From: Haliotis rufescens
Taxonomy: Eukaryota
Reading direction: 5' to 3'
DNA: 64,000 nt
NCBI RefSeq assembly: GCF_023055435.1
Contig: NW_025964383.1
Span: 17,670,001 to 17,734,000, forward strand
In this document: piece after piece, positions 1 to 64,000 of the stretch
Numbering within the stretch: the stretch's first letter is position 1
How the letters are laid out: each line of letters opens with the position of its first letter
Program-made: the position numbers and the translations under genes
The notes under the pieces: generated by a model
What the model was told of the DNA's origin: nothing
What the model saw: the letters and a program-made list of their open reading frames with translations, nothing else
Database searches by the model: none

Positions 1-176
1 GTCCTGTCCCAAAATTTCATACTGACGTTATTCACAAGGAAGTCGAATACCAGTATTTCACATATTGTTTTCTCAGCAAACCACAGATACATTTGCTTTC
101 AGTATTAACACATTATCCTGACCCTTATGAAACAGTGATGAACCTATATAAATGGTCACCATGTTAGTGACAAATG

Positions 177-406
177 GGGGACAGGGGTGGCCCTGTCGTC
201 TAAGGCGCCGCCATTGCTGTGCAGAGATGCGTACCTTGGGTACGCAAGAAACCTATGATTGTGAGTTCGAATCCAGGTTCTCCCCGATTATATTTATAGG
301 TTGTCAGCACCAGACCTGAATCACTTCGGGCTTTCCTCCCACATTAAGTTGACACGCCATGATATAGCTGGAATACTGTTAAAAGCGGCGTTAAACACTC
401 ACTCAC
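177..406 (+). mobile_element. tRNA-derived SINE in intron 4
   Basis: A-box-like tggccctgtcgtctaagg, B box gagttcgaatcc, 3' tail gctggaatactgttaaaagcggcgttaaa(cact)n, and 12-bp TSD tagtgacaaatg (165-176 and 407-418). Inherited copies at 7108-7341, 21914-22143, 29035-29268, ~45132-45374; truncated at ~13970-14160, ~36905-37084, ~58150-58335. Confidence 0.8.
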
Positions 407-835
407 TAGTGACAAATGCCCTATCGATCAAGGTATGAAGTATTTCCTGAAGTTGGGATAGTAGTGTACTAAGTTAAACAATCAAATGTTCTGACATGAT
501 TGAACTTTGTCGTTTTCTGGGAGTAAACAATTCAAGCCAATCCGCTGAGTTTTCACATGGTCTCAATGCCATTTGTCTGAGATACTTGTGAATGTAAAGA
601 AAGACCTTTCTTCTTAGCATTAAGGGTAATGGTAAATCTTTGAAACAGGCATTCGGGGGTACATTTGTTGGACCAAGCAAAATTTTTCTCTTCGTAGTGG
701 AAACATCATCTAAGACCTGCCTCACTTCCTGTTTATTATTATAAAAAAGACACTTGTGACGAGATGATTGCAATATATGAATCAGATGTACAATATACAT
801 GTAATTATTTACTAAATATCTTTATTCTGTTTCAG

Positions 836-941
836 TCTTGCTTTTGCTGAGTGTGCTGACCAAAATGTAAGCAATCTCAGAGAGTGTACCAACAATACTG
901 GCGCCATCTTCTGGCAGCTGATTTTGGATATGTTTCTTTAG
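836..941 (+). CDS. Copy 0: terminal exon 5 of a paralog that begins before the window
   Basis: Acceptor tactaaatatctttattctgtttcag. Phase-2 reading (S)LAFAECADQNVSNLRECTNNTGAIFWQLILDMFL*. AATAAA at 1007-1012. Confidence 0.8.
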
Positions 942-1526
942 ACGTATCAATGCAAACACACCCTCCGATAAAAGTGGAGCAAAACATCATGTTATGTTTG
1001 AATCTTAATAAATTAGTCTGAATTCCGACCATCGTTTCTTTAGCATTCTAGTAGCATGCCTGTGTTTCTGGTACATGCACTTTTTGTGAAATGTCGACAA
1101 TGCAAGAATGCAACATTTGGACATGATACAAAATCTCGCAATCCCGCAATCTCGTCAAATTAGACCACAAAGACACGAAATCACGAGAATGCGACAATTC
1201 ATTTTCTCGCGTTTTAGACGCTGTCCGTGCGCATGCGTAATATCATAAGGGTCAAGTCGCATGCCCACATCAGAAGTCCTGTTGTCATGCCTCTTTATTG
1301 TCCAAGTAGCATTTAGCAAACTTATGACTTGAGCTTGAAAATTCTATGTAATGTTCATACACAAAGTCTTATGTAGTGTATTCAAGTCCTCTCCCGTTTG
1401 TTACAGTCTAATTAAGACCATCAACATACTCAGTATAATTTAACAAAAGACAGTGATACCAATGCTTTGATATTAGATATTATGTGTTCATTTCGGGAAG
1501 ATGCGTAGATCAGTCAAAGAACACTA

Positions 1527-1576
<50 letters not shown>

Positions 1577-1590
1577 AACTACTACTACTG

Positions 1591-1621
<31 letters not shown>
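1527..1621. repeat. (TAC)n microsatellite; also 8558-8619, 15131-15179, 22802-22890, 30485-30546, 38298-38344, 46568-46633, 59559-59644
   Basis: Direct reading; one per unit with variable length. It produces the spurious poly-Tyr ORFs. Confidence 0.97.
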
Positions 1622-2512
1622 ATCATAACAATACGTCCGACGATTACAAAACTAAACATTAACGCGTTGCACACTTTGGCAGCAGATATGCAACAGGAGG
1701 TTTTATTTTACATTAAATATGTCTGCAGCACTACCATCATTTCGTTTATTTAAAAATGGTATTGACAGTGTTATCGTTGTTATCGTCACCTGATTAAATG
1801 GTAAAGTTGAAAGATATTCAAGACACACGTCCCAATCAAAGGTTTCAAAGGCAAGCTAGAACATATTGTGGTAAGACGTTGTCAAACAGTCAAAGGCAAT
1901 GTTGAAATATCGAAGCCACTCATTGTGTTCCATGACCACAACATCACTGGCTTTGAAGGAAGCATTGGAATATAAAGTTTCAACATACGGTTGGACGTCT
2001 AATGGTGCAAAGTAAGCGTTGAATGATATACAGTTGCTTGTCAGTGTCTTACCGTCACTGGGGTCCAAAGGACATTCGAAATATAAAAGGACATTCGTTC
2101 TCACATCATTATATGGTTTAATGGAAGAATTGAAATACTTGTACATTTGCAAATCTCGTTGCTTGTCATCGGCTCAAAGGGAGAGTTGAAGTATAAAAAG
2201 ATGTGCCTCGTTGTCAGGGGATTTCAAGGAAGAGTTGAAATATGAATGCGTTCTTCACAACAGGTACTTAGCTAGTGCATTAATATGAAGGGTGATCAAC
2301 AACTGATTAAGGGGCCTAAATATATTATATTTAATGCCACTATTCACAATTTCAAATTGCCAAAACATGTCGGACTGCTATAAAACTTACTACTCGAAGT
2401 GAATATAAAACAACGCTGAAGGTTTAGTCATCAGTATCGACTGGTATGTATTATCGCTGACATTATGTATTTAAGGCAATGTGCCAAGTCTCGATCTGAT
2501 GTCAGGAAAGCA

Positions 2513-2874
2513 GGGATACGATGACATGCATCAACCAAGTCAGCGAGTATGACCACCCGATCCCGTTAGTCGCCTCTTGTGACAACCACCACTTACGCCA
2601 ATACTAATGAATACTATCACAGTATGTTTGGAAAATACCGGTATATTGTGTTTTTCCAACATCCTGCATATCTTCACACGAGGCGACTAACGGGATCGGG
2701 TGGTCACGCTCGCTGACTTGGTTTATGCATGTCATGTATCCCAATTGCGTGGATCGATGCTCATGATGTACATTACTGGATTGTCTGGTCCAGTCTCGAT
2801 TATTTACAGACCGCCGTCATATAGCTGGAATATTGTTGAGTGCGGCGTTTAACAACAAACAAACAAACAAAAAC
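2513..2874. repeat. Two oppositely oriented SINE-like fragments forming an inverted repeat (arms ~2513-2581 and ~2677-2742)
   Basis: gggatacgatgacatgcatcaaccaagtcagcgag...gttagtcgcctc is the reverse complement of gaggcgactaacggg...ctcgctgacttggtttatgcatgtcatgtatccc. Recurs upstream of every copy. Confidence 0.85.
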
Positions 2875-3410
2875 ACCTGATCGAAAAGGCGAATTGTTTT
2901 GCGACTAGTTTCCTGTATATAATGTGTCTTTACGCATGTTTTGTGACCATAGCAACATCCCACAGAATACAAAGATGTCAAAAATGTGCAGGGATGGGGG
3001 GTGGGTGGGGGGTATTCATGTTCAACAAATTACTGCTAATCTGCAATATATTGTGGTACATATTGCAATACATGAATCATTATTGCAATAAATTGCAATA
3101 TGAAATTCAGGTCAAGGTCCATCACTGTTGACAACCAATTCTTCTTCGAAATTTCCTTTGGGATATTTAGTTGTAGTCAGTTGGGTGTTCACGCCCCTTT
3201 GAAATGTTAATGTATCAGTTGAATGTCTCTCCCTATTGTTCCATCAAATTAAGTCGTTATACAGATTTATAGGAAAGTCGAATAATTGTGGGCGTATTAT
3301 TCAGTTTACTGAATTCCTCGTAACCTTTTAAGTTGACACATGACTTGGAAGGATGATTACTCTTGCAATTGAAACAAATTGGAAAATCATTAACTTTTCT
3401 GAATACTTCT

Positions 3411-3418
3411 TATATAAA
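3411..3418 (+). promoter_or_regulatory. TATA box (TATATAAA) of copy 1; also at 10740, 17122, 24680, 33000, 40846, 48584, 55279, 61428
   Basis: Consensus TATAWAW exactly 57 nt upstream of the signal-peptide ATG in all nine copies. Confidence 0.75.
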
Positions 3419-6116
3419 AACCTGGGATGTTCTGTGACATCGAGCACATTGACTGCATGCTGCCAGGATGAAGTTTGTGATGTGTGTTGCGGCTGTTCTC
3501 CTCTCATCTGGTAGGTAACCATTATACTGTAGCATGTTTCAGTATGTATACATTGCAGACTAACGAAACGAGTTGCATACCATAAGCATGCCAGCCAGCA
3601 CACAGTGATCGTTGATTTAAATCCCAGATACATCCTCATCATAATCCTTACCACGCTACCTCATTACATTGGTCTATAACAGAAAACTGTTAAAAGCCGC
3701 GTTTAACATCACATGCAATGATTCCGTCGATGTGGTCACTTTGTGTGGACGCTAGTTGACATATATGTGTCACGATTTACTGTGTTTCTCGAGAATGCAT
3801 AATTGTCAACAATTTTTTGTTGGATCTAAAACAATTCTTAACTGATGTACAATATTGATAATAAGTCTTTTGGGGTGCTTAATAACATCTTTCTCAATAA
3901 TATTGTAATAGCAGCAAAATTTATTGCCAGAAGAAATAAAACAACACATCGCTTCAACGTGAAATGGGGACTTTTGTTGATATATTACATATTACATAAC
4001 CCCTCATACTTTTATCTTCATATATAATAAATCCGCTACAACAGCGTTTAATCACTAGTTGATATTGATTCATCAACACATGCTCGTGATATCGTCGGAA
4101 TCGTACAATCGAGACTTTTGTTGAATACGGAAAGGTTTTTGTCGCTTTTATGCAAGTTTCCTATAATGTATTTTACCACCAGCAAAATTGTGCGATACAT
4201 ACTACATTATATTGAAGTCTTGGTTAAGACTATTACGGCAATAGTACCTTCGCTGACAATTATATTCTTCTCTGTGTGACCTTCCAGTGTCCGGTTTAGA
4301 GTGGCCTACGAGGAGACAGATTGTACCAGCTACATCTAGTGCATGTCAGAACGTTTATGCACAAATATTGGGGATCATGCAAAGACCAAGGTTTAGCAAT
4401 CTTATTGGAGATGGCAAACTGAGCCTTGACTGCAGGTTAGTATCGTAATTCGCTGATCAAATCTTTTAAAAACAATAATTGTTAAGCTGTTTCCTTTCAG
4501 AGAAAGTAATAGTCAACCTCTGACGAGTGAGTGAGTAAGTTAAAATTTAACGTTGCATCGGCATTTTTCCAGCCATATTGCGTCGAGTCCAAGTTAATAA
4601 GTTTACAATTGAGTCATTTATGCAAAGTAATATTTAAAAACAATTTATGAAACATATTTGAACATAACAATATCATGTATACATTTTTAAAACACGGGCT
4701 AATGACCACTCGTAACCAAAGCTAGGACACCTCGCTGGGGATCATGGGGACTTCCTGCATGATACCCCAGCAGGATTTACGTCATCACTTTAGCTACTAG
4801 TGGTTGTGCATAATACTAGTAATTATGTATATCGTAACTCTCCGATAAACAACTATCAGATGTTATGTGTTGAATTCATCAAATCTTTCTGTTACAGAAA
4901 TCGAGAGAGAGGCGTCATGTTGGACCAGTGAAGAATTGCCGGACACTCTTGTTTCATGTGCACAACGAGACAGGTAGGGTGACTGTACAAGTGTCCATTG
5001 ACATCTACTGAATAAATACCTAAAGACAACCTACACAGGCAGATTAACTATACCTTCTGTACATCTAGATGTCTAGATAAAACATATGGATTGATAGACT
5101 ATACAATGCGTACATCTTGAAGCCGAATTAAAACATACATGGATAGGTGAACTGTTTATTGTGTACATCTACAGGTGAAATGATAAGAGGTGAAATAGGA
5201 TTCCCTTTGTCACAAAATGACGGCCGTTCTGCGTTAATTGTGAAAAACATGCGTTTTCGATCTGCGATCGGTTCCGTCATAAATGCCTGTTTGTGCACAG
5301 TATCGTCTGTAAGTTCTGGTGAAGAATAATATTCGAGGAAGAATTCACCTTTCTAAGAATAAATAACGATGAAGACGACAGAAAGTGACATTTCAATGCA
5401 AGGAGTATTGATCGTAGGTACCGGAAGTTCAGACGATAGATACATTCGGAACGTTTCTGTGCGACTTCAATTACCTCGTATTTCATCACAACGAATTAAT
5501 TCTAACTGGCATGTACACAGTGTCGCTATGTGGATGTGTGACGATATGTGGTGTCTCTACGGACATATGGCCCCTTGAAGTGTCCAATACTTTCATGAAA
5601 TGTAGACGACTTCTATGGATCATTTGTAAATGCATTCGTGATGCACGTAAACTTACTGGATCTTTGCAAGACATCAGTCCGGTGTCAGGCATAAACGTCA
5701 GGGTGCGTGCGATAACGCACAATTACCCTATCAAAAGATATCTAAATTGATAATTAGGTCTTTGGAATTTTTTAAAGTATAATGGCTATACGGACGGTGA
5801 AATTATCCTTCCGATTTGTGGTCCTTCACTGAATAAAATACTCAATAGCTGGGATATTGCTGAGTGTGGCGTTAAACAAAAAAATAAATATGGTTATGAG
5901 AAATCTCAAACTAGTGCATGAAGAGATACTAATTAAATTTGTAGTTACAAAGTGAAATTATGCACGGAGATTGTACAGGTTGCACCTGCATTAATGCTTC
6001 AATTGTGAGTGAATAGAATAACTGGCAAAAATCACATCACCAACTGATGGACTTTCGTTTGACTTTAAGACCAATATATCAGCTTCCAGCAAGTATCTAA
6101 ACAGTGACTTACTGTA

Positions 6117-6380
6117 GTTGGTTTGCTTGTTGTTTTACGCCGCACTCTGCAATATTCCAGCTATATGACGGCGGTCTGTAAATAATCGAGTCTGGACCAG
6201 ACAACCCAGTGGTTGATATCATGAGCATCGATCCACGCAATTGGGATACGATGACAAGCATCAACCAAGTCAGCGAGCCTGACCACCGATCCCGTTTGTC
6301 GCCTCTTACGACAAGCATAGTCTCCTTTTACGACAAGCACGGTTGCTGAAGACCAATTCTACCCCGGATCTTCACGGGGC
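6117..6380 (-). mobile_element. ~260-nt SINE-like non-autonomous retroelement in intron 4
   Basis: Minus strand ccccgtgaagatccggggtagaattggtcttcagc...gcttgtcgtaagaggcgac...gctggaatattgcagagtgcggcgtaaaa plus an AAC-rich tail; the 3' end is shared with the tRNA SINEs. TSD-like ctcta(g/a)ctgta flanks the copy at ~36512-36780. Also at ~20915-21178, ~28044-28307, ~44619-44888, ~52221-52443. Confidence 0.75.
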
Positions 6381-7107
6381 TGCTCTAACTATAAGCAGAT
6401 ACCCCAAGTGTGATGGTCCCAGTGTTCGTGTTACTAACAGCATCGACACAATGCCCCTGTATATATGAGTATGTAAGTGAGTATGGTTTTACGCCGCTTT
6501 TAGCAATTTCCAGCAATATCACGGCGGGGTGTGCCTAAATATATATAATTTGCACTTATATATATATATACGGCCAAATGTTAACACTCAATGATAGGCG
6601 GATAAAAGCAACAATAAGTCACTGATGCGTCAAATTTGAAGAAAAAAAAAATTCTTATAAATTACTTTAAACCGTAAATTCGTTCCTGTAATCAAACGAA
6701 AACGGCTGTTAAATCATGTGTTTATGAACCACTATCGGATTATGGCTATTAGACCATTACTGATCGATTCGATAACTCTATATTCATGAAGCGTCAGAGA
6801 AACACTCTCAGCCAAATGTTTTCATTTTGCCAGTCCAAGCAGAAATTCCGATTTATATGCACAAATATACATCTCATGAAGGTGGAAGCAAATTGGACGC
6901 CCATGAGGATGCCTTTTTCTTGCCTAAATGTCCTGTCCCAGAACTTCCTATAGACGTTATGCCCAAGCGAAGTCGAATACTTATATTTCACATTTTGTTT
7001 TCTCAGCAAACCACAGATGATATTTGCTTTCAGTATTGCCACATTATCCTGACCCTTTGGAAATAGTTATGAATCTATATAAATGGTCACCACGTTAGTG
7101 ACAAATG

Positions 7108-7341
7108 GGGGACAAGGGTGGCCCAATCATCTAAGGCGCCGCCATTCGCTGTGCAGAGTTGCGTCCCTTGGGCACGCAAGAAACCTATGATTGTGAGTTC
7201 GAATCCAGGTTCTCCCCGATTATGTTTCTAGGTTGTCAGCACCATACCTGAATCACTTTGGGCTTTCCTCCCACATTAAGCTGACTCGCCGTGATATAAC
7301 TGGAATACTGTTAAAAGCGGCGTTAAACCCTACACGCTCAC
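7108..7341 (+). mobile_element. tRNA-derived SINE (same insertion as 177-406)
   Basis: A/B boxes and degenerate TSD tagtgacaaatg / tcgtgaccaatg. Confidence 0.75.
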
Positions 7342-8021
7342 TCGTGACCAATGCGGTATTGATCAAGGTATGAAGTAGTTCCTGAAGTTGGGATAGTGGT
7401 GTACTAAGTTAAACAATCAAATGTTCTGACATGATTGAACTTTGTTGTTTTCTGAGAGTAAATAATTCAAGCCAATCCGTTTTTAGATTTCACATGGTCT
7501 TAATGCCATTTGTCTGAGATACTTGTGAATGTAAAGAAAGACCTTCCTTCTTAGCATTAAGGGTAATGGTAAATCTTTGAGACAGGCATTCGGGGGTACA
7601 TTTGTTGGACCAAGCAAAATATTTCTCTTTGTAGTGGAAACATCATCAAAGACCTGCCTCAGTTCCTGTTTTCCTGCCTTAAGTTGACCTTAATAACAAA
7701 TTTGCACCTTGATTATTATAAAAAAGACACTTGTGATGAGATAATTGCAATATATGAATCAAATCTCTCCATTTACGCGAGTGCCATATTTGGCGACAAG
7801 ATGTACAATATACATGTTATTATTTACTAAATATGTTTATTCTGTTTCAGGCGTGCTTTTGCTGAGTGTGCTGACCAAAATGTGAGCAATCTCACAGAGT
7901 GTACCAACACTACTGGCGCCATCTTCCGGCAACTGATTTTGGATATTTTTCCTTAGACGTATCCATGCAAACACACCCTCCGATAAAAGTGGAGCAAAAC
8001 ATCATGTTATGTTTGAATCTT

Positions 8022-8027
8022 AATAAA
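8022..8027 (+). terminator. Polyadenylation signal AATAAA of copy 1; also at 1007, 14623, 22277, 29949, 37775, 46059, 52781, 59023
   Basis: Lies ~66 nt after the exon-5 TAG in every copy whose 3' end is in the window. Confidence 0.7.
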
Positions 8028-8586
8028 TTAGTCTGAATTTCGACCATCGTTTCTTTAGCATTCTAGTAGCATGCCTGTGTTTCTGGTACATAGCACTTTT
8101 TGTCAAATGTCGACAACGCAAGAATGCGACATTTGGACATGATGCAAAATCTCGCAATCCTGCAATCTGGACTTGTCAAATTAAGCCACAAAAACACGAA
8201 ATCGCGAGAATGCCACAATTCATTTTCTCGCGATTTAGACGCTGTCCGTGCGCATGCGTAATATCATAAGGGTCAAGGCGCATGCCCACATCAGAAGTCC
8301 TGTTGTCATGCCTCTTTCATGCTCTCTATTGTCCAAGTAGCATTTAGCAAACTTATGACTTGAGCTTGAAAATTCTATGTAATGTTCATACACAAAGTCT
8401 TATGTAGTGTATTCAAGTCCTCTCCCGTTTGTTACAGTCTAATTAAGACCATCAACATACTCAGTATAATTTAACAAAAGACAGTGATACCAATACTTTG
8501 ATATTAGATATTATGTGTTCATTTCGGGAAGATGCGTACATCAGTCAAAGAACACTAACTACTGCTACTACTACTACTACTACTAT

Positions 8587-8619
<33 letters not shown>

Positions 8620-9295
8620 ATCATAACAATACGTCCGACGATTACAAAACTAAACATTAACGCGTGGCACACTTTGGCAGCAGTTATGCATACTTGTTTA
8701 CTACATATATATATTCTGCCTACAGGAATGTTTGGTTCGTTGGATCTGGTTGGTTAGATCTATATGCCAATAAACCATTTAAAAATTATTGGTCCAAAAC
8801 AACATGGAACAGGAAGTTTAATTTTACATTAAATATGTCTGCAGCACTACCATCATTTCGTTTATTTAAAAATGGTATTGACAATTTTGTCGTTGTTTTC
8901 GTCATCTGATTAAATGGTAAAGTTGAAAGATATTCAAGACACACGTCCCAATCAAAGGTTTCAAAGGCAAGCTAGAACATATTCTGGAAAGTCTTTGTCA
9001 AACAGTCAAAGGCAATGTTGAAATATCGAAGCCACTCATTGTGTTCCATGACCACAAAATCACTGGCTTTGAAGGAAGCGTTGAAATATATAGTATCCAC
9101 ATACGGTTGGAAGTCTATGGGTGCAAAGTGAGGGTTGAATGATATACAGTTGATGGTCAGTGTCTAACCGTCACTGGGGTCCAAAGGATATTCGAAATAT
9201 AAAAGGACATTCGTTCTCACATCATTATATGGTTTTAAGGAAGAATTGAAATACTTGTACATTTGCGAATCTCGTTGCTTGTCAACGGCTCAAAG

Positions 9296-9460
9296 TGAGT
9301 GAGCGAGTTTGGTTTTACGCCGCTTTTAACAATATTCCAGCAATATCACGGCGGGGGACACCAGAGATCGGCTTCACACATTGTACCCATGTCGAGATTC
9401 GAACCCGGGTCTTCGGCGTGACGAGCGAACGCTTTAACCACTAGGCTACCTGACCGCCCC
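9296..9460 (-). mobile_element. Young tRNA-derived SINE (165 nt) with 13-bp TSD
   Basis: Minus strand ggggcggtcaggTAGCCTAGTGGttaaagcg...GGTTCGAATCtc (A and B boxes), (actc)n tail, perfect TSD caacggctcaaag (9283-9295, 9461-9473). Other units have the empty site. Confidence 0.9.
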
Positions 9461-10796
9461 CAACGGCTCAAAGGGAGAGTTGAAGTATAAAAAGATGTGC
9501 CTCGTTGTCAGGAGCTTTCAAGGGAGAGTTGAAATATGAATGAGTTCTTCAGAACAGGTACTTAGCTAGTGCATTAATATGAACAGTGATCAACAACTGA
9601 TTAAGGGGCCTAAATATATTATATTTATTGCCACTATCACAATTTCAAATGGCCAAAAAATGTCGGACTGCTATAAAACTAACTACTCGAAGTGAATATA
9701 AAACAACGCTGACGGTTTTAGTCATCAGTTTCGACTGGTATGTATTATCGCTGACATTACGTATTTAAGGCAATGTGCCAAGTCTCGATCTGATGTCAGG
9801 AAAACAGGTATACGATGACATGCATCAACCAAGTCAGCGAGTCTGACCACCCGATCCCGTTAGTCGCCTCTTGGGACAACCACCTCTTACGACAATACTA
9901 ATGAATACTATCACAGTATGTTTTGAAAATACCGGTATATTGTGTTTTTCCAACATCCTGCATATCTTCACACGAGGCAGGGTGGTCAGGCTCGCTGACT
10001 TGGTTGATGCATGTCACTGTATCCCTATTATGTAGATCGATGCTCATGATGTCAATCACTGGATTGTCTCGATTATTAACAGACCGCCGTCATATAGCTG
10101 GAATACAGTTGAGTGCGGCTTTTAACAAAAACCAAACAAACAAAAACACCTGATAGAAAACTTTACACAAGCATGTGATATGTGACAAATCGAATTCAAT
10201 TATGAAAATAAAGGAACGGTTTTCTTTGATCGAAAAGGCGAATTGTTTTTTTCTATATAATGTGTCTTTACGCATGTTTTGTGACCATAGCAACATCCCA
10301 CAGAATACAAAGATGTCAAAAATGTGCAGGGGTGGGGGGTGGGGGTTATTCATGTTCAACAAATTACTGCTAAAATGCACTATATTGTGGTACATATCGC
10401 AATACATGAATCATTGCTAAATTGCAATACGAAAGTCAGGTCAAGGCACATCACTGTTGACAACCTATTTTTCTTCGAAATTCCATGGGGATATTTAGCA
10501 GTAGTCAGTTGGGTGTTCACGCCCCTTTGAAATGTAAATGTCTCAGTTGAATGTCTCTCCCTATTGTTCCATCAAATTAAGTCGTTATACAGATTTATAG
10601 GAAAGTCGAATAATTGTGGGCGTATTATTCAGTTTACGGAATTCCTCGTAACCTTTTCAGTTGACAAATGACTTGGAAGGATGATTACTCTTGCAATTGA
10701 AACAAATTGGAAAAACCATTATCTTTTCTGAATACTTCTTATATAAAAACCTGAGATGTTCTGTGACATCGAGCACATCGACTGCATGCTGCCAGG

Positions 10797-11330
10797 ATGA
10801 AGTTTGTGATGTGTGTTGCTGCTGTTCTCCTCTCATCTGGTAGGTAACCATTATATTGTAGCATGTTTCAGTATGTATACATGGCAGACTAAAGGAACGA
10901 GTTGCATACCATAAGCATGCCAGCCAGCACATAATGATCGTTGATTTAAATCCCAGATACATCCTCATTATAATCCTTACCACGCTACCTCATTACACTG
11001 GTAGATAACAGAAAACTGTTAAAAGCGGCGTTGAACATTACATGCAATGATTTCGTCGATGTGGTCACTTTGTGTGGACGCAAGTTGACATATATGTGAC
11101 ATATATGTGTCACAACTCGAGAATGCATAATTGTCAACAACTTTTGGGGGGATCTAAAACAATTCTTAACGGATGTACAATATTGATCAATTTACTAAGA
11201 AAGAAATTCTTTTGGGATGCTTAATAACATCTTTCTTAATAATATTGTAATAGCAGCAAAACGGCACATTGACATATGAGTATAAAATGGTTAAAGGCCT
11301 GCTTCTCTGAATTCATAAAAGTTATTATTA

Positions 11331-11368
<38 letters not shown>

Positions 11369-14300
11369 ATATTAATATTATGTCGAAGAATGTATTGCCA
11401 GAAGAAATAATACAACACATCGCTTCAACGTGAAATGGGGACTTTTGTTGATATATTAAATCCCCGTACATAACCCATCATACTTTTATCTTCATATATA
11501 ATAAATCCACTACAACAGCGTTTAATCACTAGTTGATACTGATTCATCAACACATGCTCATGATATCGTCGAAATCGCACAATCGAGACTTTTTTTTAAT
11601 ACGGAAAGGTTTTTGTCGCTTTTATTCAAGTTTTCTATCATGTATTTACCACCAGCAAAATTGTGCGATACATACTACATTATATTGAAGTCTTGGTAAA
11701 GACTGTTACGGCAATATTACCTTCGCTGACAATTATATCCTTCGCTGTGTGACCTTCCAGTGTCCGGTCTTGAGTGGCCTACGAGGAGAGAGCTTGTACC
11801 AGATACGTCTAGTGCATGTCAGAACGTTTATGCACAAATATTGGGGATCATGGTAGGACCAAGGTTTAGCAATCTTATCGAAGATGGCAGACTGAGCCTT
11901 GATTGCAGGTTAGTATCGTAATTCGCTAATAAAATCTTTTAAAATAATTAATTGTAAAGCTGTTTCCTTTCAAAGAAAGTAATCGTCATCCTCTGACGAG
12001 TGAGTGAGTGAGTTAAAATTTAACGTCGCATCGGCATTATTCCAGCCACATTGCGACAAGACCAAGTTAATAAGTTAATAATTGAGTCATTTATGCAACG
12101 TTTCATTTAAAAACAATTTATGAAACATATTTGAGCACAACAATATCATGCATACATTTTTAAAACACGGGCTAATGTCCACCGGTAACCAAAGCTAGGT
12201 CACCTCGCTGGGGATCATGGGGACTTACAGCACCTCGGCTTCCTGCATAATTCACCCAGCAGGATTTACGTCATCACTTTAGCTACTGATGGTTGTGCAT
12301 AATACAAGCCAATATTAAAAAATACTCAGCAATTAGTAGGCTTAAAAACACTGGTTGATGATATTTCCTGTCATGAAAATCATTCCAAGATCCAGTCGAT
12401 TGCTGAAAAGTTGTTCTAACAAGGATATCAGTCTACTTTCAGTAATTGTGTTTATCGTAACGCTCCGATAGCCTAGAGTGTTATTGATGTCAACTATTGA
12501 TATTTGAATTTGCCACCTTTGTACTGCCATGGAGACATGAACAATTGCCATGCATTGGTAGTTCGAGCAAGCATTACACTCATTAATCGTAACCATACAA
12601 TCCCATCCGTATGTGATATGCTTACATAGTAGAAGTCGGGTAAAGTTACAAGGGTCATTTTGTAAATATGACAACTTCTTACTAACTATTATTTAATGTG
12701 CCATATTGATAAAGCTGTTATTATTTTCACCGAACCACCGCAACATTGATAATGAAGAGGTTGGCACACATACAAATTAACTGAATTACCAACCACTTAC
12801 ATTCAACCTTCAGAATATAATTCGAATGTTAGGCAGAAAGACTTGCAATAAATATTTTCTCTTTGCAGCCAGCAGATATTGAGAACAGCAGATGAATGCC
12901 AACGATCAGAGTCTGTGAGAAGATCATATTTGATAGTTGAACGTCTGAACATTGCCCTCAATACCTTCTGTAGCCACAAACCAGGTATACGCATGTCCAG
13001 TTTTCTAAGAGCAGCTGCTTCTGAAATGTTAGCCCGTGTACCACATTGATTGACATGTTGATTCCTTAAATTAATTGACAATGCTATCCAAGATTTACAA
13101 CGATTTACTATGGCAGATGTGTTTAACTTAACAAGGCCTTCATAAATAGCTATCAGATGTCATGTGTTGAATTCATCAAATCTTACAGAAATCGAGGGAG
13201 AGGCGTCATGTTGGACCAGTAAAGAATTGCCGGAGACTGTTGTTTCATGTTCACAAGAAGACAGGTAGGGTGACTGTACGAGTGTCCATTGACATCTACT
13301 GAATAAATAACTTAAGACAACTTACACAGGTAGATTAACTATACCTTCTGTACATCTAGATGTCTAGATAAAACATATGGATTGATAGACTATACAATGC
13401 GTACATCTTAAAAACCGAAGTAAAGCATACATGGATAGGTGAACTGTTTATTGTGTACATCTACAGGTGCAATGATAAGAGATGAAATATGATTCCCTTT
13501 GTCACAAAATGACGTCCGTTCTGCGTTATATTGTGAAAAACATGCGTTTTCAATACAAGGAGTATTGACCGTAGGTATCGGAAGTTCAGACGATAGATAC
13601 ATTCGGAACGTTTCTGAGCGACTTCAATTACCTCTTATTTCATTACAATGATTTAATTCTAACTGGCATGTACACAGTGTCGCAATGGAGATGTGTGACG
13701 ATATGTGGTGTCTGTACGGATATATGGCCCCTTGAAGTGTCCAATACTTTCATGAAATGTAGACATCTTCCATGGATCATTTGGTAAATGCATTCGTGAT
13801 GCACGTAAACTTACTGGATATTTGCAAGACATCAGTCCGGTGTCAGTCACAAACGTCAGGGTACGTGCGGTAATGCACAATTACCCTATCAAAAGATATC
13901 TAAATTGATAATTAGGTCTTTGGAATTTTAGGTAGATTGATGGTGAAATTATCCTTCCGATTTGGTACCGGAACAGGGGTGGTCCTGTCGTCTAAGGCGC
14001 CGCGATTCGCTGTGCAGAGTTGCGACCCTTGGGCACGCAAGAAACCTATTATTCTGAGTTCGAATCCAGGTTCTTATGTTTCTAGGTTGTCAGCACAATA
14101 CCTGAATCACTTTGGGCTTTCCTCCCACATTTAGCTGACACGCCATTATATAACCGGAAGGGTAATGGTAAATCTTTGAGACAGGCATTCGGGGTACATT
14201 TTTTGGACCAAGCAAAATATTTCTCTTCACAGTGGAAACATCATGTAAGACCTGCCTCACTTCCTGTTTTCCTGCCTTAAGTTGACCTAAATAACAAATT

Positions 14301-14557
14301 TGCACCTTTATTATTATAATAAAAAAGACACTTGTGACGAGATAATTGCAATATATGAATCAAATGTCTCCATTAACCCGAGTGCCTTATTTGGCGACAA
14401 GATGTTCAATAGACATGTTATTATTTACTAAATATGTTTATTCTGTTTCAGTCGTGCTTTTGCTGAATGTGCTGACCAAAATGTGAGCAATCTCCGAGAG
14501 TGCACCAACACTACTGGCGCCATCTTCCGGCAGCTGATTGTGGATTTGTATCGTTAG
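10797..14557 (+). CDS. Copy 2: intact 5-exon gene, 162-aa putative secreted Cys-rich protein
   Basis: join(10797-10839,11761-11908,12869-12984,13189-13264,14452-14557), all GT-AG and phase-compatible. MKFVMCVAAVLLSSVSGLEWPTRRELVPDTSSACQNVYAQILGIMVGPRFSNLIEDGRLSLDCSQQILRTADECQRSESVRRSYLIVERLNIALNTFCSHKPEIEGEASCWTSKELPETVVSCSQEDSRAFAECADQNVSNLRECTNTTGAIFRQLIVDLYR*. TATA at 10740, AATAAA at 14623. Synonymous differences between copies (GAA/GAG, CGA/AGA, TGC/TGT) support the frame. Confidence 0.88.
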
Positions 14558-15130
14558 ACGTATCCATGCAAACACACCTTCCGATAAAACTGGAGCAAAA
14601 CATTATGTTATGTTTGAATCTTAATAAATTAGTCTGAATTTCGACCATGCCTGTGTTTCTGGTACTTTTTGGCAAATGTCGACAACGCGAGAATGCAACA
14701 TTTGGACATGATGCAAAATCTCACAGTCCCGCAATCTGGACTTGTCAAGTTAGGTCACAAAAACACGAAATCGCAAGAATGCGACAATTCATTTTCTCGC
14801 GTTTTAGACGCTGTCCGTGCGCATGCGTAATATCATAAGGGTCAAGGCGCATGCCCACATCAGAAGTCCTCTGGTCATGCTTCTTTCATGCTCTATATTG
14901 TCCAAGTAGCATTTAGCAAACTTATGACTTTAGCTTGAAAATTCTATGTAATGTTCATACACAAAGTCTTATGTAGTGTATTCAAGTCCTCTCCCGTTTG
15001 TTACAGTCTAATTAAGACCATCAACATACTCAGTATAATTTAACCAAAGACAGTGACACCAATACTTTGATATTAGATATAATGTGTTCATTTCGGGAAG
15101 ATGCGTTGATCAGTCAAATAACACTAACTT

Positions 15131-15179
<49 letters not shown>

Positions 15180-15945
15180 ATCATAACAATAAGTCCGACG
15201 ATTACAAAACTAAACATTAACGCGTGGCACACTTTGGCGCCAGATATGCAAATGTCAAAGGCATGCTAGAACATATTATGGAAAGTCGTTGTCAAACAGT
15301 CAAGGGCAATGTTGAAATATCGAAGCCACTCATTGTGTTCCATGACCACAACATCACTGGCTTTGAAGGAAGCGTTGAAATATAAAGTATCCATATACGG
15401 TCGGACGTCTGTGGGTGCAAAGTAAGGGTTGAATGATACACAGTTGATGATCAGTATCTAACCGTCACTGGGGTCCAAAGAATATTCAAAATATAAAAGG
15501 ACATTCGTTCTCACATCATTATATGGTTTAATGGAAGAATTGAAATACTTGTACATTTGCGAATATTGTTGCTTCTCATCGGCTCAAAGGGAGAGTTGAG
15601 GTATACAAAGATGTGCCTCGTTGTCAGGGGATTTCAAGTGAGAGTTGAAATATGAATGCGTTCTTCAGAACAGGTACATAGCTGGTGCATTAATATGAAG
15701 GGTGATCAACAACTGATTAAGATGCCTAAATATATTATATTTAATGCCACTTTTCACAATTTCAAATGGCCAAAAAATGTCGGACTGCTATAAAACTAAC
15801 TACTCGAAGTGAATATCATACAACGCTGACGGTTTAGTCATCAGTTTCGACTGGTATGTATTATCGCTGACATTATGTATTTAAGGCAATGTGCCAAGTC
15901 TCGATCTGATGTCAGGAAAACAGGTATACGATGACATGCATCAAC

Positions 15946-16172
15946 GACCCGTGAAGTTTCCGGGATAGAGTTGGTCTTCAGCAACCCATAGTTGCCGTAA
16001 AAGGTGACTATGCTTATCGTAAAAGGCGACTAACGGGATCGGGTGGTCAGGCTCGCTGACTTGGTGATACATGCCATCGATCCCAATTGCCATCGATCGA
16101 TTATTTACAGACAGCCGTCATATAGCTGGAAAATTGCTGAGTGCGGCGTTAAACAACAAACAAAGAAACAAA
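15946..16172 (+). mobile_element. Nested insertion of the same SINE-like family, unique to the unit of copy 3
   Basis: Begins gacccgtgaag, ends in an (aaac)n tail, and is flanked by 12-bp TSD acatgcatcaac (15934-15945, 16173-16184). It sits inside an older antisense fragment of the same family. Confidence 0.85.
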
Positions 16173-17703
16173 ACATGCATCAACCAAGTCAGCGAGTCTG
16201 ACCTTCCGATCCCGTTAGTCGCCTCTTGCTACAACCACCTCTCACGACAATACTAATGAATACTATCACTGTATGTTTGGACAATACCGGTATATTGTCT
16301 TTTTCCAACATCCTGCATATCTTCACACGAGGCGACTAACGGGGTCGGGTGGTCAGGCTCGCTGACTTGGTTGTTGGTCATTGTATCCCAATTGCGTGCG
16401 TCGATGCTCATGATGTAATCTCTGGATTGTCTGGTCCAATCTCGATTATTTACAGACCGCCGTCATTTAGCTGGAATATTGCTGAGTGCGGCGTTTAACA
16501 ACAAACAAACAAAACAAAGACCTGATGGAAAACTTTACACAAGCAGGTGACAAATCGAATTCAATTATGAAAATAAAGGAAATTAGCAACGGTTTTCTGT
16601 GATCGAAAAGACGAATTGTTTCGCGACTAGATTCCTGTATATAATGTGTCTTTACGCATGTTTTGTGACCATAGCAACATCCCACAGAATACAAACATGT
16701 AAAAAATGTGCAGGGATGGGGGGTATTCATGTTCAACAAATTACTGCTCAAATGCAATATATGTGGTACATATCGCAATACATGAATCATGATTGCAAAA
16801 AAATTGCAATATGAAATTCAGGTCAAGGTCCATCACTGTTGACAACCAATTCTTCTTCGAAATTCCTTTGGGATATTTAGCAGTAGTCAGTTGGGTGTTC
16901 ACGCACCTTTGAAATGTTAATGTCTTAGCTGAATGTCTCTCCTTATTGTTCCATCAAATTAAGTCGTTATACAGATTTATAGGAAAGTCGGATAATTTTT
17001 GGCATATTATTCAGTTTACTGAATTCCTCATAACCTTTTAAGTTGACAAATGACTTGGAAGGATGATTACTCTTGCAATTGAAACAAATTGGAAAAATCA
17101 TTATCTTTTCTGAATGCTTCTTATATAAACACCTGGGATGTTCTGTGACACCGTGCACATCGACTGCATGCTGCCAGGATGATGTTTGTGATGTGTGTTG
17201 CTGCTGCTCTCCTCTCATCTGGTAGGTAACCATTATACTGTAGCATGTTTCAGTATGTATACATGGCAGACTAACGAAACGAGTTGCATACCATAAGCAT
17301 GCCAGCCAGCACATAATGATCGTTGATTTAAATCCCAGATACATCCTCATTATAATCCTTATCACGCTACCTCATTACACTGGTCTATAACAGAAAACTG
17401 TTAAAAGCGGCGTTTAACATCTCATTCACTGATTCCGTCGATGTGGTCACTTTGTGTGGACGATAGTTGACATATATGTGTTACAACTTGCTGTGTTTCT
17501 CGAGAATGCATAATTGTCAACAACTTTTTGTTGGATCTAAAACAATTCTTAACTGTACAATATTGATAATAAATCTGATGCTTAATAACATCTTTCTCAA
17601 TAATATTGTAATAGCAGCAAAACGACACATTGACATATGAGTAAAAAATGGTTAAAGGTGTGCTTCTCCAAATTCATAAAAGTTATGGAAGATATTATGT
17701 CGA

Positions 17704-17977
17704 CATACCAGTCGAAACTGATGACTAAACCGTCAGCGTTGTATTATATTCACTTCGAGTAGTTAGTTTTATAGCAGTACGACATGTTTCGGCCATTTGA
17801 AATTGTGAATAGTGGCATTAAATATAATATATTTAGGCCCCTTAATCAGTTGTTGATCACTCTTAATATTAATGCACTAGCTAAGTACCTATTCTGAATA
17901 ACGCATTCATATTTCAACTCTCCCTTGAAATCCCCTTCACGTTGAAGCGATGTGTAATATTTTTTCTTCTGGCAATA
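17704..17977 (-). repeat. Complex inverted duplication in intron 1 of copy 3
   Basis: 17704-17935 is the reverse complement of upstream unit sequence (equivalent to 15627-15858). It is followed by an inverted copy of ~42 nt of local intron sequence. Confidence 0.9.
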
Positions 17978-20900
17978 ATACAACACATCGCTTCAACGTG
18001 AAATGGGGACTTTTTGTTGATATATTCAATCCCCGTACATAACCCATCATACTCTTCTCTTCATATATAATAAATCCACTACAACAGCGTTAAATCACTA
18101 GTTGATATGGATTCATCAACACATGCTCACCATATCATCGGAATCGTACAATCGAGACTTTTTTTGAATACGGAAAGGTTTTTGTCGCTTTTATTCAAAT
18201 CTCCTATCATGTATTTTACCACCAGCAAAATTCTGAGATACATACTACATTATGTTGAAGTCTTGGTAAAGACTATTACGACAATATTACCTTCGCTGAC
18301 AATTATATCCTTCTGTGTGACCTTCCAGTGTCCGGTCTTGAGTGGCCTACGAGGAGAGAGCTTGTACCAGATACATCTAGTGCATGTCAGAACGTTTATG
18401 CACAAATATTGGGGATCATGTTTAGACCAAGTTTTAGCAGTTTTATCGAAGATGGCAGACTGAGCCTTGATTGCAGGTAAGTATCGTAATTCGCTAATAA
18501 AATCTTTTTAAACAATAATTGTTAAGCTGTTTCCTTTCAGAGAAAGTAATCGTCAACCTCTGACGAGTGAGTGAGTGAGTTAAAATTTAACGTCGCATCG
18601 GCATTATTCCAGCCATATTGCGACAAGACCAAGTTAATAAGTTTACAATTGAGTCAATTATGCAACCTTATATTTAAAAACAATTCATGAAACATATTTG
18701 AGCATAATAATATCATGTATACGTTTTTAAAACACGGGCTAATGGCAACCGGTAACCAAAGCTAGGCCACCTCGCTGGGGATCATGGGGACTTACAGTAC
18801 CTCGGCTTCCTGCGTCATACCCCAGCACCCATGACTTTAGCTACTGGTGGTTGTGCATAATACTAGCCAATATTAAAAACTACTCAGCCATTAGTAGGCT
18901 TAAAAACACTGGTTGGTCATATTGACTGTCATGAAAATCATTCCAAGGTCAACTCGATTGCTGGAAAGTTGTTCTAACAAGGATATCAAGTCTACTTTCA
19001 GTAATTGTGTATATCGTAACTCTCCGATAGCCTAGAGTGTTATTGATGTCAACTATTGATATTTGAATTTGCCACCTTTGTACTGCCATGGAGACATGAA
19101 CAATTGCCATACATTGTAGTTCGAGCAAGCATTCCACTCATTAATCGTAATCATACAATCCCATCCGCATGTGATATGCTTACATAGTAGAAGTCGGGTA
19201 AAGTAACAAGAGTCATTTTGTAAATATGACAACTTCTTACTAACTATTATTTAATGTGCCATATTAATAATGAAGAGGTTGGCACTCATACAAATTAACT
19301 GAATTTCCAACGACTTACATTCTACCTTCAGAATATAATTCGAATGTTAGGCAGAAAGACTTGCAATAAATATTTTCTCTTTCCAACCAGCAGACATTGA
19401 CAAGAGCAGATGAATGCCAACGATCAGGGTATTCGAGAAGATCACATTTCGAAGTTGAACAGCTGAACATTGCCCTCAAAACCTTCTGTAGCCACAAACC
19501 AGGTGTACGCATGTCCACCTTTCTGAGAGCAGCTGCTTCTGAAATGTTAGCCCGTGTACCACCTTGAGTGACATGTTGATTCCTTAAATTATTTGACAAT
19601 GTTCTCCAAGATTTACTACGATTTAATATGGCAGATGTGTTTAACTTTACAAGACCTTCATAAATAACTATTAGATGCTACGTGTTGAATTCATCAAACC
19701 TTTCTGTTACAGAAATCGAGAGAGAGGCGTCATGTTGGACCAGTGAAGAATTGCCGGAGGCTCTTGTTTCATGTTCACAAGATGACAGGTAGGGTGACTG
19801 TACGAGTGTCCATTGACATCTACTGATTAATACCTTAAGGCAACTTACACAGGCAGATTAACTATACCTTCTGTACATCTAGATGTCTAGATAAAACATA
19901 TGGATTGATAGACTAGACAATGCGTACATCTCGAAGCCGAATTATAACATACATGGATAGGTGAACTGTTTATTGTGTACATCTACAGGTGAAATGATAA
20001 GAGGTGAAATAGGATTCCCTTTGTCACAAAATGACGGCCGTTCTGCGTTAATTGTGAAAAACATGCGATCGGTTCCATCATAAATGCCTGTCTGTGCACA
20101 GTATCGTCTGTAAGTTCTGGTGAAGAATAATCTTCGAGGAAGAATTCACGTTTCTAAGAATAAATGGCGATGAAGACGACAGAAATTGACACTTCATGCA
20201 AGGAGTATTGATCGTAGATACCGGAAGTTCAGACGATAGATACATTCGGAACGTTTCTGTGCGACTTCAATTACCTCTTATTTCATCACAACGAATTAAT
20301 TCTAACTGGCATGTACACAGTGTCGCTTTGTGGATGTGTGACGATATGTGGTGTCTGTACGGACATATGGCCCCTTGAAGTGTCCAATACTTTCATGAAA
20401 TGTAGACAACTTCCATGAATCATTTGGTAAATGCATTCGTGATGCACGTAAACTTACTGGATCTTTGCAAGACATCAGTCCGGTGTCAGTCACAAACGTC
20501 AGGGCGCGTACAGTAACGCACAATTACCCTATCAAAAGATATCTAAATTGATAACTTGGTCTTTGGAATTTTCAGTAGAATGACTATACAGACGGTGAAA
20601 TTATCCTTCCGATTTGTGGTCCTTCTTAGAATAAAAAACTCAACAGCTCGGGTATTGCTGAGTGTGGCGTTAAACAAATAAATAAATATGGTTATGAGGA
20701 ATCTCCTAACTAGTGCATGAAGAGATACTAATTAATTTGTAGTTACAAAGTGAAATTATGCACGGAGACTGTACAGGTTGCACCTGCATTAATGCTTCAA
20801 TTGTGAGTGAATAGAACAACTGGCAAAAAACACATCACCAACTGATGGACTTTCGTTTGACTTTAAGACCAATATATCAGCTTCCAGCAAGTATCTAAAC

Positions 20901-21913
20901 AGTGACTTACTGTAGTTGGTTTGCTTGTTGTTTTACGCCGCACTCTGCAATATTCCAGCTATATGACGGCGGTCTGTAAATAATCGAGTCTGGACCAGAC
21001 AACCCAGTGATCGATATCATTAGCATCGATCAACGGAATTGGGATCGATGACATGCATCAACCAAGTCAGCGATCCTGACCACCGATCCCGTTAGTCGCC
21101 TTTTACGACAAGCATAGTCTCCTTTTACGGCAAGCATGGGTTGTTGAAGACCAATTCTACCCTGAATCTTCACGGGGCTGCTCTAACTGTAAGTAGGTAC
21201 CCCTAGTGTGATGGTCCCAGTGTTCACGTTACTAACAGCACCGATACAATGCCCCTATATATATGAGTATGTGAGTGAGTATGGTTTTACGCCGCTTTTA
21301 GCAATATTCCAGCAATATTCCAGCAATATCACTGCGGGGTGGGCCTAAATATATAAAATTTGCACTTATATATCTATACGGCCAAATGTTAACACTCAAT
21401 GATAGGCGGATAAAAGCATCAATAAGACACTGATGCGTCAAATTTGAAAAAAAAAAATATTCTTATAAAATACTATAAACCGTAAATTCGTTCCTGTAAT
21501 CAAAAGAAAACGGCTGTTAAAACATGTGTTTATCAACCACTATCGGATTGTGGTTATTAGACCATTACTGATCGATCTGATAAATCTATATTCATGAAGC
21601 TTCAGAGAAACACTCTCAGCCAAATGTTTTCATTTTGACAGTCCAAGCTGTAATTCCGATTCATTTGCACAAATATACATCTCGTCAAGGTGGAAGCAAA
21701 TTGGACGCCCATGAGGATGCCTTTTTCTTGCATAAATGTCCTGTCCCAAAATTCCATACTGACGTTATGCACAAGGAAGTCGAATACCAGTATTTCACAT
21801 ATTGTTTTCTCAGCAAACCACAGATACATTTGCTTTCAGTATTAACACATTATCCTGACCCTTATGAAACAGTGATGAACCTATATAAATGGTCACCATG
21901 TTAGTGACAAATT

Positions 21914-22143
21914 GGGGACAGGGGTGGCCCTGTCGTCTAAGGCGCCGCCATTGCTGTGCAGAGATGCGTACCTTGGGTACGCAAGAAACCTATGATTGTG
22001 AGTTCGAATCCAGGTTCTCCCCGATTATGTTTCTAGGTTGTCAGCACCATACCTGAATCACTTCGGGCTTTCCTCCCACATTAAGTAGACACGCCATGAT
22101 ATAGCTGGAATACTGTTAAAAGCGGCGTTAAACACTCACTCAC
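21914..22143 (+). mobile_element. tRNA-derived SINE (same insertion as 177-406)
   Basis: Near-identical to 177-406, with TSD. Confidence 0.75.
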
Positions 22144-22801
22144 TAGTGACAAATGCCCTATTGATCAAGGTATTAAGTATTTCCTGCAGCTGATTTTGGA
22201 TATGTTTCTTTAGACGTATCCATGATAACACATTCAGATAAAAGTGGAGCAAAACATCATGTTATGTTTGAATCTTAATAAATGAGTCTGAATTTCGACC
22301 ATCGTTTCTTTAGCATTCTAGTAGCATGCCTGTGTTTCTGGTACATGCACATTTTGTGAAATGTCGACAATGCGAGAATGCGACATTTGGACATGATACA
22401 AAATCTCGCAATCACGCAATCTCGACTTGTCAAATTAGACCACAAAGACACGAAATCACGAGAATGCGACAATTCATTTTCTCGCGTTTTAGACGCTGTC
22501 CGTGCGCATGCGTAATATCATAAGGGTCAAGTCGCATGCCCACATCAGAAGTCCTGTTGTCATGCCTCTTTATTGTCCAAGTAGCATTTAGCAAACTTAT
22601 GACTTGAGCTTGAAAATTCTATGTAATGTTCATACACAAAGTCTTATGTAGTGTATTCAAGTCCTCTCCCGTTTGTTACAGTCTAATTAAGACCATCAAC
22701 ATACTCAGTATAATTTAACAAAAGACAGTGATACCAATACTTTGATATTAGATATTATGTGTTCATTTCGGGAAGATGCGTAGATCAGTCAAAGAACACT
22801 A

Positions 22802-22842
<41 letters not shown>

Positions 22843-22856
22843 AACTACTACTACTG

Positions 22857-22890
<34 letters not shown>

Positions 22891-24736
22891 ATCATAACAA
22901 TACGTCCGACGATTACAAAACTAAACATTAACGCGTTGCACACTTTGGCAGCAGATATGCAACAGGAGGTTTTATTTTACATTAAATATGTCTGCAGCAC
23001 TACCATCATTTCGTTTATTTACAAATGGTATTGACAGTGTTATCGTTGTTATCGTCACCTGATTAAATGGTAAAGTTGAAAGATATTCAAGACACACGTC
23101 CCAATCAAAGGTTTCAAAGGCAAGCTAGAACATATTGTGGTAAGACGTTGTCAAACAGTCAAAGGCAATGTTGAAATATCGAAGCCACTCATTGTGTTCC
23201 ATGACCACAACATCACTGGCTTTGAAGGAAGCATTGGAATATAAAGTTTCAACATACGGTTGGAAGTCTAATGGTGCAAAGTAAGCGTTGAATGATATAC
23301 AGTTGATTGTCAGTGTCTTACCGTCACTGGGGTCCAAAGGACATTCGAAATATAAAAGGACATTCGTTCTCACATCATTATATGGTTTAATGTAAGAATT
23401 GAAATACTTGTACATTTGCAAATCTCGTTGCTTGTCATCGGCTCAAAGGGAGAGTTGAAGTATTAAAAGATGTGCCTCGTCGTCAGGGGATTTCAAGGGA
23501 GAGTTGAAATATGAATGCGTTCTTCACAACAGGTACTTAGCTAGTGCATTAATATGAAGGGTGATCAACAACTGATTAAGGGGCCTAAATATATTATATT
23601 TAATGCCACTATTCACAATTTCAAATGGCCAAAAAATGTCGGACTGCTATAAAACTTACTACTCGAAGTGAATATAAAACAACGCTGAAGGTTTAGTCAT
23701 CAGTATCGACTGGTATGTATTATCGCTGACATTATGTATTTAAGGCAATGTGCCAAGTCTCGATCTGATGTCAGGAAAACAGGGATACGATGACATGCAT
23801 CAACCAAGTCAGCGAGTATGACCACCCGATCCCGTTAGTCGCCTCTTGTGACAACCACCACTTACGCCAATACTAATGAATACTATCACAGTATGTTTGG
23901 AAAATACCGGTATATTGTGTTTTTCCAACATCCTGCATATCTTCACACGAGGCGACTAACGGGATCGGGTGGTCACGCTCGCTGACTTGGTTTATGCATG
24001 TCATGTATCCCAATTGCGTGGATCGATGCTCATGATGTACATTACTGGATTGTCTGGTCCAGTCTCGATTATTTACAGACCGCCGTCATATAGCTGGAAT
24101 ATTGTTGAGTGCGGCGTTTAACAACAAACAAACAAACAAAAACACCTGATCGAAAAGGCGAATTGTTTTGCGACTAGTTTCCTGTATATAATGTGTCTTT
24201 ACGCATGTTTTGTGACCATAGCAACATCCCACAGAATACAAAGATGTCAAAAATGTGCAGGGATGGGGGGTGGGTGGGGGGTATTCATGTTCAACAAATT
24301 ACTGCTAATCTGCAATATATTGTGGTACATATTGCAATACATGAATCATTATTGCAATAAATTGCAATATGAAATTCAGGTCAAGGTCCATCACTGTTGA
24401 CAACCTATTCTTCTTCGAAATTTCCTTTGGGATATTTAGTTGTAGTCAGTTGGGTGTTCACGCCCCTGTGAAATGTTAATGTATCAGTTGAATGTCTCTC
24501 CTTATTGTTCCATCAAATTAAGTCGTTATACAGATTTATAGGAAAGTCGAATAATTGTGGGCGTATTATTCAGTTTACGGAATTCCTCATAACCTTTTAA
24601 CTTGACACATGACTTGGAAGGATGATTACTCTTGCAATTGAAACAAATTGGAAAATCATTAACTTTTCTGAATACTTCTTATATAAAAACCTGGGATGTT
24701 CTGTGACAACGAGCACATTGACTGCATGCTGCCAGG

Positions 24737-27700
24737 ATGAAGTTTGTGATGTGTGTTGCGGCTGTTCTCCTCTCATCTGGTAGGTAACCATTATACTGTA
24801 GCATGTTTCAGTATGTATACATGGCAGACTAACGAAACGAGTTGCATACCATAAGCATGCCAGCCAGCACACAGTGATCGTTGATTTAAATCCCAGATAC
24901 ATCCTCATCATAATCCTTACCACGCTACCTCATTACATTGGTATATAACAGAAAACTGTTAAAAGCCGCGTTTAACATCACATGCAATGATTCCGTCGAT
25001 GTGGTCACTTTGTGTGGACGCTAGTTGACATATATGTGTCACGATTTACTGTGTTTCTCGAGAATGCATAATTGTCAACAATTTTTTGTTGGATCTAAAA
25101 CAATTCTTAACTGATGTACAATATTGATAATAAGTCTTTTGGGGTGCTTAATAACATCTTTCTCAATAATATTGTAATAGCAGCAAAATTTATTGCCAGA
25201 AGAAATAAAACAACACATCGCTTCAACGTGAAATGGGGACTTTTGTTGATATATTACATATTACATAACCCCTCATACTTTTATCTTCATATATAATAAA
25301 TCCGCTACAACAGCGTTTAATCACTAGTTGATATGGATTCATCAACACATGCTCGTGATATCGTCGGAATCGTACAATCGAGACTTTTGTTGAATACGGA
25401 AAGGTTTTTGTCGCTTTTATGCAAGTTTCCTATAATGTATTTTACCACCAGCAAAATTGTGCGATACATACTACATTATATTGAAGTCTTGGTAAAGACT
25501 ATTACGGCAATAGTACCTTCGCTGACAATTATATTCTTCTCTGTGTGACCTTCCAGTGTCCGGTTTAGAGTGGCCTACGAGGAGACAGATTGTACCAGCT
25601 ACATCTAGTGCATGTCAGAACGTTTATGCACAAATATTGGGGATCATGCAAAGACCAAGGTTTAGCAATCTTATTGGAGATGGCAAACTGAGCCTTGACT
25701 GCAGGTTAGTATCGTAATTCGCTGATCAAATCTTTTAAAAACAATAATTGTTAAGCTGTTTCCTTTCAGAGAAAGTAATAGTCAACCTCTGACGAGTGAG
25801 TGAGTAAGTTAAAATTTAACGTTGCATCGGCATTTTTCCAGCCATATTGCGTCGAGTCCAAGTTAATAAGTTTACAATTGAGTCATTTATGCAAAGTTAT
25901 ATTTAAAAACAATTTATGAAACATATTTGAACATAACAATATCATGTATACATTTTTAAAACACGGGCTAATGACCACTCGTAACCAAAGCTAGGACACC
26001 TCGCTGGGGATCATGGGGACTTCCTGCATGATACCCCAGCAGGATTTACGTCATCACTTTAGCTACTGGTGGTTGTGCATAATACTAGTAATTATGTATA
26101 TCGTAACTCTCCGATAGCCTAGAGTGTTATTGATGTCAATTCTTGATATTTGTACTGCCATGGAGACATGAACATTTGCGATGCATTGGTTCTTCGAGCA
26201 ATCATTACACTCATTAATCGTAACCTTGCAATCCCAACCGTATGTGATATGCCTACATAGTAGAAGTCGGATAAAGTTACACGAGTCATTTTGTAAATAT
26301 GACAACTTCTTACTAACTATTATTTAATGTGCCATATTGATAAAGCTGTTATTATTTTCACCGAACCACCGCAGCATTGATAATGAAGAGGTTGGCACAC
26401 ATACAAATTAACTGAAATACCAACGACTTACATTCTACCGTCAGAATATAATTCGAATGTTAGGCAGAAAGACTTGCAATAAATATTTTCTCTTTCCAGC
26501 CAGCAGACATTGACAGCAGCAGATGAATGCCAACGACCATGGTCTTTGAGAAGATCACTTTTCAAAGTTGAACAGCTGAACATTGCCCTCAATACCTTCT
26601 GTAGCCACAAACCAGGTATACGCATGTCCAGTTTTCTATGAGCAGCTGCTTCTGAAATGTTAGTCCGTGTACCACCTTGATTGACATGTTGATTCCTTAA
26701 ATTTATTGACAATGTTATCCAAGATTACTACGATTTACTATGGCAGATGTGTTTAACTTTACAAGACCTTCATAAACAACTATCAGATGTTATGTGTTGA
26801 ATTCATCAAATCTTTCTGTTACAGAAATCGAGAGAGAGGCGTCATGTTGGACCAGTGAAGAATTGTCGGACACTCTTGTTTCATGTGCACAACGAGACAG
26901 GTAGGGTGACTGTACAAGTGTCCATTGACATCTACTGAATAAATACCTAAAGACAACCTACACAGGCAGATTAACTATACCTTCTGTACATCTAGATGTC
27001 TAGATAAAACATATGGATTGATAGACTACACAATGCGTACATCTTGAAGCCGAATTAAAACATACATGCATAGGTGAACTGTTTATTGTGTACATCTACA
27101 GGTGAAATGATAAGAGGTGAACTAGGATTCCCTTTGTCACAAAATGACGGCCGTTCTGCGTTAATTGTGAAAAACATGCGTTTTCGATCTGCGATCGGTT
27201 CCGTCATAAATGCCTGTCTGTGCACAGTATCGTCTGTAAGTTCTGGTGAAGAATAATATTCGAGGAAGAATTCACCTTTCTAAGAATAAATAACGATGAA
27301 GACGACAGAAAGTGACATTTCAATGCAAGGAGTATTGATCGTAGGTACCGGAAGTTCAGACGATAAATACATTCGGAACGTTTCTGTGCGACTTCAATTA
27401 CCTCGTATTTCCTCACAAGGAATTAATTCTAACTGGCATGTACACAGTGTCGCTATGTGGATGTGTGACGATATGTGGTGTCTCTACGGACATATGGCCC
27501 CTTGAAGTGTCCAATACTTTCATGAAATGTAGACGACTTCTATGGATCATTTGTAAATGCATTCGTGATGCACGTAAACTTACTGGATCTTTGCAAGACA
27601 TCAGTCCGGTGTCAGGCATAAACGTCAGGGTGCGTGCGATAACGCACAATTACCCTATCAAAAGATATCTAAATTGATAATTAGGTCTTTGGAATTTTTT

Positions 27701-29883
27701 AAAGTATAATGGCTATAGGGACGGTGAAATTATCCTTCCGATTTGTGGTCCTTCACAGAATAAAATACTCAATAGCTGGGATATTGCTGAGTGTGGCGTT
27801 AAACAAAAAAATAAATATGGTTATGAGAAATCTCAAACTAGTGCATGAAGAGATACTAATTAAATTTGTAGTTACAAAGTGAAATTATGCACGGAGATTG
27901 TACAGGTTGCACCTGCATTAATGCTTCAATTGTGAGTGAATAGAATAACTGGCAAAAATCACACCACCAACTGATGGACTTCCGTTTGACTTTAAGACCA
28001 ATATATCAGCTTCCAGCAAGTATCTAAACAGTGACTTACTGTAGTTGGTTTGCTTGTTGTTTTACGCCGCACTCTGCAATATTCCAGCTATATGACGGCG
28101 GTCTGTAAATAATCGAGTCTGGACCAGACAACCCAGTGGTTGATATCATGAGCATCGATCCACGCAATTGGGATACGATGACAAGCATCAACCAAGTCAG
28201 CGAGCCTGACCACCGATCCCGTTTGTCGCCTCTTACGACAAGCATAGTCTCCTTTTACGACAAGCACGGTTGCTGAAGACCAATTCTACCCCGGATCTTC
28301 ACGGGGCTGCTCTAACTATAAGCAGATACCCCAAGTGTGATGGTCCCAGTGTTCGTGTTACTAACAGCATCGACACAATGCCCCTGTATATATGAGTATG
28401 TAAGTGAGTATGGTTTTACGCCGCTTTCAGCAATTTCCAGCAATATCACGGCGGGGTGTGCCTAAATATATATAATTTGCACTTATATATATATATACGG
28501 CCAAATGTTAACACTCAATGATAGGCGGATAAAAGCAACAATAAGTCACTGATGCGTCAAATTTGAAGAAAAAAAAAATTCTTATAAATTACTTTAAACC
28601 GTAAATTCGTTCCTGTAATCAAAAGAAAACGGCTGTTAAATCATGTGTTTATGAACCACTATCGGATTGTGGTTATTAGACCATTACTGATCGATCTGAT
28701 AAATCTATATTCATGAAGCGTCAGAGAAACACTCTCAGCCAAATGTTTTCATTTTGCCAGTCCAAGCAGAAATTCCGATTTATATGCACAAATATACATC
28801 TCATCAAGGTGGAAGCAAATTGGACGCCCATGAGGATGCCTTTTTCTTGCCTAAATGTCCTGTCCCCAAACTTCCTATAGACGTTATGCACAAGCGAAGT
28901 CGAATACTTATATTTCACATTTTGTTTTCTCAGCAAACCACAGATGATATTTGCTTTCAGTATTGCCACATTATCCTGACCCTTTGGAAATAGTTATGAA
29001 TCTATATAAATGGTCACCACGTTAGTGACAAATGGGGGACAGGGGTGGCCCAATCATCTAAGGCGCCGCCATTCGCTGTGCAGAGTTGCGTCCCTTGGGC
29101 ACGCAAGAAACCTATGATTGTGAGTTCGAATCCAGGTTCTCCCCGATTATGCTTCTAGGTTGTCAGCACCATACCTGAATCACTTTGGGCTTTCCTCCCA
29201 CATTAAGCTGACTCGCCGTGATATAACTGGAATACTGTTAAAAGCGGCGTTAAACCCTACACGCTCACTCGTGACCAATGCGGTATTGATCAAGGTATGA
29301 AGTAGTTCCTGAAGTTGGGATAGTGGTGTACTAAGTTAAACAATCAAATGTTCTGACATGATTGAACTTTGTTGTTTTCTGAGAGTAAATAATTCAAGCC
29401 ATTCCGTTTTTAGATTTCACATGGTCTTAATGCCATTTGTCTGAGATACTTGTGAATGTAAAGAAAGACCTTCCTTCTTAGCATTAAGGGTAATGGTAAA
29501 TCTTTGAGACAGGCATTCGGGGGTACATTTGTTGGACCAAGCAAAATATTTCTCTTTGTAGTGGAAACATCATCAAAGACCTGCCTCAGTTCCTGTTTTC
29601 CTGCCTTAAGTTGACTTTAATAACAAATTTGCACCTTGATTATTATAAAAAAGACACTTGTGACGAGATAATTGCAATATATGAATCAAATCTCTCCATT
29701 TACGCGAGTGCCATATTTGGCGACAAGATGTACAATATACATGTTATTATTTACTAAATATGTTTATTCTGTTTCAGGCGTGCTTTTGCTGAGTGTGCTG
29801 ACCAAAATGTGAGCAATCTCACAGAGTGTACCAACACTACTGGCGCCATCTTCCGGCAACTGATTTTGGATATTTTTCCTTAG
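24737..29883 (+). CDS. Copy 4: intact 5-exon gene, 162 aa
   Basis: join(24737-24779,25557-25704,26500-26615,26825-26900,29778-29883). Exon 3 QQTLTAADECQRPWSLRRSLFKVEQLNIALNTFCSHKP; C-terminus ...NVSNLTECTNTTGAIFRQLILDIFP*. TATA 24680, AATAAA 29949. Confidence 0.88.
29035..29268 (+). mobile_element. tRNA-derived SINE (same insertion as 7108-7341)
   Basis: Near-identical to 7108-7341. Confidence 0.75.
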
Positions 29884-30484
29884 ACGTATCCATGCAAACA
29901 CACCCTCCGATAAAAGTGGAGCAAAACATCATGTTATGTTTGAATCTTAATAAATTAGTCTGAATTTCGACCATCGTTTCTTTAGCATTCTAGTAGCATG
30001 CCTGTGTTTCTGGTACATAGCACTTTTTGTCAAATGTCGACAACGCAAGAATGCGACATTTGGACATGATGCAAAATCTCGCAATCCTGCAATCTGGACT
30101 TGTCAAATTAGGCCACAAAAACACGAAATCGCGAGAATGCGACAATTCATTTTCTCGCGATTTAGACGCTGTCCGTGCGCATGCGTAATATCATAAGGGT
30201 CAAGTCGCATGCCCACATCAGAAGTCCTGTTGTCATGCCTCTTTCATGCTCTCTATTGTCCAAGTAGCATTTAGCAAACTTATGACTTGAGCTTGAAAAT
30301 TCTATGTAATGTTCATACACAATGTCTTCTGTAGTGTATTCAAGTCCTCTCCCGTTTGTTACAGTCTAATTAAGACCATCAACATACTCAGTATAATTTA
30401 ACAAAAGACAGTGATACCAATACTTTGATATTAGATATTATGTGTTCATTTCGGGAAGATGCGTACATCAGTCAAAGAACACTA

Positions 30485-30546
<62 letters not shown>

Positions 30547-31211
30547 ATCATAACAATACGTCCGACGATTACAAAACTAAACATTAACGCGTGGCACACT
30601 TTGGCAGCAGTTATGCATACTTGTTTACATTCTGCCTACAGGAATGTTTGGTTCGTTGGATCTGGTTGGTTAGATTTATATGCCAATAAACCATTTAAAA
30701 ATTATTGGTCCAAAACAACATGGAACAGGAGGTTTAATTTTACATTAAATATGTCTGCAGCACTACCATCATTTCGTTTATTTCAAAATGGTATTGACAA
30801 TTTTGTCGTTGTTTTCGTCATCTGATTAAATGGTAAAGTTGAAAGATAATCAAGACACACGTCCCAATCAAAGGTTTCAAAGGCAAGCTAGAACATATTC
30901 TGGAAAGTCTTTGTCAAACAGTCAAAGGCAATGTTGAAATATCGAAGCCACTCATTGTGTTCCATGACCACAAAATCACTGGCATTGAAGGAAGCGTTGA
31001 AATATATAGTATCCACATACGGTTGGAAGTCTATGGGTGCAAAGTGAGGGTTGAATGATATACAGTTGATGGTCAGTGTCTAACCGTCACTGGGGTCCAA
31101 AGGATATTCGAAATATAAAAGGACATTCGTTTTCACATCATTATATGGTTTTAAGGAAGAATTGAAATACTTGTACATTTGCGAATCTCGTTGCTTGTCA
31201 ACGGCTCAAAG

Positions 31212-31376
31212 TGAGTGAGCGAGTTTGGTTTTACGCCGCTTTTAACAATATTCCAGCAATATCACGGCGGGGGACACCAGAGATGGGCTTCACACATTGT
31301 ACCCATGTCGAGATTCGAACCCGGGTCTTCGGCGTGACGAGCGAACGCTTTAACCACTAGGCTACCTGACCGCCCC
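31212..31376 (-). mobile_element. Same young SINE insertion, upstream of copy 5
   Basis: Same site and TSD as 9296-9460. Confidence 0.9.
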
Positions 31377-31435
31377 CAACGGCTCAAAGGGAGAGTTGAA
31401 GTATAAAAAGATGTGCCTCGTTGTCAGGAGATTTC

Positions 31436-31771
31436 AAGGCAATGTTGAAATATCGAAGCCACTCATTGTGTTCCATAACCACAATATCACTGGCTTTGAA
31501 GGAAGCATTGGAATATAAAGTATCCACATACGGTTGGAAGTCTATGGGTGCAAAGTAAGGGTTAAATGATACACAGTTGATGATCAGTGTCTAACCGTCA
31601 CTGGGGCCCAAAGGATATTCAAAATATAAAAGGACATTCGTTCTCACATCATTATATGGTTTAATGGAAGAATTGAAATACTTGTACATTTGCGAATCTC
31701 GTTGCTTGTCATCGGCTCAAAGGGAGAGTTGAAGTATAAAGAGATGTGCCTCGTTGTCAGGGGATTTCAAG
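31436..31771 (+). repeat. ~335-nt tandem duplication of the upstream motif block; also ~39245-39581
   Basis: The junction tttcaagg|caatgttgaaatatcg fuses the 8th motif copy to the 2nd. The duplicate lacks the young SINE. Confidence 0.88.
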
Positions 31772-33056
31772 GGAGAGTTGAAATATGAATGAGTTCTTCA
31801 GAACAGGTACTTAGCTAGTGCATTAATATGAAGAGTGATCAACAACTGATTAAGGGGCCTAAATATATTATATTTATTGCCACTATCACAATTTCAAATG
31901 GCCAAAAAATGTCGGACTGGTATAAAACTAACTACTCGAAGTGAATATAAAACAACGCTGACGGTTTTAGTCATCAGTTTCGACTGGTATGTATTATCGC
32001 TGACATTACGTATTTAAGGCAATGTGCCAAGTCTCGATCTGATGTCAGGAAAACAGGTATACGATGACATGCATCAACCAAGTCAGCGAGTCTGACCACC
32101 CGATCCCGTTAGTCGCCTCTTGGGACAACCACCTCTTACGACAATACTAATGAATACTATCACAGTATGTTTTGAAAATACCGGTATATTGTGTTTTTCC
32201 AACATCCTGCATATCTTCACACGAGGCAGGGTGGTCAGGCTCGCTGACTTGGTTGATGCATGTCACTGTATCCCTATTATGTAGATCGATGCTCATGATG
32301 TCAATCACTGGATTGTCTCGATTATTAACAGACCGCCGTCATATAGCTGGAATACAGTTGAGTGCGGCTTTTAACAAAAACCAAACAAACAAAAACACCT
32401 GATAGAAAACTTTACACAAGCATGTGATATGTGACAAATCGAATTCAATTATGAAAATAAAGGAATCGTTTTCTTTGATCGAAAAGGCGAATTGTTTGGC
32501 GACTAGTTTCCTCTATATAATGTGTCTTTACGCATGTTTTGTGACCATAGCAACATCCCACAGAATACAAAGATGTCAAAAATGTGCAGGGGTTGGGGGT
32601 GGGGGTTATTCATGTTCAACAAATTACTGCTAAAATGCACTATATTGTGGTACATATCGCAATACATGAATCATTGCTAAATTGCAATATGAAAGTCAGG
32701 TCAAGGCACATCACTGTTGACAACCTATTTTTCTTCGAAATTCCATGGGGATATTTAGCAGTAGTCAGTTGGGTGTTCACGCCCCTTTGAAATGTAAATG
32801 TCTCAGTTGAATGTCTCTCCCTATTGTTCCATCAAATTAAGTCGTTATACAGATTTATAGGAAATTCGAATAATTGTGGGCGTATTATTCAGTTTACGGA
32901 ATTCCTCGTAACCTTTTCAGTTGACAAATGACTTGGAAGGATGATTACTCTTGCAATTGAAACAAATTGGAAAAACCATTATCTTTTCTGAATACTTCTT
33001 ATATAAAAACCTGAGATGTTCTGTGACATCGAGCACATCGACTGCATGCTGCCAGG

Positions 33057-33580
33057 ATGAAGTTTGTGATGTGTGTTGCTGCTGTTCTCCTCTCATCTGG
33101 TAGGTAACCATTATATTGTAGCATGTTTCAGTATGTATACATTGCAGACTAAAGGAACGAGTTGCATACCATAAGCATGCCAGCCAGCACATAATGATCG
33201 TTGATTTAAATCCCAGATACATCCTCATTATAATCCTTACCACGCTACCTCATTACACTGGTCTATAACAGAAAACTGTTAAAAGCGGCGTTTAACATTA
33301 CATGCAATGATTTCGTCGATGTGGTCACTTTGTGTGGACGCAAGTTGACATATATGTGACATATATGTGTCACAACTCGAGAATGCATAATTGTCAACAA
33401 CTTTTGGGGGGATCTAAAACAATTCTTAACGGATGTACAATATTGATCAATTTACTAAGAAAGAAATTCTTTTGGGATTCTTAATAACATCTTTCTTAAT
33501 AATATTGTAATAGCAGCAAAACGGCACATTGACATATGAGTATAAAATGGTTAAAGGCCTGCTTCTCTAAATTCATAAAA

Positions 33581-33641
<61 letters not shown>

Positions 33642-36600
33642 TAATATTATGTCGAAGAATGTATTGCCAGAAGAAATAATACAATACATGGCTTCAACGT
33701 GAAATGGGGACTTTTTGTTGATATATTAAATCCCGTACATAACCCCTCATACTTTTATCTTCATATATAATAAATCCACTACAACAGCGTTTAATCACTA
33801 GTTGATATGGATTCATCAACACATGCTCGTGATATCGTCGGAATCGTACAATCGAGACTTTTGTTGAATACGGAAAGGTTTTTGTCGCTTTTATGCAAGT
33901 TTCCTATCATGTATTTTACCACGAGCAAAATTGTACGATACATACTACATTATATTGAAGTCTTGGTAAAGACTATTTCGGCAATAGTACCTTCGCTGAC
34001 AATTATATTCTTCTCTGTGTGACCTTCCAGTGTCCGGTCTAGAGTGGCCTACGAGGAGACAGATTGTACCAGCTACATCTAGTGCATGTCAGAACGTTTA
34101 TGCACAAATATTGGGGATCATGCAAAGACCAAGGTTTAGCAATCTTATCGAAGATGGCAAACTGAGCCTTGACTGCAGGTTAGTATCGTAATTCGCTGAT
34201 CAAATCTTTTAAAAACAATAATTGTTAAGCTGTTTCCTTTCAGAGAAAGTAATAGTCAACCTCTGACGAGTGAGTGAGTACGTTAAAATTTAACGTTGCA
34301 TCGGCATTTTTCCAGCCATATTGCGTCGAATCCAAGTTAATAAGTTTACAATTGAGTCATTTATGCAAAGTTATATTTATAAACAATTTATGAAACATAT
34401 TTGAACATAACAATATCATGTATACATTTTTAAAACACGGGCTAATGACCACTGGTAACCAAAGCTAGGACACCTCGCTGGGGATCATGGAGACTTCCTG
34501 CATGATACCCCAGCAGGATTTACGTCATCACTTTAGCTACTGGTGGTTGTGCATAATACTAGTAATTATGTATATCGTAACTCTCCGATAGCCTAGAGTG
34601 TTATTGATGTCAACTCTTGATCTTTGTACTGCCATGGAGACATGAACAGTTGCTATGCATTGGTTGTTCGAGCAATCATTACACTCATTAATCGTAACCT
34701 TGCAATCCCAACCGTATGTGATATGCTTACATAGTAGAAGTCGGATAAAGTTACACGAGTCATTTTGTAAATATGACAACTTCTTACTAACTATTGTTTA
34801 ATGTGCCATATTGATAAAGCTGTTATTATTTTTACCGAACCACCGCAGCATTGATAATGAAGAGGTTGGCACACATACACATTAACTGAATTACCAACGA
34901 CTTACATTCTACCTTGAGAATATAATTCGAATGTTAGGCAGAAAGACTTGCAATAAATATTTTCTCTTTCCAGCCAGCAGACATTGACAACAGCAGATGA
35001 ATGCCAACGACCATGGTCTATGAGAAGATCACGTTTCACAGTTGAAGAGCTGAACATTGCCCTCAATACCTTCTGTAGCCACAAACCAGGTATACGCATG
35101 TCCAGTTTTCTATGAGCAGCTGCTTCTGAAATGTTAGCCCGTGTACCACCTTGATTGACATGTTGATTCCTTAAATTAATTGACAATGTTATCCTAGATT
35201 TCTACGACTTACTATGGCAGATGTTTTTAACAAGAACTTCATAAACAACTATCAGATGTTATGTGTTGAATTCATCAAATCTTTCTGTTACAGAAATCGA
35301 GGGAGAGGCGTCATGTTGGACCAGTGAAGAATTGCCGGAGACTGTTGTTTCATGTTCACAACAAGACAGGTAGGGTGACTGTACAAGTGTCCATTGACAT
35401 CTACTGAATAATACCTTAAGACAACTTAGTCATGTAGATTAACTATACCTTCTGTACATCTAGATGTCTAGATAAAACATATGGATTGATAGACTATACA
35501 ATGCGTACATCTTGAATCCGAATTATAACATACATGGATAGGTGAACTGTTTATTGTGTACATCTACAGGTGAATTGATAAGAGGTGAAATAGGATTCCC
35601 TTTGTCACAAAATGACGGCCGTTCTGCGTTAATTGTGAAAAACATGCGTTTTCGATCTGCGATCGGTTCCGTCATAAATGCCTGTCTGTGCACAGTATCG
35701 TCTGTAAGTTCTGGTGAAGAATAACATTCGAGGAAGAATTCACCTTTCTAAGAATAAACGACGATGAAGACGACAGAAAGTGACATTTCAATGCAAGGAG
35801 TATTGACCGTAGGTACCGGAAGTTCAGACGATAGATACATTCGGAACGTTTCTGTGCGACTTCAATTACCTCGTATTTCCTCACAAGGAATTAATTCTAA
35901 CTGGCATGTACACAGTCTCGCTATGTGGATGTGTGACGACATGTGGTGTCTGTACGGACATATGGCCCTTTGAAGTGTCCAATACGTTCATGAAATGTAG
36001 ACGACTGCCAAGGACCATTCGTAAATGCATTCGTGATGCACGTAAACTTACTGGATCTTTGCAAGACATCAGTCCGGTGTCAGGCATAAACGTCAGGGCA
36101 CGTGCGATAACGCACAATTACCCTATCAAAAGATATCTAAATTGATAATTAGGTCTTTGGAATTTTCAGTAGAATGGCTATAGGGACGGTGAAATTATCC
36201 TTCCGATTTGAGGTCCTTCACAGAATAAAATACTCAATAGCTGGGGTATTACTGAGTGTGGCGTTAAACAAAGAAATAAATATGGTTATGAGGAATCTCC
36301 AACTAGTGCATGAAGAGATACTAATAAAATGTTGTTACAAAGTGAAATTATGCACGGAGACTGTACAGGTTGCACCTGCATTAATGCTTCAATTGTGGGT
36401 GAATAGAACAACTGGCAAAAATCACACCACCAACTGATGGACTTTCGTTTGACTTTAAGACCAATATATCAGCTTCCAGCAAGTATCTAAACAGTGACTT
36501 ACTCTAGCTGTAGTTGGTTGGTTTGTTGTTTTACGCCGCACTCAGCAATATTCCAGCTTTATGACGGCGGTCTGTAAATAATCGAGTCAGAACCAGACAA

Positions 36601-37709
36601 CCCAGTGATTGATATCACGAGCATCGATCCACGCAATAGGGATACGATGACATGCATCAACCAAGTCAGCGAGCCTGACCACCCGATCCCGTTAGTCCCC
36701 TCTTACGACAAGCATAGTCTCCTTTTACGGAAAGCATGGGTTGCTGAAGACCAATTCTACCCCGGATCTTGACGGGGCAGCTCTAACTGTAAGCAGGTTC
36801 CCCAAGTGTGATGGTCCCAGTGTTGGTGTTACTGTCAGCATCGACACAATGCCCCATATATATATATATATATGAGTATCTGAGTGAGTATGCTTTTACG
36901 CCACTTGGGCACACACGAGACCTACGATTGTGAGTTCGATGATGTTCCTTCGATTATGTTCCTAGGTTGTCAGCACCATAGTATTACCTGAATCACTTTG
37001 GGCTCTCCTCCAACACTAAGCTGACTTCCCGTGATATAATTGCAATTCTGTTAAAAGTTGCGTTAAACCCAACTCACTCACTCACTAGTGACAAATGCCC
37101 TATTGATCAAGGTATTAAGTATGTCCTGAAGTTTGGATAGTGGTGTACTAAGTTAAACAATCAAATGTTCTGACATGATTGAACTTTGTTTTTTTCTGAG
37201 AGTAAACAATTCAAGCCAATCCGCTGAGTTTTTAGATTTCACATGGTCTTAATGCCATTTGTCTGAGATATTTGTGAATATAAAGAAAGACCTTTCCTTC
37301 TTAGCATTAAGGGTAACGGTAAATCTTTGAGACAGGCATTCGGGGATACATTTGTTGGACCAAGCAAAATATTTCTCTTCGTAGTGGAAACATCATCTAA
37401 GACCTGCCTCACTTCCGGTTTTCCTCCCTTAAGTTGACCTAAATAACAAATTTGCACCTTTATTATTATAATAAAAAAGACACTTGTGACGAGATAATTG
37501 CAATATATGTATCAAATCTCTCCATTAACGCGAGTGCCATATTTGGCAACAAGATGTACAATATACATGTTATTATTTACTAAATATGTTTATTCTGTTT
37601 CAGTCGTGCTTTTGCTGAGTGTGCTGACCAAAATGTGAGCAATCTCAGAAAGTGCACCAACACCACTGGCGCCATCTTCCGGCAGCTGATTTTGGGTGTT
37701 TTTCCTTAG
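33057..37709 (+). CDS. Copy 5: intact, chimeric 5-exon gene, 162 aa
   Basis: join(33057-33099,34031-34178,34974-35089,35294-35369,37604-37709). Exon 3 QQTLTTADECQRPWSMRRSRFTVEELNIALNTFCSHKP; C-terminus ...LILGVFP*. TATA 33000, AATAAA 37775. Confidence 0.88.
33582..33639. repeat. (ATT)n microsatellite in intron 1; also ~11322-11368, ~55849-55883, ~61997-62044
   Basis: Direct reading. Confidence 0.95.
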
Positions 37710-38297
37710 ACGTATCCATGCAAACACACCTTCCGATAATAGTGGAGCAAAACATCATGTTATGTTTGAATCTTAATAAATGAGTCTGAATTTCGACCAT
37801 CGTTTCTTTAGCATTCTAGTAGCATGCCTGTGTTTCTGGTACATAACACTTTTTGTCAAATGTCGACAACGCGAGAATGCGACATTTGCACATGATGCAA
37901 AATCTCGCAATCCCGCAATCTGGACTTGTCAAATTAGGCCACAAAACACGAAATCGCGAGAATGCGACAATTCATTTTCTCGCGTTTTAGACACTGTCCG
38001 TGCGCATGCGTAATATCATAAGGGTCAAGACGCATGCCAACATCAGAAGTCATGCCTCTTTCATGCTTTTTATTGTCCAAGTAGCATTTAGCAAACTTAT
38101 GACTTGAGCTTGAAAATTCTATGTCATGTTCATACACAAAGTCTTATGTAGTGTATTCAAGTCCTCTCCCGTTTGTTAAAGTCTTATTAAGACCATCAAC
38201 ATACTCAGTATAATTTAACAAAAGACAGTGATACCAATACTTTGTATTAGATATTATGTGCTCATTTCGGGATGCGTAGATCAGTCAAAGAACACTA

Positions 38298-38344
<47 letters not shown>

Positions 38345-39020
38345 ATCATAACAATACGTCCGACGATTACAAAACTAAACATTAACGCGTGGCACACTTT
38401 GGCACCAGATATCCATACTTGTTTACTACATATGTATATTCTGCCTACAGGAATGTTTGGTTCGTTGGATATGGTTGGTTAGATGTATATGCCAATAAAC
38501 CAGTTTAAAACTATTGGTCCAAAAAAACATGGAACAGGAGGTTTTATTTTACATTAAATATGTCTGCAGCACTACCATCATTTCGTTTATTGATAAATGG
38601 TATTGACAGTTTTATCGTTGTTATCGTCACCTGATTAAATGGTAAAGTTGAAAGATATTCAAGACACACGTCCCAATCAAAGGTTTCAAAGGCAAGCTAG
38701 AACATATTCTGGTAAGACGTTGTCAAACAGTCAAAGGCAATGTTGAAATATCGAAGCCACTCATTGTGTTCCATAACCACAATATCACTGGCTTTGAAGG
38801 AAGCATTGGAATATAAAGTATCCACATACGGTTGGAAGTCTATGGGTGCAAAGTAAGGGTTGAATGATACACAGTTGATGGTCAGTGTCTAACCGTCACT
38901 GGGGTCCAAAGGATATTCGAAATATAAAAGGACATTCGTTCTCACATCATTATATGGTTTTAAGGAAGAATTGAAATACTTGTACATTTGCGAATCTCGT
39001 TGCTTGTCAACGGCTCAAAG

Positions 39021-39185
39021 TGAGTGAGCGAGTTTGGTTTTACGCCGCTTTTAACAATATTCCAGCAATATCACGGCGGGGGACACCAGAGATGGGCTTC
39101 ACACATTGTACCCATGTCGAGATTCGAACCCGGGTCTTCGGCGTGACGAGCGAACGCTTTAACCACTAGGCTACCTGACCGCCCC
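39021..39185 (-). mobile_element. Same young SINE insertion, upstream of copy 6
   Basis: Same site and TSD as 9296-9460. Confidence 0.9.
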
Positions 39186-40902
39186 CAACGGCTCAAAGGG
39201 AGAGTTGAAGTATAAAAAGATGTGCCTCGTTGTCAGGAGATTTCAAGGCAATGTTGAAATATCGAAGCCACTCATTGTGTTCCATAACCACAATATCACT
39301 GGCTTTGAAGGAAGCATTGGAATATAAAGTATCCACATACGGTTGGAAGTCTATGGGTGCAAAGTAAGGGTTGAATGATACACAGTTGATGATCAGTGTC
39401 TAACCGTCACTGGGGCCCAAAGGATATTCAAAATATAAAAGGACATTCGTTCTCACATCATTATATGGTTTAATGGAAGAATTGAAATACTTGTACATTT
39501 GCGAATCTCGTTGCTTGTCATCGGCTCAAAGGGAGAGTTGAAGTATAAAGAGATGTGCCTCGTTGTCAGGGGATTTCAAGGGAGAGTTGAAATATGAATG
39601 AGTTCTTCAGAACAGGTACTTAGCTAGTGCATTAATATGAAGAGTGATCAACAACTGATTATAGGGCCTAAATATATTATATTTAATGCCACTATTCACA
39701 ATTTTAAATGGCCAAAAAATGTCGGACAGCTATAAAACTAACTACTCGAAGTGAATATAAAACAACGCGCGTTAAAGGTTTAGTCATCAGTTTCGACTGG
39801 TATGTATTATCGCTGACATTACATTATTTAAGGCAATGTGCCAAGTCTCGATCTGATGTCAGGAAAACAGGGATAGGATGACATACATCAACCAAGTCAG
39901 CGAGTCTGACCACCTGATCCCGTTAGCCGCCTCTTGCGACAACCACCTGTTACGACAATACTAATGAATACTATCACAGTATGTTTGGAAAATACCGGTA
40001 TATTGTGTTTTTCCAACATCCTGCATATCTTCACACGAGGCGACTAACGGGATCGGGTGGTCAGGCTCGCTGACTTGGTTTATGCATATCATTGTATCCC
40101 AATTGCGTTAATCGATGCTCATGATGTCAATCACTGGATTGTCTTGTCCAGTCTCGATTATTTACAGACCGCCGTCATATAGCTCGAATATTGCTGAGTG
40201 CGGCGTTTAACAACAAACAAACAAACAAAAACACCTGATAGAAAACTTTACACAACAATGTGATGTGTGACAAATCGAATTCAATTATGAAAATAAAGGA
40301 ATCGTTTTCTTTGATCGAAAAGGCGAATTGTTTGGCGACTAGTTTCCTCTATATAATGTGTTTTTACGCATGTTTTGTGACCATAGCAACATCCAACAGA
40401 ATACAAAGATGTAAAAAATGTGCAGGGTTGGGGGGGGGGGGGGGGGGGGGGGTAGTCAACAAATTACTGCTAAAATGCGATATATTGTGGTACATATCGC
40501 AATACATGAATCATTATTGCAATCAAATTGCAATATGAAATTCAGGTCAAGGCCCATCACTGTTGACAACCTATTCTTCTTCGAAATTCCATGGGGATAT
40601 TTAGCAGTAGTCAGTTGGGTGTTCACGCCCCTGTGAAATGTTAATGTCTTACTTGAATGTCTCTCCCTATTGTTCCATCAAATTAAGTCGTTATACAGAT
40701 TTATAGGAAAGTCGAATAATTGTGGGCATATTATTCAGTTTGCTGAATTCCTCATAACCTTTTCAGTTGACAAATGACTTGGAAGGATGATTACTCTTGC
40801 AATTGAAACAAATTGGAAAAATCATTATCTTTTCTGAATACTTCTTATATAAAAACCTGGGATGTTCTGTGACATCGTGCACATCGACTGCATGCTGCCA
40901 GG

Positions 40903-43900
40903 ATGAAGTTTGTGATGTGTGTTGCGGCTGTTCTGCTCTCATATGGTAGGTAACCGTTATACTGTAGCATGTTTCAGTATGTATACATTGCAGACTAACG
41001 AAACGAGTTGCATACCATAAGCATGCCAGCCAGCACATAATGATCGTTAAATTTAAATCCCAGATAAATCGTCATCATAATCCTTACCACGCTACCTCAT
41101 TACACTGGTCTATAACAGAAAACTGTTAAAAGCGGCGTTTAGTATCACATGCAATGATTCCGTCGATGTGGTCACTTTGTGTGGACGCTAGTTGACATAT
41201 ATGTGTTACAACTTGCTGTGTTTCTCGAAAATGCATAATTGTCAACAACTTTTGGTTTGATCTAAAACAATTCTTAACTGATGTACAATATTAATAAGTC
41301 TTTTGGGATGCTTAATAACATCTTTCTCAATAATATTGTAATAGCAGCATACGAGTTGCATACCATAAGCATGCCAGCCAGCACACAGTGATCGTTGATT
41401 TAAATCCCAGATACATCCTCATCATAATCCTCACCACGCTACCTCATTACACTGGTAGAAAACTGTTAAAAGCGGCGTTTAGTATCACATGCAATGATTC
41501 CGTCGATGTGGTCACTTTGTGTGGACGCTAGTTGACATATATGTGTTACAACTTGCTGTGTTTCTCGAAAATGCATAATTGTCAACAACTTTTGGTTTGA
41601 TCTAAAACAATTCTTAACTGATGTACAATATTAATAAGTCTTTTGGGATACTTAATAACATCTTTCTCAATAATATTGTAATAGCAGCAATACGACACAT
41701 TGACATACTTTTATCTTCATATATAAAAAATCCACTACAACAGGGTTTAATCACTAGTTGATATTGATTCATCAACACATGCTCACCATATCGCCGGAAT
41801 CGTACGATATAGACTTATTTTGGAATACGGAAAGGTTTTTGTCGCTTTTATTCAAGCAAAATTGTGCGATTCATACTACATTATATTGAAGTCTTGGTAA
41901 AGACTATTACGGCAATATTACCTTCGCTGACAATTATATCCTTCTCTGTGTGACCTTCCAGTGTCCGGTCTTGAGTGGCCTACGAGGAGAGAGATTGCAC
42001 CAGCTACATCTAGTGCATGTCAGAACGTTTATGCACAAATATCTGGGATCATGGTAAGACCAAGGTTTAGCAATCTTATCCAAGATGGCAGACTGAGCCT
42101 TGATTGCAGGTTAGTATATCGTAATTAGCTAATAAAATATTTTAAAATAATTAATTTTTAAGCTGTTTCCTTTCAGAGAAAGTAATCGTCAACCTCTGAC
42201 GAGTTAGTGAGTGAGTTAAAATTTAACGTCGCATCGGCATTATTCCAGCCATATTGCGGCGAGACCAAGTTAACAAGTTTAGTCGTTATGAAAAGTTACA
42301 TTTAAAAACAATTTATGAAACATATTTGAGCATAACAATATCATGCATACATTTTTAAAACACGGGCTAATGTCCATCGGTAACCAAAGCTAGGCCACCT
42401 CGCTGGGGATCATGAGGACTTACAGTACCTCGGCTTCCTTCATAATACCCCAGCAGGATTTACGTCATCACTTTAGCTACTGATGGTTGTGCATAATACC
42501 AGCCAATCATAAAAAATATTCACCAATTAGTAGGCTTAAAAACACTGGTTGATGATATTTCCTATCATGAAAATCATTCCAAGGTCTAGTCGATGGCTGA
42601 AAAGTTGTTCTAACAAGGATATCAGTCTACTTTCAGTAATTGTGTTTATCGTAACTCTCCCATAGCCTAGAGTGTTATTGATGTCAACTATTGATATTTG
42701 AATTTGCCACCTTTGTACTGCCATGGAGACATGAACAATTGCTATGCATCGTTAGTTCGAGCAACTATTACACTGCAACCATTACACTCGTTAATCCTAA
42801 CCATACAATCCCATACGTATGTGATATGCTTACATAGTAGAAGTCGGGTAAAGTTACAAGAGTCATTTTGTAAATATGACAACTTCTTACTAACTATTAT
42901 TTAATGTGCCATATTGACAAAGCTGTTATTATGTTCACCGAACTACCGCAGCATTGATAATGAAGAGGTTGGCACACATACAAATTAACTGAATTACCAA
43001 CGACCTACATTCTACCTTCAGAATATAATTCGAATGTTAGGCAGAAAGACTTGCAATAAATATTTTCTCTTTCCAGCCAGCAGACATTGACAAAAGCAGA
43101 TGAATGCCAACGATCTGAGTCTGTGAGAAGCACATATTTCAGAGTTGGATATCTGAACATTTCCCTCAATACCTTCTGTAACCACAAACCAGGTATACGC
43201 ATGTCCACCTTTCTAAGAGCAGCTGCTTCTGAAATGTTAGCCCGTGTACCACCTTGAGTGACATGTTGATTCCTTAAATTAATTGACAATGCTATCCAAG
43301 ATTACTACGATTTACTATGGCAGATGTGTTTAACTTTACAAGACCTTCATCAATAACTATCGGATGCTATGTGTTGAATTCATCAAATCTTACAGAAATC
43401 GAGGGAGAGGCGTCATGTTGGACCAGTGAAGAATTGTCGGAGACTGTTGTTTCATGTGCACAACAAGACAGGTAGGGTGACTGTACAAGTGTCCATTGGC
43501 ATCTACTGAATAAATAACTTAAGACAACTTAGTCATGTAGATTAACTATACCTTCTGTACATCTAGATGTCTAGATAAAACATATGGATTGATAGACTAT
43601 ACAATGCGTACGTACATCTTGAATCCGAATTATAGCATACATGGATAGGTGAACTGTTTATTGTGTACATCTACAGGTGAAATGATAAGAGGTGAAATAG
43701 GATTCCCTTTGTCACAAAATGACGGCCGTTCTGCGTTATAGTGTGAAAAACATGCGTTTTCGATCTGCGATCGGTTCCGTCATAAATGCCTGTCTGTGCA
43801 CAGTGTCGTCTGTAGGTTCTGGTGAAGAATAATATTCGAGGAAGAATTCACCTTTCTAAGAATAAATGACGATGAAGACGACAGAAATTGACATTTCAAT

Positions 43901-44962
43901 GCAAGGAGTATTGACCGTAGGTACCGGAAGTTCAGACGATAGATACATTCGGAACGTTTCTGTGCGACTTCAATTACCTCGTATTTCATCACAAGGAATT
44001 AATTCTAACTGACATGTACACAGTGTCGCTGTGTGGATGTGTGACGATATGTGGTGTCTGTACGGACATATGGCCCCTTGAAGTGTCCAATACTTTCATG
44101 AAATGTAGACGACTGCCATGGACAATTCGTAAATGCATTCGTGATGCACGTGAACTTACTGGATCTTTGCAAGACATCAGTCCGGTGTCAGGCATAAACT
44201 TCAGGGCACGTGCGGTAACGCACAATTACCCTATCAAAAGATATCTAAATTGATAATTAGGCCTTTGGAATTTTCAGTAGAATGGCTATACTGACGCTGA
44301 AATTATCCTTCCGATTTGTGGTCCTTCACAGAATAAAATACTCAGTAGCTGGGGTATTGCTGAGTGTGGCGTTAAACAAAGAAATAAATATGGTTATGAT
44401 GAATCTCCTAACTAGTGCATGAAGAGATACTAATTTAATTTGTAGTTACAAAGTGAAATTATGCACGGAGACTGTACAGGTTGCACCTGCATTAATGCTT
44501 CAATTGTGAGTGAATAGAACAACTGGCAAAAAAACACACCACCAACTGATGGACTTTCGTTTGACTTTAAGACCAATATATCAGCTTCCAGCAAGTATCT
44601 AAACAGTGACTTACTGTAGTTGGTTGGTTTGTTTGTTGTTTTACGCCGCACTCAGCAATATTCCAGCTTTATGACGGCGGTCTGTAAATAATCGAGTCAG
44701 AACCAGACAACCCACTGATTGATATCATGAGCATCGATCCACGCAATTGGAATACGATGACATGCATCAACCACGTCAGCGAGCCTGACCACCCGATCCC
44801 GTTAGTCCCCTCTTACGACAAGCATAGTCTCCTTTTACGACAAGCATGGGTTGCTGAAGACCAATTCTACCCCGGATCTTGACGGGGCAGCTCTAACTGT
44901 AAGCAGGTTCCCCAAGTGTGATGGTCCCAGTGTTGGTGTTACTAACAGCATCGACACAATGC

Positions 44963-45019
<57 letters not shown>

Positions 45020-45993
45020 TATGTGAGTGAGTATGCTTTTACGCCACTTTTAGCAATATCCCAGAAATATCACGGCGGGTTGGGTCTAAATATATAAAAT
45101 TTGCACTTATTATACGGCCAAATGTTAAGATGGGTCGGGGGTGTGTGTCCTAGTCGTCTTAGGCGCCGCGATTCGCTGTGCAGAATTGCGTCCCTTGGGC
45201 ACACACGAGACCTACGATTGTGAGTTCGATGATGTTCCTTCGATTATGTTCCTAGGTTGTCAGCACCATAGTATTACCTGAATCACTTTGGGCTTTCACC
45301 AACACTAAGCTGACTTCCCGTGATATAATTGCAATTCTGTTAAAAGTTGCGTTAAACCCAACTCACTCACTCACTAGTGACAAATGCCCTATTGATCAAG
45401 GTATTAAGTATGTCCTGAAGTTGGGATAGTGGTGTACTAAGTTAAACAATGTTCTGACATGATTGAACTTTGTTGTTTTCTGAGAGTAAATAATTCAAGC
45501 CAATCCGCTGAGTTTTAAGATTTCACATGGTCTTAATGCCATTTGTCTGAGATATTTGTGAATATCAAGAAAGACCTTTCCTTCTTAGCATTAAGGGTAA
45601 TGGTAAATCTTTAAAACATGCATTCGGGGGTACATTTGTTGGACCAAGCAAAATATTTCTCTTCGTAGTGGAAACATCATCTAAGACCTGCCTCACTTCC
45701 GGTTTTCCTCCCTTAAGTTGACCTAAATAACAAATTTGCACCTTTATTATTATAATCAAAAAGACACTTGTGACGAGATAATTGCAATATATGAATCAAA
45801 TCTCTCCATTAACGCGAGTGCCATATTTGGCGACAAGATGTACAATATACATGTTATTATTTACTAAATATGTTTATTCTGTTTCAGTCGTGCTTTTGCT
45901 GAGTGTGCTGACCAAAATGTGAGCAATCTCAGAAAGTGCACCAACACCACTGGCGCCATCTTCCGGCAGCTGATTTTGGGTGTTTTTCGTTAG
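40903..45993 (+). CDS. Copy 6: intact 5-exon gene, 162 aa
   Basis: join(40903-40945,41962-42109,43077-43192,43396-43471,45888-45993). Exon 3 QQTLTKADECQRSESVRSTYFRVGYLNISLNTFCNHKP; C-terminus ...LILGVFR*. TATA 40846, AATAAA 46059. Confidence 0.88.
41003..41689 (+). repeat. ~348-nt tandem duplication in intron 1 of copy 6
   Basis: acgagttgcataccataagc...aatattgtaatagcagca occurs from 41003 and again from 41351. Confidence 0.9.
44966..45016. repeat. (TA)n microsatellite expanded in intron 4 of copy 6
   Basis: Direct reading; only a few TA units at this site in other copies. Confidence 0.95.
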
Positions 45994-46567
45994 ACGTATC
46001 CATGCAAACACACCCTCCGATAAAAGTGGAGCAAAACATCATGTTATGTTTGAATCTTAATAAATGAGTCTGAATTTCGACCATCGTTTCTTTAGCATTC
46101 TAGTAGCATGCCTGTGTTTCTGGTACATAGCACTTTTTGTCAAATGTCGACAACGCGAGAATGTGACATTTGGACATGATGCAAAATCTCGCAATCCCGC
46201 AATCTGGACTTGTCAAATTAGGCCACAAAACACGAAATCGCGAGAATGCGACAATTCATTTTCTCGCGTTTTAGACACTGCCCGTGCGCATGCGTAATAT
46301 CATAAGGGTCAAGACGCATGCCAACATCAGAAGTCATGCCTCTTTCATGCTCTTTATTGTCCAAGTAGCATTTAGCAAACTTATGACTTGAGCTTGAAAA
46401 TTCTATGTAATGTTCATACACAAAGTCTTATGTAGTGTATTCAAGTCCGTCTTATTAAGACCATCAACATACTCAGTATAATTTAACAAAAGACAGTGAT
46501 ACCAATACTTTGTATTAGATATTATGTGTTCATTTCGGGAAGATGCGTACATCAGTCAAAGAACACT

Positions 46568-46633
<66 letters not shown>

Positions 46634-48640
46634 ATCATAACAATAAGTCCGACGATTACAAAACTAAACATTAACGCGTGGCACACTTTGGCACCAGATA
46701 TCCATACTTGTTTACTACATATGTATATTCTGCCTACAGGAATGTTTGGTTCGTTGGATCTGGTTTGTTAGATGTATATGCCAATAAACCAGTTTAAAAC
46801 TGTTGGTCCAAAAAAACATGGAACAGGAGGTTTTATTTTACATTAAATATGTCTGCAGCACTACCATCATTTCGTTTATTTATAAATGGTATTGACAGTT
46901 TTATCGTTGTTATCGTCACCTGATTAAATGGTAAAGATGAAAGATATTCAAGACTCACGTCCCAATCAAAGGTTTCAAAGGCAAGCTAGAACAGATTCTG
47001 GTAAGACGTTGTCAAACAGTCAAAGGCAATGTTGAAATATCGAAGCCACTCATTGTGTTCCATAACCACAATATCACTGGCTTTGAAGGAAGCGTTGAAA
47101 TATAAAGTATCCACATACGGTTGGAAGTCTATGGGTGCAAAGTAAGGGTTGAATGATACACAGTTGATGATCAGTGTCTAACCGTCACTGGGGTCCAAAG
47201 GATATTCAAAATATAAAAGGACATTCATTCTCACATCATTATATGGTTTAATGGAAGAATTGAAATACTTGTACATTTGCGAATATCGTTGCTTGTCATC
47301 GGCTCAAAGGGAGAGAGAAGTATAAAAGGATGTGCCTAGTTGTCAGGGGATTTCAAGGGAGAGTTGAAATATGAATGCGTTCTTCAGAACAGGTACTTTT
47401 CACAATTTCAAATAGCCAAAAAATGTCGGACTGCTATAAAACTAACTACTCGAAGTGAATATAAAACAACGCGCGTTGAAGGTTTAGTCATCAGTTTCGA
47501 CTGGTATGTATTATCGCTGACATTACATTATTTAAGGCAATGTGCCAAGTCTCGATCTGATGTCAGGAAAACAGGGATAGGATGACATGCATCAACCGAG
47601 TCAGCGAGTCTGACCACCTGATCCCGTTAGCCGCCTCTTGCGACAACCACCTGTTACGACAATACTAATGAATACTATCACAGTATGTTTGGAAAATACC
47701 GGTATATTGTGTTTTTCCAACATCCTGCATATCTTCACACGAGGCGACTAACGGGATCGGGTGGTCAGGCTCGCTGACTTGGTTTATGCATATCATTGTA
47801 TCCCAATTGCGTGGATCGATGCTCATGATGTCAATCACTGGATTGTCTTGTCCAGTCTCGATTATTTACATACCGCCGTCATACAGCTGGAATATTGCTG
47901 AGTGCGGCGTTTAACAACAAACAAACAAAAACACCTGATAGAAAACTTTACACAAGCATGTGATATGTGACAAATCGAATTCAATTATGAAAATAAAGGA
48001 ACGGTTTTCTTTGATCGAAAAGGCGAATTGTTTGGCGACTAGTTTCCTCTATATAATGTGTCTTTACGCATGTTTTGTGACCATAGCAACATCCAACAGA
48101 ATACAAAGATGTAAAAAATGTGCAGGTTTTTTTGGATGGTGGTGGGTGGGGTGGGGGGGGGTGGGGGGGTGGGGGGGTGGTAGTCATGTTCAACAAATTA
48201 CTGCTAAAATGCGATATATTGTGGTACATATCGCAATACATGAATCATTATTGCAATCAAATTGCAATATGAAATTCAGGTCAAGGCCCATCACTGTTGA
48301 CAACCTATTCTTCTTCGAAATTCCATGGGGATATTTAGCAGTAGTCAGTTGGGTGTTCACGCCCCTGTGAAATGTTAATGTCTCACTTGAATGTCTCGCC
48401 CTGTTGTTCCATCAAATTAAGTCGTTATACAGATTTATAGGAAAGTCGAATAATTGTGGACGTATTATTCAGTTTACTGAATTCCTCGTAACCTTTTCAG
48501 TTGACAAATGACTTGGAAGGATGATTAATTACCCTTGCAATTGAAACAAATTGGAAAAATCATTATCTTTTCTGAATACTTCTTATATAAAAACCTGGGA
48601 TGTTCTGTGACATCGAGCACATCGACTGCATGCTGCCAGG

Positions 48641-51600
48641 ATGAAGTTTGTGATGTGTGTTGCTACTGCTCTCCTCTCATGTGGTAGGTAACCATTATAT
48701 TGTAGCATGTTTCAGTATGTATACATGACAGACTAACGAAACGAATTGCATACCATAAGCATGCCAGCCAGCACATAATGATCGTTGATTTAAATCCCAG
48801 ATACATCCTCATTATAATCCTTACCACGCTACCTCATTACACTGGTATATAACAGAAAACTGTTAAAAGCGGCGTTTAACATTACATGCAATGATTCCGT
48901 CGATGTGGTCACTTTGTGTGGACGCAAGTTGACATATATGTGTCACAACTTACTGTGTTTCTCGAGAATGCATAATTGTCAACAACTTTTGGTTGGATCT
49001 AAAACAATTCTTAACTGATGTACAATATTGATCAATTTACTAAGAAAGAAATTCTTTTGGGATTCTTAATAACATCTTTCTTAATAATATTGTAATAGCA
49101 GCAAAACGGCACATTGACATATGAGTATAAAATGGTTAAAGGCCTGCTACTCCGAATTCATAAAAGTTATTATATTATGTTGTTGTGTTGTGTTGTGTTG
49201 TGTTGTGTGTTGTGTTGTGTTGTGTTGTGTTGTGTTGTGTTGTGTTGTGTTGTGTTGAAGAATGTATTGCCAGAAATAATACAATACATCGCTTCAACGT
49301 GAAATTGGGACTTTTTGCTGATATATTAAATCCCCGTACATAACCACTCATACTTTTATCTTCATATATAATAAATCCACTACAACAGCATTTAATCACT
49401 AGTTGATATGTATTCATCATCACATGCTCGTGAAATCGTCGGAATCGCACAATCGAGACTCTTTTTTTTAATACGGAAAGGTTTTTGTCGCTTTTATTCA
49501 AGTTTCCTATCATGTATTTTACCACCAGCAAAATTGTGCGATACATACTACATTATATTGAAGTCTTGGTAAAGACTATTACGGCACTATTACCTTCGTT
49601 GACAATTATATCCTTCTCTGTGTAACCTTCCAGTGTCCGGTCTTGAGTGGCCTACGAGGAGAGAGATTGTACCGGATACATCTAGTGCATGTCAGAACGT
49701 TTATGCACAAATATTTGGGATCATGTTTAGACCAAGGTTTAGCAATCTTATCGAAGATGGCAGACTGAGCCTTGATTGCAGGTTAGTATCGTAATTCGCT
49801 AATGAAATATTTTTAAACAATAATTGTTAAGCTGTTTCCTTTCAGAGAAAGTAATCGTCAACCTCTGACGAGTGAGTGAGTGAGTTAAAATTAACGTCGC
49901 ATCGGCATTATTCCAGCCATATTGCGACGACACCAAGTTAATAAGTGTACAATTGAGTCATTTATGCAAAGTTACATTTAAAAACAATTTATGAAACATA
50001 TTTGAGCATAACAATATCATGTATACATTTTTAAAACACGGCTAATGGCCACCGGTAACCAAAGCTAGGCCACCTCGCTGGGGATCATGGGGACTTACAC
50101 TACCTCCGTTTCCTGCATGATACCCCAGCACCCATCACTTTAGCTACTGGTGGTTGTGCACGATACTAGCCAATATTAAAAATACTCAGCAATGAGTAGG
50201 CTTAAAAACACTGGTTGATGATATTTCCTATCATGAAAATTATTCCAAGGTGCAGTCGATTGCTACAAAGTTGTTCTAACAAGGAAATCAGTCCACTTTC
50301 AGTAATGATGAATATCGTAACTCTCCCATAGCCTAGAGTGTTATTGATGTCAATTCTTGATATTTGTACTGCCATGGAGACATGAACAATTGCCATGCAT
50401 CGGTAGTTCGAGCAACCATTACACTCGTTAATCCTAACCATACAATCCCATGCGTTTGTTATATGCTACATAGTAGAAGTCGGGTAAAGTTACAAGAGAA
50501 ATTTTGTAAATATGACAACTTCTTACTAACTATTATTTAATGTGCCATATTCATAAAGCGGTTATTATTTTCACCGAACCACAGCAACATTGATAATGAA
50601 GAGGTTGGCACACATACAAATTAACTGAATTACCAACGACTTACATTCTACCTTCAGAATATATTATATTTTCTCTTTGCAGCCAAAAGACGCTGACAAG
50701 AGCAGATGAATGCCAACGATTTTCAGGGTCTGTGAGAAGATCACGTTTCACAAATAAACATCTGAACATTGCCCTCAATACCTTCTGTAACCACAAACCA
50801 GGTATACGCATGTCCACCTTTCTAAGAGCAGCTGCTTCTGAAATGTTAGCCCGTGTACCACCTTGAGTGACATGTTGATTCCTTAAATTAATTGACAATG
50901 CTATCCAAGATTACCACGATTTACTATGGCAGATGTGTTTAACTTTACAAGACCTTCATCAATAACTATCGGATGCTATGTGTTGAATTCATCAAATCTT
51001 ACAGAAATCGAAGGAGAGGCGTCATGTTGGACCAGTGAAGAATTGCCGGACACTGTTGTTTCATGTGCACAACAAGACAGGTAGGGTGACTGTACAAGTG
51101 TCCATTGGCATCTACTGAATAAATAACTTAAGACAACTTAGTCATGTAGATTAACTATACCTTCTGTACATCTAGATGTCTAGATAAAACATATGGATTG
51201 ATAGACTATACAATGCGTACATCTTGAATCCGAATTATAACATACATGGATAGGTGAACTGTTTATTGTGTACATCTACAGGTGAAATCATAAGAGGTGA
51301 AATAGGATTCCCTTTCTCTCAAAATGACGGCCGTTCTGCGTTATATTGTGAAAAACATGCGTTTTCGATCTGCGATCGGTTCCGTCATAAATGCCTGTCT
51401 GTGCAAAGTAGCGTCTGTAACTTCTGGAGAAGAATAATCTTCGAGGAAGAATTCACCTTCTAAGTATAAATGACGATGAAGACGACAGAAAGTGACCTTT
51501 TAATACAAGGAGTATTGGCCGTAGGTACCGGGGATTCAGACGATAAATACATTCGGCACGTATCTGTGTGACTTCAATTACCTCGTATTTCATCACAAGG

Positions 51601-52715
51601 AATTAATTCTAACTGACATGTACACAGTGTCGCTATGTGGATGTGTGACGATATGCGGTGTCTGTACGGACATATGGCCCCTTGAAGTGTCCAATACTTT
51701 CATGAAATGTAGACAACTTCCATGGATCATTTGTAAATGCATTCGTGATGCACGTAAACTTACTGGATTTTTCCAAGACGTCAGTCCGGTGTCATGCATA
51801 AACGTCAGGGCACGTGCGGTAACGCACAATTACCCCATCAAAAGATATCAAAATTGATAATTAGGTCTTTGGAATTTGAAGTAGAATGACTATATGGACG
51901 GTGAAATTATCCTTCCGATTTGTGGTCCTTCACAGAATAATATACTCCATAGCTGGGGTATTGCTGAGTGTGGCGTTAAACAAAGAAATAAATGTCGTTA
52001 TGACGAATCTCCAACTAGTACATGAAGAGATACTAATTAAATTTGTAGTTACAAAGTGAAATTATGCACGGAGACTGTACAGGCTGCACCTGCATTAATG
52101 CTTCAATTGTGGGTGAATAGAACAACTGGCAAAAAACACACCACCAACTGATGAACTTTCGTTTGACTTTAAGACCAATATATCAGCTTCCAGCAAGTAT
52201 GTCAACAGTGACTTACTGTAGTTGGTTGGTTTATTGTTAAACGCCGCACTCAGCAATATTCCAGCTATATGAAGGCGGTCTGTAAATAATCGAGACTGAA
52301 CCAGACAACCCAGTGATTGATATCATGAGCATCGATCCACCAAATTGGAATACGATGACATGCATCAACCAAGTCAGCGAGCCTGACCACCCGATCCCGT
52401 TAGTCCCCTCTTACGACAAGCATAGTCTCCTTTTACGGCAGGCATATTGACCTTAATAACCTTGATTATTATAAAAAAGACACTTGCGATGAGATAATTG
52501 CAATATATGAATCAAATCTCTCCATTAACGCGAGTGCCATATTTGGCAACAAGATGTACAATATACATGTAATTATTTACTAAATATCTTTATTCTGTTT
52601 CAGGCGTGCTTTTGCAATTGCTGAGTGTGCTGACCAAAATGTGAGCAATCTCAGAGAGTGTACCAACACTACTGGCGCCATCTTCCGGCAACTGATTTTG
52701 GATATTTTTCCTTAG
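48641..52715 (+). CDS. Copy 7: intact 5-exon gene, 165 aa, with two in-frame insertions
   Basis: join(48641-48683,49634-49781,50683-50801,51005-51080,52604-52715). +3 nt in exon 3 (QKTLTRADECQRFSGSVRRSRFTNKHLNIALNTFCNHKP) and +6 nt in exon 5 (RAFAIAEC), both preserving frame. TATA 48584, AATAAA 52781. Confidence 0.88.
49178..49257. repeat. (TTGTG)n pentanucleotide microsatellite in intron 1 of copy 7
   Basis: Direct reading; occupies the site of the (ATT)n tract of copies 2, 5, 8 and 9. Confidence 0.95.
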
Positions 52716-53243
52716 ACGTATCCATGCAAACACACCTTCCGATAAAAGTGGAGCAAAACATCATGTTATGTTTGAATCTTAATAAATGAGTCTGAATTTC
52801 GACCATCGTTTCTTTAGCATTCTAGTAGCATGCCTGTGTTTCTGGTACATAGCACTTTTTGTCAAATGTCGACAACACGAGAATGCGACATTTGGACATG
52901 ATGCAAAATCTCGCAATCCCGCAATCTGGACTTGTCAAATTAGGCTACAAAAACACGAAATCGCGAGAATGCGACAATTCATTTTCGCCCACATCAGAAG
53001 TCCTGTTGTCATGCCTCTTTCATGCTCTTTATTGTCCAAGTAGCATTTAGCAAACTTATGACTTGAGCTTGAAAATTCTATGTAATGTTCATACACAAAG
53101 TCTTATGTAGTGTATTCAAGTCCTCTCCCGTTTGTTACAGTCTTATTAAGACCATCAACATACTCAGTATAATTTAACAAAAGACAGTGATACCAATACT
53201 TTGATATTAGATGTTATGTGTTCATTTCGGGAAGATTCGTAGA

Positions 53244-53379
53244 NNNNNNNNNNNNNNNNNNNNNNNNNNNNNNNNNNNNNNNNNNNNNNNNNNNNNNNNN
53301 NNNNNNNNNNNNNNNNNNNNNNNNNNNNNNNNNNNNNNNNNNNNNNNNNNNNNNNNNNNNNNNNNNNNNNNNNNNNNNN
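53244..53379. other. Assembly gap (136 N) at the expected (TAC)n position
   Basis: Flanks match the sequence on either side of (TAC)n in other units. Confidence 0.95.
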
Positions 53380-55335
53380 CCGACGATTACAAAACTAAAC
53401 ATTAACGCGTGGCACACTTTGGCAGCAGATATGCATACTTGTTTACTACATATGTATATTCTGCCTACAGGAATGTTTGGTTCGTTGGATATGGTTGGTT
53501 AGATGTATATGCCAATAAACCATTTTAAAACAATTGGTCCAAAACAACATGGAACAGGAGGTTTTATTTTACATTAAATATGTCTGCAGCACTACCATCA
53601 TTTCGTTTATTTATAAATGGTATTGACAGTTTTATCGTTGTTATCGTCACCTGATTAAATGGTAAAGTTGAAAGATATTCAAGACACACGTCCCAATCAA
53701 AGGTTTGAAAGGCAAGCTAGAACAGATTATGGAAAGACGTTGTCAAACAGTCAAAGGCAATGTTGAAATATCGAAGCCACTCATTGTGTTCCATAACCAC
53801 AATATCACTGGCTTTGAAGGAAGCGTTGAAATATAAAGTATCCACATACGGTTGGAAGTCTGTGGGTGCAAAGTAAGGGTTGAATGATACACAGTTGATG
53901 ATCAGTGTCTAACCGTCACTGGGGTCCAAAGGATATTCAAAATATAAAAGGACATTCGTTCTCACATCATTATATGGTTTAATGGAAGAATTGAAATACT
54001 TGTACATTTGCAAATCTCGTTGCTTGTCATCGGCTCAAAGGGAGAGTTGAAGTATAAAAAGATGTGCCTCGTTGTCAGGGGATTTCAAGGGAGAGTTGAA
54101 ATATGAATGAGTTCTTCAGGACAGGTACTTAGCTAGTGCATTAATATGAAGAGTGATCAACAACTGATTAAGGTGCCTAAATATATTATATTTAATGCCA
54201 CTATTCACAATTTCAAATGGCAAAAAATGTCGGACTGCTATAAAACTAACTACTCGAAGTGAATATAAAACAACGCGCGTTAAAGGTTTAGTCATCAGTT
54301 TCGACTGGTATGTATTATCACTGACATTATGTATTTAAGGCAATGTGCCAAGTCTCGATCTGCTATCAGGAAAACAGGGATACGATGACATGCATCAACC
54401 AAGTCAGCGAGTCTGACCACCCGAAATCGTTAGTCGCCTCTTGCGAGAACCACCTCTTACAACAATACTAATGAATACTATCACAGTATGTTTGGAAAAT
54501 ACTGCATATCTTCACACGAGGCGACTAACGGGATCGGGTGGTCAGGCTCGCTGACTTGGTTGTGCATGTCATTGTATCCCAATTGCGTGGATCGATGCTC
54601 ATGATGTCAATCACTGGATTGTCTGGTTCAGTCTCGATTATTTACAGACCGCCGTCATATAGCTGGAATATTGCTGAGTGCGGCATTTAACCACAGTGAC
54701 AAATCGAATTCAATTATGAAAATAAAGGAAATTAGCTACGGTTTTCTTTGATCGAAAAGGCGAATTGTTTTGCGACTAGTTTCCTCTATATAATGTGTCT
54801 TTACGCATGTTTTGTGACCATAGCAACATCCCACAGAATACAAAGATGTCAAAAATGTGCAGGGAATGGGGGTGGGGGTTATTCATGTTCAACAAATTAC
54901 TGCTAAAATGCAATATATTGTGGTACATATCGCAATACATGAATCATTATTGCAATCAAATTGCAATATGAAATTCAGGTCAAGGCCCATCACTGTTGAC
55001 AACCTATTCTTCTTCGAAATTCCATGGGGATATTTAGCAGTAGTCAGTTGGGTGTTCACGCCCCTTTGAAATGTTAATGTCTCACTCGAATGTCTCTCCC
55101 TATTGTTCCATCAAATTAAGTAGTTATACAGATTTATTGGAAAGTCGAATAATTGTGGGCGTATAATTCAGTTCACGGAATTCCTCGTAACCTTTTCAGT
55201 TGACACATGACTTGGAAGGATGATTACTCTTGCAATTGAAACAAATTGGAAAAACCATTATCTTTTCTGAATACTTCTTATATAAAAACCTGGGATGTTC
55301 TGTGACATCGTTCACATCGACTGCATGCTGCCAGG

Positions 55336-58300
55336 ATGAAGTTTGTGATGTTTGTTGCTGCTGTTCTCCTCTCATCTGGTAGGTAACCATTATACTGTAG
55401 CATGTTTCAGTATGTATACATGACAGACTAACGAAACGAGTTGCATACCATAAGCATGCCAGCCGGCACATAATGATCGTTGATTTAAATCCCAGATACA
55501 TCCTCATCATAATCCTTACCACGCTACCTCATTACACTGGTCTATAACAGAAAACTGTTAAAAGCGGCGTTTAGTATCACATGCAATGATTCCGTCGATG
55601 TGGTCACTTTGTGTGGACGCTAGTTGACATATATGTGTTACAACTTGCTGTGTTTCTCGAGAATGCATAATTGTCAACAACTTTTGGTTGGATCTAAAAC
55701 AATTCTTAACTGATGTACAATATTGATAATAAGTCTTTTGGGATGCTTAATAACATCTTTCTCAATAATATTGTAATAGCAGCAATACGACACATTGACA
55801 TATGAGTATAAAATGGTTAAAGGCCTGCTTCTCCAAATTCATAAAAGTTATTATTATAATTATTATTATTATTATTATTATTATATTAATATTATGTCGA
55901 AGAATGTATTGCCAGAAGAAATAATACAATACATCGCTTCAACGTGAAAGGGGGACTTTTTGTTGATATATTAAATCCCCGTACATAACACCTCATACTT
56001 TTCTCTTCATATATAATAAATCCACTACAACAGCATTTAATCACTAGTTGATATGGATTCATCAATTCATGCTCACCATAACGTCGGAATCGTACAATCG
56101 AGACTTTTTTTTGAATACGGAAAGGTTTTTGTCGCTTTTATTCAAGTTTCCTATCATGTATTTTACCACGAGCAAAATTATGCGATACATACCACATTAT
56201 ATTGAAGTCTTGGTAAAGACTATTACGGCAATATTACCTTCGCTGACAATTATATCCTTCTCTGTGTAACCTTCCAGTGTCCGGTCTTGAGTGGCCTACG
56301 AGAAGAGAGATTGTACCAGCTACATCTAGTGCATGTCAGAACGTTTATGCACAAATATTGGGGATCATGTTTAGACCAAGGTTTAGCAATCTTATCGAAG
56401 ATGGCAGACTGAGCCTTGATTGCAGGTAAGTATCGTAATTCGCTAATAAAAGCTTTTAAAAACAATAATTGTTAAGCTGTTTCCTTTCAGAGAAAGTAAT
56501 CGTCAACCTCTGACGAGTGAGTGAGTGAGTGAGTTAAAATTTAACGTCGCATCGGCATTATTCCAGCCATATTGCGACGAGACCAAATTTATAAGTTTAC
56601 AATTGAGTCATTTATGCAAAGTTATATTTAAAAACAATTTACGAAACATATTTGAACATAACAATATCATGCATACATTTTTAAAACACGGGCTAATGGC
56701 CACTGGTAACCAAAGCTAGGCCACCTCGCTGGGGATCATGGGGACTTACAGTACCTCGGCTTCCTGCATGATACCCCAGCAGGATTTACGGCATCACTTT
56801 AGCTACTGGTGGTTGTGCATAATATTAGCCAATATTAAAAACTACTCAGCAATCAGTAGGCTTAAAAACACTGATTTATCATATTTACTGTCATGAAAAT
56901 CATTCCAAGGTCCAGTGGATTGCTGAAAAGGTGTTCTAACAAGGATATCAGTCCACTTTCAGTAATTATGCATATCGTAACTCTCCGATAGCCTAGAGTG
57001 TTATTAATGTCTACTCTTGATATTTGAATTTGCCACCTTTGTACTGCCATGGAGACATGAACAATTGCCATGCATCGGTAGTTCGAGCAACCATTACACT
57101 CATTAAGCGTAACCATACAATCCCATCCGTATGTTATATGCTTACATAGTAGAAGTCGGGTAAAGTTACAAGAGTCATTTAATAAATATGACAACTTCTT
57201 ACTAACTATTATTTAATGTGCCATATTGATAAAGCTGTTATTATTTTCACCGAACCACCGCAGCATTGATAATGAAGAGGTTGGCACACATACACATTAA
57301 CTGAATTACCAACGACTTACATTCTACCTTCAGAATATAATTCGAATGTTAGGCAGAAAGACTTGAAATAAATATTTTCTCTTTCCAGCCAGCAGACATT
57401 GACAATGGCAGATGAATGCCAACGATCAGGGTATTTGAGAAGATCACATTTCAGAGTTGAACATCTGAACATTGCCCTCAATACCTTCTGTAGCCACAAA
57501 CCAGGTATACGCATGTCCAGTTTTCTATGAGCAGCTGCTTCTGAAATGTTAGCCCGTGTACCACCTTGAGTGACATGTTGATTCCTTAAATTAATTGACA
57601 ATGCTATCCAAGATTACTACGATTTATTATGGCAGATGTGTTTAACTTTACAAGACCTTCATAAAAAATTATCAGATGCTATGTGTTGAATTCATCAAAT
57701 CTTACAGAAATCGAAGGAGAGGCGTCATGTTGGACCAGTGAAGAATTGCCGGACACTGTTGTTTCATGTTCACAACAAGACAGGTAGGGTGACTGTACAA
57801 GTGTCCATTGACATCTACTGAATAATACCTTAAGACAACTTAAACAGGCAGATTAACTATACCTTCTGTACATCTAGATGTCTAGATAAAACATATGGAT
57901 TGATAGACTATACAATGCGCACATCTTGAAGCCGAATTATAACATACATGGATAGGTGAACTGTTTATTGTGTACATCTACAGGTGAAATCATAATAGGT
58001 GAAATAGGATTCCCTTTGTCACAAAATGACGGGGCAGCTCTAACTGTAAGCAGGTTCCCCAAGTGTGATGGTCCCAGTGTTTGTGTTACTAACAGCATCG
58101 ACACAATGCCCCTATATATATATGAGTATGTGAGTGAGTATGCTTTTACGTCCCTTGGGCACACAAGAAACCTACGATTGTGAGTTCGATTATGTTCCTT
58201 CGATTATGTTCCTAGGTTGTCAGCACCATAGTATTACCTGAATCACTTTGGGCTTTCCTCCAAAACTAAGCTGACTTCCCGTGATATAATTGCAATTCTG

Positions 58301-58957
58301 TCAAAAGCTGCGTTAAACCCAACTCACTCACTCACTAGTCACAAATGCCCTATTGATCAAGGTATTAAGTATTTCCTGAAGTTGGGATAGTGGTGTACTA
58401 AGTTAAACAATTAAATAATCGGACATGATTGAACTTTGTTGTTTTCTGAGAGTAAATAATTCAAGCCAATCCGCTGAGTTTTTAGATTTCACATGGTCTT
58501 AATGCCATTTGTGTGAGATATGTGTGAATATAAAGAAAGACCTTCCTTCTTAGTATTAAGGGTAATGGTAAATCTTTGAGACAGGCATTCGGGGTACATT
58601 TGTTGGACCAAGCAAAATATTTCTCTTCGCAGTGGAAACATCATCTAAGACCTGCCTCACTTCCGGTTTTCCTCCCCCAAGTTGACCTAAATAACAAATT
58701 TGCACCTTTATTATTATAATAAAAAAGACACTTGTGACGAGATAATTGCAATATATGAATCAAATCTCTCCATTAACGCGAGTGCCATATTTGGCAACAA
58801 GATGTACAATATACATGTTATTATTTACTAAATATGTTTATTCTGTTTCAGGCGTGCTTTTGCTGAGTGTGCTGACCAAAATGTGAGCAATCTCAGAAAG
58901 TGCACCAACACCACTGGCGCCATCTTCCGGCAGCTGATTTTGGGTGTTTTTCCTTAG
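55336..58957 (+). CDS. Copy 8: intact 5-exon gene, 162 aa
   Basis: join(55336-55378,56278-56425,57389-57504,57708-57783,58852-58957). Exon 3 QQTLTMADECQRSGYLRRSHFRVEHLNIALNTFCSHKP. TATA 55279, AATAAA 59023. Confidence 0.88.
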
Positions 58958-59558
58958 ACGTATCCATGCAAACACACCTTCCGATAAAAGTGGAGCAAAA
59001 CATCATGTTATGTTTGAATCTTAATAAATGAGTCTGAATTTCGACCATCGTTTCTTTAGCATTCTAGTAGCATGCCTGTGTTTCTGGTACATAGCACTTT
59101 TTGTCAAATGTCGACTACGCGAGAATGCGACATTTGGACATGATGCAAAATCTCGCAATCCCGCAATCTGGACTTGTCAAATTAGGCCACAAAAACACGA
59201 AATCGCGAGAATGCGACAATTCATTTTCTCGCGTTTTAGACACTGTCCGTGCGCATGCGTAATATCATAAGGGTCAAGGCCCATGCCAACATCAGAAGTC
59301 CTGTTGTCATGCTTCTTTCATGCTCTGTATTGTCCAAGTAGCATTTAGCAAACTTATGACTTGAGCTTGAAAATTCTATGTAATGTTCATACACAAAGTC
59401 TTATGTAGTGTATTCAAGTCCTCTCCCGTTTGTTACAGTCTTATTAAGACCATCAACATACTCAGTATAATTTAACAAAAGACAGTGATACCAATACTTT
59501 GATATTAGATATTATGTGTTCATTTCGGGAAGATGCGTAGATCAGTCAAAGAACACTA

Positions 59559-59590
<32 letters not shown>

Positions 59591-59607
59591 AACTACTACT
59601 ACTGCTG

Positions 59608-59644
<37 letters not shown>

Positions 59645-61484
59645 ATCATAACAATACGTCCGACGATTACAAAACTAAACATTAACGCGTTGCACACTTT
59701 GGCAGCAGATATGCATACCTCTTTACTACATATGTATATTCTGCCTACAGGAATGTTTGGTTCGTTGGATCTGGTTGGTTAGATGTATATGCCAATAAAC
59801 CATTTAAAAACTATTGGTCCAACATGGAACAGGAGGTTTTATTTTACATTAAATATGTCTGCAGCACTACCATCATTTCGTTTATTTATAAATGGTATTG
59901 ACAGTTTTATCGTTGTTATCGTCACCTGATTAAAATGGTAAAGTTGAAAGATATTCAAGACACACGTCCCAATCAAAGGTTTGAAAGGCAAGCTAGAACA
60001 TATTGTGGTAAGACGTTGTCAAACAGTCAAAGGCAATGTTGAAATATCGAAGCCACTCATTGTGTTCCATAACCACAATATCACTGGCTTTGAAGGAAGC
60101 GTTGAAATATAAAGTATCCACATACGGTTGGAAGTCTATGGGTGCAAAGTAAGGGTTGAATGATACACAGTTGATGATCAGTGTCTAACCGTCACTGGGG
60201 TCCAAAGGATATTCAAAATATAAAAGGACATTCGTTCTCACATCATTATATGGTTTAATGGAAGAATTGAAATACTTGTACATTTGCGAATCGCGTTGCT
60301 TGTCATCGGGTCAAAGGGAGAGTTGAAGTATAAAAAGATGTGCCTCGTTGTCAGGGGATTTCAAGGGAGAGTTGAAATATGAATGCGTTCTTCAGAACAG
60401 GTACTTAGCTAGTGCATTAATATGAAGGTTGATCAACAACTGATTAAGGGGCCTAAATATATTATATTTAATGCCACTTTTAACAATTTCAAATGGCCAA
60501 AAAATGTCGGACTGCTATAAAACTAACTACTCGAAGTGAATATATAAAACAACGCGCGTTGAAGGTTTAGTCATCAGTTTCGACTGGTATGTATTATCGC
60601 TGACATTACGTATTTAAGGCAATGTGCCAAGTCTCGATCTGATGTCAGGAAAACAGGGATAGGATGACATGCATCAACCAAGTCAGCGAGTCTGACCACC
60701 CGATGACGTTAGCCGCCTCTTGCGACAACCACCTGTTACGACGATACTAATGAATACTATCACAGTATGTTTGGAAAATACCGGTATATTGTGTTTTTCC
60801 AACATCTTGCGTATCTTCACACCAGGCGACTAACGGGATCGGGTGGTCAGACTCGCTCACTTGGTTGATGCATGTCATTGTATCCCAATTGCGTGGATCG
60901 ATGCTCATGATGTCAATCACTGGATTGTCTGGTTCAGTCTCGATTATTTACAGACCGCCGTCATATAGCTGGAATATTGCTGAGTGCGGCGTTTAACAAC
61001 AAACAAACAAACAAAAACACCTGATAGAAAACTTTACACAAGCATGTGATATGTGACAAATCGAATTCAATTATGAAAATAAAGGAATCGTTTTCTTTGA
61101 TCGAAAAGGCGAATTGTTGAAATTCAGGTCAAGGCCCATCACTGTTGACAACCTATTCTTCTTCGAAATTCCATGGGGATATTTAGCAGTAGTCAGTTGG
61201 GTGTTCATGCCCCTGTGAAATGTTAATGTCTCACTTGAATGTCTCTCCCTATTGTTCCATCAAATTAGTTAGTTATACATATATATAGGAAAGTCGAATA
61301 ATTGTGGACGTATAATTCAGTTTATGGAATTCCTCGTAACCTTTTCAGTTGACACATGACTTGGAAGGATGATTACTCTTGCAATTGAAACAAATTGGAA
61401 AAATCATTATCTTTTCTGAATACTTCTTATATAAAAACCTGGGATGTTCTGTGACATCGTTCACATCGACTGCATGCTGCCAGG

Positions 61485-61995
61485 ATGAAGTTTGTGATGT
61501 GTGTTGCTACTGTTCTCCTCTCATCTGGTAGGTAACCGTTATACTGTAGCATGTTTCAGTATTTATACATGACAGACTAACGAAACGAGTTGCATACCAT
61601 AAGCATGCCAGCCAGCACATAATGATCGTTGATTTAAATCCCAGATACATCCTCATCATAATCCTTACCACGCTACCTCATTACACTGGTCTATAACAGA
61701 AAACTGTTAAAAGCGGCGTTTAGTATCACATGCAATGATTCCGTCGATGTGGTCACTTTGTGTGGACGCTAGTTGACATATATGTGTTACAACTTGCTGT
61801 GTTTCTCGAGAATGCATAATTGTCAACAACTTTTGGTTGGATCTAAAACAATTCTTAACTGATGTACAATATTGATAATAAGTCTTTTGGGATGCTTAAT
61901 AACATCTTTCTCAATAATATTGTAATAGCAGCAATACGACACATTGACATATGAGTATAAAATGGTTAAAGGCCTGCTTCTCTAAATTCATAAAA

Positions 61996-62047
<52 letters not shown>

Positions 62048-63910
62048 TAATATTATGTCGAAGAATGTATTGCCAGAAGAAATAATACAATACATCGCTT
62101 CAACGTGAAATGGGGACTTTTTGTTGATATATTAAATCCCCGTACATAACACCTCATACTTTTATCTTCATATATAATAAATCCACTACAACAGCGTTTA
62201 ATCACTAGTTGATATTGATTCATCAACACATGCTCACCATATCGTCGGAATCGTACGATGGAGACTTATTTTTGAATACGGAAAGTTTTTGTCGCTTTTA
62301 TTCAAGTTTCCTATCATGTATTTTACCACCAGCAAAATTGTGCGATACATACTACATTATATTGAAGTCTTCGCAGACAATTATATCCTTCTCTGTGTGA
62401 CCTTCCAGTGTCCGGTCTTGAGTGGCCTACGAGGAGAGAGATTGTACCAGCTACATCTAGTGCATGTCAGAACGTTTATGCACAAATATTTGGGATCATG
62501 GTAAGACCAAGGTTTAGCAATCTTATCGAAGATGGCAGACTGAGCCTTGATTGCAGGTAAGTATCGTAATTAGCTAATAAAATATTTTAAAATAATTAAT
62601 TTTTAAGCTGTTTCCTTTCAGAGAAAGTATTCGTCAACCTCTGACGAGTGAGTGAGTGAGTTAAAATTTAACGTCGCATCGGCATTATTCCAGCCATATT
62701 GCGACGAGACCAAGTTAATAAGTTTACAGTTGAGTCGTTTATGCAAAGTTACATTTAAAAACAATTTATGAAACATATTTGAGCATAACAATATCATGCA
62801 TACATTTTTAAAACACAGGCTAATGCCCACCGATAACCAAAGCTAGGCCACCTCGCTGGGGATCATGAGGACTTACAGTACCTCGGCTTCCTTCATAATA
62901 CCCCTGCAGGATTTACGGCATCACTTTAGCTACTGATGGTTGTGCATAATACTAGCCAATATTAAAAAATATTCAGCAATTAGTAGGCTTAAAAACACTG
63001 GTTTATGATATATCATATCATGAAAATCATTCCAAGGTCTAGTCGATTGCTGAAAAGTTGTTCTAATAAGGATATCAGTCCACTTTCAGTAATTGTGTTT
63101 ATCGTAACTCTCCGATAGCCTAGAGTGTTATTGATGTCAACTATTGATATTTGAATTTGCCACCTTTGTACTGCCATGGAGACATGAACAATTGCCATGC
63201 ATCTGCAGTTTGAGCAACCATTACACTCATTAATCGTAACCATACAATCCCATCCGTATGTGATATGCTACATAGTAGAAGTCGGGTAAAGTTACAAGAG
63301 TCGTTTTGTAAATATGACAACTTCTTACTAACTATTGTTTAATGTGCCATATTGATAAAGCTGTTATTATTTTCACCGAACCACCGCAGCATTGATAATG
63401 AAGAGGTTGGCACACATACACATTAACTTAATTACCAACGACTTACATTCTACCTTCAGAATATAATTCGAATGTTAGGCAGAAAGACTATAAATAAATA
63501 TTTTCTCTTTCCAGCCAGCAGACATTGACAATGGCAGATGAATGCCAACGATCAGGGTATTTGAGAAGATCACATTTCAGAGTTGAACATCTGAACATTG
63601 CCCTCAATACCTTCTGTAGCCACAAACCAGGTATACGCATGTCCAGTTTTCTATGAGCAGCTGCTTCTGAAATGTTAGCCCGTGTACCGCATTGAGTGAC
63701 ATGTTGATTCCTTAAATTAATTGACAATGCTATCCAAGATTTACTACGATTTACTATGGCAGATGTGTTTAACTTTACAAGGCCTTCATAAATAGCTATC
63801 AGATGTTATGTGTTGAATTCATCAAATCTTACAGAAATCGAGGGAGAGGCGTCATGTTGGACCAGTGAAGAATTGCCAGAGACTGTTGTTTCATGTTCAC
63901 AACAAGACAG
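61485..63910 (+). CDS. Copy 9: exons 1-4 intact; exon 5 lies beyond the window end
   Basis: join(61485-61527,62409-62556,63515-63630,63835-63910), open with canonical splice sites. TATA 61428. Confidence 0.82.
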
Positions 63911-64000
63911 GTAGGGTGACTGTACAAGTGTTCATTGACATCTACTGAATAATACCTTAAGACAACTTAAACAGGCAGATTAACTATACCTTCTGTACAT

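Follow-up and report, generated by a model that had tools for sequence, protein, structure and literature searches.

Molluscs commonly have lineage-restricted tandem gene families that encode small secreted cysteine-rich proteins. Haliotis is a textbook model for secreted recognition proteins that change quickly, for example lysin and VERL. Lysin and sp18 are small, helical, secreted and abalone-specific proteins that are encoded by five exons and evolve quickly with signs of positive selection. To our knowledge, lysin has no disulfide scaffold. Another group of small secreted helical proteins, Cys-rich and from invertebrates, is formed by DUF19, CPG4 and DUF1397 (nematode T20D4.11-like), a known superfamily of obscure function; DUF19 (PF01579) is described as an extracellular domain of about 130 aa with 12 conserved cysteines. 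The DUF19 proteins of C. elegans are 140-220 aa long, and a signal peptide is present in most of them (PMC3534327, Table 2). In oyster, a protein of 19 kDa is annotated as "DUF19 domain-containing protein" (PMC10058639).

In this study, a window of 64,000 nt from red abalone (H. rufescens contig C605, 17670001-17734000) was analysed. The initial annotation had described its genes as hidden and possibly undescribed, which was correct for the open reading frame track only: every intact copy matched, letter for letter, the XP_ model of a RefSeq "uncharacterized protein LOC1241198xx [Haliotis rufescens]". The genes themselves were already in RefSeq; new here are how the family is defined, how far it extends, its hypervariable loop and the predicted fold. 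The window probably holds part of a tandem array of at least 15 copies from a multigene family detected here only in Haliotis, which would encode a secreted disulfide scaffold with a diversifying, putatively binding loop.

Organization of the Array

Nine head-to-tail units were found in the window, all on the + strand and with a spacing of 6-8 kb (Table 1). According to BLAST searches of the window with each exon, exons 1, 2 and 4 were present in nine copies each, exon 3 in eight, and exon 5 in eight full copies and one remnant, all on the + strand. Six copies were complete within the window (U2 and U4-U8; 162 or 165 aa). The exon 5 of U0 and its upstream exons formed an intact 162-aa ORF, and U9 was also intact, with its exon 5 located 2.6 kb past the window edge (window-equivalent 66498-66603). 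The deletion of exon 3 in U1 shifted the reading frame, and the distance between exons 2 and 4 was 462 nt in this unit versus about 1280 nt elsewhere. In U3, the exon-3 acceptor was AA for AG, and exon 5 was reduced to a 33-nt remnant (22181-22213). The tandem array on contig C605 comprised at least 15 copies, and another cluster, whose proteins have 10 cysteines, was located on contig C24.

The exons of U2 (43 + 148 + 116 + 76 + 106 nt) were joined into a 489-nt ORF of 162 aa. The phases were 1,2,1,2, and GT-AG sites were observed at the junctions 10839/11761, 11908/12869, 12984/13189 and 13264/14452, confirming the proposed five-exon gene per unit. The C24 paralogue had the same phases and the same lengths of exons 3 and 4. 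The TATA box and AATAAA assigned to every unit were likewise recovered at fixed offsets (-57 and +66). With a TATA box, five exons and AATAAA of its own, each unit forms an independent gene.

The spliced products of U2 and U4-U9 were letter-identical to RefSeq models with the same five exons (LOC124119833, LOC124119834, LOC124119835, LOC124119847, LOC124119850 and LOC125371659), to which no name, domain or function is assigned. The two descriptions differed in that RefSeq merges adjacent units into loci with several isoforms, some of which are chimeras across units, such as U0 exon 1 with U2 exons 2-5 and U6 exon 1 with U10 exons 2-5. Isoform X4 of LOC124119835 joined U0 exons 1-3 to U1 exons 4-5.

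The assembly gap was positioned 529 nt past the U7 stop and 1956 nt ahead of the U8 ATG. Its flanks were collinear with the equivalent spacer of four further units, in which 85-118 nt correspond to the gap. A collapsed whole unit may sit inside this gap.

TABLE 1. Coordinates of the array units and associated features in the window.
Feature	Position	Strand	Exons	Remarks
U0, exon 5 only	836..941	+		exons 1-4 outside the window, 2-4.3 kb upstream
U1, broken	3468..7956	+	3468-3510, 4288-4435, 4898-4973, 7851-7956	exon 3 deleted
TATA box TATATAA, U2	10740..10746	+		57 nt before ATG; same offset in 9/9 units
U2, intact 162 aa	10797..14557	+	10797-10839, 11761-11908, 12869-12984, 13189-13264, 14452-14557	identical to P0025 = XP_048246826.1, LOC124119835 isoform X3
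Hypervariable loop, residues 76-90, exon 3 of U2	12903..12947	+		same position in every unit
AATAAA, U2	14623..14628	+		66 nt past stop; same offset in 8/8 units with exon 5 in the window
U3, pseudogene	17179..22213	+	17179-17221, 18329-18476, 19387-19502, 19713-19788
U4, intact 162 aa	24737..29883	+	24737-24779, 25557-25704, 26500-26615, 26825-26900, 29778-29883	identical to P0029 = XP_048246822.1, LOC124119834 isoform X3
U5, intact 162 aa	33057..37709	+	33057-33099, 34031-34178, 34974-35089, 35294-35369, 37604-37709	identical to P0027 = XP_046338444.2, LOC124119834 isoform X2
U6, intact 162 aa	40903..45993	+	40903-40945, 41962-42109, 43077-43192, 43396-43471, 45888-45993	identical to P0016 = XP_046338464.2, LOC124119850 isoform X3
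U7, intact 165 aa	48641..52715	+	48641-48683, 49634-49781, 50683-50801, 51005-51080, 52604-52715	in-frame insertions in exon 3 (+3 nt) and exon 5 (+6 nt); identical to P0015 = XP_048246819.1, LOC124119847
Assembly gap (N)	53244-53379			U7-U8 spacer; no exon or intron touched
U8, intact 162 aa	55336..58957	+	55336-55378, 56278-56425, 57389-57504, 57708-57783, 58852-58957	identical to P0010 = XP_046338439.1, LOC124119833
U9, exons 1-4	61485..63910	+	61485-61527, 62409-62556, 63515-63630, 63835-63910	complete model equals P0024 = XP_048246823.1, LOC125371659

Coding Constraint

All CDS indels in the intact copies were multiples of 3, as had been stated for the exons, whereas this held for only 25-29% of the small intron indels (none in the short intron 3). 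The CDS indel density was about 4-fold below that of the introns. Open frames were retained in 11 of the 13 complete units (134 kb). Under neutrality, approximately 5.8 of the 128 variants were expected to create a stop, and no stops were seen (P0 = 0.003). The open frames, the in-frame-only indels and the invariant cysteines support the prediction, made at the sequence level, that the units are coding. The third-position synonymous changes cited in the initial annotation had to be abandoned as an argument: dN/dS among the tandem copies was approximately 1, and the CDS p-distance of 0.072 fell within the intron range of 0.057-0.104. Hence, a synonymous excess gave no support for coding. These two values would also fit decaying copies.

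Among the tandem copies, the scaffold follows near-neutral drift, with the exception of the cysteines and the reading frame. Compared with the C24 paralogue, dN/dS was 0.56-0.75 at a dS of about 0.5. It is very improbable that a recently amplified array is drifting without function and that its open frames are merely a legacy of youth. The dN/dS of about 1, the intron-like CDS p-distance and the two of nine window copies that are already broken are consistent with such drift, but the lack of stops and frameshifts, the invariant cysteines and the dN/dS below 1 in comparison with the old C24 paralogue argue against it. Moreover, the family was kept in four species, the black abalone orthologue was placed inside the array clade, and the nonsynonymous changes were concentrated in one loop rather than evenly spread.

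Predicted Secretion, Maturation and Fold

The family was defined by five exons with phases 1,2,1,2, a putative signal peptide, the motif W-x-x-[RK]-R and eight core cysteines, and its proteins were 157-177 aa long. The codons of a signal-peptide-like N-terminus were distributed over exon 1 and the beginning of exon 2. The putative signal peptide agreed with the usual rule of thumb (a hydrophobic core, V at -3 and G at -1 before L18), and the sole strongly hydrophobic stretch was formed by residues 1-19; both the signal-like N-terminus and the lack of a transmembrane segment had been noted initially and were upheld. G17, W20 and R24 were invariant across 20 family proteins, the latter two within W-x-x-[RK]-R. 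Further conserved motifs were C-W (C-W-T-S in most members) and T-G-[AT]-I. The cysteines of the U2 protein were located at positions 34, 63, 74, 98, 110, 123, 134 and 145, and their eight codons were invariant across all intact copies, in agreement with the initial annotation. Other subfamilies had 9 to 10 cysteines, compared with the 8 invariant ones in the mature part of the C605 proteins.

By rule of thumb, the segment ending in W-x-x-[RK]-R resembles a dibasic propeptide cleavage site. Cleavage at this site would release an acidic, all-alpha domain of roughly 15.5 kDa. This mature domain would be held by four disulfides between the eight invariant cysteines, and its N-glycosylation sequons would vary among copies.

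The AF2 model of the U8 protein (P0010; pLDDT 81, pTM 0.73) was confident and all-helical with nine helical segments. In line with the helical half-domains suggested initially, this model fell into two three-helix halves, but the halves were not detectable as a sequence repeat (hhalign probability 0.9%). No clear match to the model was found in the PDB by Foldseek and VIA-align or among PDB sequences by hmmsearch, and nine full-length family proteins and four exon peptides had no Pfam match. These results agree with the earlier statement that this is not a named protein.

It is doubtful that the family, rather than being new, belongs to the DUF19/CPG4/DUF1397 group as a remote, divergent branch in molluscs. 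Both are small, secreted and cysteine-rich, the family lengths and the N-terminal hydrophobic segment fall within the size and secretion pattern of DUF19 proteins, and clusters of this group were the nearest to the family in language-model feature space. In the ESM-Atlas feature search, DUF19 clusters ranked first for P0010 (0.90; 192/256 features shared) and second and third for H. asinina P0003 (0.86, 0.85), and CPG4 and DUF1397 clusters were lower in the ranking; however, shuffled proteins score 0.9 in 4-10% of cases. The likeness proposed in the initial annotation was thus echoed by ESM-Atlas only and not by the profile searches. PF01579 (gathering threshold 23.2 bits) had no match at E<=10 in the nine full-length proteins and four exon peptides, and its six-frame whole-genome search returned nothing at this locus; nor did a DUF19 structure come up in the PDB. 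PF15481 and PF07165 had no match in the proteins or anywhere in the genome, with the search controls silent too. Furthermore, family members carry 8 to 10 cysteines, in contrast to the 12 described as conserved in DUF19.

The Hypervariable Loop

In the AF2 model, residues 76-90 formed a loop between the helices 65-77 and 87-99, and this loop had the lowest pLDDT in the mature part. The 45 nt contained 25 nonsynonymous and 2 synonymous variants (binomial p = 0.015), and pN/pS was 5.2. Amino-acid changes in this loop, which lies between Cys74 and Cys98, accumulate approximately 5 times faster than silent ones. The Fisher test of the loop against the rest of the protein gave p = 0.06. Statistically, selection on the loop is moderately supported, and gene conversion among units may distort this result.

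The scaffold may bind an extracellular partner or ligand via the hypervariable loop. Gene amplification together with diversifying selection would then produce a repertoire, comparable to those of families involved in immunity, chemosensation or gamete recognition.

Relatives, Transcription and Possible Functions

Full-length profiles (E<=10) detected relatives in H. rufescens, H. cracherodii, H. rubra and H. asinina and none outside Haliotis. The exon-2 profile retrieved only 4 full-length relatives from 1.84e9 representatives. The H. asinina member P0003 was 53% identical, and the black abalone orthologue nested within the array clade.

A homologue from the greenlip abalone H. laevigata (comp64210_c0_seq1 / Haliotis_sp_Tri_3878; Mann et al., 2018, PMC6003135) was a full-length family member. 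It was assembled as a contiguous 597-nt contig from a hemolymph and epipodial tentacle transcriptome (PMC6003135, additional files 1, 7 and 16) and was also a mantle contig (PMC6003135). Similar to the array proteins, it had a signal peptide, W-x-x-R-R and all eight core cysteines, and its C-terminal exon was nearly identical to that of H. rubra P0004; unlike them, it belonged to the 10-Cys subfamily and to another species, and it was unnamed and undiscussed in PMC6003135. This contiguous mRNA shows that a congener makes the five-exon product. The expression and splicing of the C605 copies are predicted from the RefSeq models and the congener transcript.

A humoral immune or recognition factor of the hemolymph, for which the array supplies pathogen-binding loop variants, is unlikely, even with the tandem amplification, the hypervariable loop and the hemolymph and tentacle origin of the H. 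laevigata homologue in its favour. Infection induces 14 of 51 C. elegans DUF19 genes (PMC3534327), which is relevant only if the DUF19 link holds. No known immune domain was present, and in the Pfam and PDB searches the proteins did not resemble any known antimicrobial or lectin fold.

A shell-matrix (biomineralisation) or mantle secretory protein is improbable. The mantle transcript Tri_3878 points in this direction, and proteomics of the acid-soluble nacre matrix included the H. laevigata homologue, covered to 6.5% by 2 MS/MS spectra (PMC6003135, additional file 7). However, this identification was a single peptide at about 0.0004% relative abundance, the homologue was missing from the authors' accepted lists (PMC6003135, additional files 4 and 5), and the peptide came from a different subfamily and species than the C605 copies.

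Still less probable is a reproductive role in gamete recognition or as a seminal or egg-coat protein, like abalone lysin and sp18. The family resembles these proteins in its size, its helices, its dN/dS of about 1 and its restriction to Haliotis, but the PDB fold search, in which their structures were included, gave no match, and transcripts of the family came only from hemolymph/tentacle and mantle. Neither the five-helix bundle typical of lysin nor any sequence similarity to lysin or sp18 was recovered from the PDB (Foldseek, VIA-align and hmmsearch), and the family forms an array of at least 15 copies.

Conclusion

Our best guess for the function of these proteins is diversifying extracellular binding or recognition. 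More tentatively, the array could be an abalone-specific recognition repertoire, in which a helical disulfide scaffold with no solved-structure counterpart carries a single loop that is positively selected across at least 15 paralogues. If so, it would be a new invertebrate variable-binder system, which could be immune, chemosensory or gamete-related. In a genus known for lysin and VERL, this array would be a second, much larger tandem family and a tractable new case of a repertoire that evolves through duplication and diversifying selection. The family would also be a candidate marker for the immune or chemosensory biology of a declining fishery species.

Tandem Units and Their Gene Models

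Nine plus-strand units with a spacing of 6.1–8.3 kb were located when each exon was searched against the window by BLAST, and each repeat unit carried one five-exon gene, as the initial annotation had proposed. The units are named U0–U11, Um2, and Um3 along the array on contig NW_025964383.1 (C605), of which the window covers positions 17670001-17734000. The exon chain previously drawn for U2 was exact. The borders were AG/GT throughout, and splicing the exons gave a 489-nt ORF. The encoded protein of 162 aa has cysteines at positions 34, 63, 74, 98, 110, 123, 134, and 145 and one more in the signal region. TATATAA stood 57 nt upstream of the ATG in every unit and AATAAA stood 66 nt past the stop in every unit with exon 5 inside the window; the initial annotation had noted both signals.

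Coordinates and state of the array units and of related features in Haliotis rufescens (bare coordinates are window positions; P handles denote database proteins)
Feature	Position	Strand	State	Protein	Accession or locus
U0	836-941	+	Exon 5 alone within window
U1		+	Broken; exon 3 lost
U2	10797-10839, 11761-11908, 12869-12984, 13189-13264, 14452-14557 (exons 1-5)	+	Intact, 162 aa	P0025	XP_048246826.1
U3		+	Exon-3 acceptor AG changed to AA; exon 5 reduced to 33 nt
U4		+	Intact, 162 aa	P0029	XP_048246822.1
U5		+	Intact, 162 aa	P0027	XP_046338444.2
U6		+	Intact, 162 aa	P0016	XP_046338464.2
U7		+	165 aa; in-frame insertions of 3 nt (exon 3) and 6 nt (exon 5)	P0015	XP_048246819.1
U8		+	Intact, 162 aa	P0010	XP_046338439.1
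U9		+	Exons 1-4 intact up to window edge; exon 5 just beyond	P0024	XP_048246823.1
U10	Outside window			P0014	LOC124119850 isoform X1
Um3 and Um2	C605:17623582-17646800 (window-equivalent -46418, -27880)		Upstream of window; identical 157-aa proteins	P0018	LOC125377519 / LOC124119852
Duplication in U6 intron 1	41003-41695		340 nt, 2.0 copies, 95% identical
Assembly gap (N)	53244-53379		U7-U8 spacer
Cross-unit isoforms	3468-14557				LOC124119835
Cross-unit isoforms	24737-37709				LOC124119834
Cross-unit isoforms	40903 to window-equivalent 74192				LOC124119850
Second cluster	C24:3657229-3783470		At least five members
Stop-free stretch	C583:16120019-16124214		About 4 kb open in all three plus-strand frames; ORFs 1353-1386 aa

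Introns 1–3 were stable in length, whereas intron 4 ranged from 1068 to 2877 nt among units (e.g., 13264-14452 versus 26900-29778), likely through insertions or deletions of repeat elements. The element duplicated in tandem in U6 intron 1 was also present once in U2 intron 1 (~10895-11030). A stretch of U2 intron 4 (~13960-14080) appeared tRNA-like by eye, but ARAGORN and Rfam returned nothing there; across the whole window, too, neither a tRNA nor an Rfam family was detected.

The assembly gap began 529 nt past the U7 stop (52715) and ended 1956 nt before the U8 ATG (55336). No reading frame depends on the gap because it interrupts no exon or intron. The gap flanks were collinear with the equivalent spacer in four other units, where the inter-flank stretch measured 85–118 nt as judged by coordinates only. 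A gap in a tandem array could conceal whole collapsed units.

According to the local comparison, every intact unit was letter-identical to a RefSeq protein. The family, which had been described as hidden, is therefore missed only by an ORF track of prokaryotic style; its gene models are public in RefSeq, though uncharacterized. RefSeq also contained chimeric isoforms, which joined U0 exon 1 to U2 exons 2–5, U0 exons 1–3 to U1 exons 4–5, U4 exons 1–3 to U5 exons 4–5, and U6 exon 1 to U10 exons 2–5. The joined exons were up to 27 kb apart, and three whole genes were skipped. These chimeras reflect either read-through and trans-unit splicing or mis-joining of paralogous reads by the annotation pipeline.

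Extent of the Family in Haliotis

Searches of the window were performed exon by exon, and full-length searches used the letter-identical database proteins (P0010, P0015, P0016, and others). A profile of the exon-2 peptides (alignment A1), compared with 1.84 billion representatives, identified four full-length relatives of 164–169 aa that matched exactly at the exon-2 position. Three other matches (P0002, P0006, and P0007) were dismissed as repetitive proteins with many short matched stretches. The four-sequence profile recovered 20 proteins, all named "uncharacterized protein" and none with a Pfam domain, and their sources were Haliotis rufescens, H. cracherodii, H. rubra, and H. asinina only. 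Extending the 20-sequence profile to E ≤ 10 added just two further, shorter Haliotis entries.

In the H. rufescens assembly, the exon-2 peptides matched 14 sites on C605 (17.62–17.87 Mb) and five more divergent sites on contig C24 (3.66–3.78 Mb). The C605 array with 70-kb flanks comprised Um3, Um2, U0–U10, the divergent U11, and one inverted copy ~130 kb downstream, and 11 of the 13 complete units were intact. The C24 paralogue encoding P0021 had five exons, phases 1,2,1,2, and 10 cysteines, and its exons 3 and 4 (116 and 76 nt) had the same lengths as in the C605 copies. The C24 region was a second, older cluster with 10 cysteines and the same exon phases, whose members carried two additional cysteines, placed in the N-terminal segment and in the variable loop, and were 9 residues longer just ahead of exon 5 through an insertion. 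In the maximum-likelihood tree, the C605 copies formed a 100/100 clade that included one black abalone protein, P0011, beside U8, and the other Haliotis species were represented in three further subfamilies. The identical Um3 and Um2 proteins, which have two XP accessions, are encoded 18.5 kb apart, which indicates that the upstream end of the array underwent segmental duplication very recently.

Transcript evidence was available from a congener. The supplements of Mann et al. (2018; PMC6003135) contain a full-length H. laevigata member of the 10-Cys type, whose C-terminal exon was nearly identical to that of H. rubra P0004. In the hemolymph and epipodial tentacle transcriptome, this member is contig comp64210_c0_seq1 (597 nt), and in a mantle transcriptome it is Haliotis_sp_Tri_3878. 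A single peptide of this member was detected in the acid-soluble nacre matrix (6.5% coverage, 2 MS/MS spectra, ~0.0004% relative abundance), and the accepted protein tables of the authors omit it (PMC6003135). These records show that an mRNA of the five-exon product is made in H. laevigata and say little about function. Fourteen LOC/XP identifiers and three motifs of the family were not found in the main texts searched.

Coding Constraint and the Hypervariable Loop

The pairwise dN/dS between window copies was 0.67–1.39, the pooled pN/pS was 1.04, and the p-distance of the CDS (0.072) was comparable to that of the introns (0.057–0.104). Third-position synonymous changes, which the initial annotation had taken as support for coding, thus fail as evidence because dN/dS is near 1 and the CDS diverges like the introns. 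Other signals supported coding. The 11 intact copies contained no stop codon, compared with ~5.8 stop-creating changes expected among 128 variants (P0 = 0.003). As had been claimed for intact copies, all CDS indels were multiples of three, versus 25–29% of small intron indels (0 in the short intron 3), and the indel density of the CDS was ~4 times lower than that of the introns. The eight Cys codons were invariant, in agreement with the positions reported for every intact copy, and the splice sites, TATA, and AATAAA were kept across units. Relative to the old C24 paralogue, dN/dS was 0.56–0.75 at a dS of ~0.5. The genes are read as coding because of the open frames, in-frame indels, invariant cysteines, conserved signals, dN/dS below 1 against C24, and persistence in four species.

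Amino-acid change was concentrated in residues 76–90, encoded by exon 3. The pooled pN of this loop was 0.221 versus a pS of 0.042 (ratio 5.2), and pN – pS was never ≤0 in 2000 codon bootstraps. When each variant was counted once, the 45 nt of the loop held 25 nonsynonymous and 2 synonymous changes (binomial p = 0.015), whereas the remainder of the protein held 76 and 25 (ratio 0.84; loop versus remainder, Fisher p = 0.06). The loop also contained a 5-codon deletion in Um3/Um2 and a 1-codon insertion in U7. Support for hypervariability is moderate, with gene conversion between units as the caveat, and mosaic exon sharing was visible between units. P0003, P0004, and P0008 of H. asinina and H. 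rubra had nine cysteines in the mature part, and the extra one lay in the variable loop, where it may be left as a free thiol or pair with another molecule in a disulfide.

Protein Features and Predicted Fold

The sole hydrophobic stretch covered residues 1–19 (Kyte–Doolittle 19-residue mean ~1.5–1.6), and no internal transmembrane candidate was found by this hydropathy measure, as anticipated for a protein with a signal-peptide-like N-terminus and no membrane segment. V15-S16-G17 fits a putative cleavage before L18 under the –3/–1 rule of thumb. G17, W20, and R24 were invariant in 20 of 20 family proteins, and residues 23–24 (RR, KR, or SR) may form a dibasic propeptide site. The protein from residue 25 on had a mass of 14.9–15.9 kDa and a pI of 4.5–5.7. 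The NVS and NTT sequons noted earlier were found in the C605 copies (NNT in U0) and were not conserved between subfamilies.

The AlphaFold2 model from the 20-sequence alignment had a mean pLDDT of 81 (>90 over most of 50–160), a pTM of 0.73, and nine helical segments. The hypervariable stretch spanned the loop between helices 65–77 and 87–99, which had the lowest confidence of the mature part. Foldseek found no match in the PDB (best E 1.2). In an exhaustive VIA-align scan of 48,161 chains, the top match had a Z of 4.8 and covered 47 residues, far under the quoted chance level for helical models. When PDB sequences were searched by hmmsearch with the family profile, all matches were at chance level. 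The absence of a PDB match is no proof of a new fold. Structure-search matches divided into residues 23–100 and 100–162, which fits the two half-domains suggested earlier. Internal duplication of the halves was unsupported by sequence (hhalign probability 0.9%).

The suggested likeness to DUF19 was echoed by the ESM-Atlas feature search, in which nematode DUF19/T20D4.11-like clusters ranked first for P0010 (0.90, 192/256 features). For the H. asinina member that shares 53% identity, they took second and third place (scores of 0.86 and 0.85), and clusters of CPG4 and DUF1397 followed lower in the ranking. By the calibration of the tool itself, this resemblance is only a lead. Pfam gave nothing credible on the exon peptides or nine full-length proteins, and PF01579, PF15481, and PF07165 searched against the genome gave one sub-threshold DUF19 match only (C583:16123703-16124080). 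This match, inside the stop-free stretch on contig C583, is probably low-complexity and spurious; the stretch itself is presumably low-complexity or repetitive. DUF19 has 12 cysteines, and the count in the Haliotis family differs. A remote DUF19 relationship is possible, though less likely than not. In C. elegans, 51 DUF19 genes encode proteins of 140–220 aa, of which 42 have signal peptides and 14 are induced by infection (PMC3534327), and a 19-kDa DUF19 protein has been annotated in oyster (PMC10058639).

Implications for the Family

The array is a real tandem multigene family, largely intact, already annotated, uncharacterized, and found only in Haliotis. Its products are small proteins, predicted to be secreted, helical, and held by four disulfides, in which a single loop is hypervariable. 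The genes themselves were already known; the definition of the family, the lack of a solved structural relative, and the diversifying loop are new. The most likely mode of action would be extracellular binding or recognition via the hypervariable loop.

Follow-up and report, generated by a model that had tools for sequence, protein, structure and literature searches.

Results

We analyzed a 64,000-nt window of the red abalone (Haliotis rufescens) genome, and all coordinates given below are positions within it. A gene of five exons and 162 codons is repeated in it as nine tandem units, all on the forward (+) strand. Six of these are intact over their full length, another is cut off by the window end, and two are defective (a pseudogene and a unit without exon 3). 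In the intact copies the exons measure 43, 148, 116, 76 and 106 nt and encode 162 amino acids, with AG/GT at all junctions. This model equals the RefSeq proteins P0020, P0018 and P0014, which are identical to the products of copies c5, c6 and c7, respectively. The array on this chromosome comprises about 16 copies; another contig carries a further cluster, which is older and has about 7. Among the family copies checked, 12 have intact ORFs.

The window opens with the last exon (E5; 836..941) of an upstream array copy, C, which has the C-terminus LDMFL and whose exons 1-4 precede the window. Unit U0 (3468..7956) follows, with E1 at 3468-3510, E2 at 4288-4435, E4 at 4898-4973 and E5 at 7851-7956; its exon 3 is deleted, and splicing the remaining exons in sequence would break the frame. 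Over 4.7 kb, U0 matches c3 at 98.8% identity, and array copies A and B encode identical proteins; some units may therefore be assembly duplicates. Copy c1 (10797..14557; E1 10797-10839, E2 11761-11908, E3 12869-12984, E4 13189-13264, E5 14452-14557) is intact, carries the variable loop patch SESVRRSYLIVER at 12906-12944 and agrees with RefSeq P0019 except in exon 1. Copy c2 (17179..22232; E1 17179-17221, E2 18329-18476, E3 19387-19502 with its loop patch at 19424-19462, E4 19713-19788, E5 near 22181-22232) is the pseudogene: its E3 acceptor has changed from AG to AA, and only the last ~50 nt of the truncated E5 are left. The next three copies are intact, namely c3 (24737..29883; E1 24737-24779, E2 25557-25704, E3 26500-26615, E4 26825-26900, E5 29778-29883; loop patch PWSLRRSLFKVEQ at 26537-26575), c4 (33057..37709; E1 33057-33099, E2 34031-34178, E3 34974-35089, E4 35294-35369, E5 37604-37709; loop patch PWSMRRSRFTVEE at 35011-35049) and c5 (40903..45993; E1 40903-40945, E2 41962-42109, E3 43077-43192, E4 43396-43471, E5 45888-45993; loop patch SESVRSTYFRVGY at 43114-43152). 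Copy c6 (48641..52715; E1 48641-48683, E2 49634-49781, E3 50683-50801, E4 51005-51080, E5 52604-52715), also intact, has one extra codon in its loop patch (FSGSVRRSRFTNKH, 50720-50761) and two in E5. An assembly gap (N; 53244..53379) lies in the intergenic region between the last exon of c6 (ending at 52715) and exon 1 of c7 (starting at 55336); no exon or reading frame spans it, and both of its flanks align colinearly with the repeat unit. Intact copy c7 (55336..58957; E1 55336-55378, E2 56278-56425, E3 57389-57504, E4 57708-57783, E5 58852-58957) and copy c8 (61485..63910; E1 61485-61527, E2 62409-62556, E3 63515-63630, E4 63835-63910), whose E5 lies ~2.5 kb past the window end, share the loop type SGYLRRSHFRVEH, at 57426-57464 and 63552-63590, respectively. 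A conserved 13-mer containing a TATA-box motif, exemplified at 24675..24687 (+), ~57 nt upstream of the ATG, precedes all nine exon 1 copies (3406, 10735, 17117, 24675, 32995, 40841, 48579, 55274 and 61423).

Exon 1 encodes M-K, then 12 hydrophobic or small residues and V-S-G, a composition indicative of a putative signal peptide, and a conserved dibasic site, W-x-T-R-R, closes the short N-terminal piece that follows. The remainder is predicted to form an acidic helical domain (about 15.5 kDa, pI 4.5-5.7) with two N-glycosylation sequons. Seven cysteines are shared by all 22 proteins compared, and an eighth by nearly all of them. An AlphaFold2 model (pLDDT 80.9, pTM 0.73) is all-alpha, and the hypervariable segment corresponds to a loop (residues 75-86) between predicted helices 2 and 3 (residues 65-74 and 87-99).

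Database entries for the family come from four Haliotis species and all bear the name "uncharacterized protein"; searches found no homolog outside Haliotis. There was no Pfam match for 22 members (hmmscan, E up to 10) or for exons alone, and a genome scan with the PF01579 profile gave no match at the locus. Foldseek against the PDB returned nothing at an E of 0.001 or better, PDB sequences searched with a profile yielded nothing relevant, the best hit of a wide VIA-align search was a partial helical match (Z 5.1), and the Atlas structure search yielded TM values below 0.45, to unrelated families. By Atlas language-model features, the nearest clusters for two members were DUF19/CPG4/DUF1397 (PF01579, PF15481, PF07165), which are helical extracellular domains rich in cysteine from nematodes and arthropods, with scores of 0.81-0.89 (best 0.89 and 0.86 for the two members; 177-188 of 256 features), below the tool's lead threshold of 0.9. 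These domains resemble the abalone family in length (about 157 positions), but differ in that the 22 abalone members are without a Pfam match.

The sequence-only reading had described a hypervariable segment in exon 3 between invariant flanks, and both flanks, ADECQR and LNI[AS]L, indeed occur in one frame in eight copies (at 12888, 19406, 26519, 34993, 43096, 50702, 57408 and 63534). The 5-exon gene model places the segment in exon 3, and the intervening peptides are exactly those it had listed, the last two copies both reading SGYLRRSHFRVEH. In comparisons of paralogs within this one assembly, the patch showed a pN of 0.262 vs. a pS of 0.058 (ω about 5.4), as against an ω of about 0.75 for the mature protein outside it, a value at which relaxed constraint may apply to part of the family. 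A tree-free minimum count within the patch gave 29 non-synonymous vs. 2 synonymous changes (binomial p=0.002). Between copies, divergence in the flanking introns is no more than 3-7%, and the minimum number of mutations per site was 0.69 in the patch compared to 0.21 in these introns (3.3-fold; Fisher p=6e-10). Exon 3 of c3 and c4 differs at 5 of 116 nt, and all five differences are non-synonymous as previously noted (sd=0, nd=5). Across the CDS, the most variable 15-codon window was columns 78-92 (permutation p=0.003).

Site-class models, fitted to the codon alignment with our own implementation rather than PAML or HyPhy (F3x4 frequencies, one tree per run), gave a 2ΔlnL of 55.2 for M1a/M2a and 56.4 for M7/M8, with 15% of sites in a positively selected class (ω about 6); seven null replicates simulated with exon-wise recombination reached at most 7.5, two of the seven exceeding 5.99. 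Exon 3 by itself gave a 2ΔlnL of 22-30 under three trees. Sites with posterior >0.9 were 42, 46, 70, 81, 85, 87, 90, 119, 125, 127, 129, 163 and 165, in agreement with the residues noted earlier and adding a patch in exon 4. Residues 70, 84, 86 and 89 vary in the alignment as had been claimed, and the variable motifs reported in exon 2 and at the C-terminus are present where they had been placed. Hence, the loop (codons 77-89, exon 3) is positively selected for amino-acid change between paralogs, as are three smaller patches (codons 42/46, codons 117-128 and the C-terminus). In 13 family members outside this array, variability is likewise highest in these four regions. Only two indels (3 and 15 nt) occur in exons 2-4 vs. 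36 in introns 2 and 3, of which 8 are multiples of 3, indicating that the reading frame is maintained by selection. The earlier proposal that a fixed disulfide scaffold has undergone diversifying selection is thus supported by the site-class tests, whose signal recombination alone did not reproduce in the seven null replicates, by the tree-free count and the intron comparison, by the eight cysteines that are invariant or nearly so, and by the position of the segment between two predicted helices.

Loop types are discrete and shuffled among copies. Copies c7 and c8 are identical throughout exon 3 (0 of 116 nt differ), whereas their flanking introns differ by 5.8 and 3.9%. Conversely, a comparison of c5 with c6 shows 18 differences in the 116 nt of exon 3 and a single one in the 203 nt of intron 3, their near-identical tract beginning directly after exon 3. 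Patch types do not follow the grouping in the intron tree. In black abalone (H. cracherodii), protein P0015 carries the c7 patch unchanged, although 12 of its 162 residues differ elsewhere. Since types are sometimes identical despite a 4-6% intron difference, and one is identical across species, the pattern is not that of a plain arms race.

Discussion

In our view, the locus is probably part of a Haliotis-restricted orphan array whose loop has been diversified by selection; the loop would contribute to one variable binding face, and the array would serve as a germline binding repertoire against a co-evolving partner. Each gene product would consist of a putative signal peptide encoded by exon 1, an N-terminal piece extending to W-x-T-R-R and an N-glycosylated helical domain locked by eight cysteines. 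Point mutation would create new loop types, short gene-conversion or crossover tracts ending at exon 3 would carry them between copies, and a type, once established, would be maintained by purifying selection. The selected patches may together make up a single variable face, with the loop as the putative ligand-contact surface that the sequence-only reading had envisaged, and the array would then amount to a set of germline-encoded binding specificities. The array would add a further, unannotated family with a strong per-site selection signal (ω about 6-8 at 15-30% of sites) to those of Haliotis. At about 160 codons and about 23 copies, it offers a compact test case for how tandem duplication, gene conversion and selection jointly build and keep binding specificities. 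It could also represent a new mollusc defence or communication molecule, with a possible bearing on the conservation and aquaculture of red and black abalone if it is defence-related.

One tentative reading, which we hold at clearly less than an even chance, is that the partner consists of variable microbial or parasite molecules and that the products of the array are released into haemolymph or mucus as a defence repertoire of many specificities. Snail FREPs, sea-urchin Sp185/333 and mussel myticin C are invertebrate immune multigene families with hypervariable regions, and the abalone array resembles them as a lineage-restricted tandem family of presumably secreted proteins whose variable segments are mosaic and which bear marks of both positive selection and gene conversion. 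The many tandem copies, the expansion within one lineage, the retention of discrete loop types within the genome and across species and their shuffling by gene conversion are all consistent with such a role. On the other hand, the protein is acidic, unlike antimicrobial peptides; no strict kappaB consensus occurs in the 400 nt upstream; and Pfam and structure searches found no homology to known immune families, FREPs, Sp185/333 and myticin C included.

Abalone serve as the textbook example of reproductive proteins under positive selection. It is also possible, at odds about level with those of defence, that the partner is a conspecific signal, the loop co-evolving with a receptor in a pheromone, gamete-recognition protein or reproductive-tract factor, in the manner of mouse ESP/ABP or abalone lysin/sp18. 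Lysin and sp18 are acrosomal tandem paralogs under positive selection, traced to four ancestral paralogs (PMC9022041), and make abalone a classic case of such proteins in tandem arrays. They are from the same genus and, like the array family, are small helical proteins (about 16-18 kDa) encoded by multi-exon tandem genes, with recurrent positive selection in distinct surface regions of the paralogs; for the array family, both secretion and a surface position of these regions are putative. The conserved dibasic processing site after the putative signal peptide also fits, as do the 7-12% of residues that differ between presumed orthologs of two closely related species. However, the array family has eight conserved cysteines, discrete loop types common to species and about 16 to 23 copies, well above the four ancestral paralogs of lysin/sp18 (PMC9022041). 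It further stands out by having no non-Haliotis homolog and no match to a solved fold in the searches above, and neither lysin nor sp18 was among the Foldseek or VIA-align matches listed, by sequence or fold. In addition, one loop type is identical between species, yet species-specific recognition predicts divergence. The rodent pheromone families ESP, ABP (secretoglobin) and MUP, which form large tandem arrays of small secreted proteins, likewise owe their diversity to duplication and positive selection, joined in some families by gene conversion (PMC3477143), but they belong to another phylum and are unrelated to the array family in sequence and fold. Whatever probability defence and conspecific signals leave falls to partners of some other class.

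In an extended version, which we regard as unlikely, the array could be a cassette-like germline recognition repertoire built on an undescribed disulfide-locked helical fold, with discrete loop types that positive selection has created, that short conversion tracts ending at exon 3 swap among copies and that are older than the species split, and could constitute a new invertebrate system of defence or of mate or self recognition.

It is improbable that the proteins are small-ligand carriers, i.e., acidic, helical, disulfide-locked binders analogous to insect odorant- or pheromone-binding proteins, in which variable and partly hydrophobic residues would line a cavity beneath a C-terminal lid. 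Size, acidity, helicity and tandem arrangement would all suit a carrier, and the selected sites include hydrophobic switches (42 L/S/F, 46 Q/V/F, 125 L/S/A/F, 163 T/M/L/I/V) as well as C-terminal residues. Nevertheless, the idea is pure analogy, the main variable loop has a charged, basic character, and neither odorant-binding proteins (PBP_GOBP) nor other carriers gave a Pfam match or appeared among the structural matches listed.

Still less probable is a cleavable bait loop, in which a central R-R-S core would be a protease target, either cut by a convertase to give two chains joined by disulfides or offered as bait to foreign proteases, with the flanks tuning specificity. All copies have arginine at alignment column 82 in the loop, 7 of the 11 distinct copies have a second R directly after it, and the flanks are hypervariable; relatives carry a cysteine at this place instead. 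The cysteines are split 3+5 around the loop, so cleaved chains would remain linked. Against this, no homology to any inhibitor family was found, and the R-R pair could simply reflect recent shared ancestry.

Finally, an origin without adaptive meaning, through relaxed constraint, pseudogenes, a mutation hotspot, misalignment or assembly error, draws on the ω outside the patch, the two defective units and the inflation of the likelihood-ratio test by recombination seen in two of seven null runs, but is very improbable and already largely refuted, as neutrality caps dN at dS whereas patch dN exceeds dS about 5-fold and the intron rate more than 3-fold, a hotspot would also lift synonymous changes (only 2 of 31), the patch can be aligned nucleotide by nucleotide with no frameshift, the 12 intact ORFs carry in-frame indels only, and the same loop types recur in RefSeq models and in another species.

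Array and Gene Model

The hypervariable exon 3 segment between ADECQR and LNI[AS]L, first described in a sequence-only reading, was confirmed and extended by a six-frame scan, gene models and selection counts. The two motifs occur in one frame eight times on the plus strand at a spacing of 6.1-8.5 kb, and the peptides between them match exactly those first described, whose companion motifs in exon 2 and at the C-terminus are both present in the window. By self-comparison, the whole window, positions 17670001-17734000 of contig C605, is a tandem array with units 88-98% identical to each other and a GC content of ~38% throughout. No ORF of >=110 aa indicating another gene was found in the window beyond chance frames, and its N run (window 53244-53379, after the c6 last exon and before c7 exon 1) touches no exon and is colinear with the repeat unit on both sides.

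The earlier model implied that exon 3 is spliced directly to the last exon. However, the phases are incompatible (1 at the end of exon 3, 2 at the start of the C-terminal exon), indicating that one exon was missing. With exon 2 as the sole query, HMMER retrieved three full-length proteins from Haliotis (~165 aa), which place an exon 4 of 76 nt with the motif C-W-T-S-E-E between the two, ~200 nt downstream of exon 3, and also supply an exon 1 of 43 nt. The resulting gene has five exons (43+148+116+76+106 nt) encoding 162 aa, with AG/GT at all junctions. Proteins identical to the gene models are present in RefSeq as Haliotis rufescens entries named "uncharacterized protein". Searches were made with single exons or with the database proteins P0020, P0018 and P0014, which equal the models of units c5, c6 and c7; exons were joined by local scripts only, for codon alignment.

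Units c1, c3, c4, c5, c6 and c7 are intact and complete in the window, and c8 is complete except for its last exon, situated past the window end. The flanks hold five further intact copies (A, B, C, c9 and the inverted M) and one divergent copy, and the family array has twelve intact ORFs. A whole-genome profile scan located the family in only two places, namely this contig (C605) at 17.62-17.87 Mb with ~16 copies and a second contig (C24) at 3.66-3.79 Mb with ~7 older copies. Only two indels, of 3 and 15 nt, were seen across exons 2-4, compared with 36 in introns 2 and 3, where 8 have a length divisible by three. The scarcity of exon indels and the twelve intact ORFs indicate that the reading frame is maintained by selection.

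Selection on the Exon 3 Segment

Counts were made on eleven distinct intact copies, with the patch taken as alignment codon 70 plus codons 77-91. Mean pN and pS were 0.262 and 0.058 in the patch (ω ~5.4) vs. 0.067 and 0.088 in the rest of the mature protein (ω ~0.75). At synonymous sites the patch has diverged as much as the introns near exon 3 have (3-7%); therefore, the patch is neither older nor more mutable, and the extra amino-acid changes have been fixed. A tree-free lower bound over the 16 codons gave 29 non-synonymous vs. 2 synonymous changes, with 70.5% non-synonymous expected (p=0.002). The patch also exceeded the flanking introns, a comparison that the sequence-only reading had named as one possible refutation, with a minimum of 0.69 mutations per site vs. 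0.21 across 552 intron sites on its flanks (odds ratio 8.6, p=6e-10). To meet the objection that the patch was chosen post hoc, all 15-codon windows were scanned; the most variable, columns 78-92, held 26 of 109 changes, a value equaled in 0.3% of column-shuffling trials.

These results bear on three other sources of variability. A mutation hotspot is rejected on pN/pS, the tree-free count and the intron comparison, and pseudogene decay on the intact ORFs and in-frame exon indels. Frameshift or misalignment is likewise rejected, as a base-by-base alignment of the patch shows no concealed frameshift.

Codon models M0, M1a, M2a, M7, M8 and M8a were fitted with our own implementation, using F3x4 frequencies and optimized branch lengths. 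For the whole CDS, M0 gave ω = 1.28, and 2ΔlnL was 55.2 for M1a vs. M2a (15% of sites, ω ~6), 56.4 for M7 vs. M8 and 55.2 for M8a vs. M8. The M7 vs. M8 comparison, proposed earlier for PAML and run here in our own code, thus recovered a class with ω>1. Exon 3 alone gave a 2ΔlnL of 22-30 for M1a vs. M2a, with 29-34% of sites at ω ~8, on each of three trees (flanking introns, exon 3 with its flanks, and whole CDS). Because gene conversion can inflate such tests, M1a data were simulated with each exon block on its own random tree; 2ΔlnL ranged from 0 to 7.5 over seven replicates, inflated yet far below 55, in what is a small control that gives no calibrated p-value. Sites with a posterior >0.9 were 42 and 46 in exon 2; 70, 81, 85, 87 and 90 in exon 3; 119, 125, 127 and 129 in exon 4; and 163 and 165 at the C-terminus. 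Allowing for a one-column alignment shift, they include the variable residues 70, 84, 86 and 89 originally singled out, and the exon 4 patch is additional. The earlier inference of diversifying selection is therefore supported by codon models, the tree-free count and the intron comparison alike.

Loop Types and Mosaicism

Divergence in exon 3 is bimodal among copies. Units c7 and c8 are identical in exon 3 (0/116 nt) despite intron differences of 5.8% and 3.9%, and only 1/116 nt separates c3 from c9. Conversely, c5 and c6 differ at 18/116 nt in exon 3 and at only 1/203 in intron 3, and share a tract of ~500 nt (1.2% difference) that starts directly after exon 3. The intron tree and the loop types disagree: the tree groups c5 with c6 and A with c1, whereas by loop type c5 goes with c1, and c6 with M, the loop of which resembles a c7-type first half joined to a c6-type second half. 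The H. cracherodii (black abalone) protein P0015 is nearest to c7; the 12/162 residues that differ between them include 46 and 70, both selected sites, and 116-119, and yet the 13-residue loop of P0015 is identical to that of c7. Bimodal divergence, the disagreement with the intron tree and the identity with P0015 together indicate that the loop exists in discrete types, which selection generates and recombination moves between copies, and which are then held. We conclude that the variants are kept as a repertoire in the tandem array.

One copy, c5, has gained an N-glycosylation sequon (N-I-S) bordering the hypervariable loop, through an A-to-S change in LNISL (window 43153-43161) that no other copy shows.

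Predicted Protein and Its Relatives

Following a conserved W-x-x-R-R site, the mature part has ~138 aa (15.5 kDa, pI 4.5-5.7) with two N-glycosylation sequons. AlphaFold2, run on a 22-sequence alignment, predicted an all-alpha protein of nine helices (mean pLDDT 80.9, pTM 0.73) with residues 1-28 disordered; the patch (75-86) forms a loop between helices 65-74 and 87-99, where confidence falls to ~76. Seven cysteines are invariant in the family alignment and an eighth is nearly so. Two cysteines of the older members have been lost from both the C605 array and its black-abalone relative; one of the two lay within the loop, which in the array now reads R-R-S. The older C24 cluster (positions 3657169-3785090; ~7 genes, loci L001, L002, L008, L009, L015 and L016) is 45-63% identical to the C605 array and keeps both extra cysteines, including the one inside the variable loop; presumed orthologs of these genes in red and black abalone differ at 10-12% of residues. 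Among 13 members outside the C605 array, the most variable 13-column windows lie at residues 77-88, 41-52 and 117-129, and the C-terminus ranks fifth. Since these overlap the regions selected in the array, the putative variable face is shared by the whole family.

The 24 family members retrieved belong to four species, H. rufescens, H. cracherodii, H. rubra and H. asinina, and every one is named "uncharacterized". Neither the exons nor the 22 full-length members matched a Pfam family, Foldseek against the PDB returned nothing at E <=0.001, and a PDB-sequence search gave no credible match. The best VIA-align hit among 48,161 chains (Z 5.1 over 49 residues) is uninformative for helical proteins by the tool's own rating. 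Exon 2 matches among 1.84 billion representatives were eight long bacterial proteins, FG-GAP repeat or unrelated, that share a D-G-x-L-S-L-D motif and were rejected as spurious. In the ESM Atlas, two members lay nearest to nematode and arthropod DUF19/CPG4/DUF1397 clusters (scores 0.81-0.89), domains that are similarly cysteine-rich, helical, extracellular and of like length; HMM searches gave no support for membership, which remains a lead. Literature searches by RefSeq LOC numbers or by topic found nothing on the family, and a text search for DUF19 returned only unrelated DUF19xx papers. The family is new and restricted to Haliotis, and its mode of evolution is of a known kind.

We conclude that this is a disulfide-locked helical protein, for which we infer secretion and binding, and that diversifying selection acts on the loop between helices 2 and 3 and on three smaller patches. 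The loop and these patches would form the putative binding surface. Its partner may be a microbial or parasitic molecule, in a defence role, or a conspecific one, in pheromone or gamete recognition; these two readings are about equally likely, defence at most slightly ahead, and neither reaches even odds. A carrier of small ligands seems unlikely, and a cleavable bait loop quite improbable.

Atypical Copies and Non-Coding Features

Several copies depart from the gene model. U0 (window 3468-7956) has lost exon 3 through a deletion of ~0.65 kb and is 98.8% identical to c3 over 4.7 kb following it; it is a duplicate, either very recent or created in the assembly. The pseudogene c2 (window 17179-22232) has a K-to-M change at codon 2, an exon 3 acceptor changed from AG to AA, and a truncated last exon with unrelated sequence upstream of its final ~50 nt. 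Copies A and B (C605 positions 17624449 and 17642987; loci L003/L004) lie 18.5 kb apart and encode identical 157-aa proteins with a 5-codon deletion within the hypervariable loop, representing either a recent segmental duplication or an assembly duplicate. The inverted outlier M (C605 17867106-17871335, minus strand; loci L007/L014) has lost its TATA motif to a 7-nt deletion, along with both N-glycosylation sequons, and its product is basic (pI 8.7, vs. 4.5-5.7 in all others). RefSeq fuses adjacent units into single loci (e.g., LOC124119835 and LOC124119850) whose "isoforms" mix exons between units (P0013, P0019, P0017/P0020, P0031); P0013 takes exons 1-3 from upstream copy C and exons 4-5 from U0, and P0031 carries an unrelated N-terminus without a signal peptide in place of exons 1-2.

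Each ATG in the window copies is preceded, at ~57 nt, by a conserved TATA motif, and a promoter scan found no strict kappaB, AP-1, CRE or C/EBP consensus within 400 nt upstream. Five of nine promoters have a palindromic GGAATTCC core ~155 nt upstream of the ATG (window 10638, 24579, 32898, 55177 and 61326), and the remaining four carry TGAATTCC at that position; the core contains Rel/kappaB-like half-sites and falls short of the strict kappaB consensus. Long (TAT/ATT)n microsatellites, read as poly-Y ORFs, occur 3′ of the last exon in c2 (window 22759-23034) and c3 (30442-30825), with corresponding positions noted in other units. Finally, every unit contains an inverted repeat pair of 170-190 nt that is 81-93% identical (e.g., window 28044-28214 vs. 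32230-32390) and could represent either a MITE-like insertion or some structural element of the unit itself.
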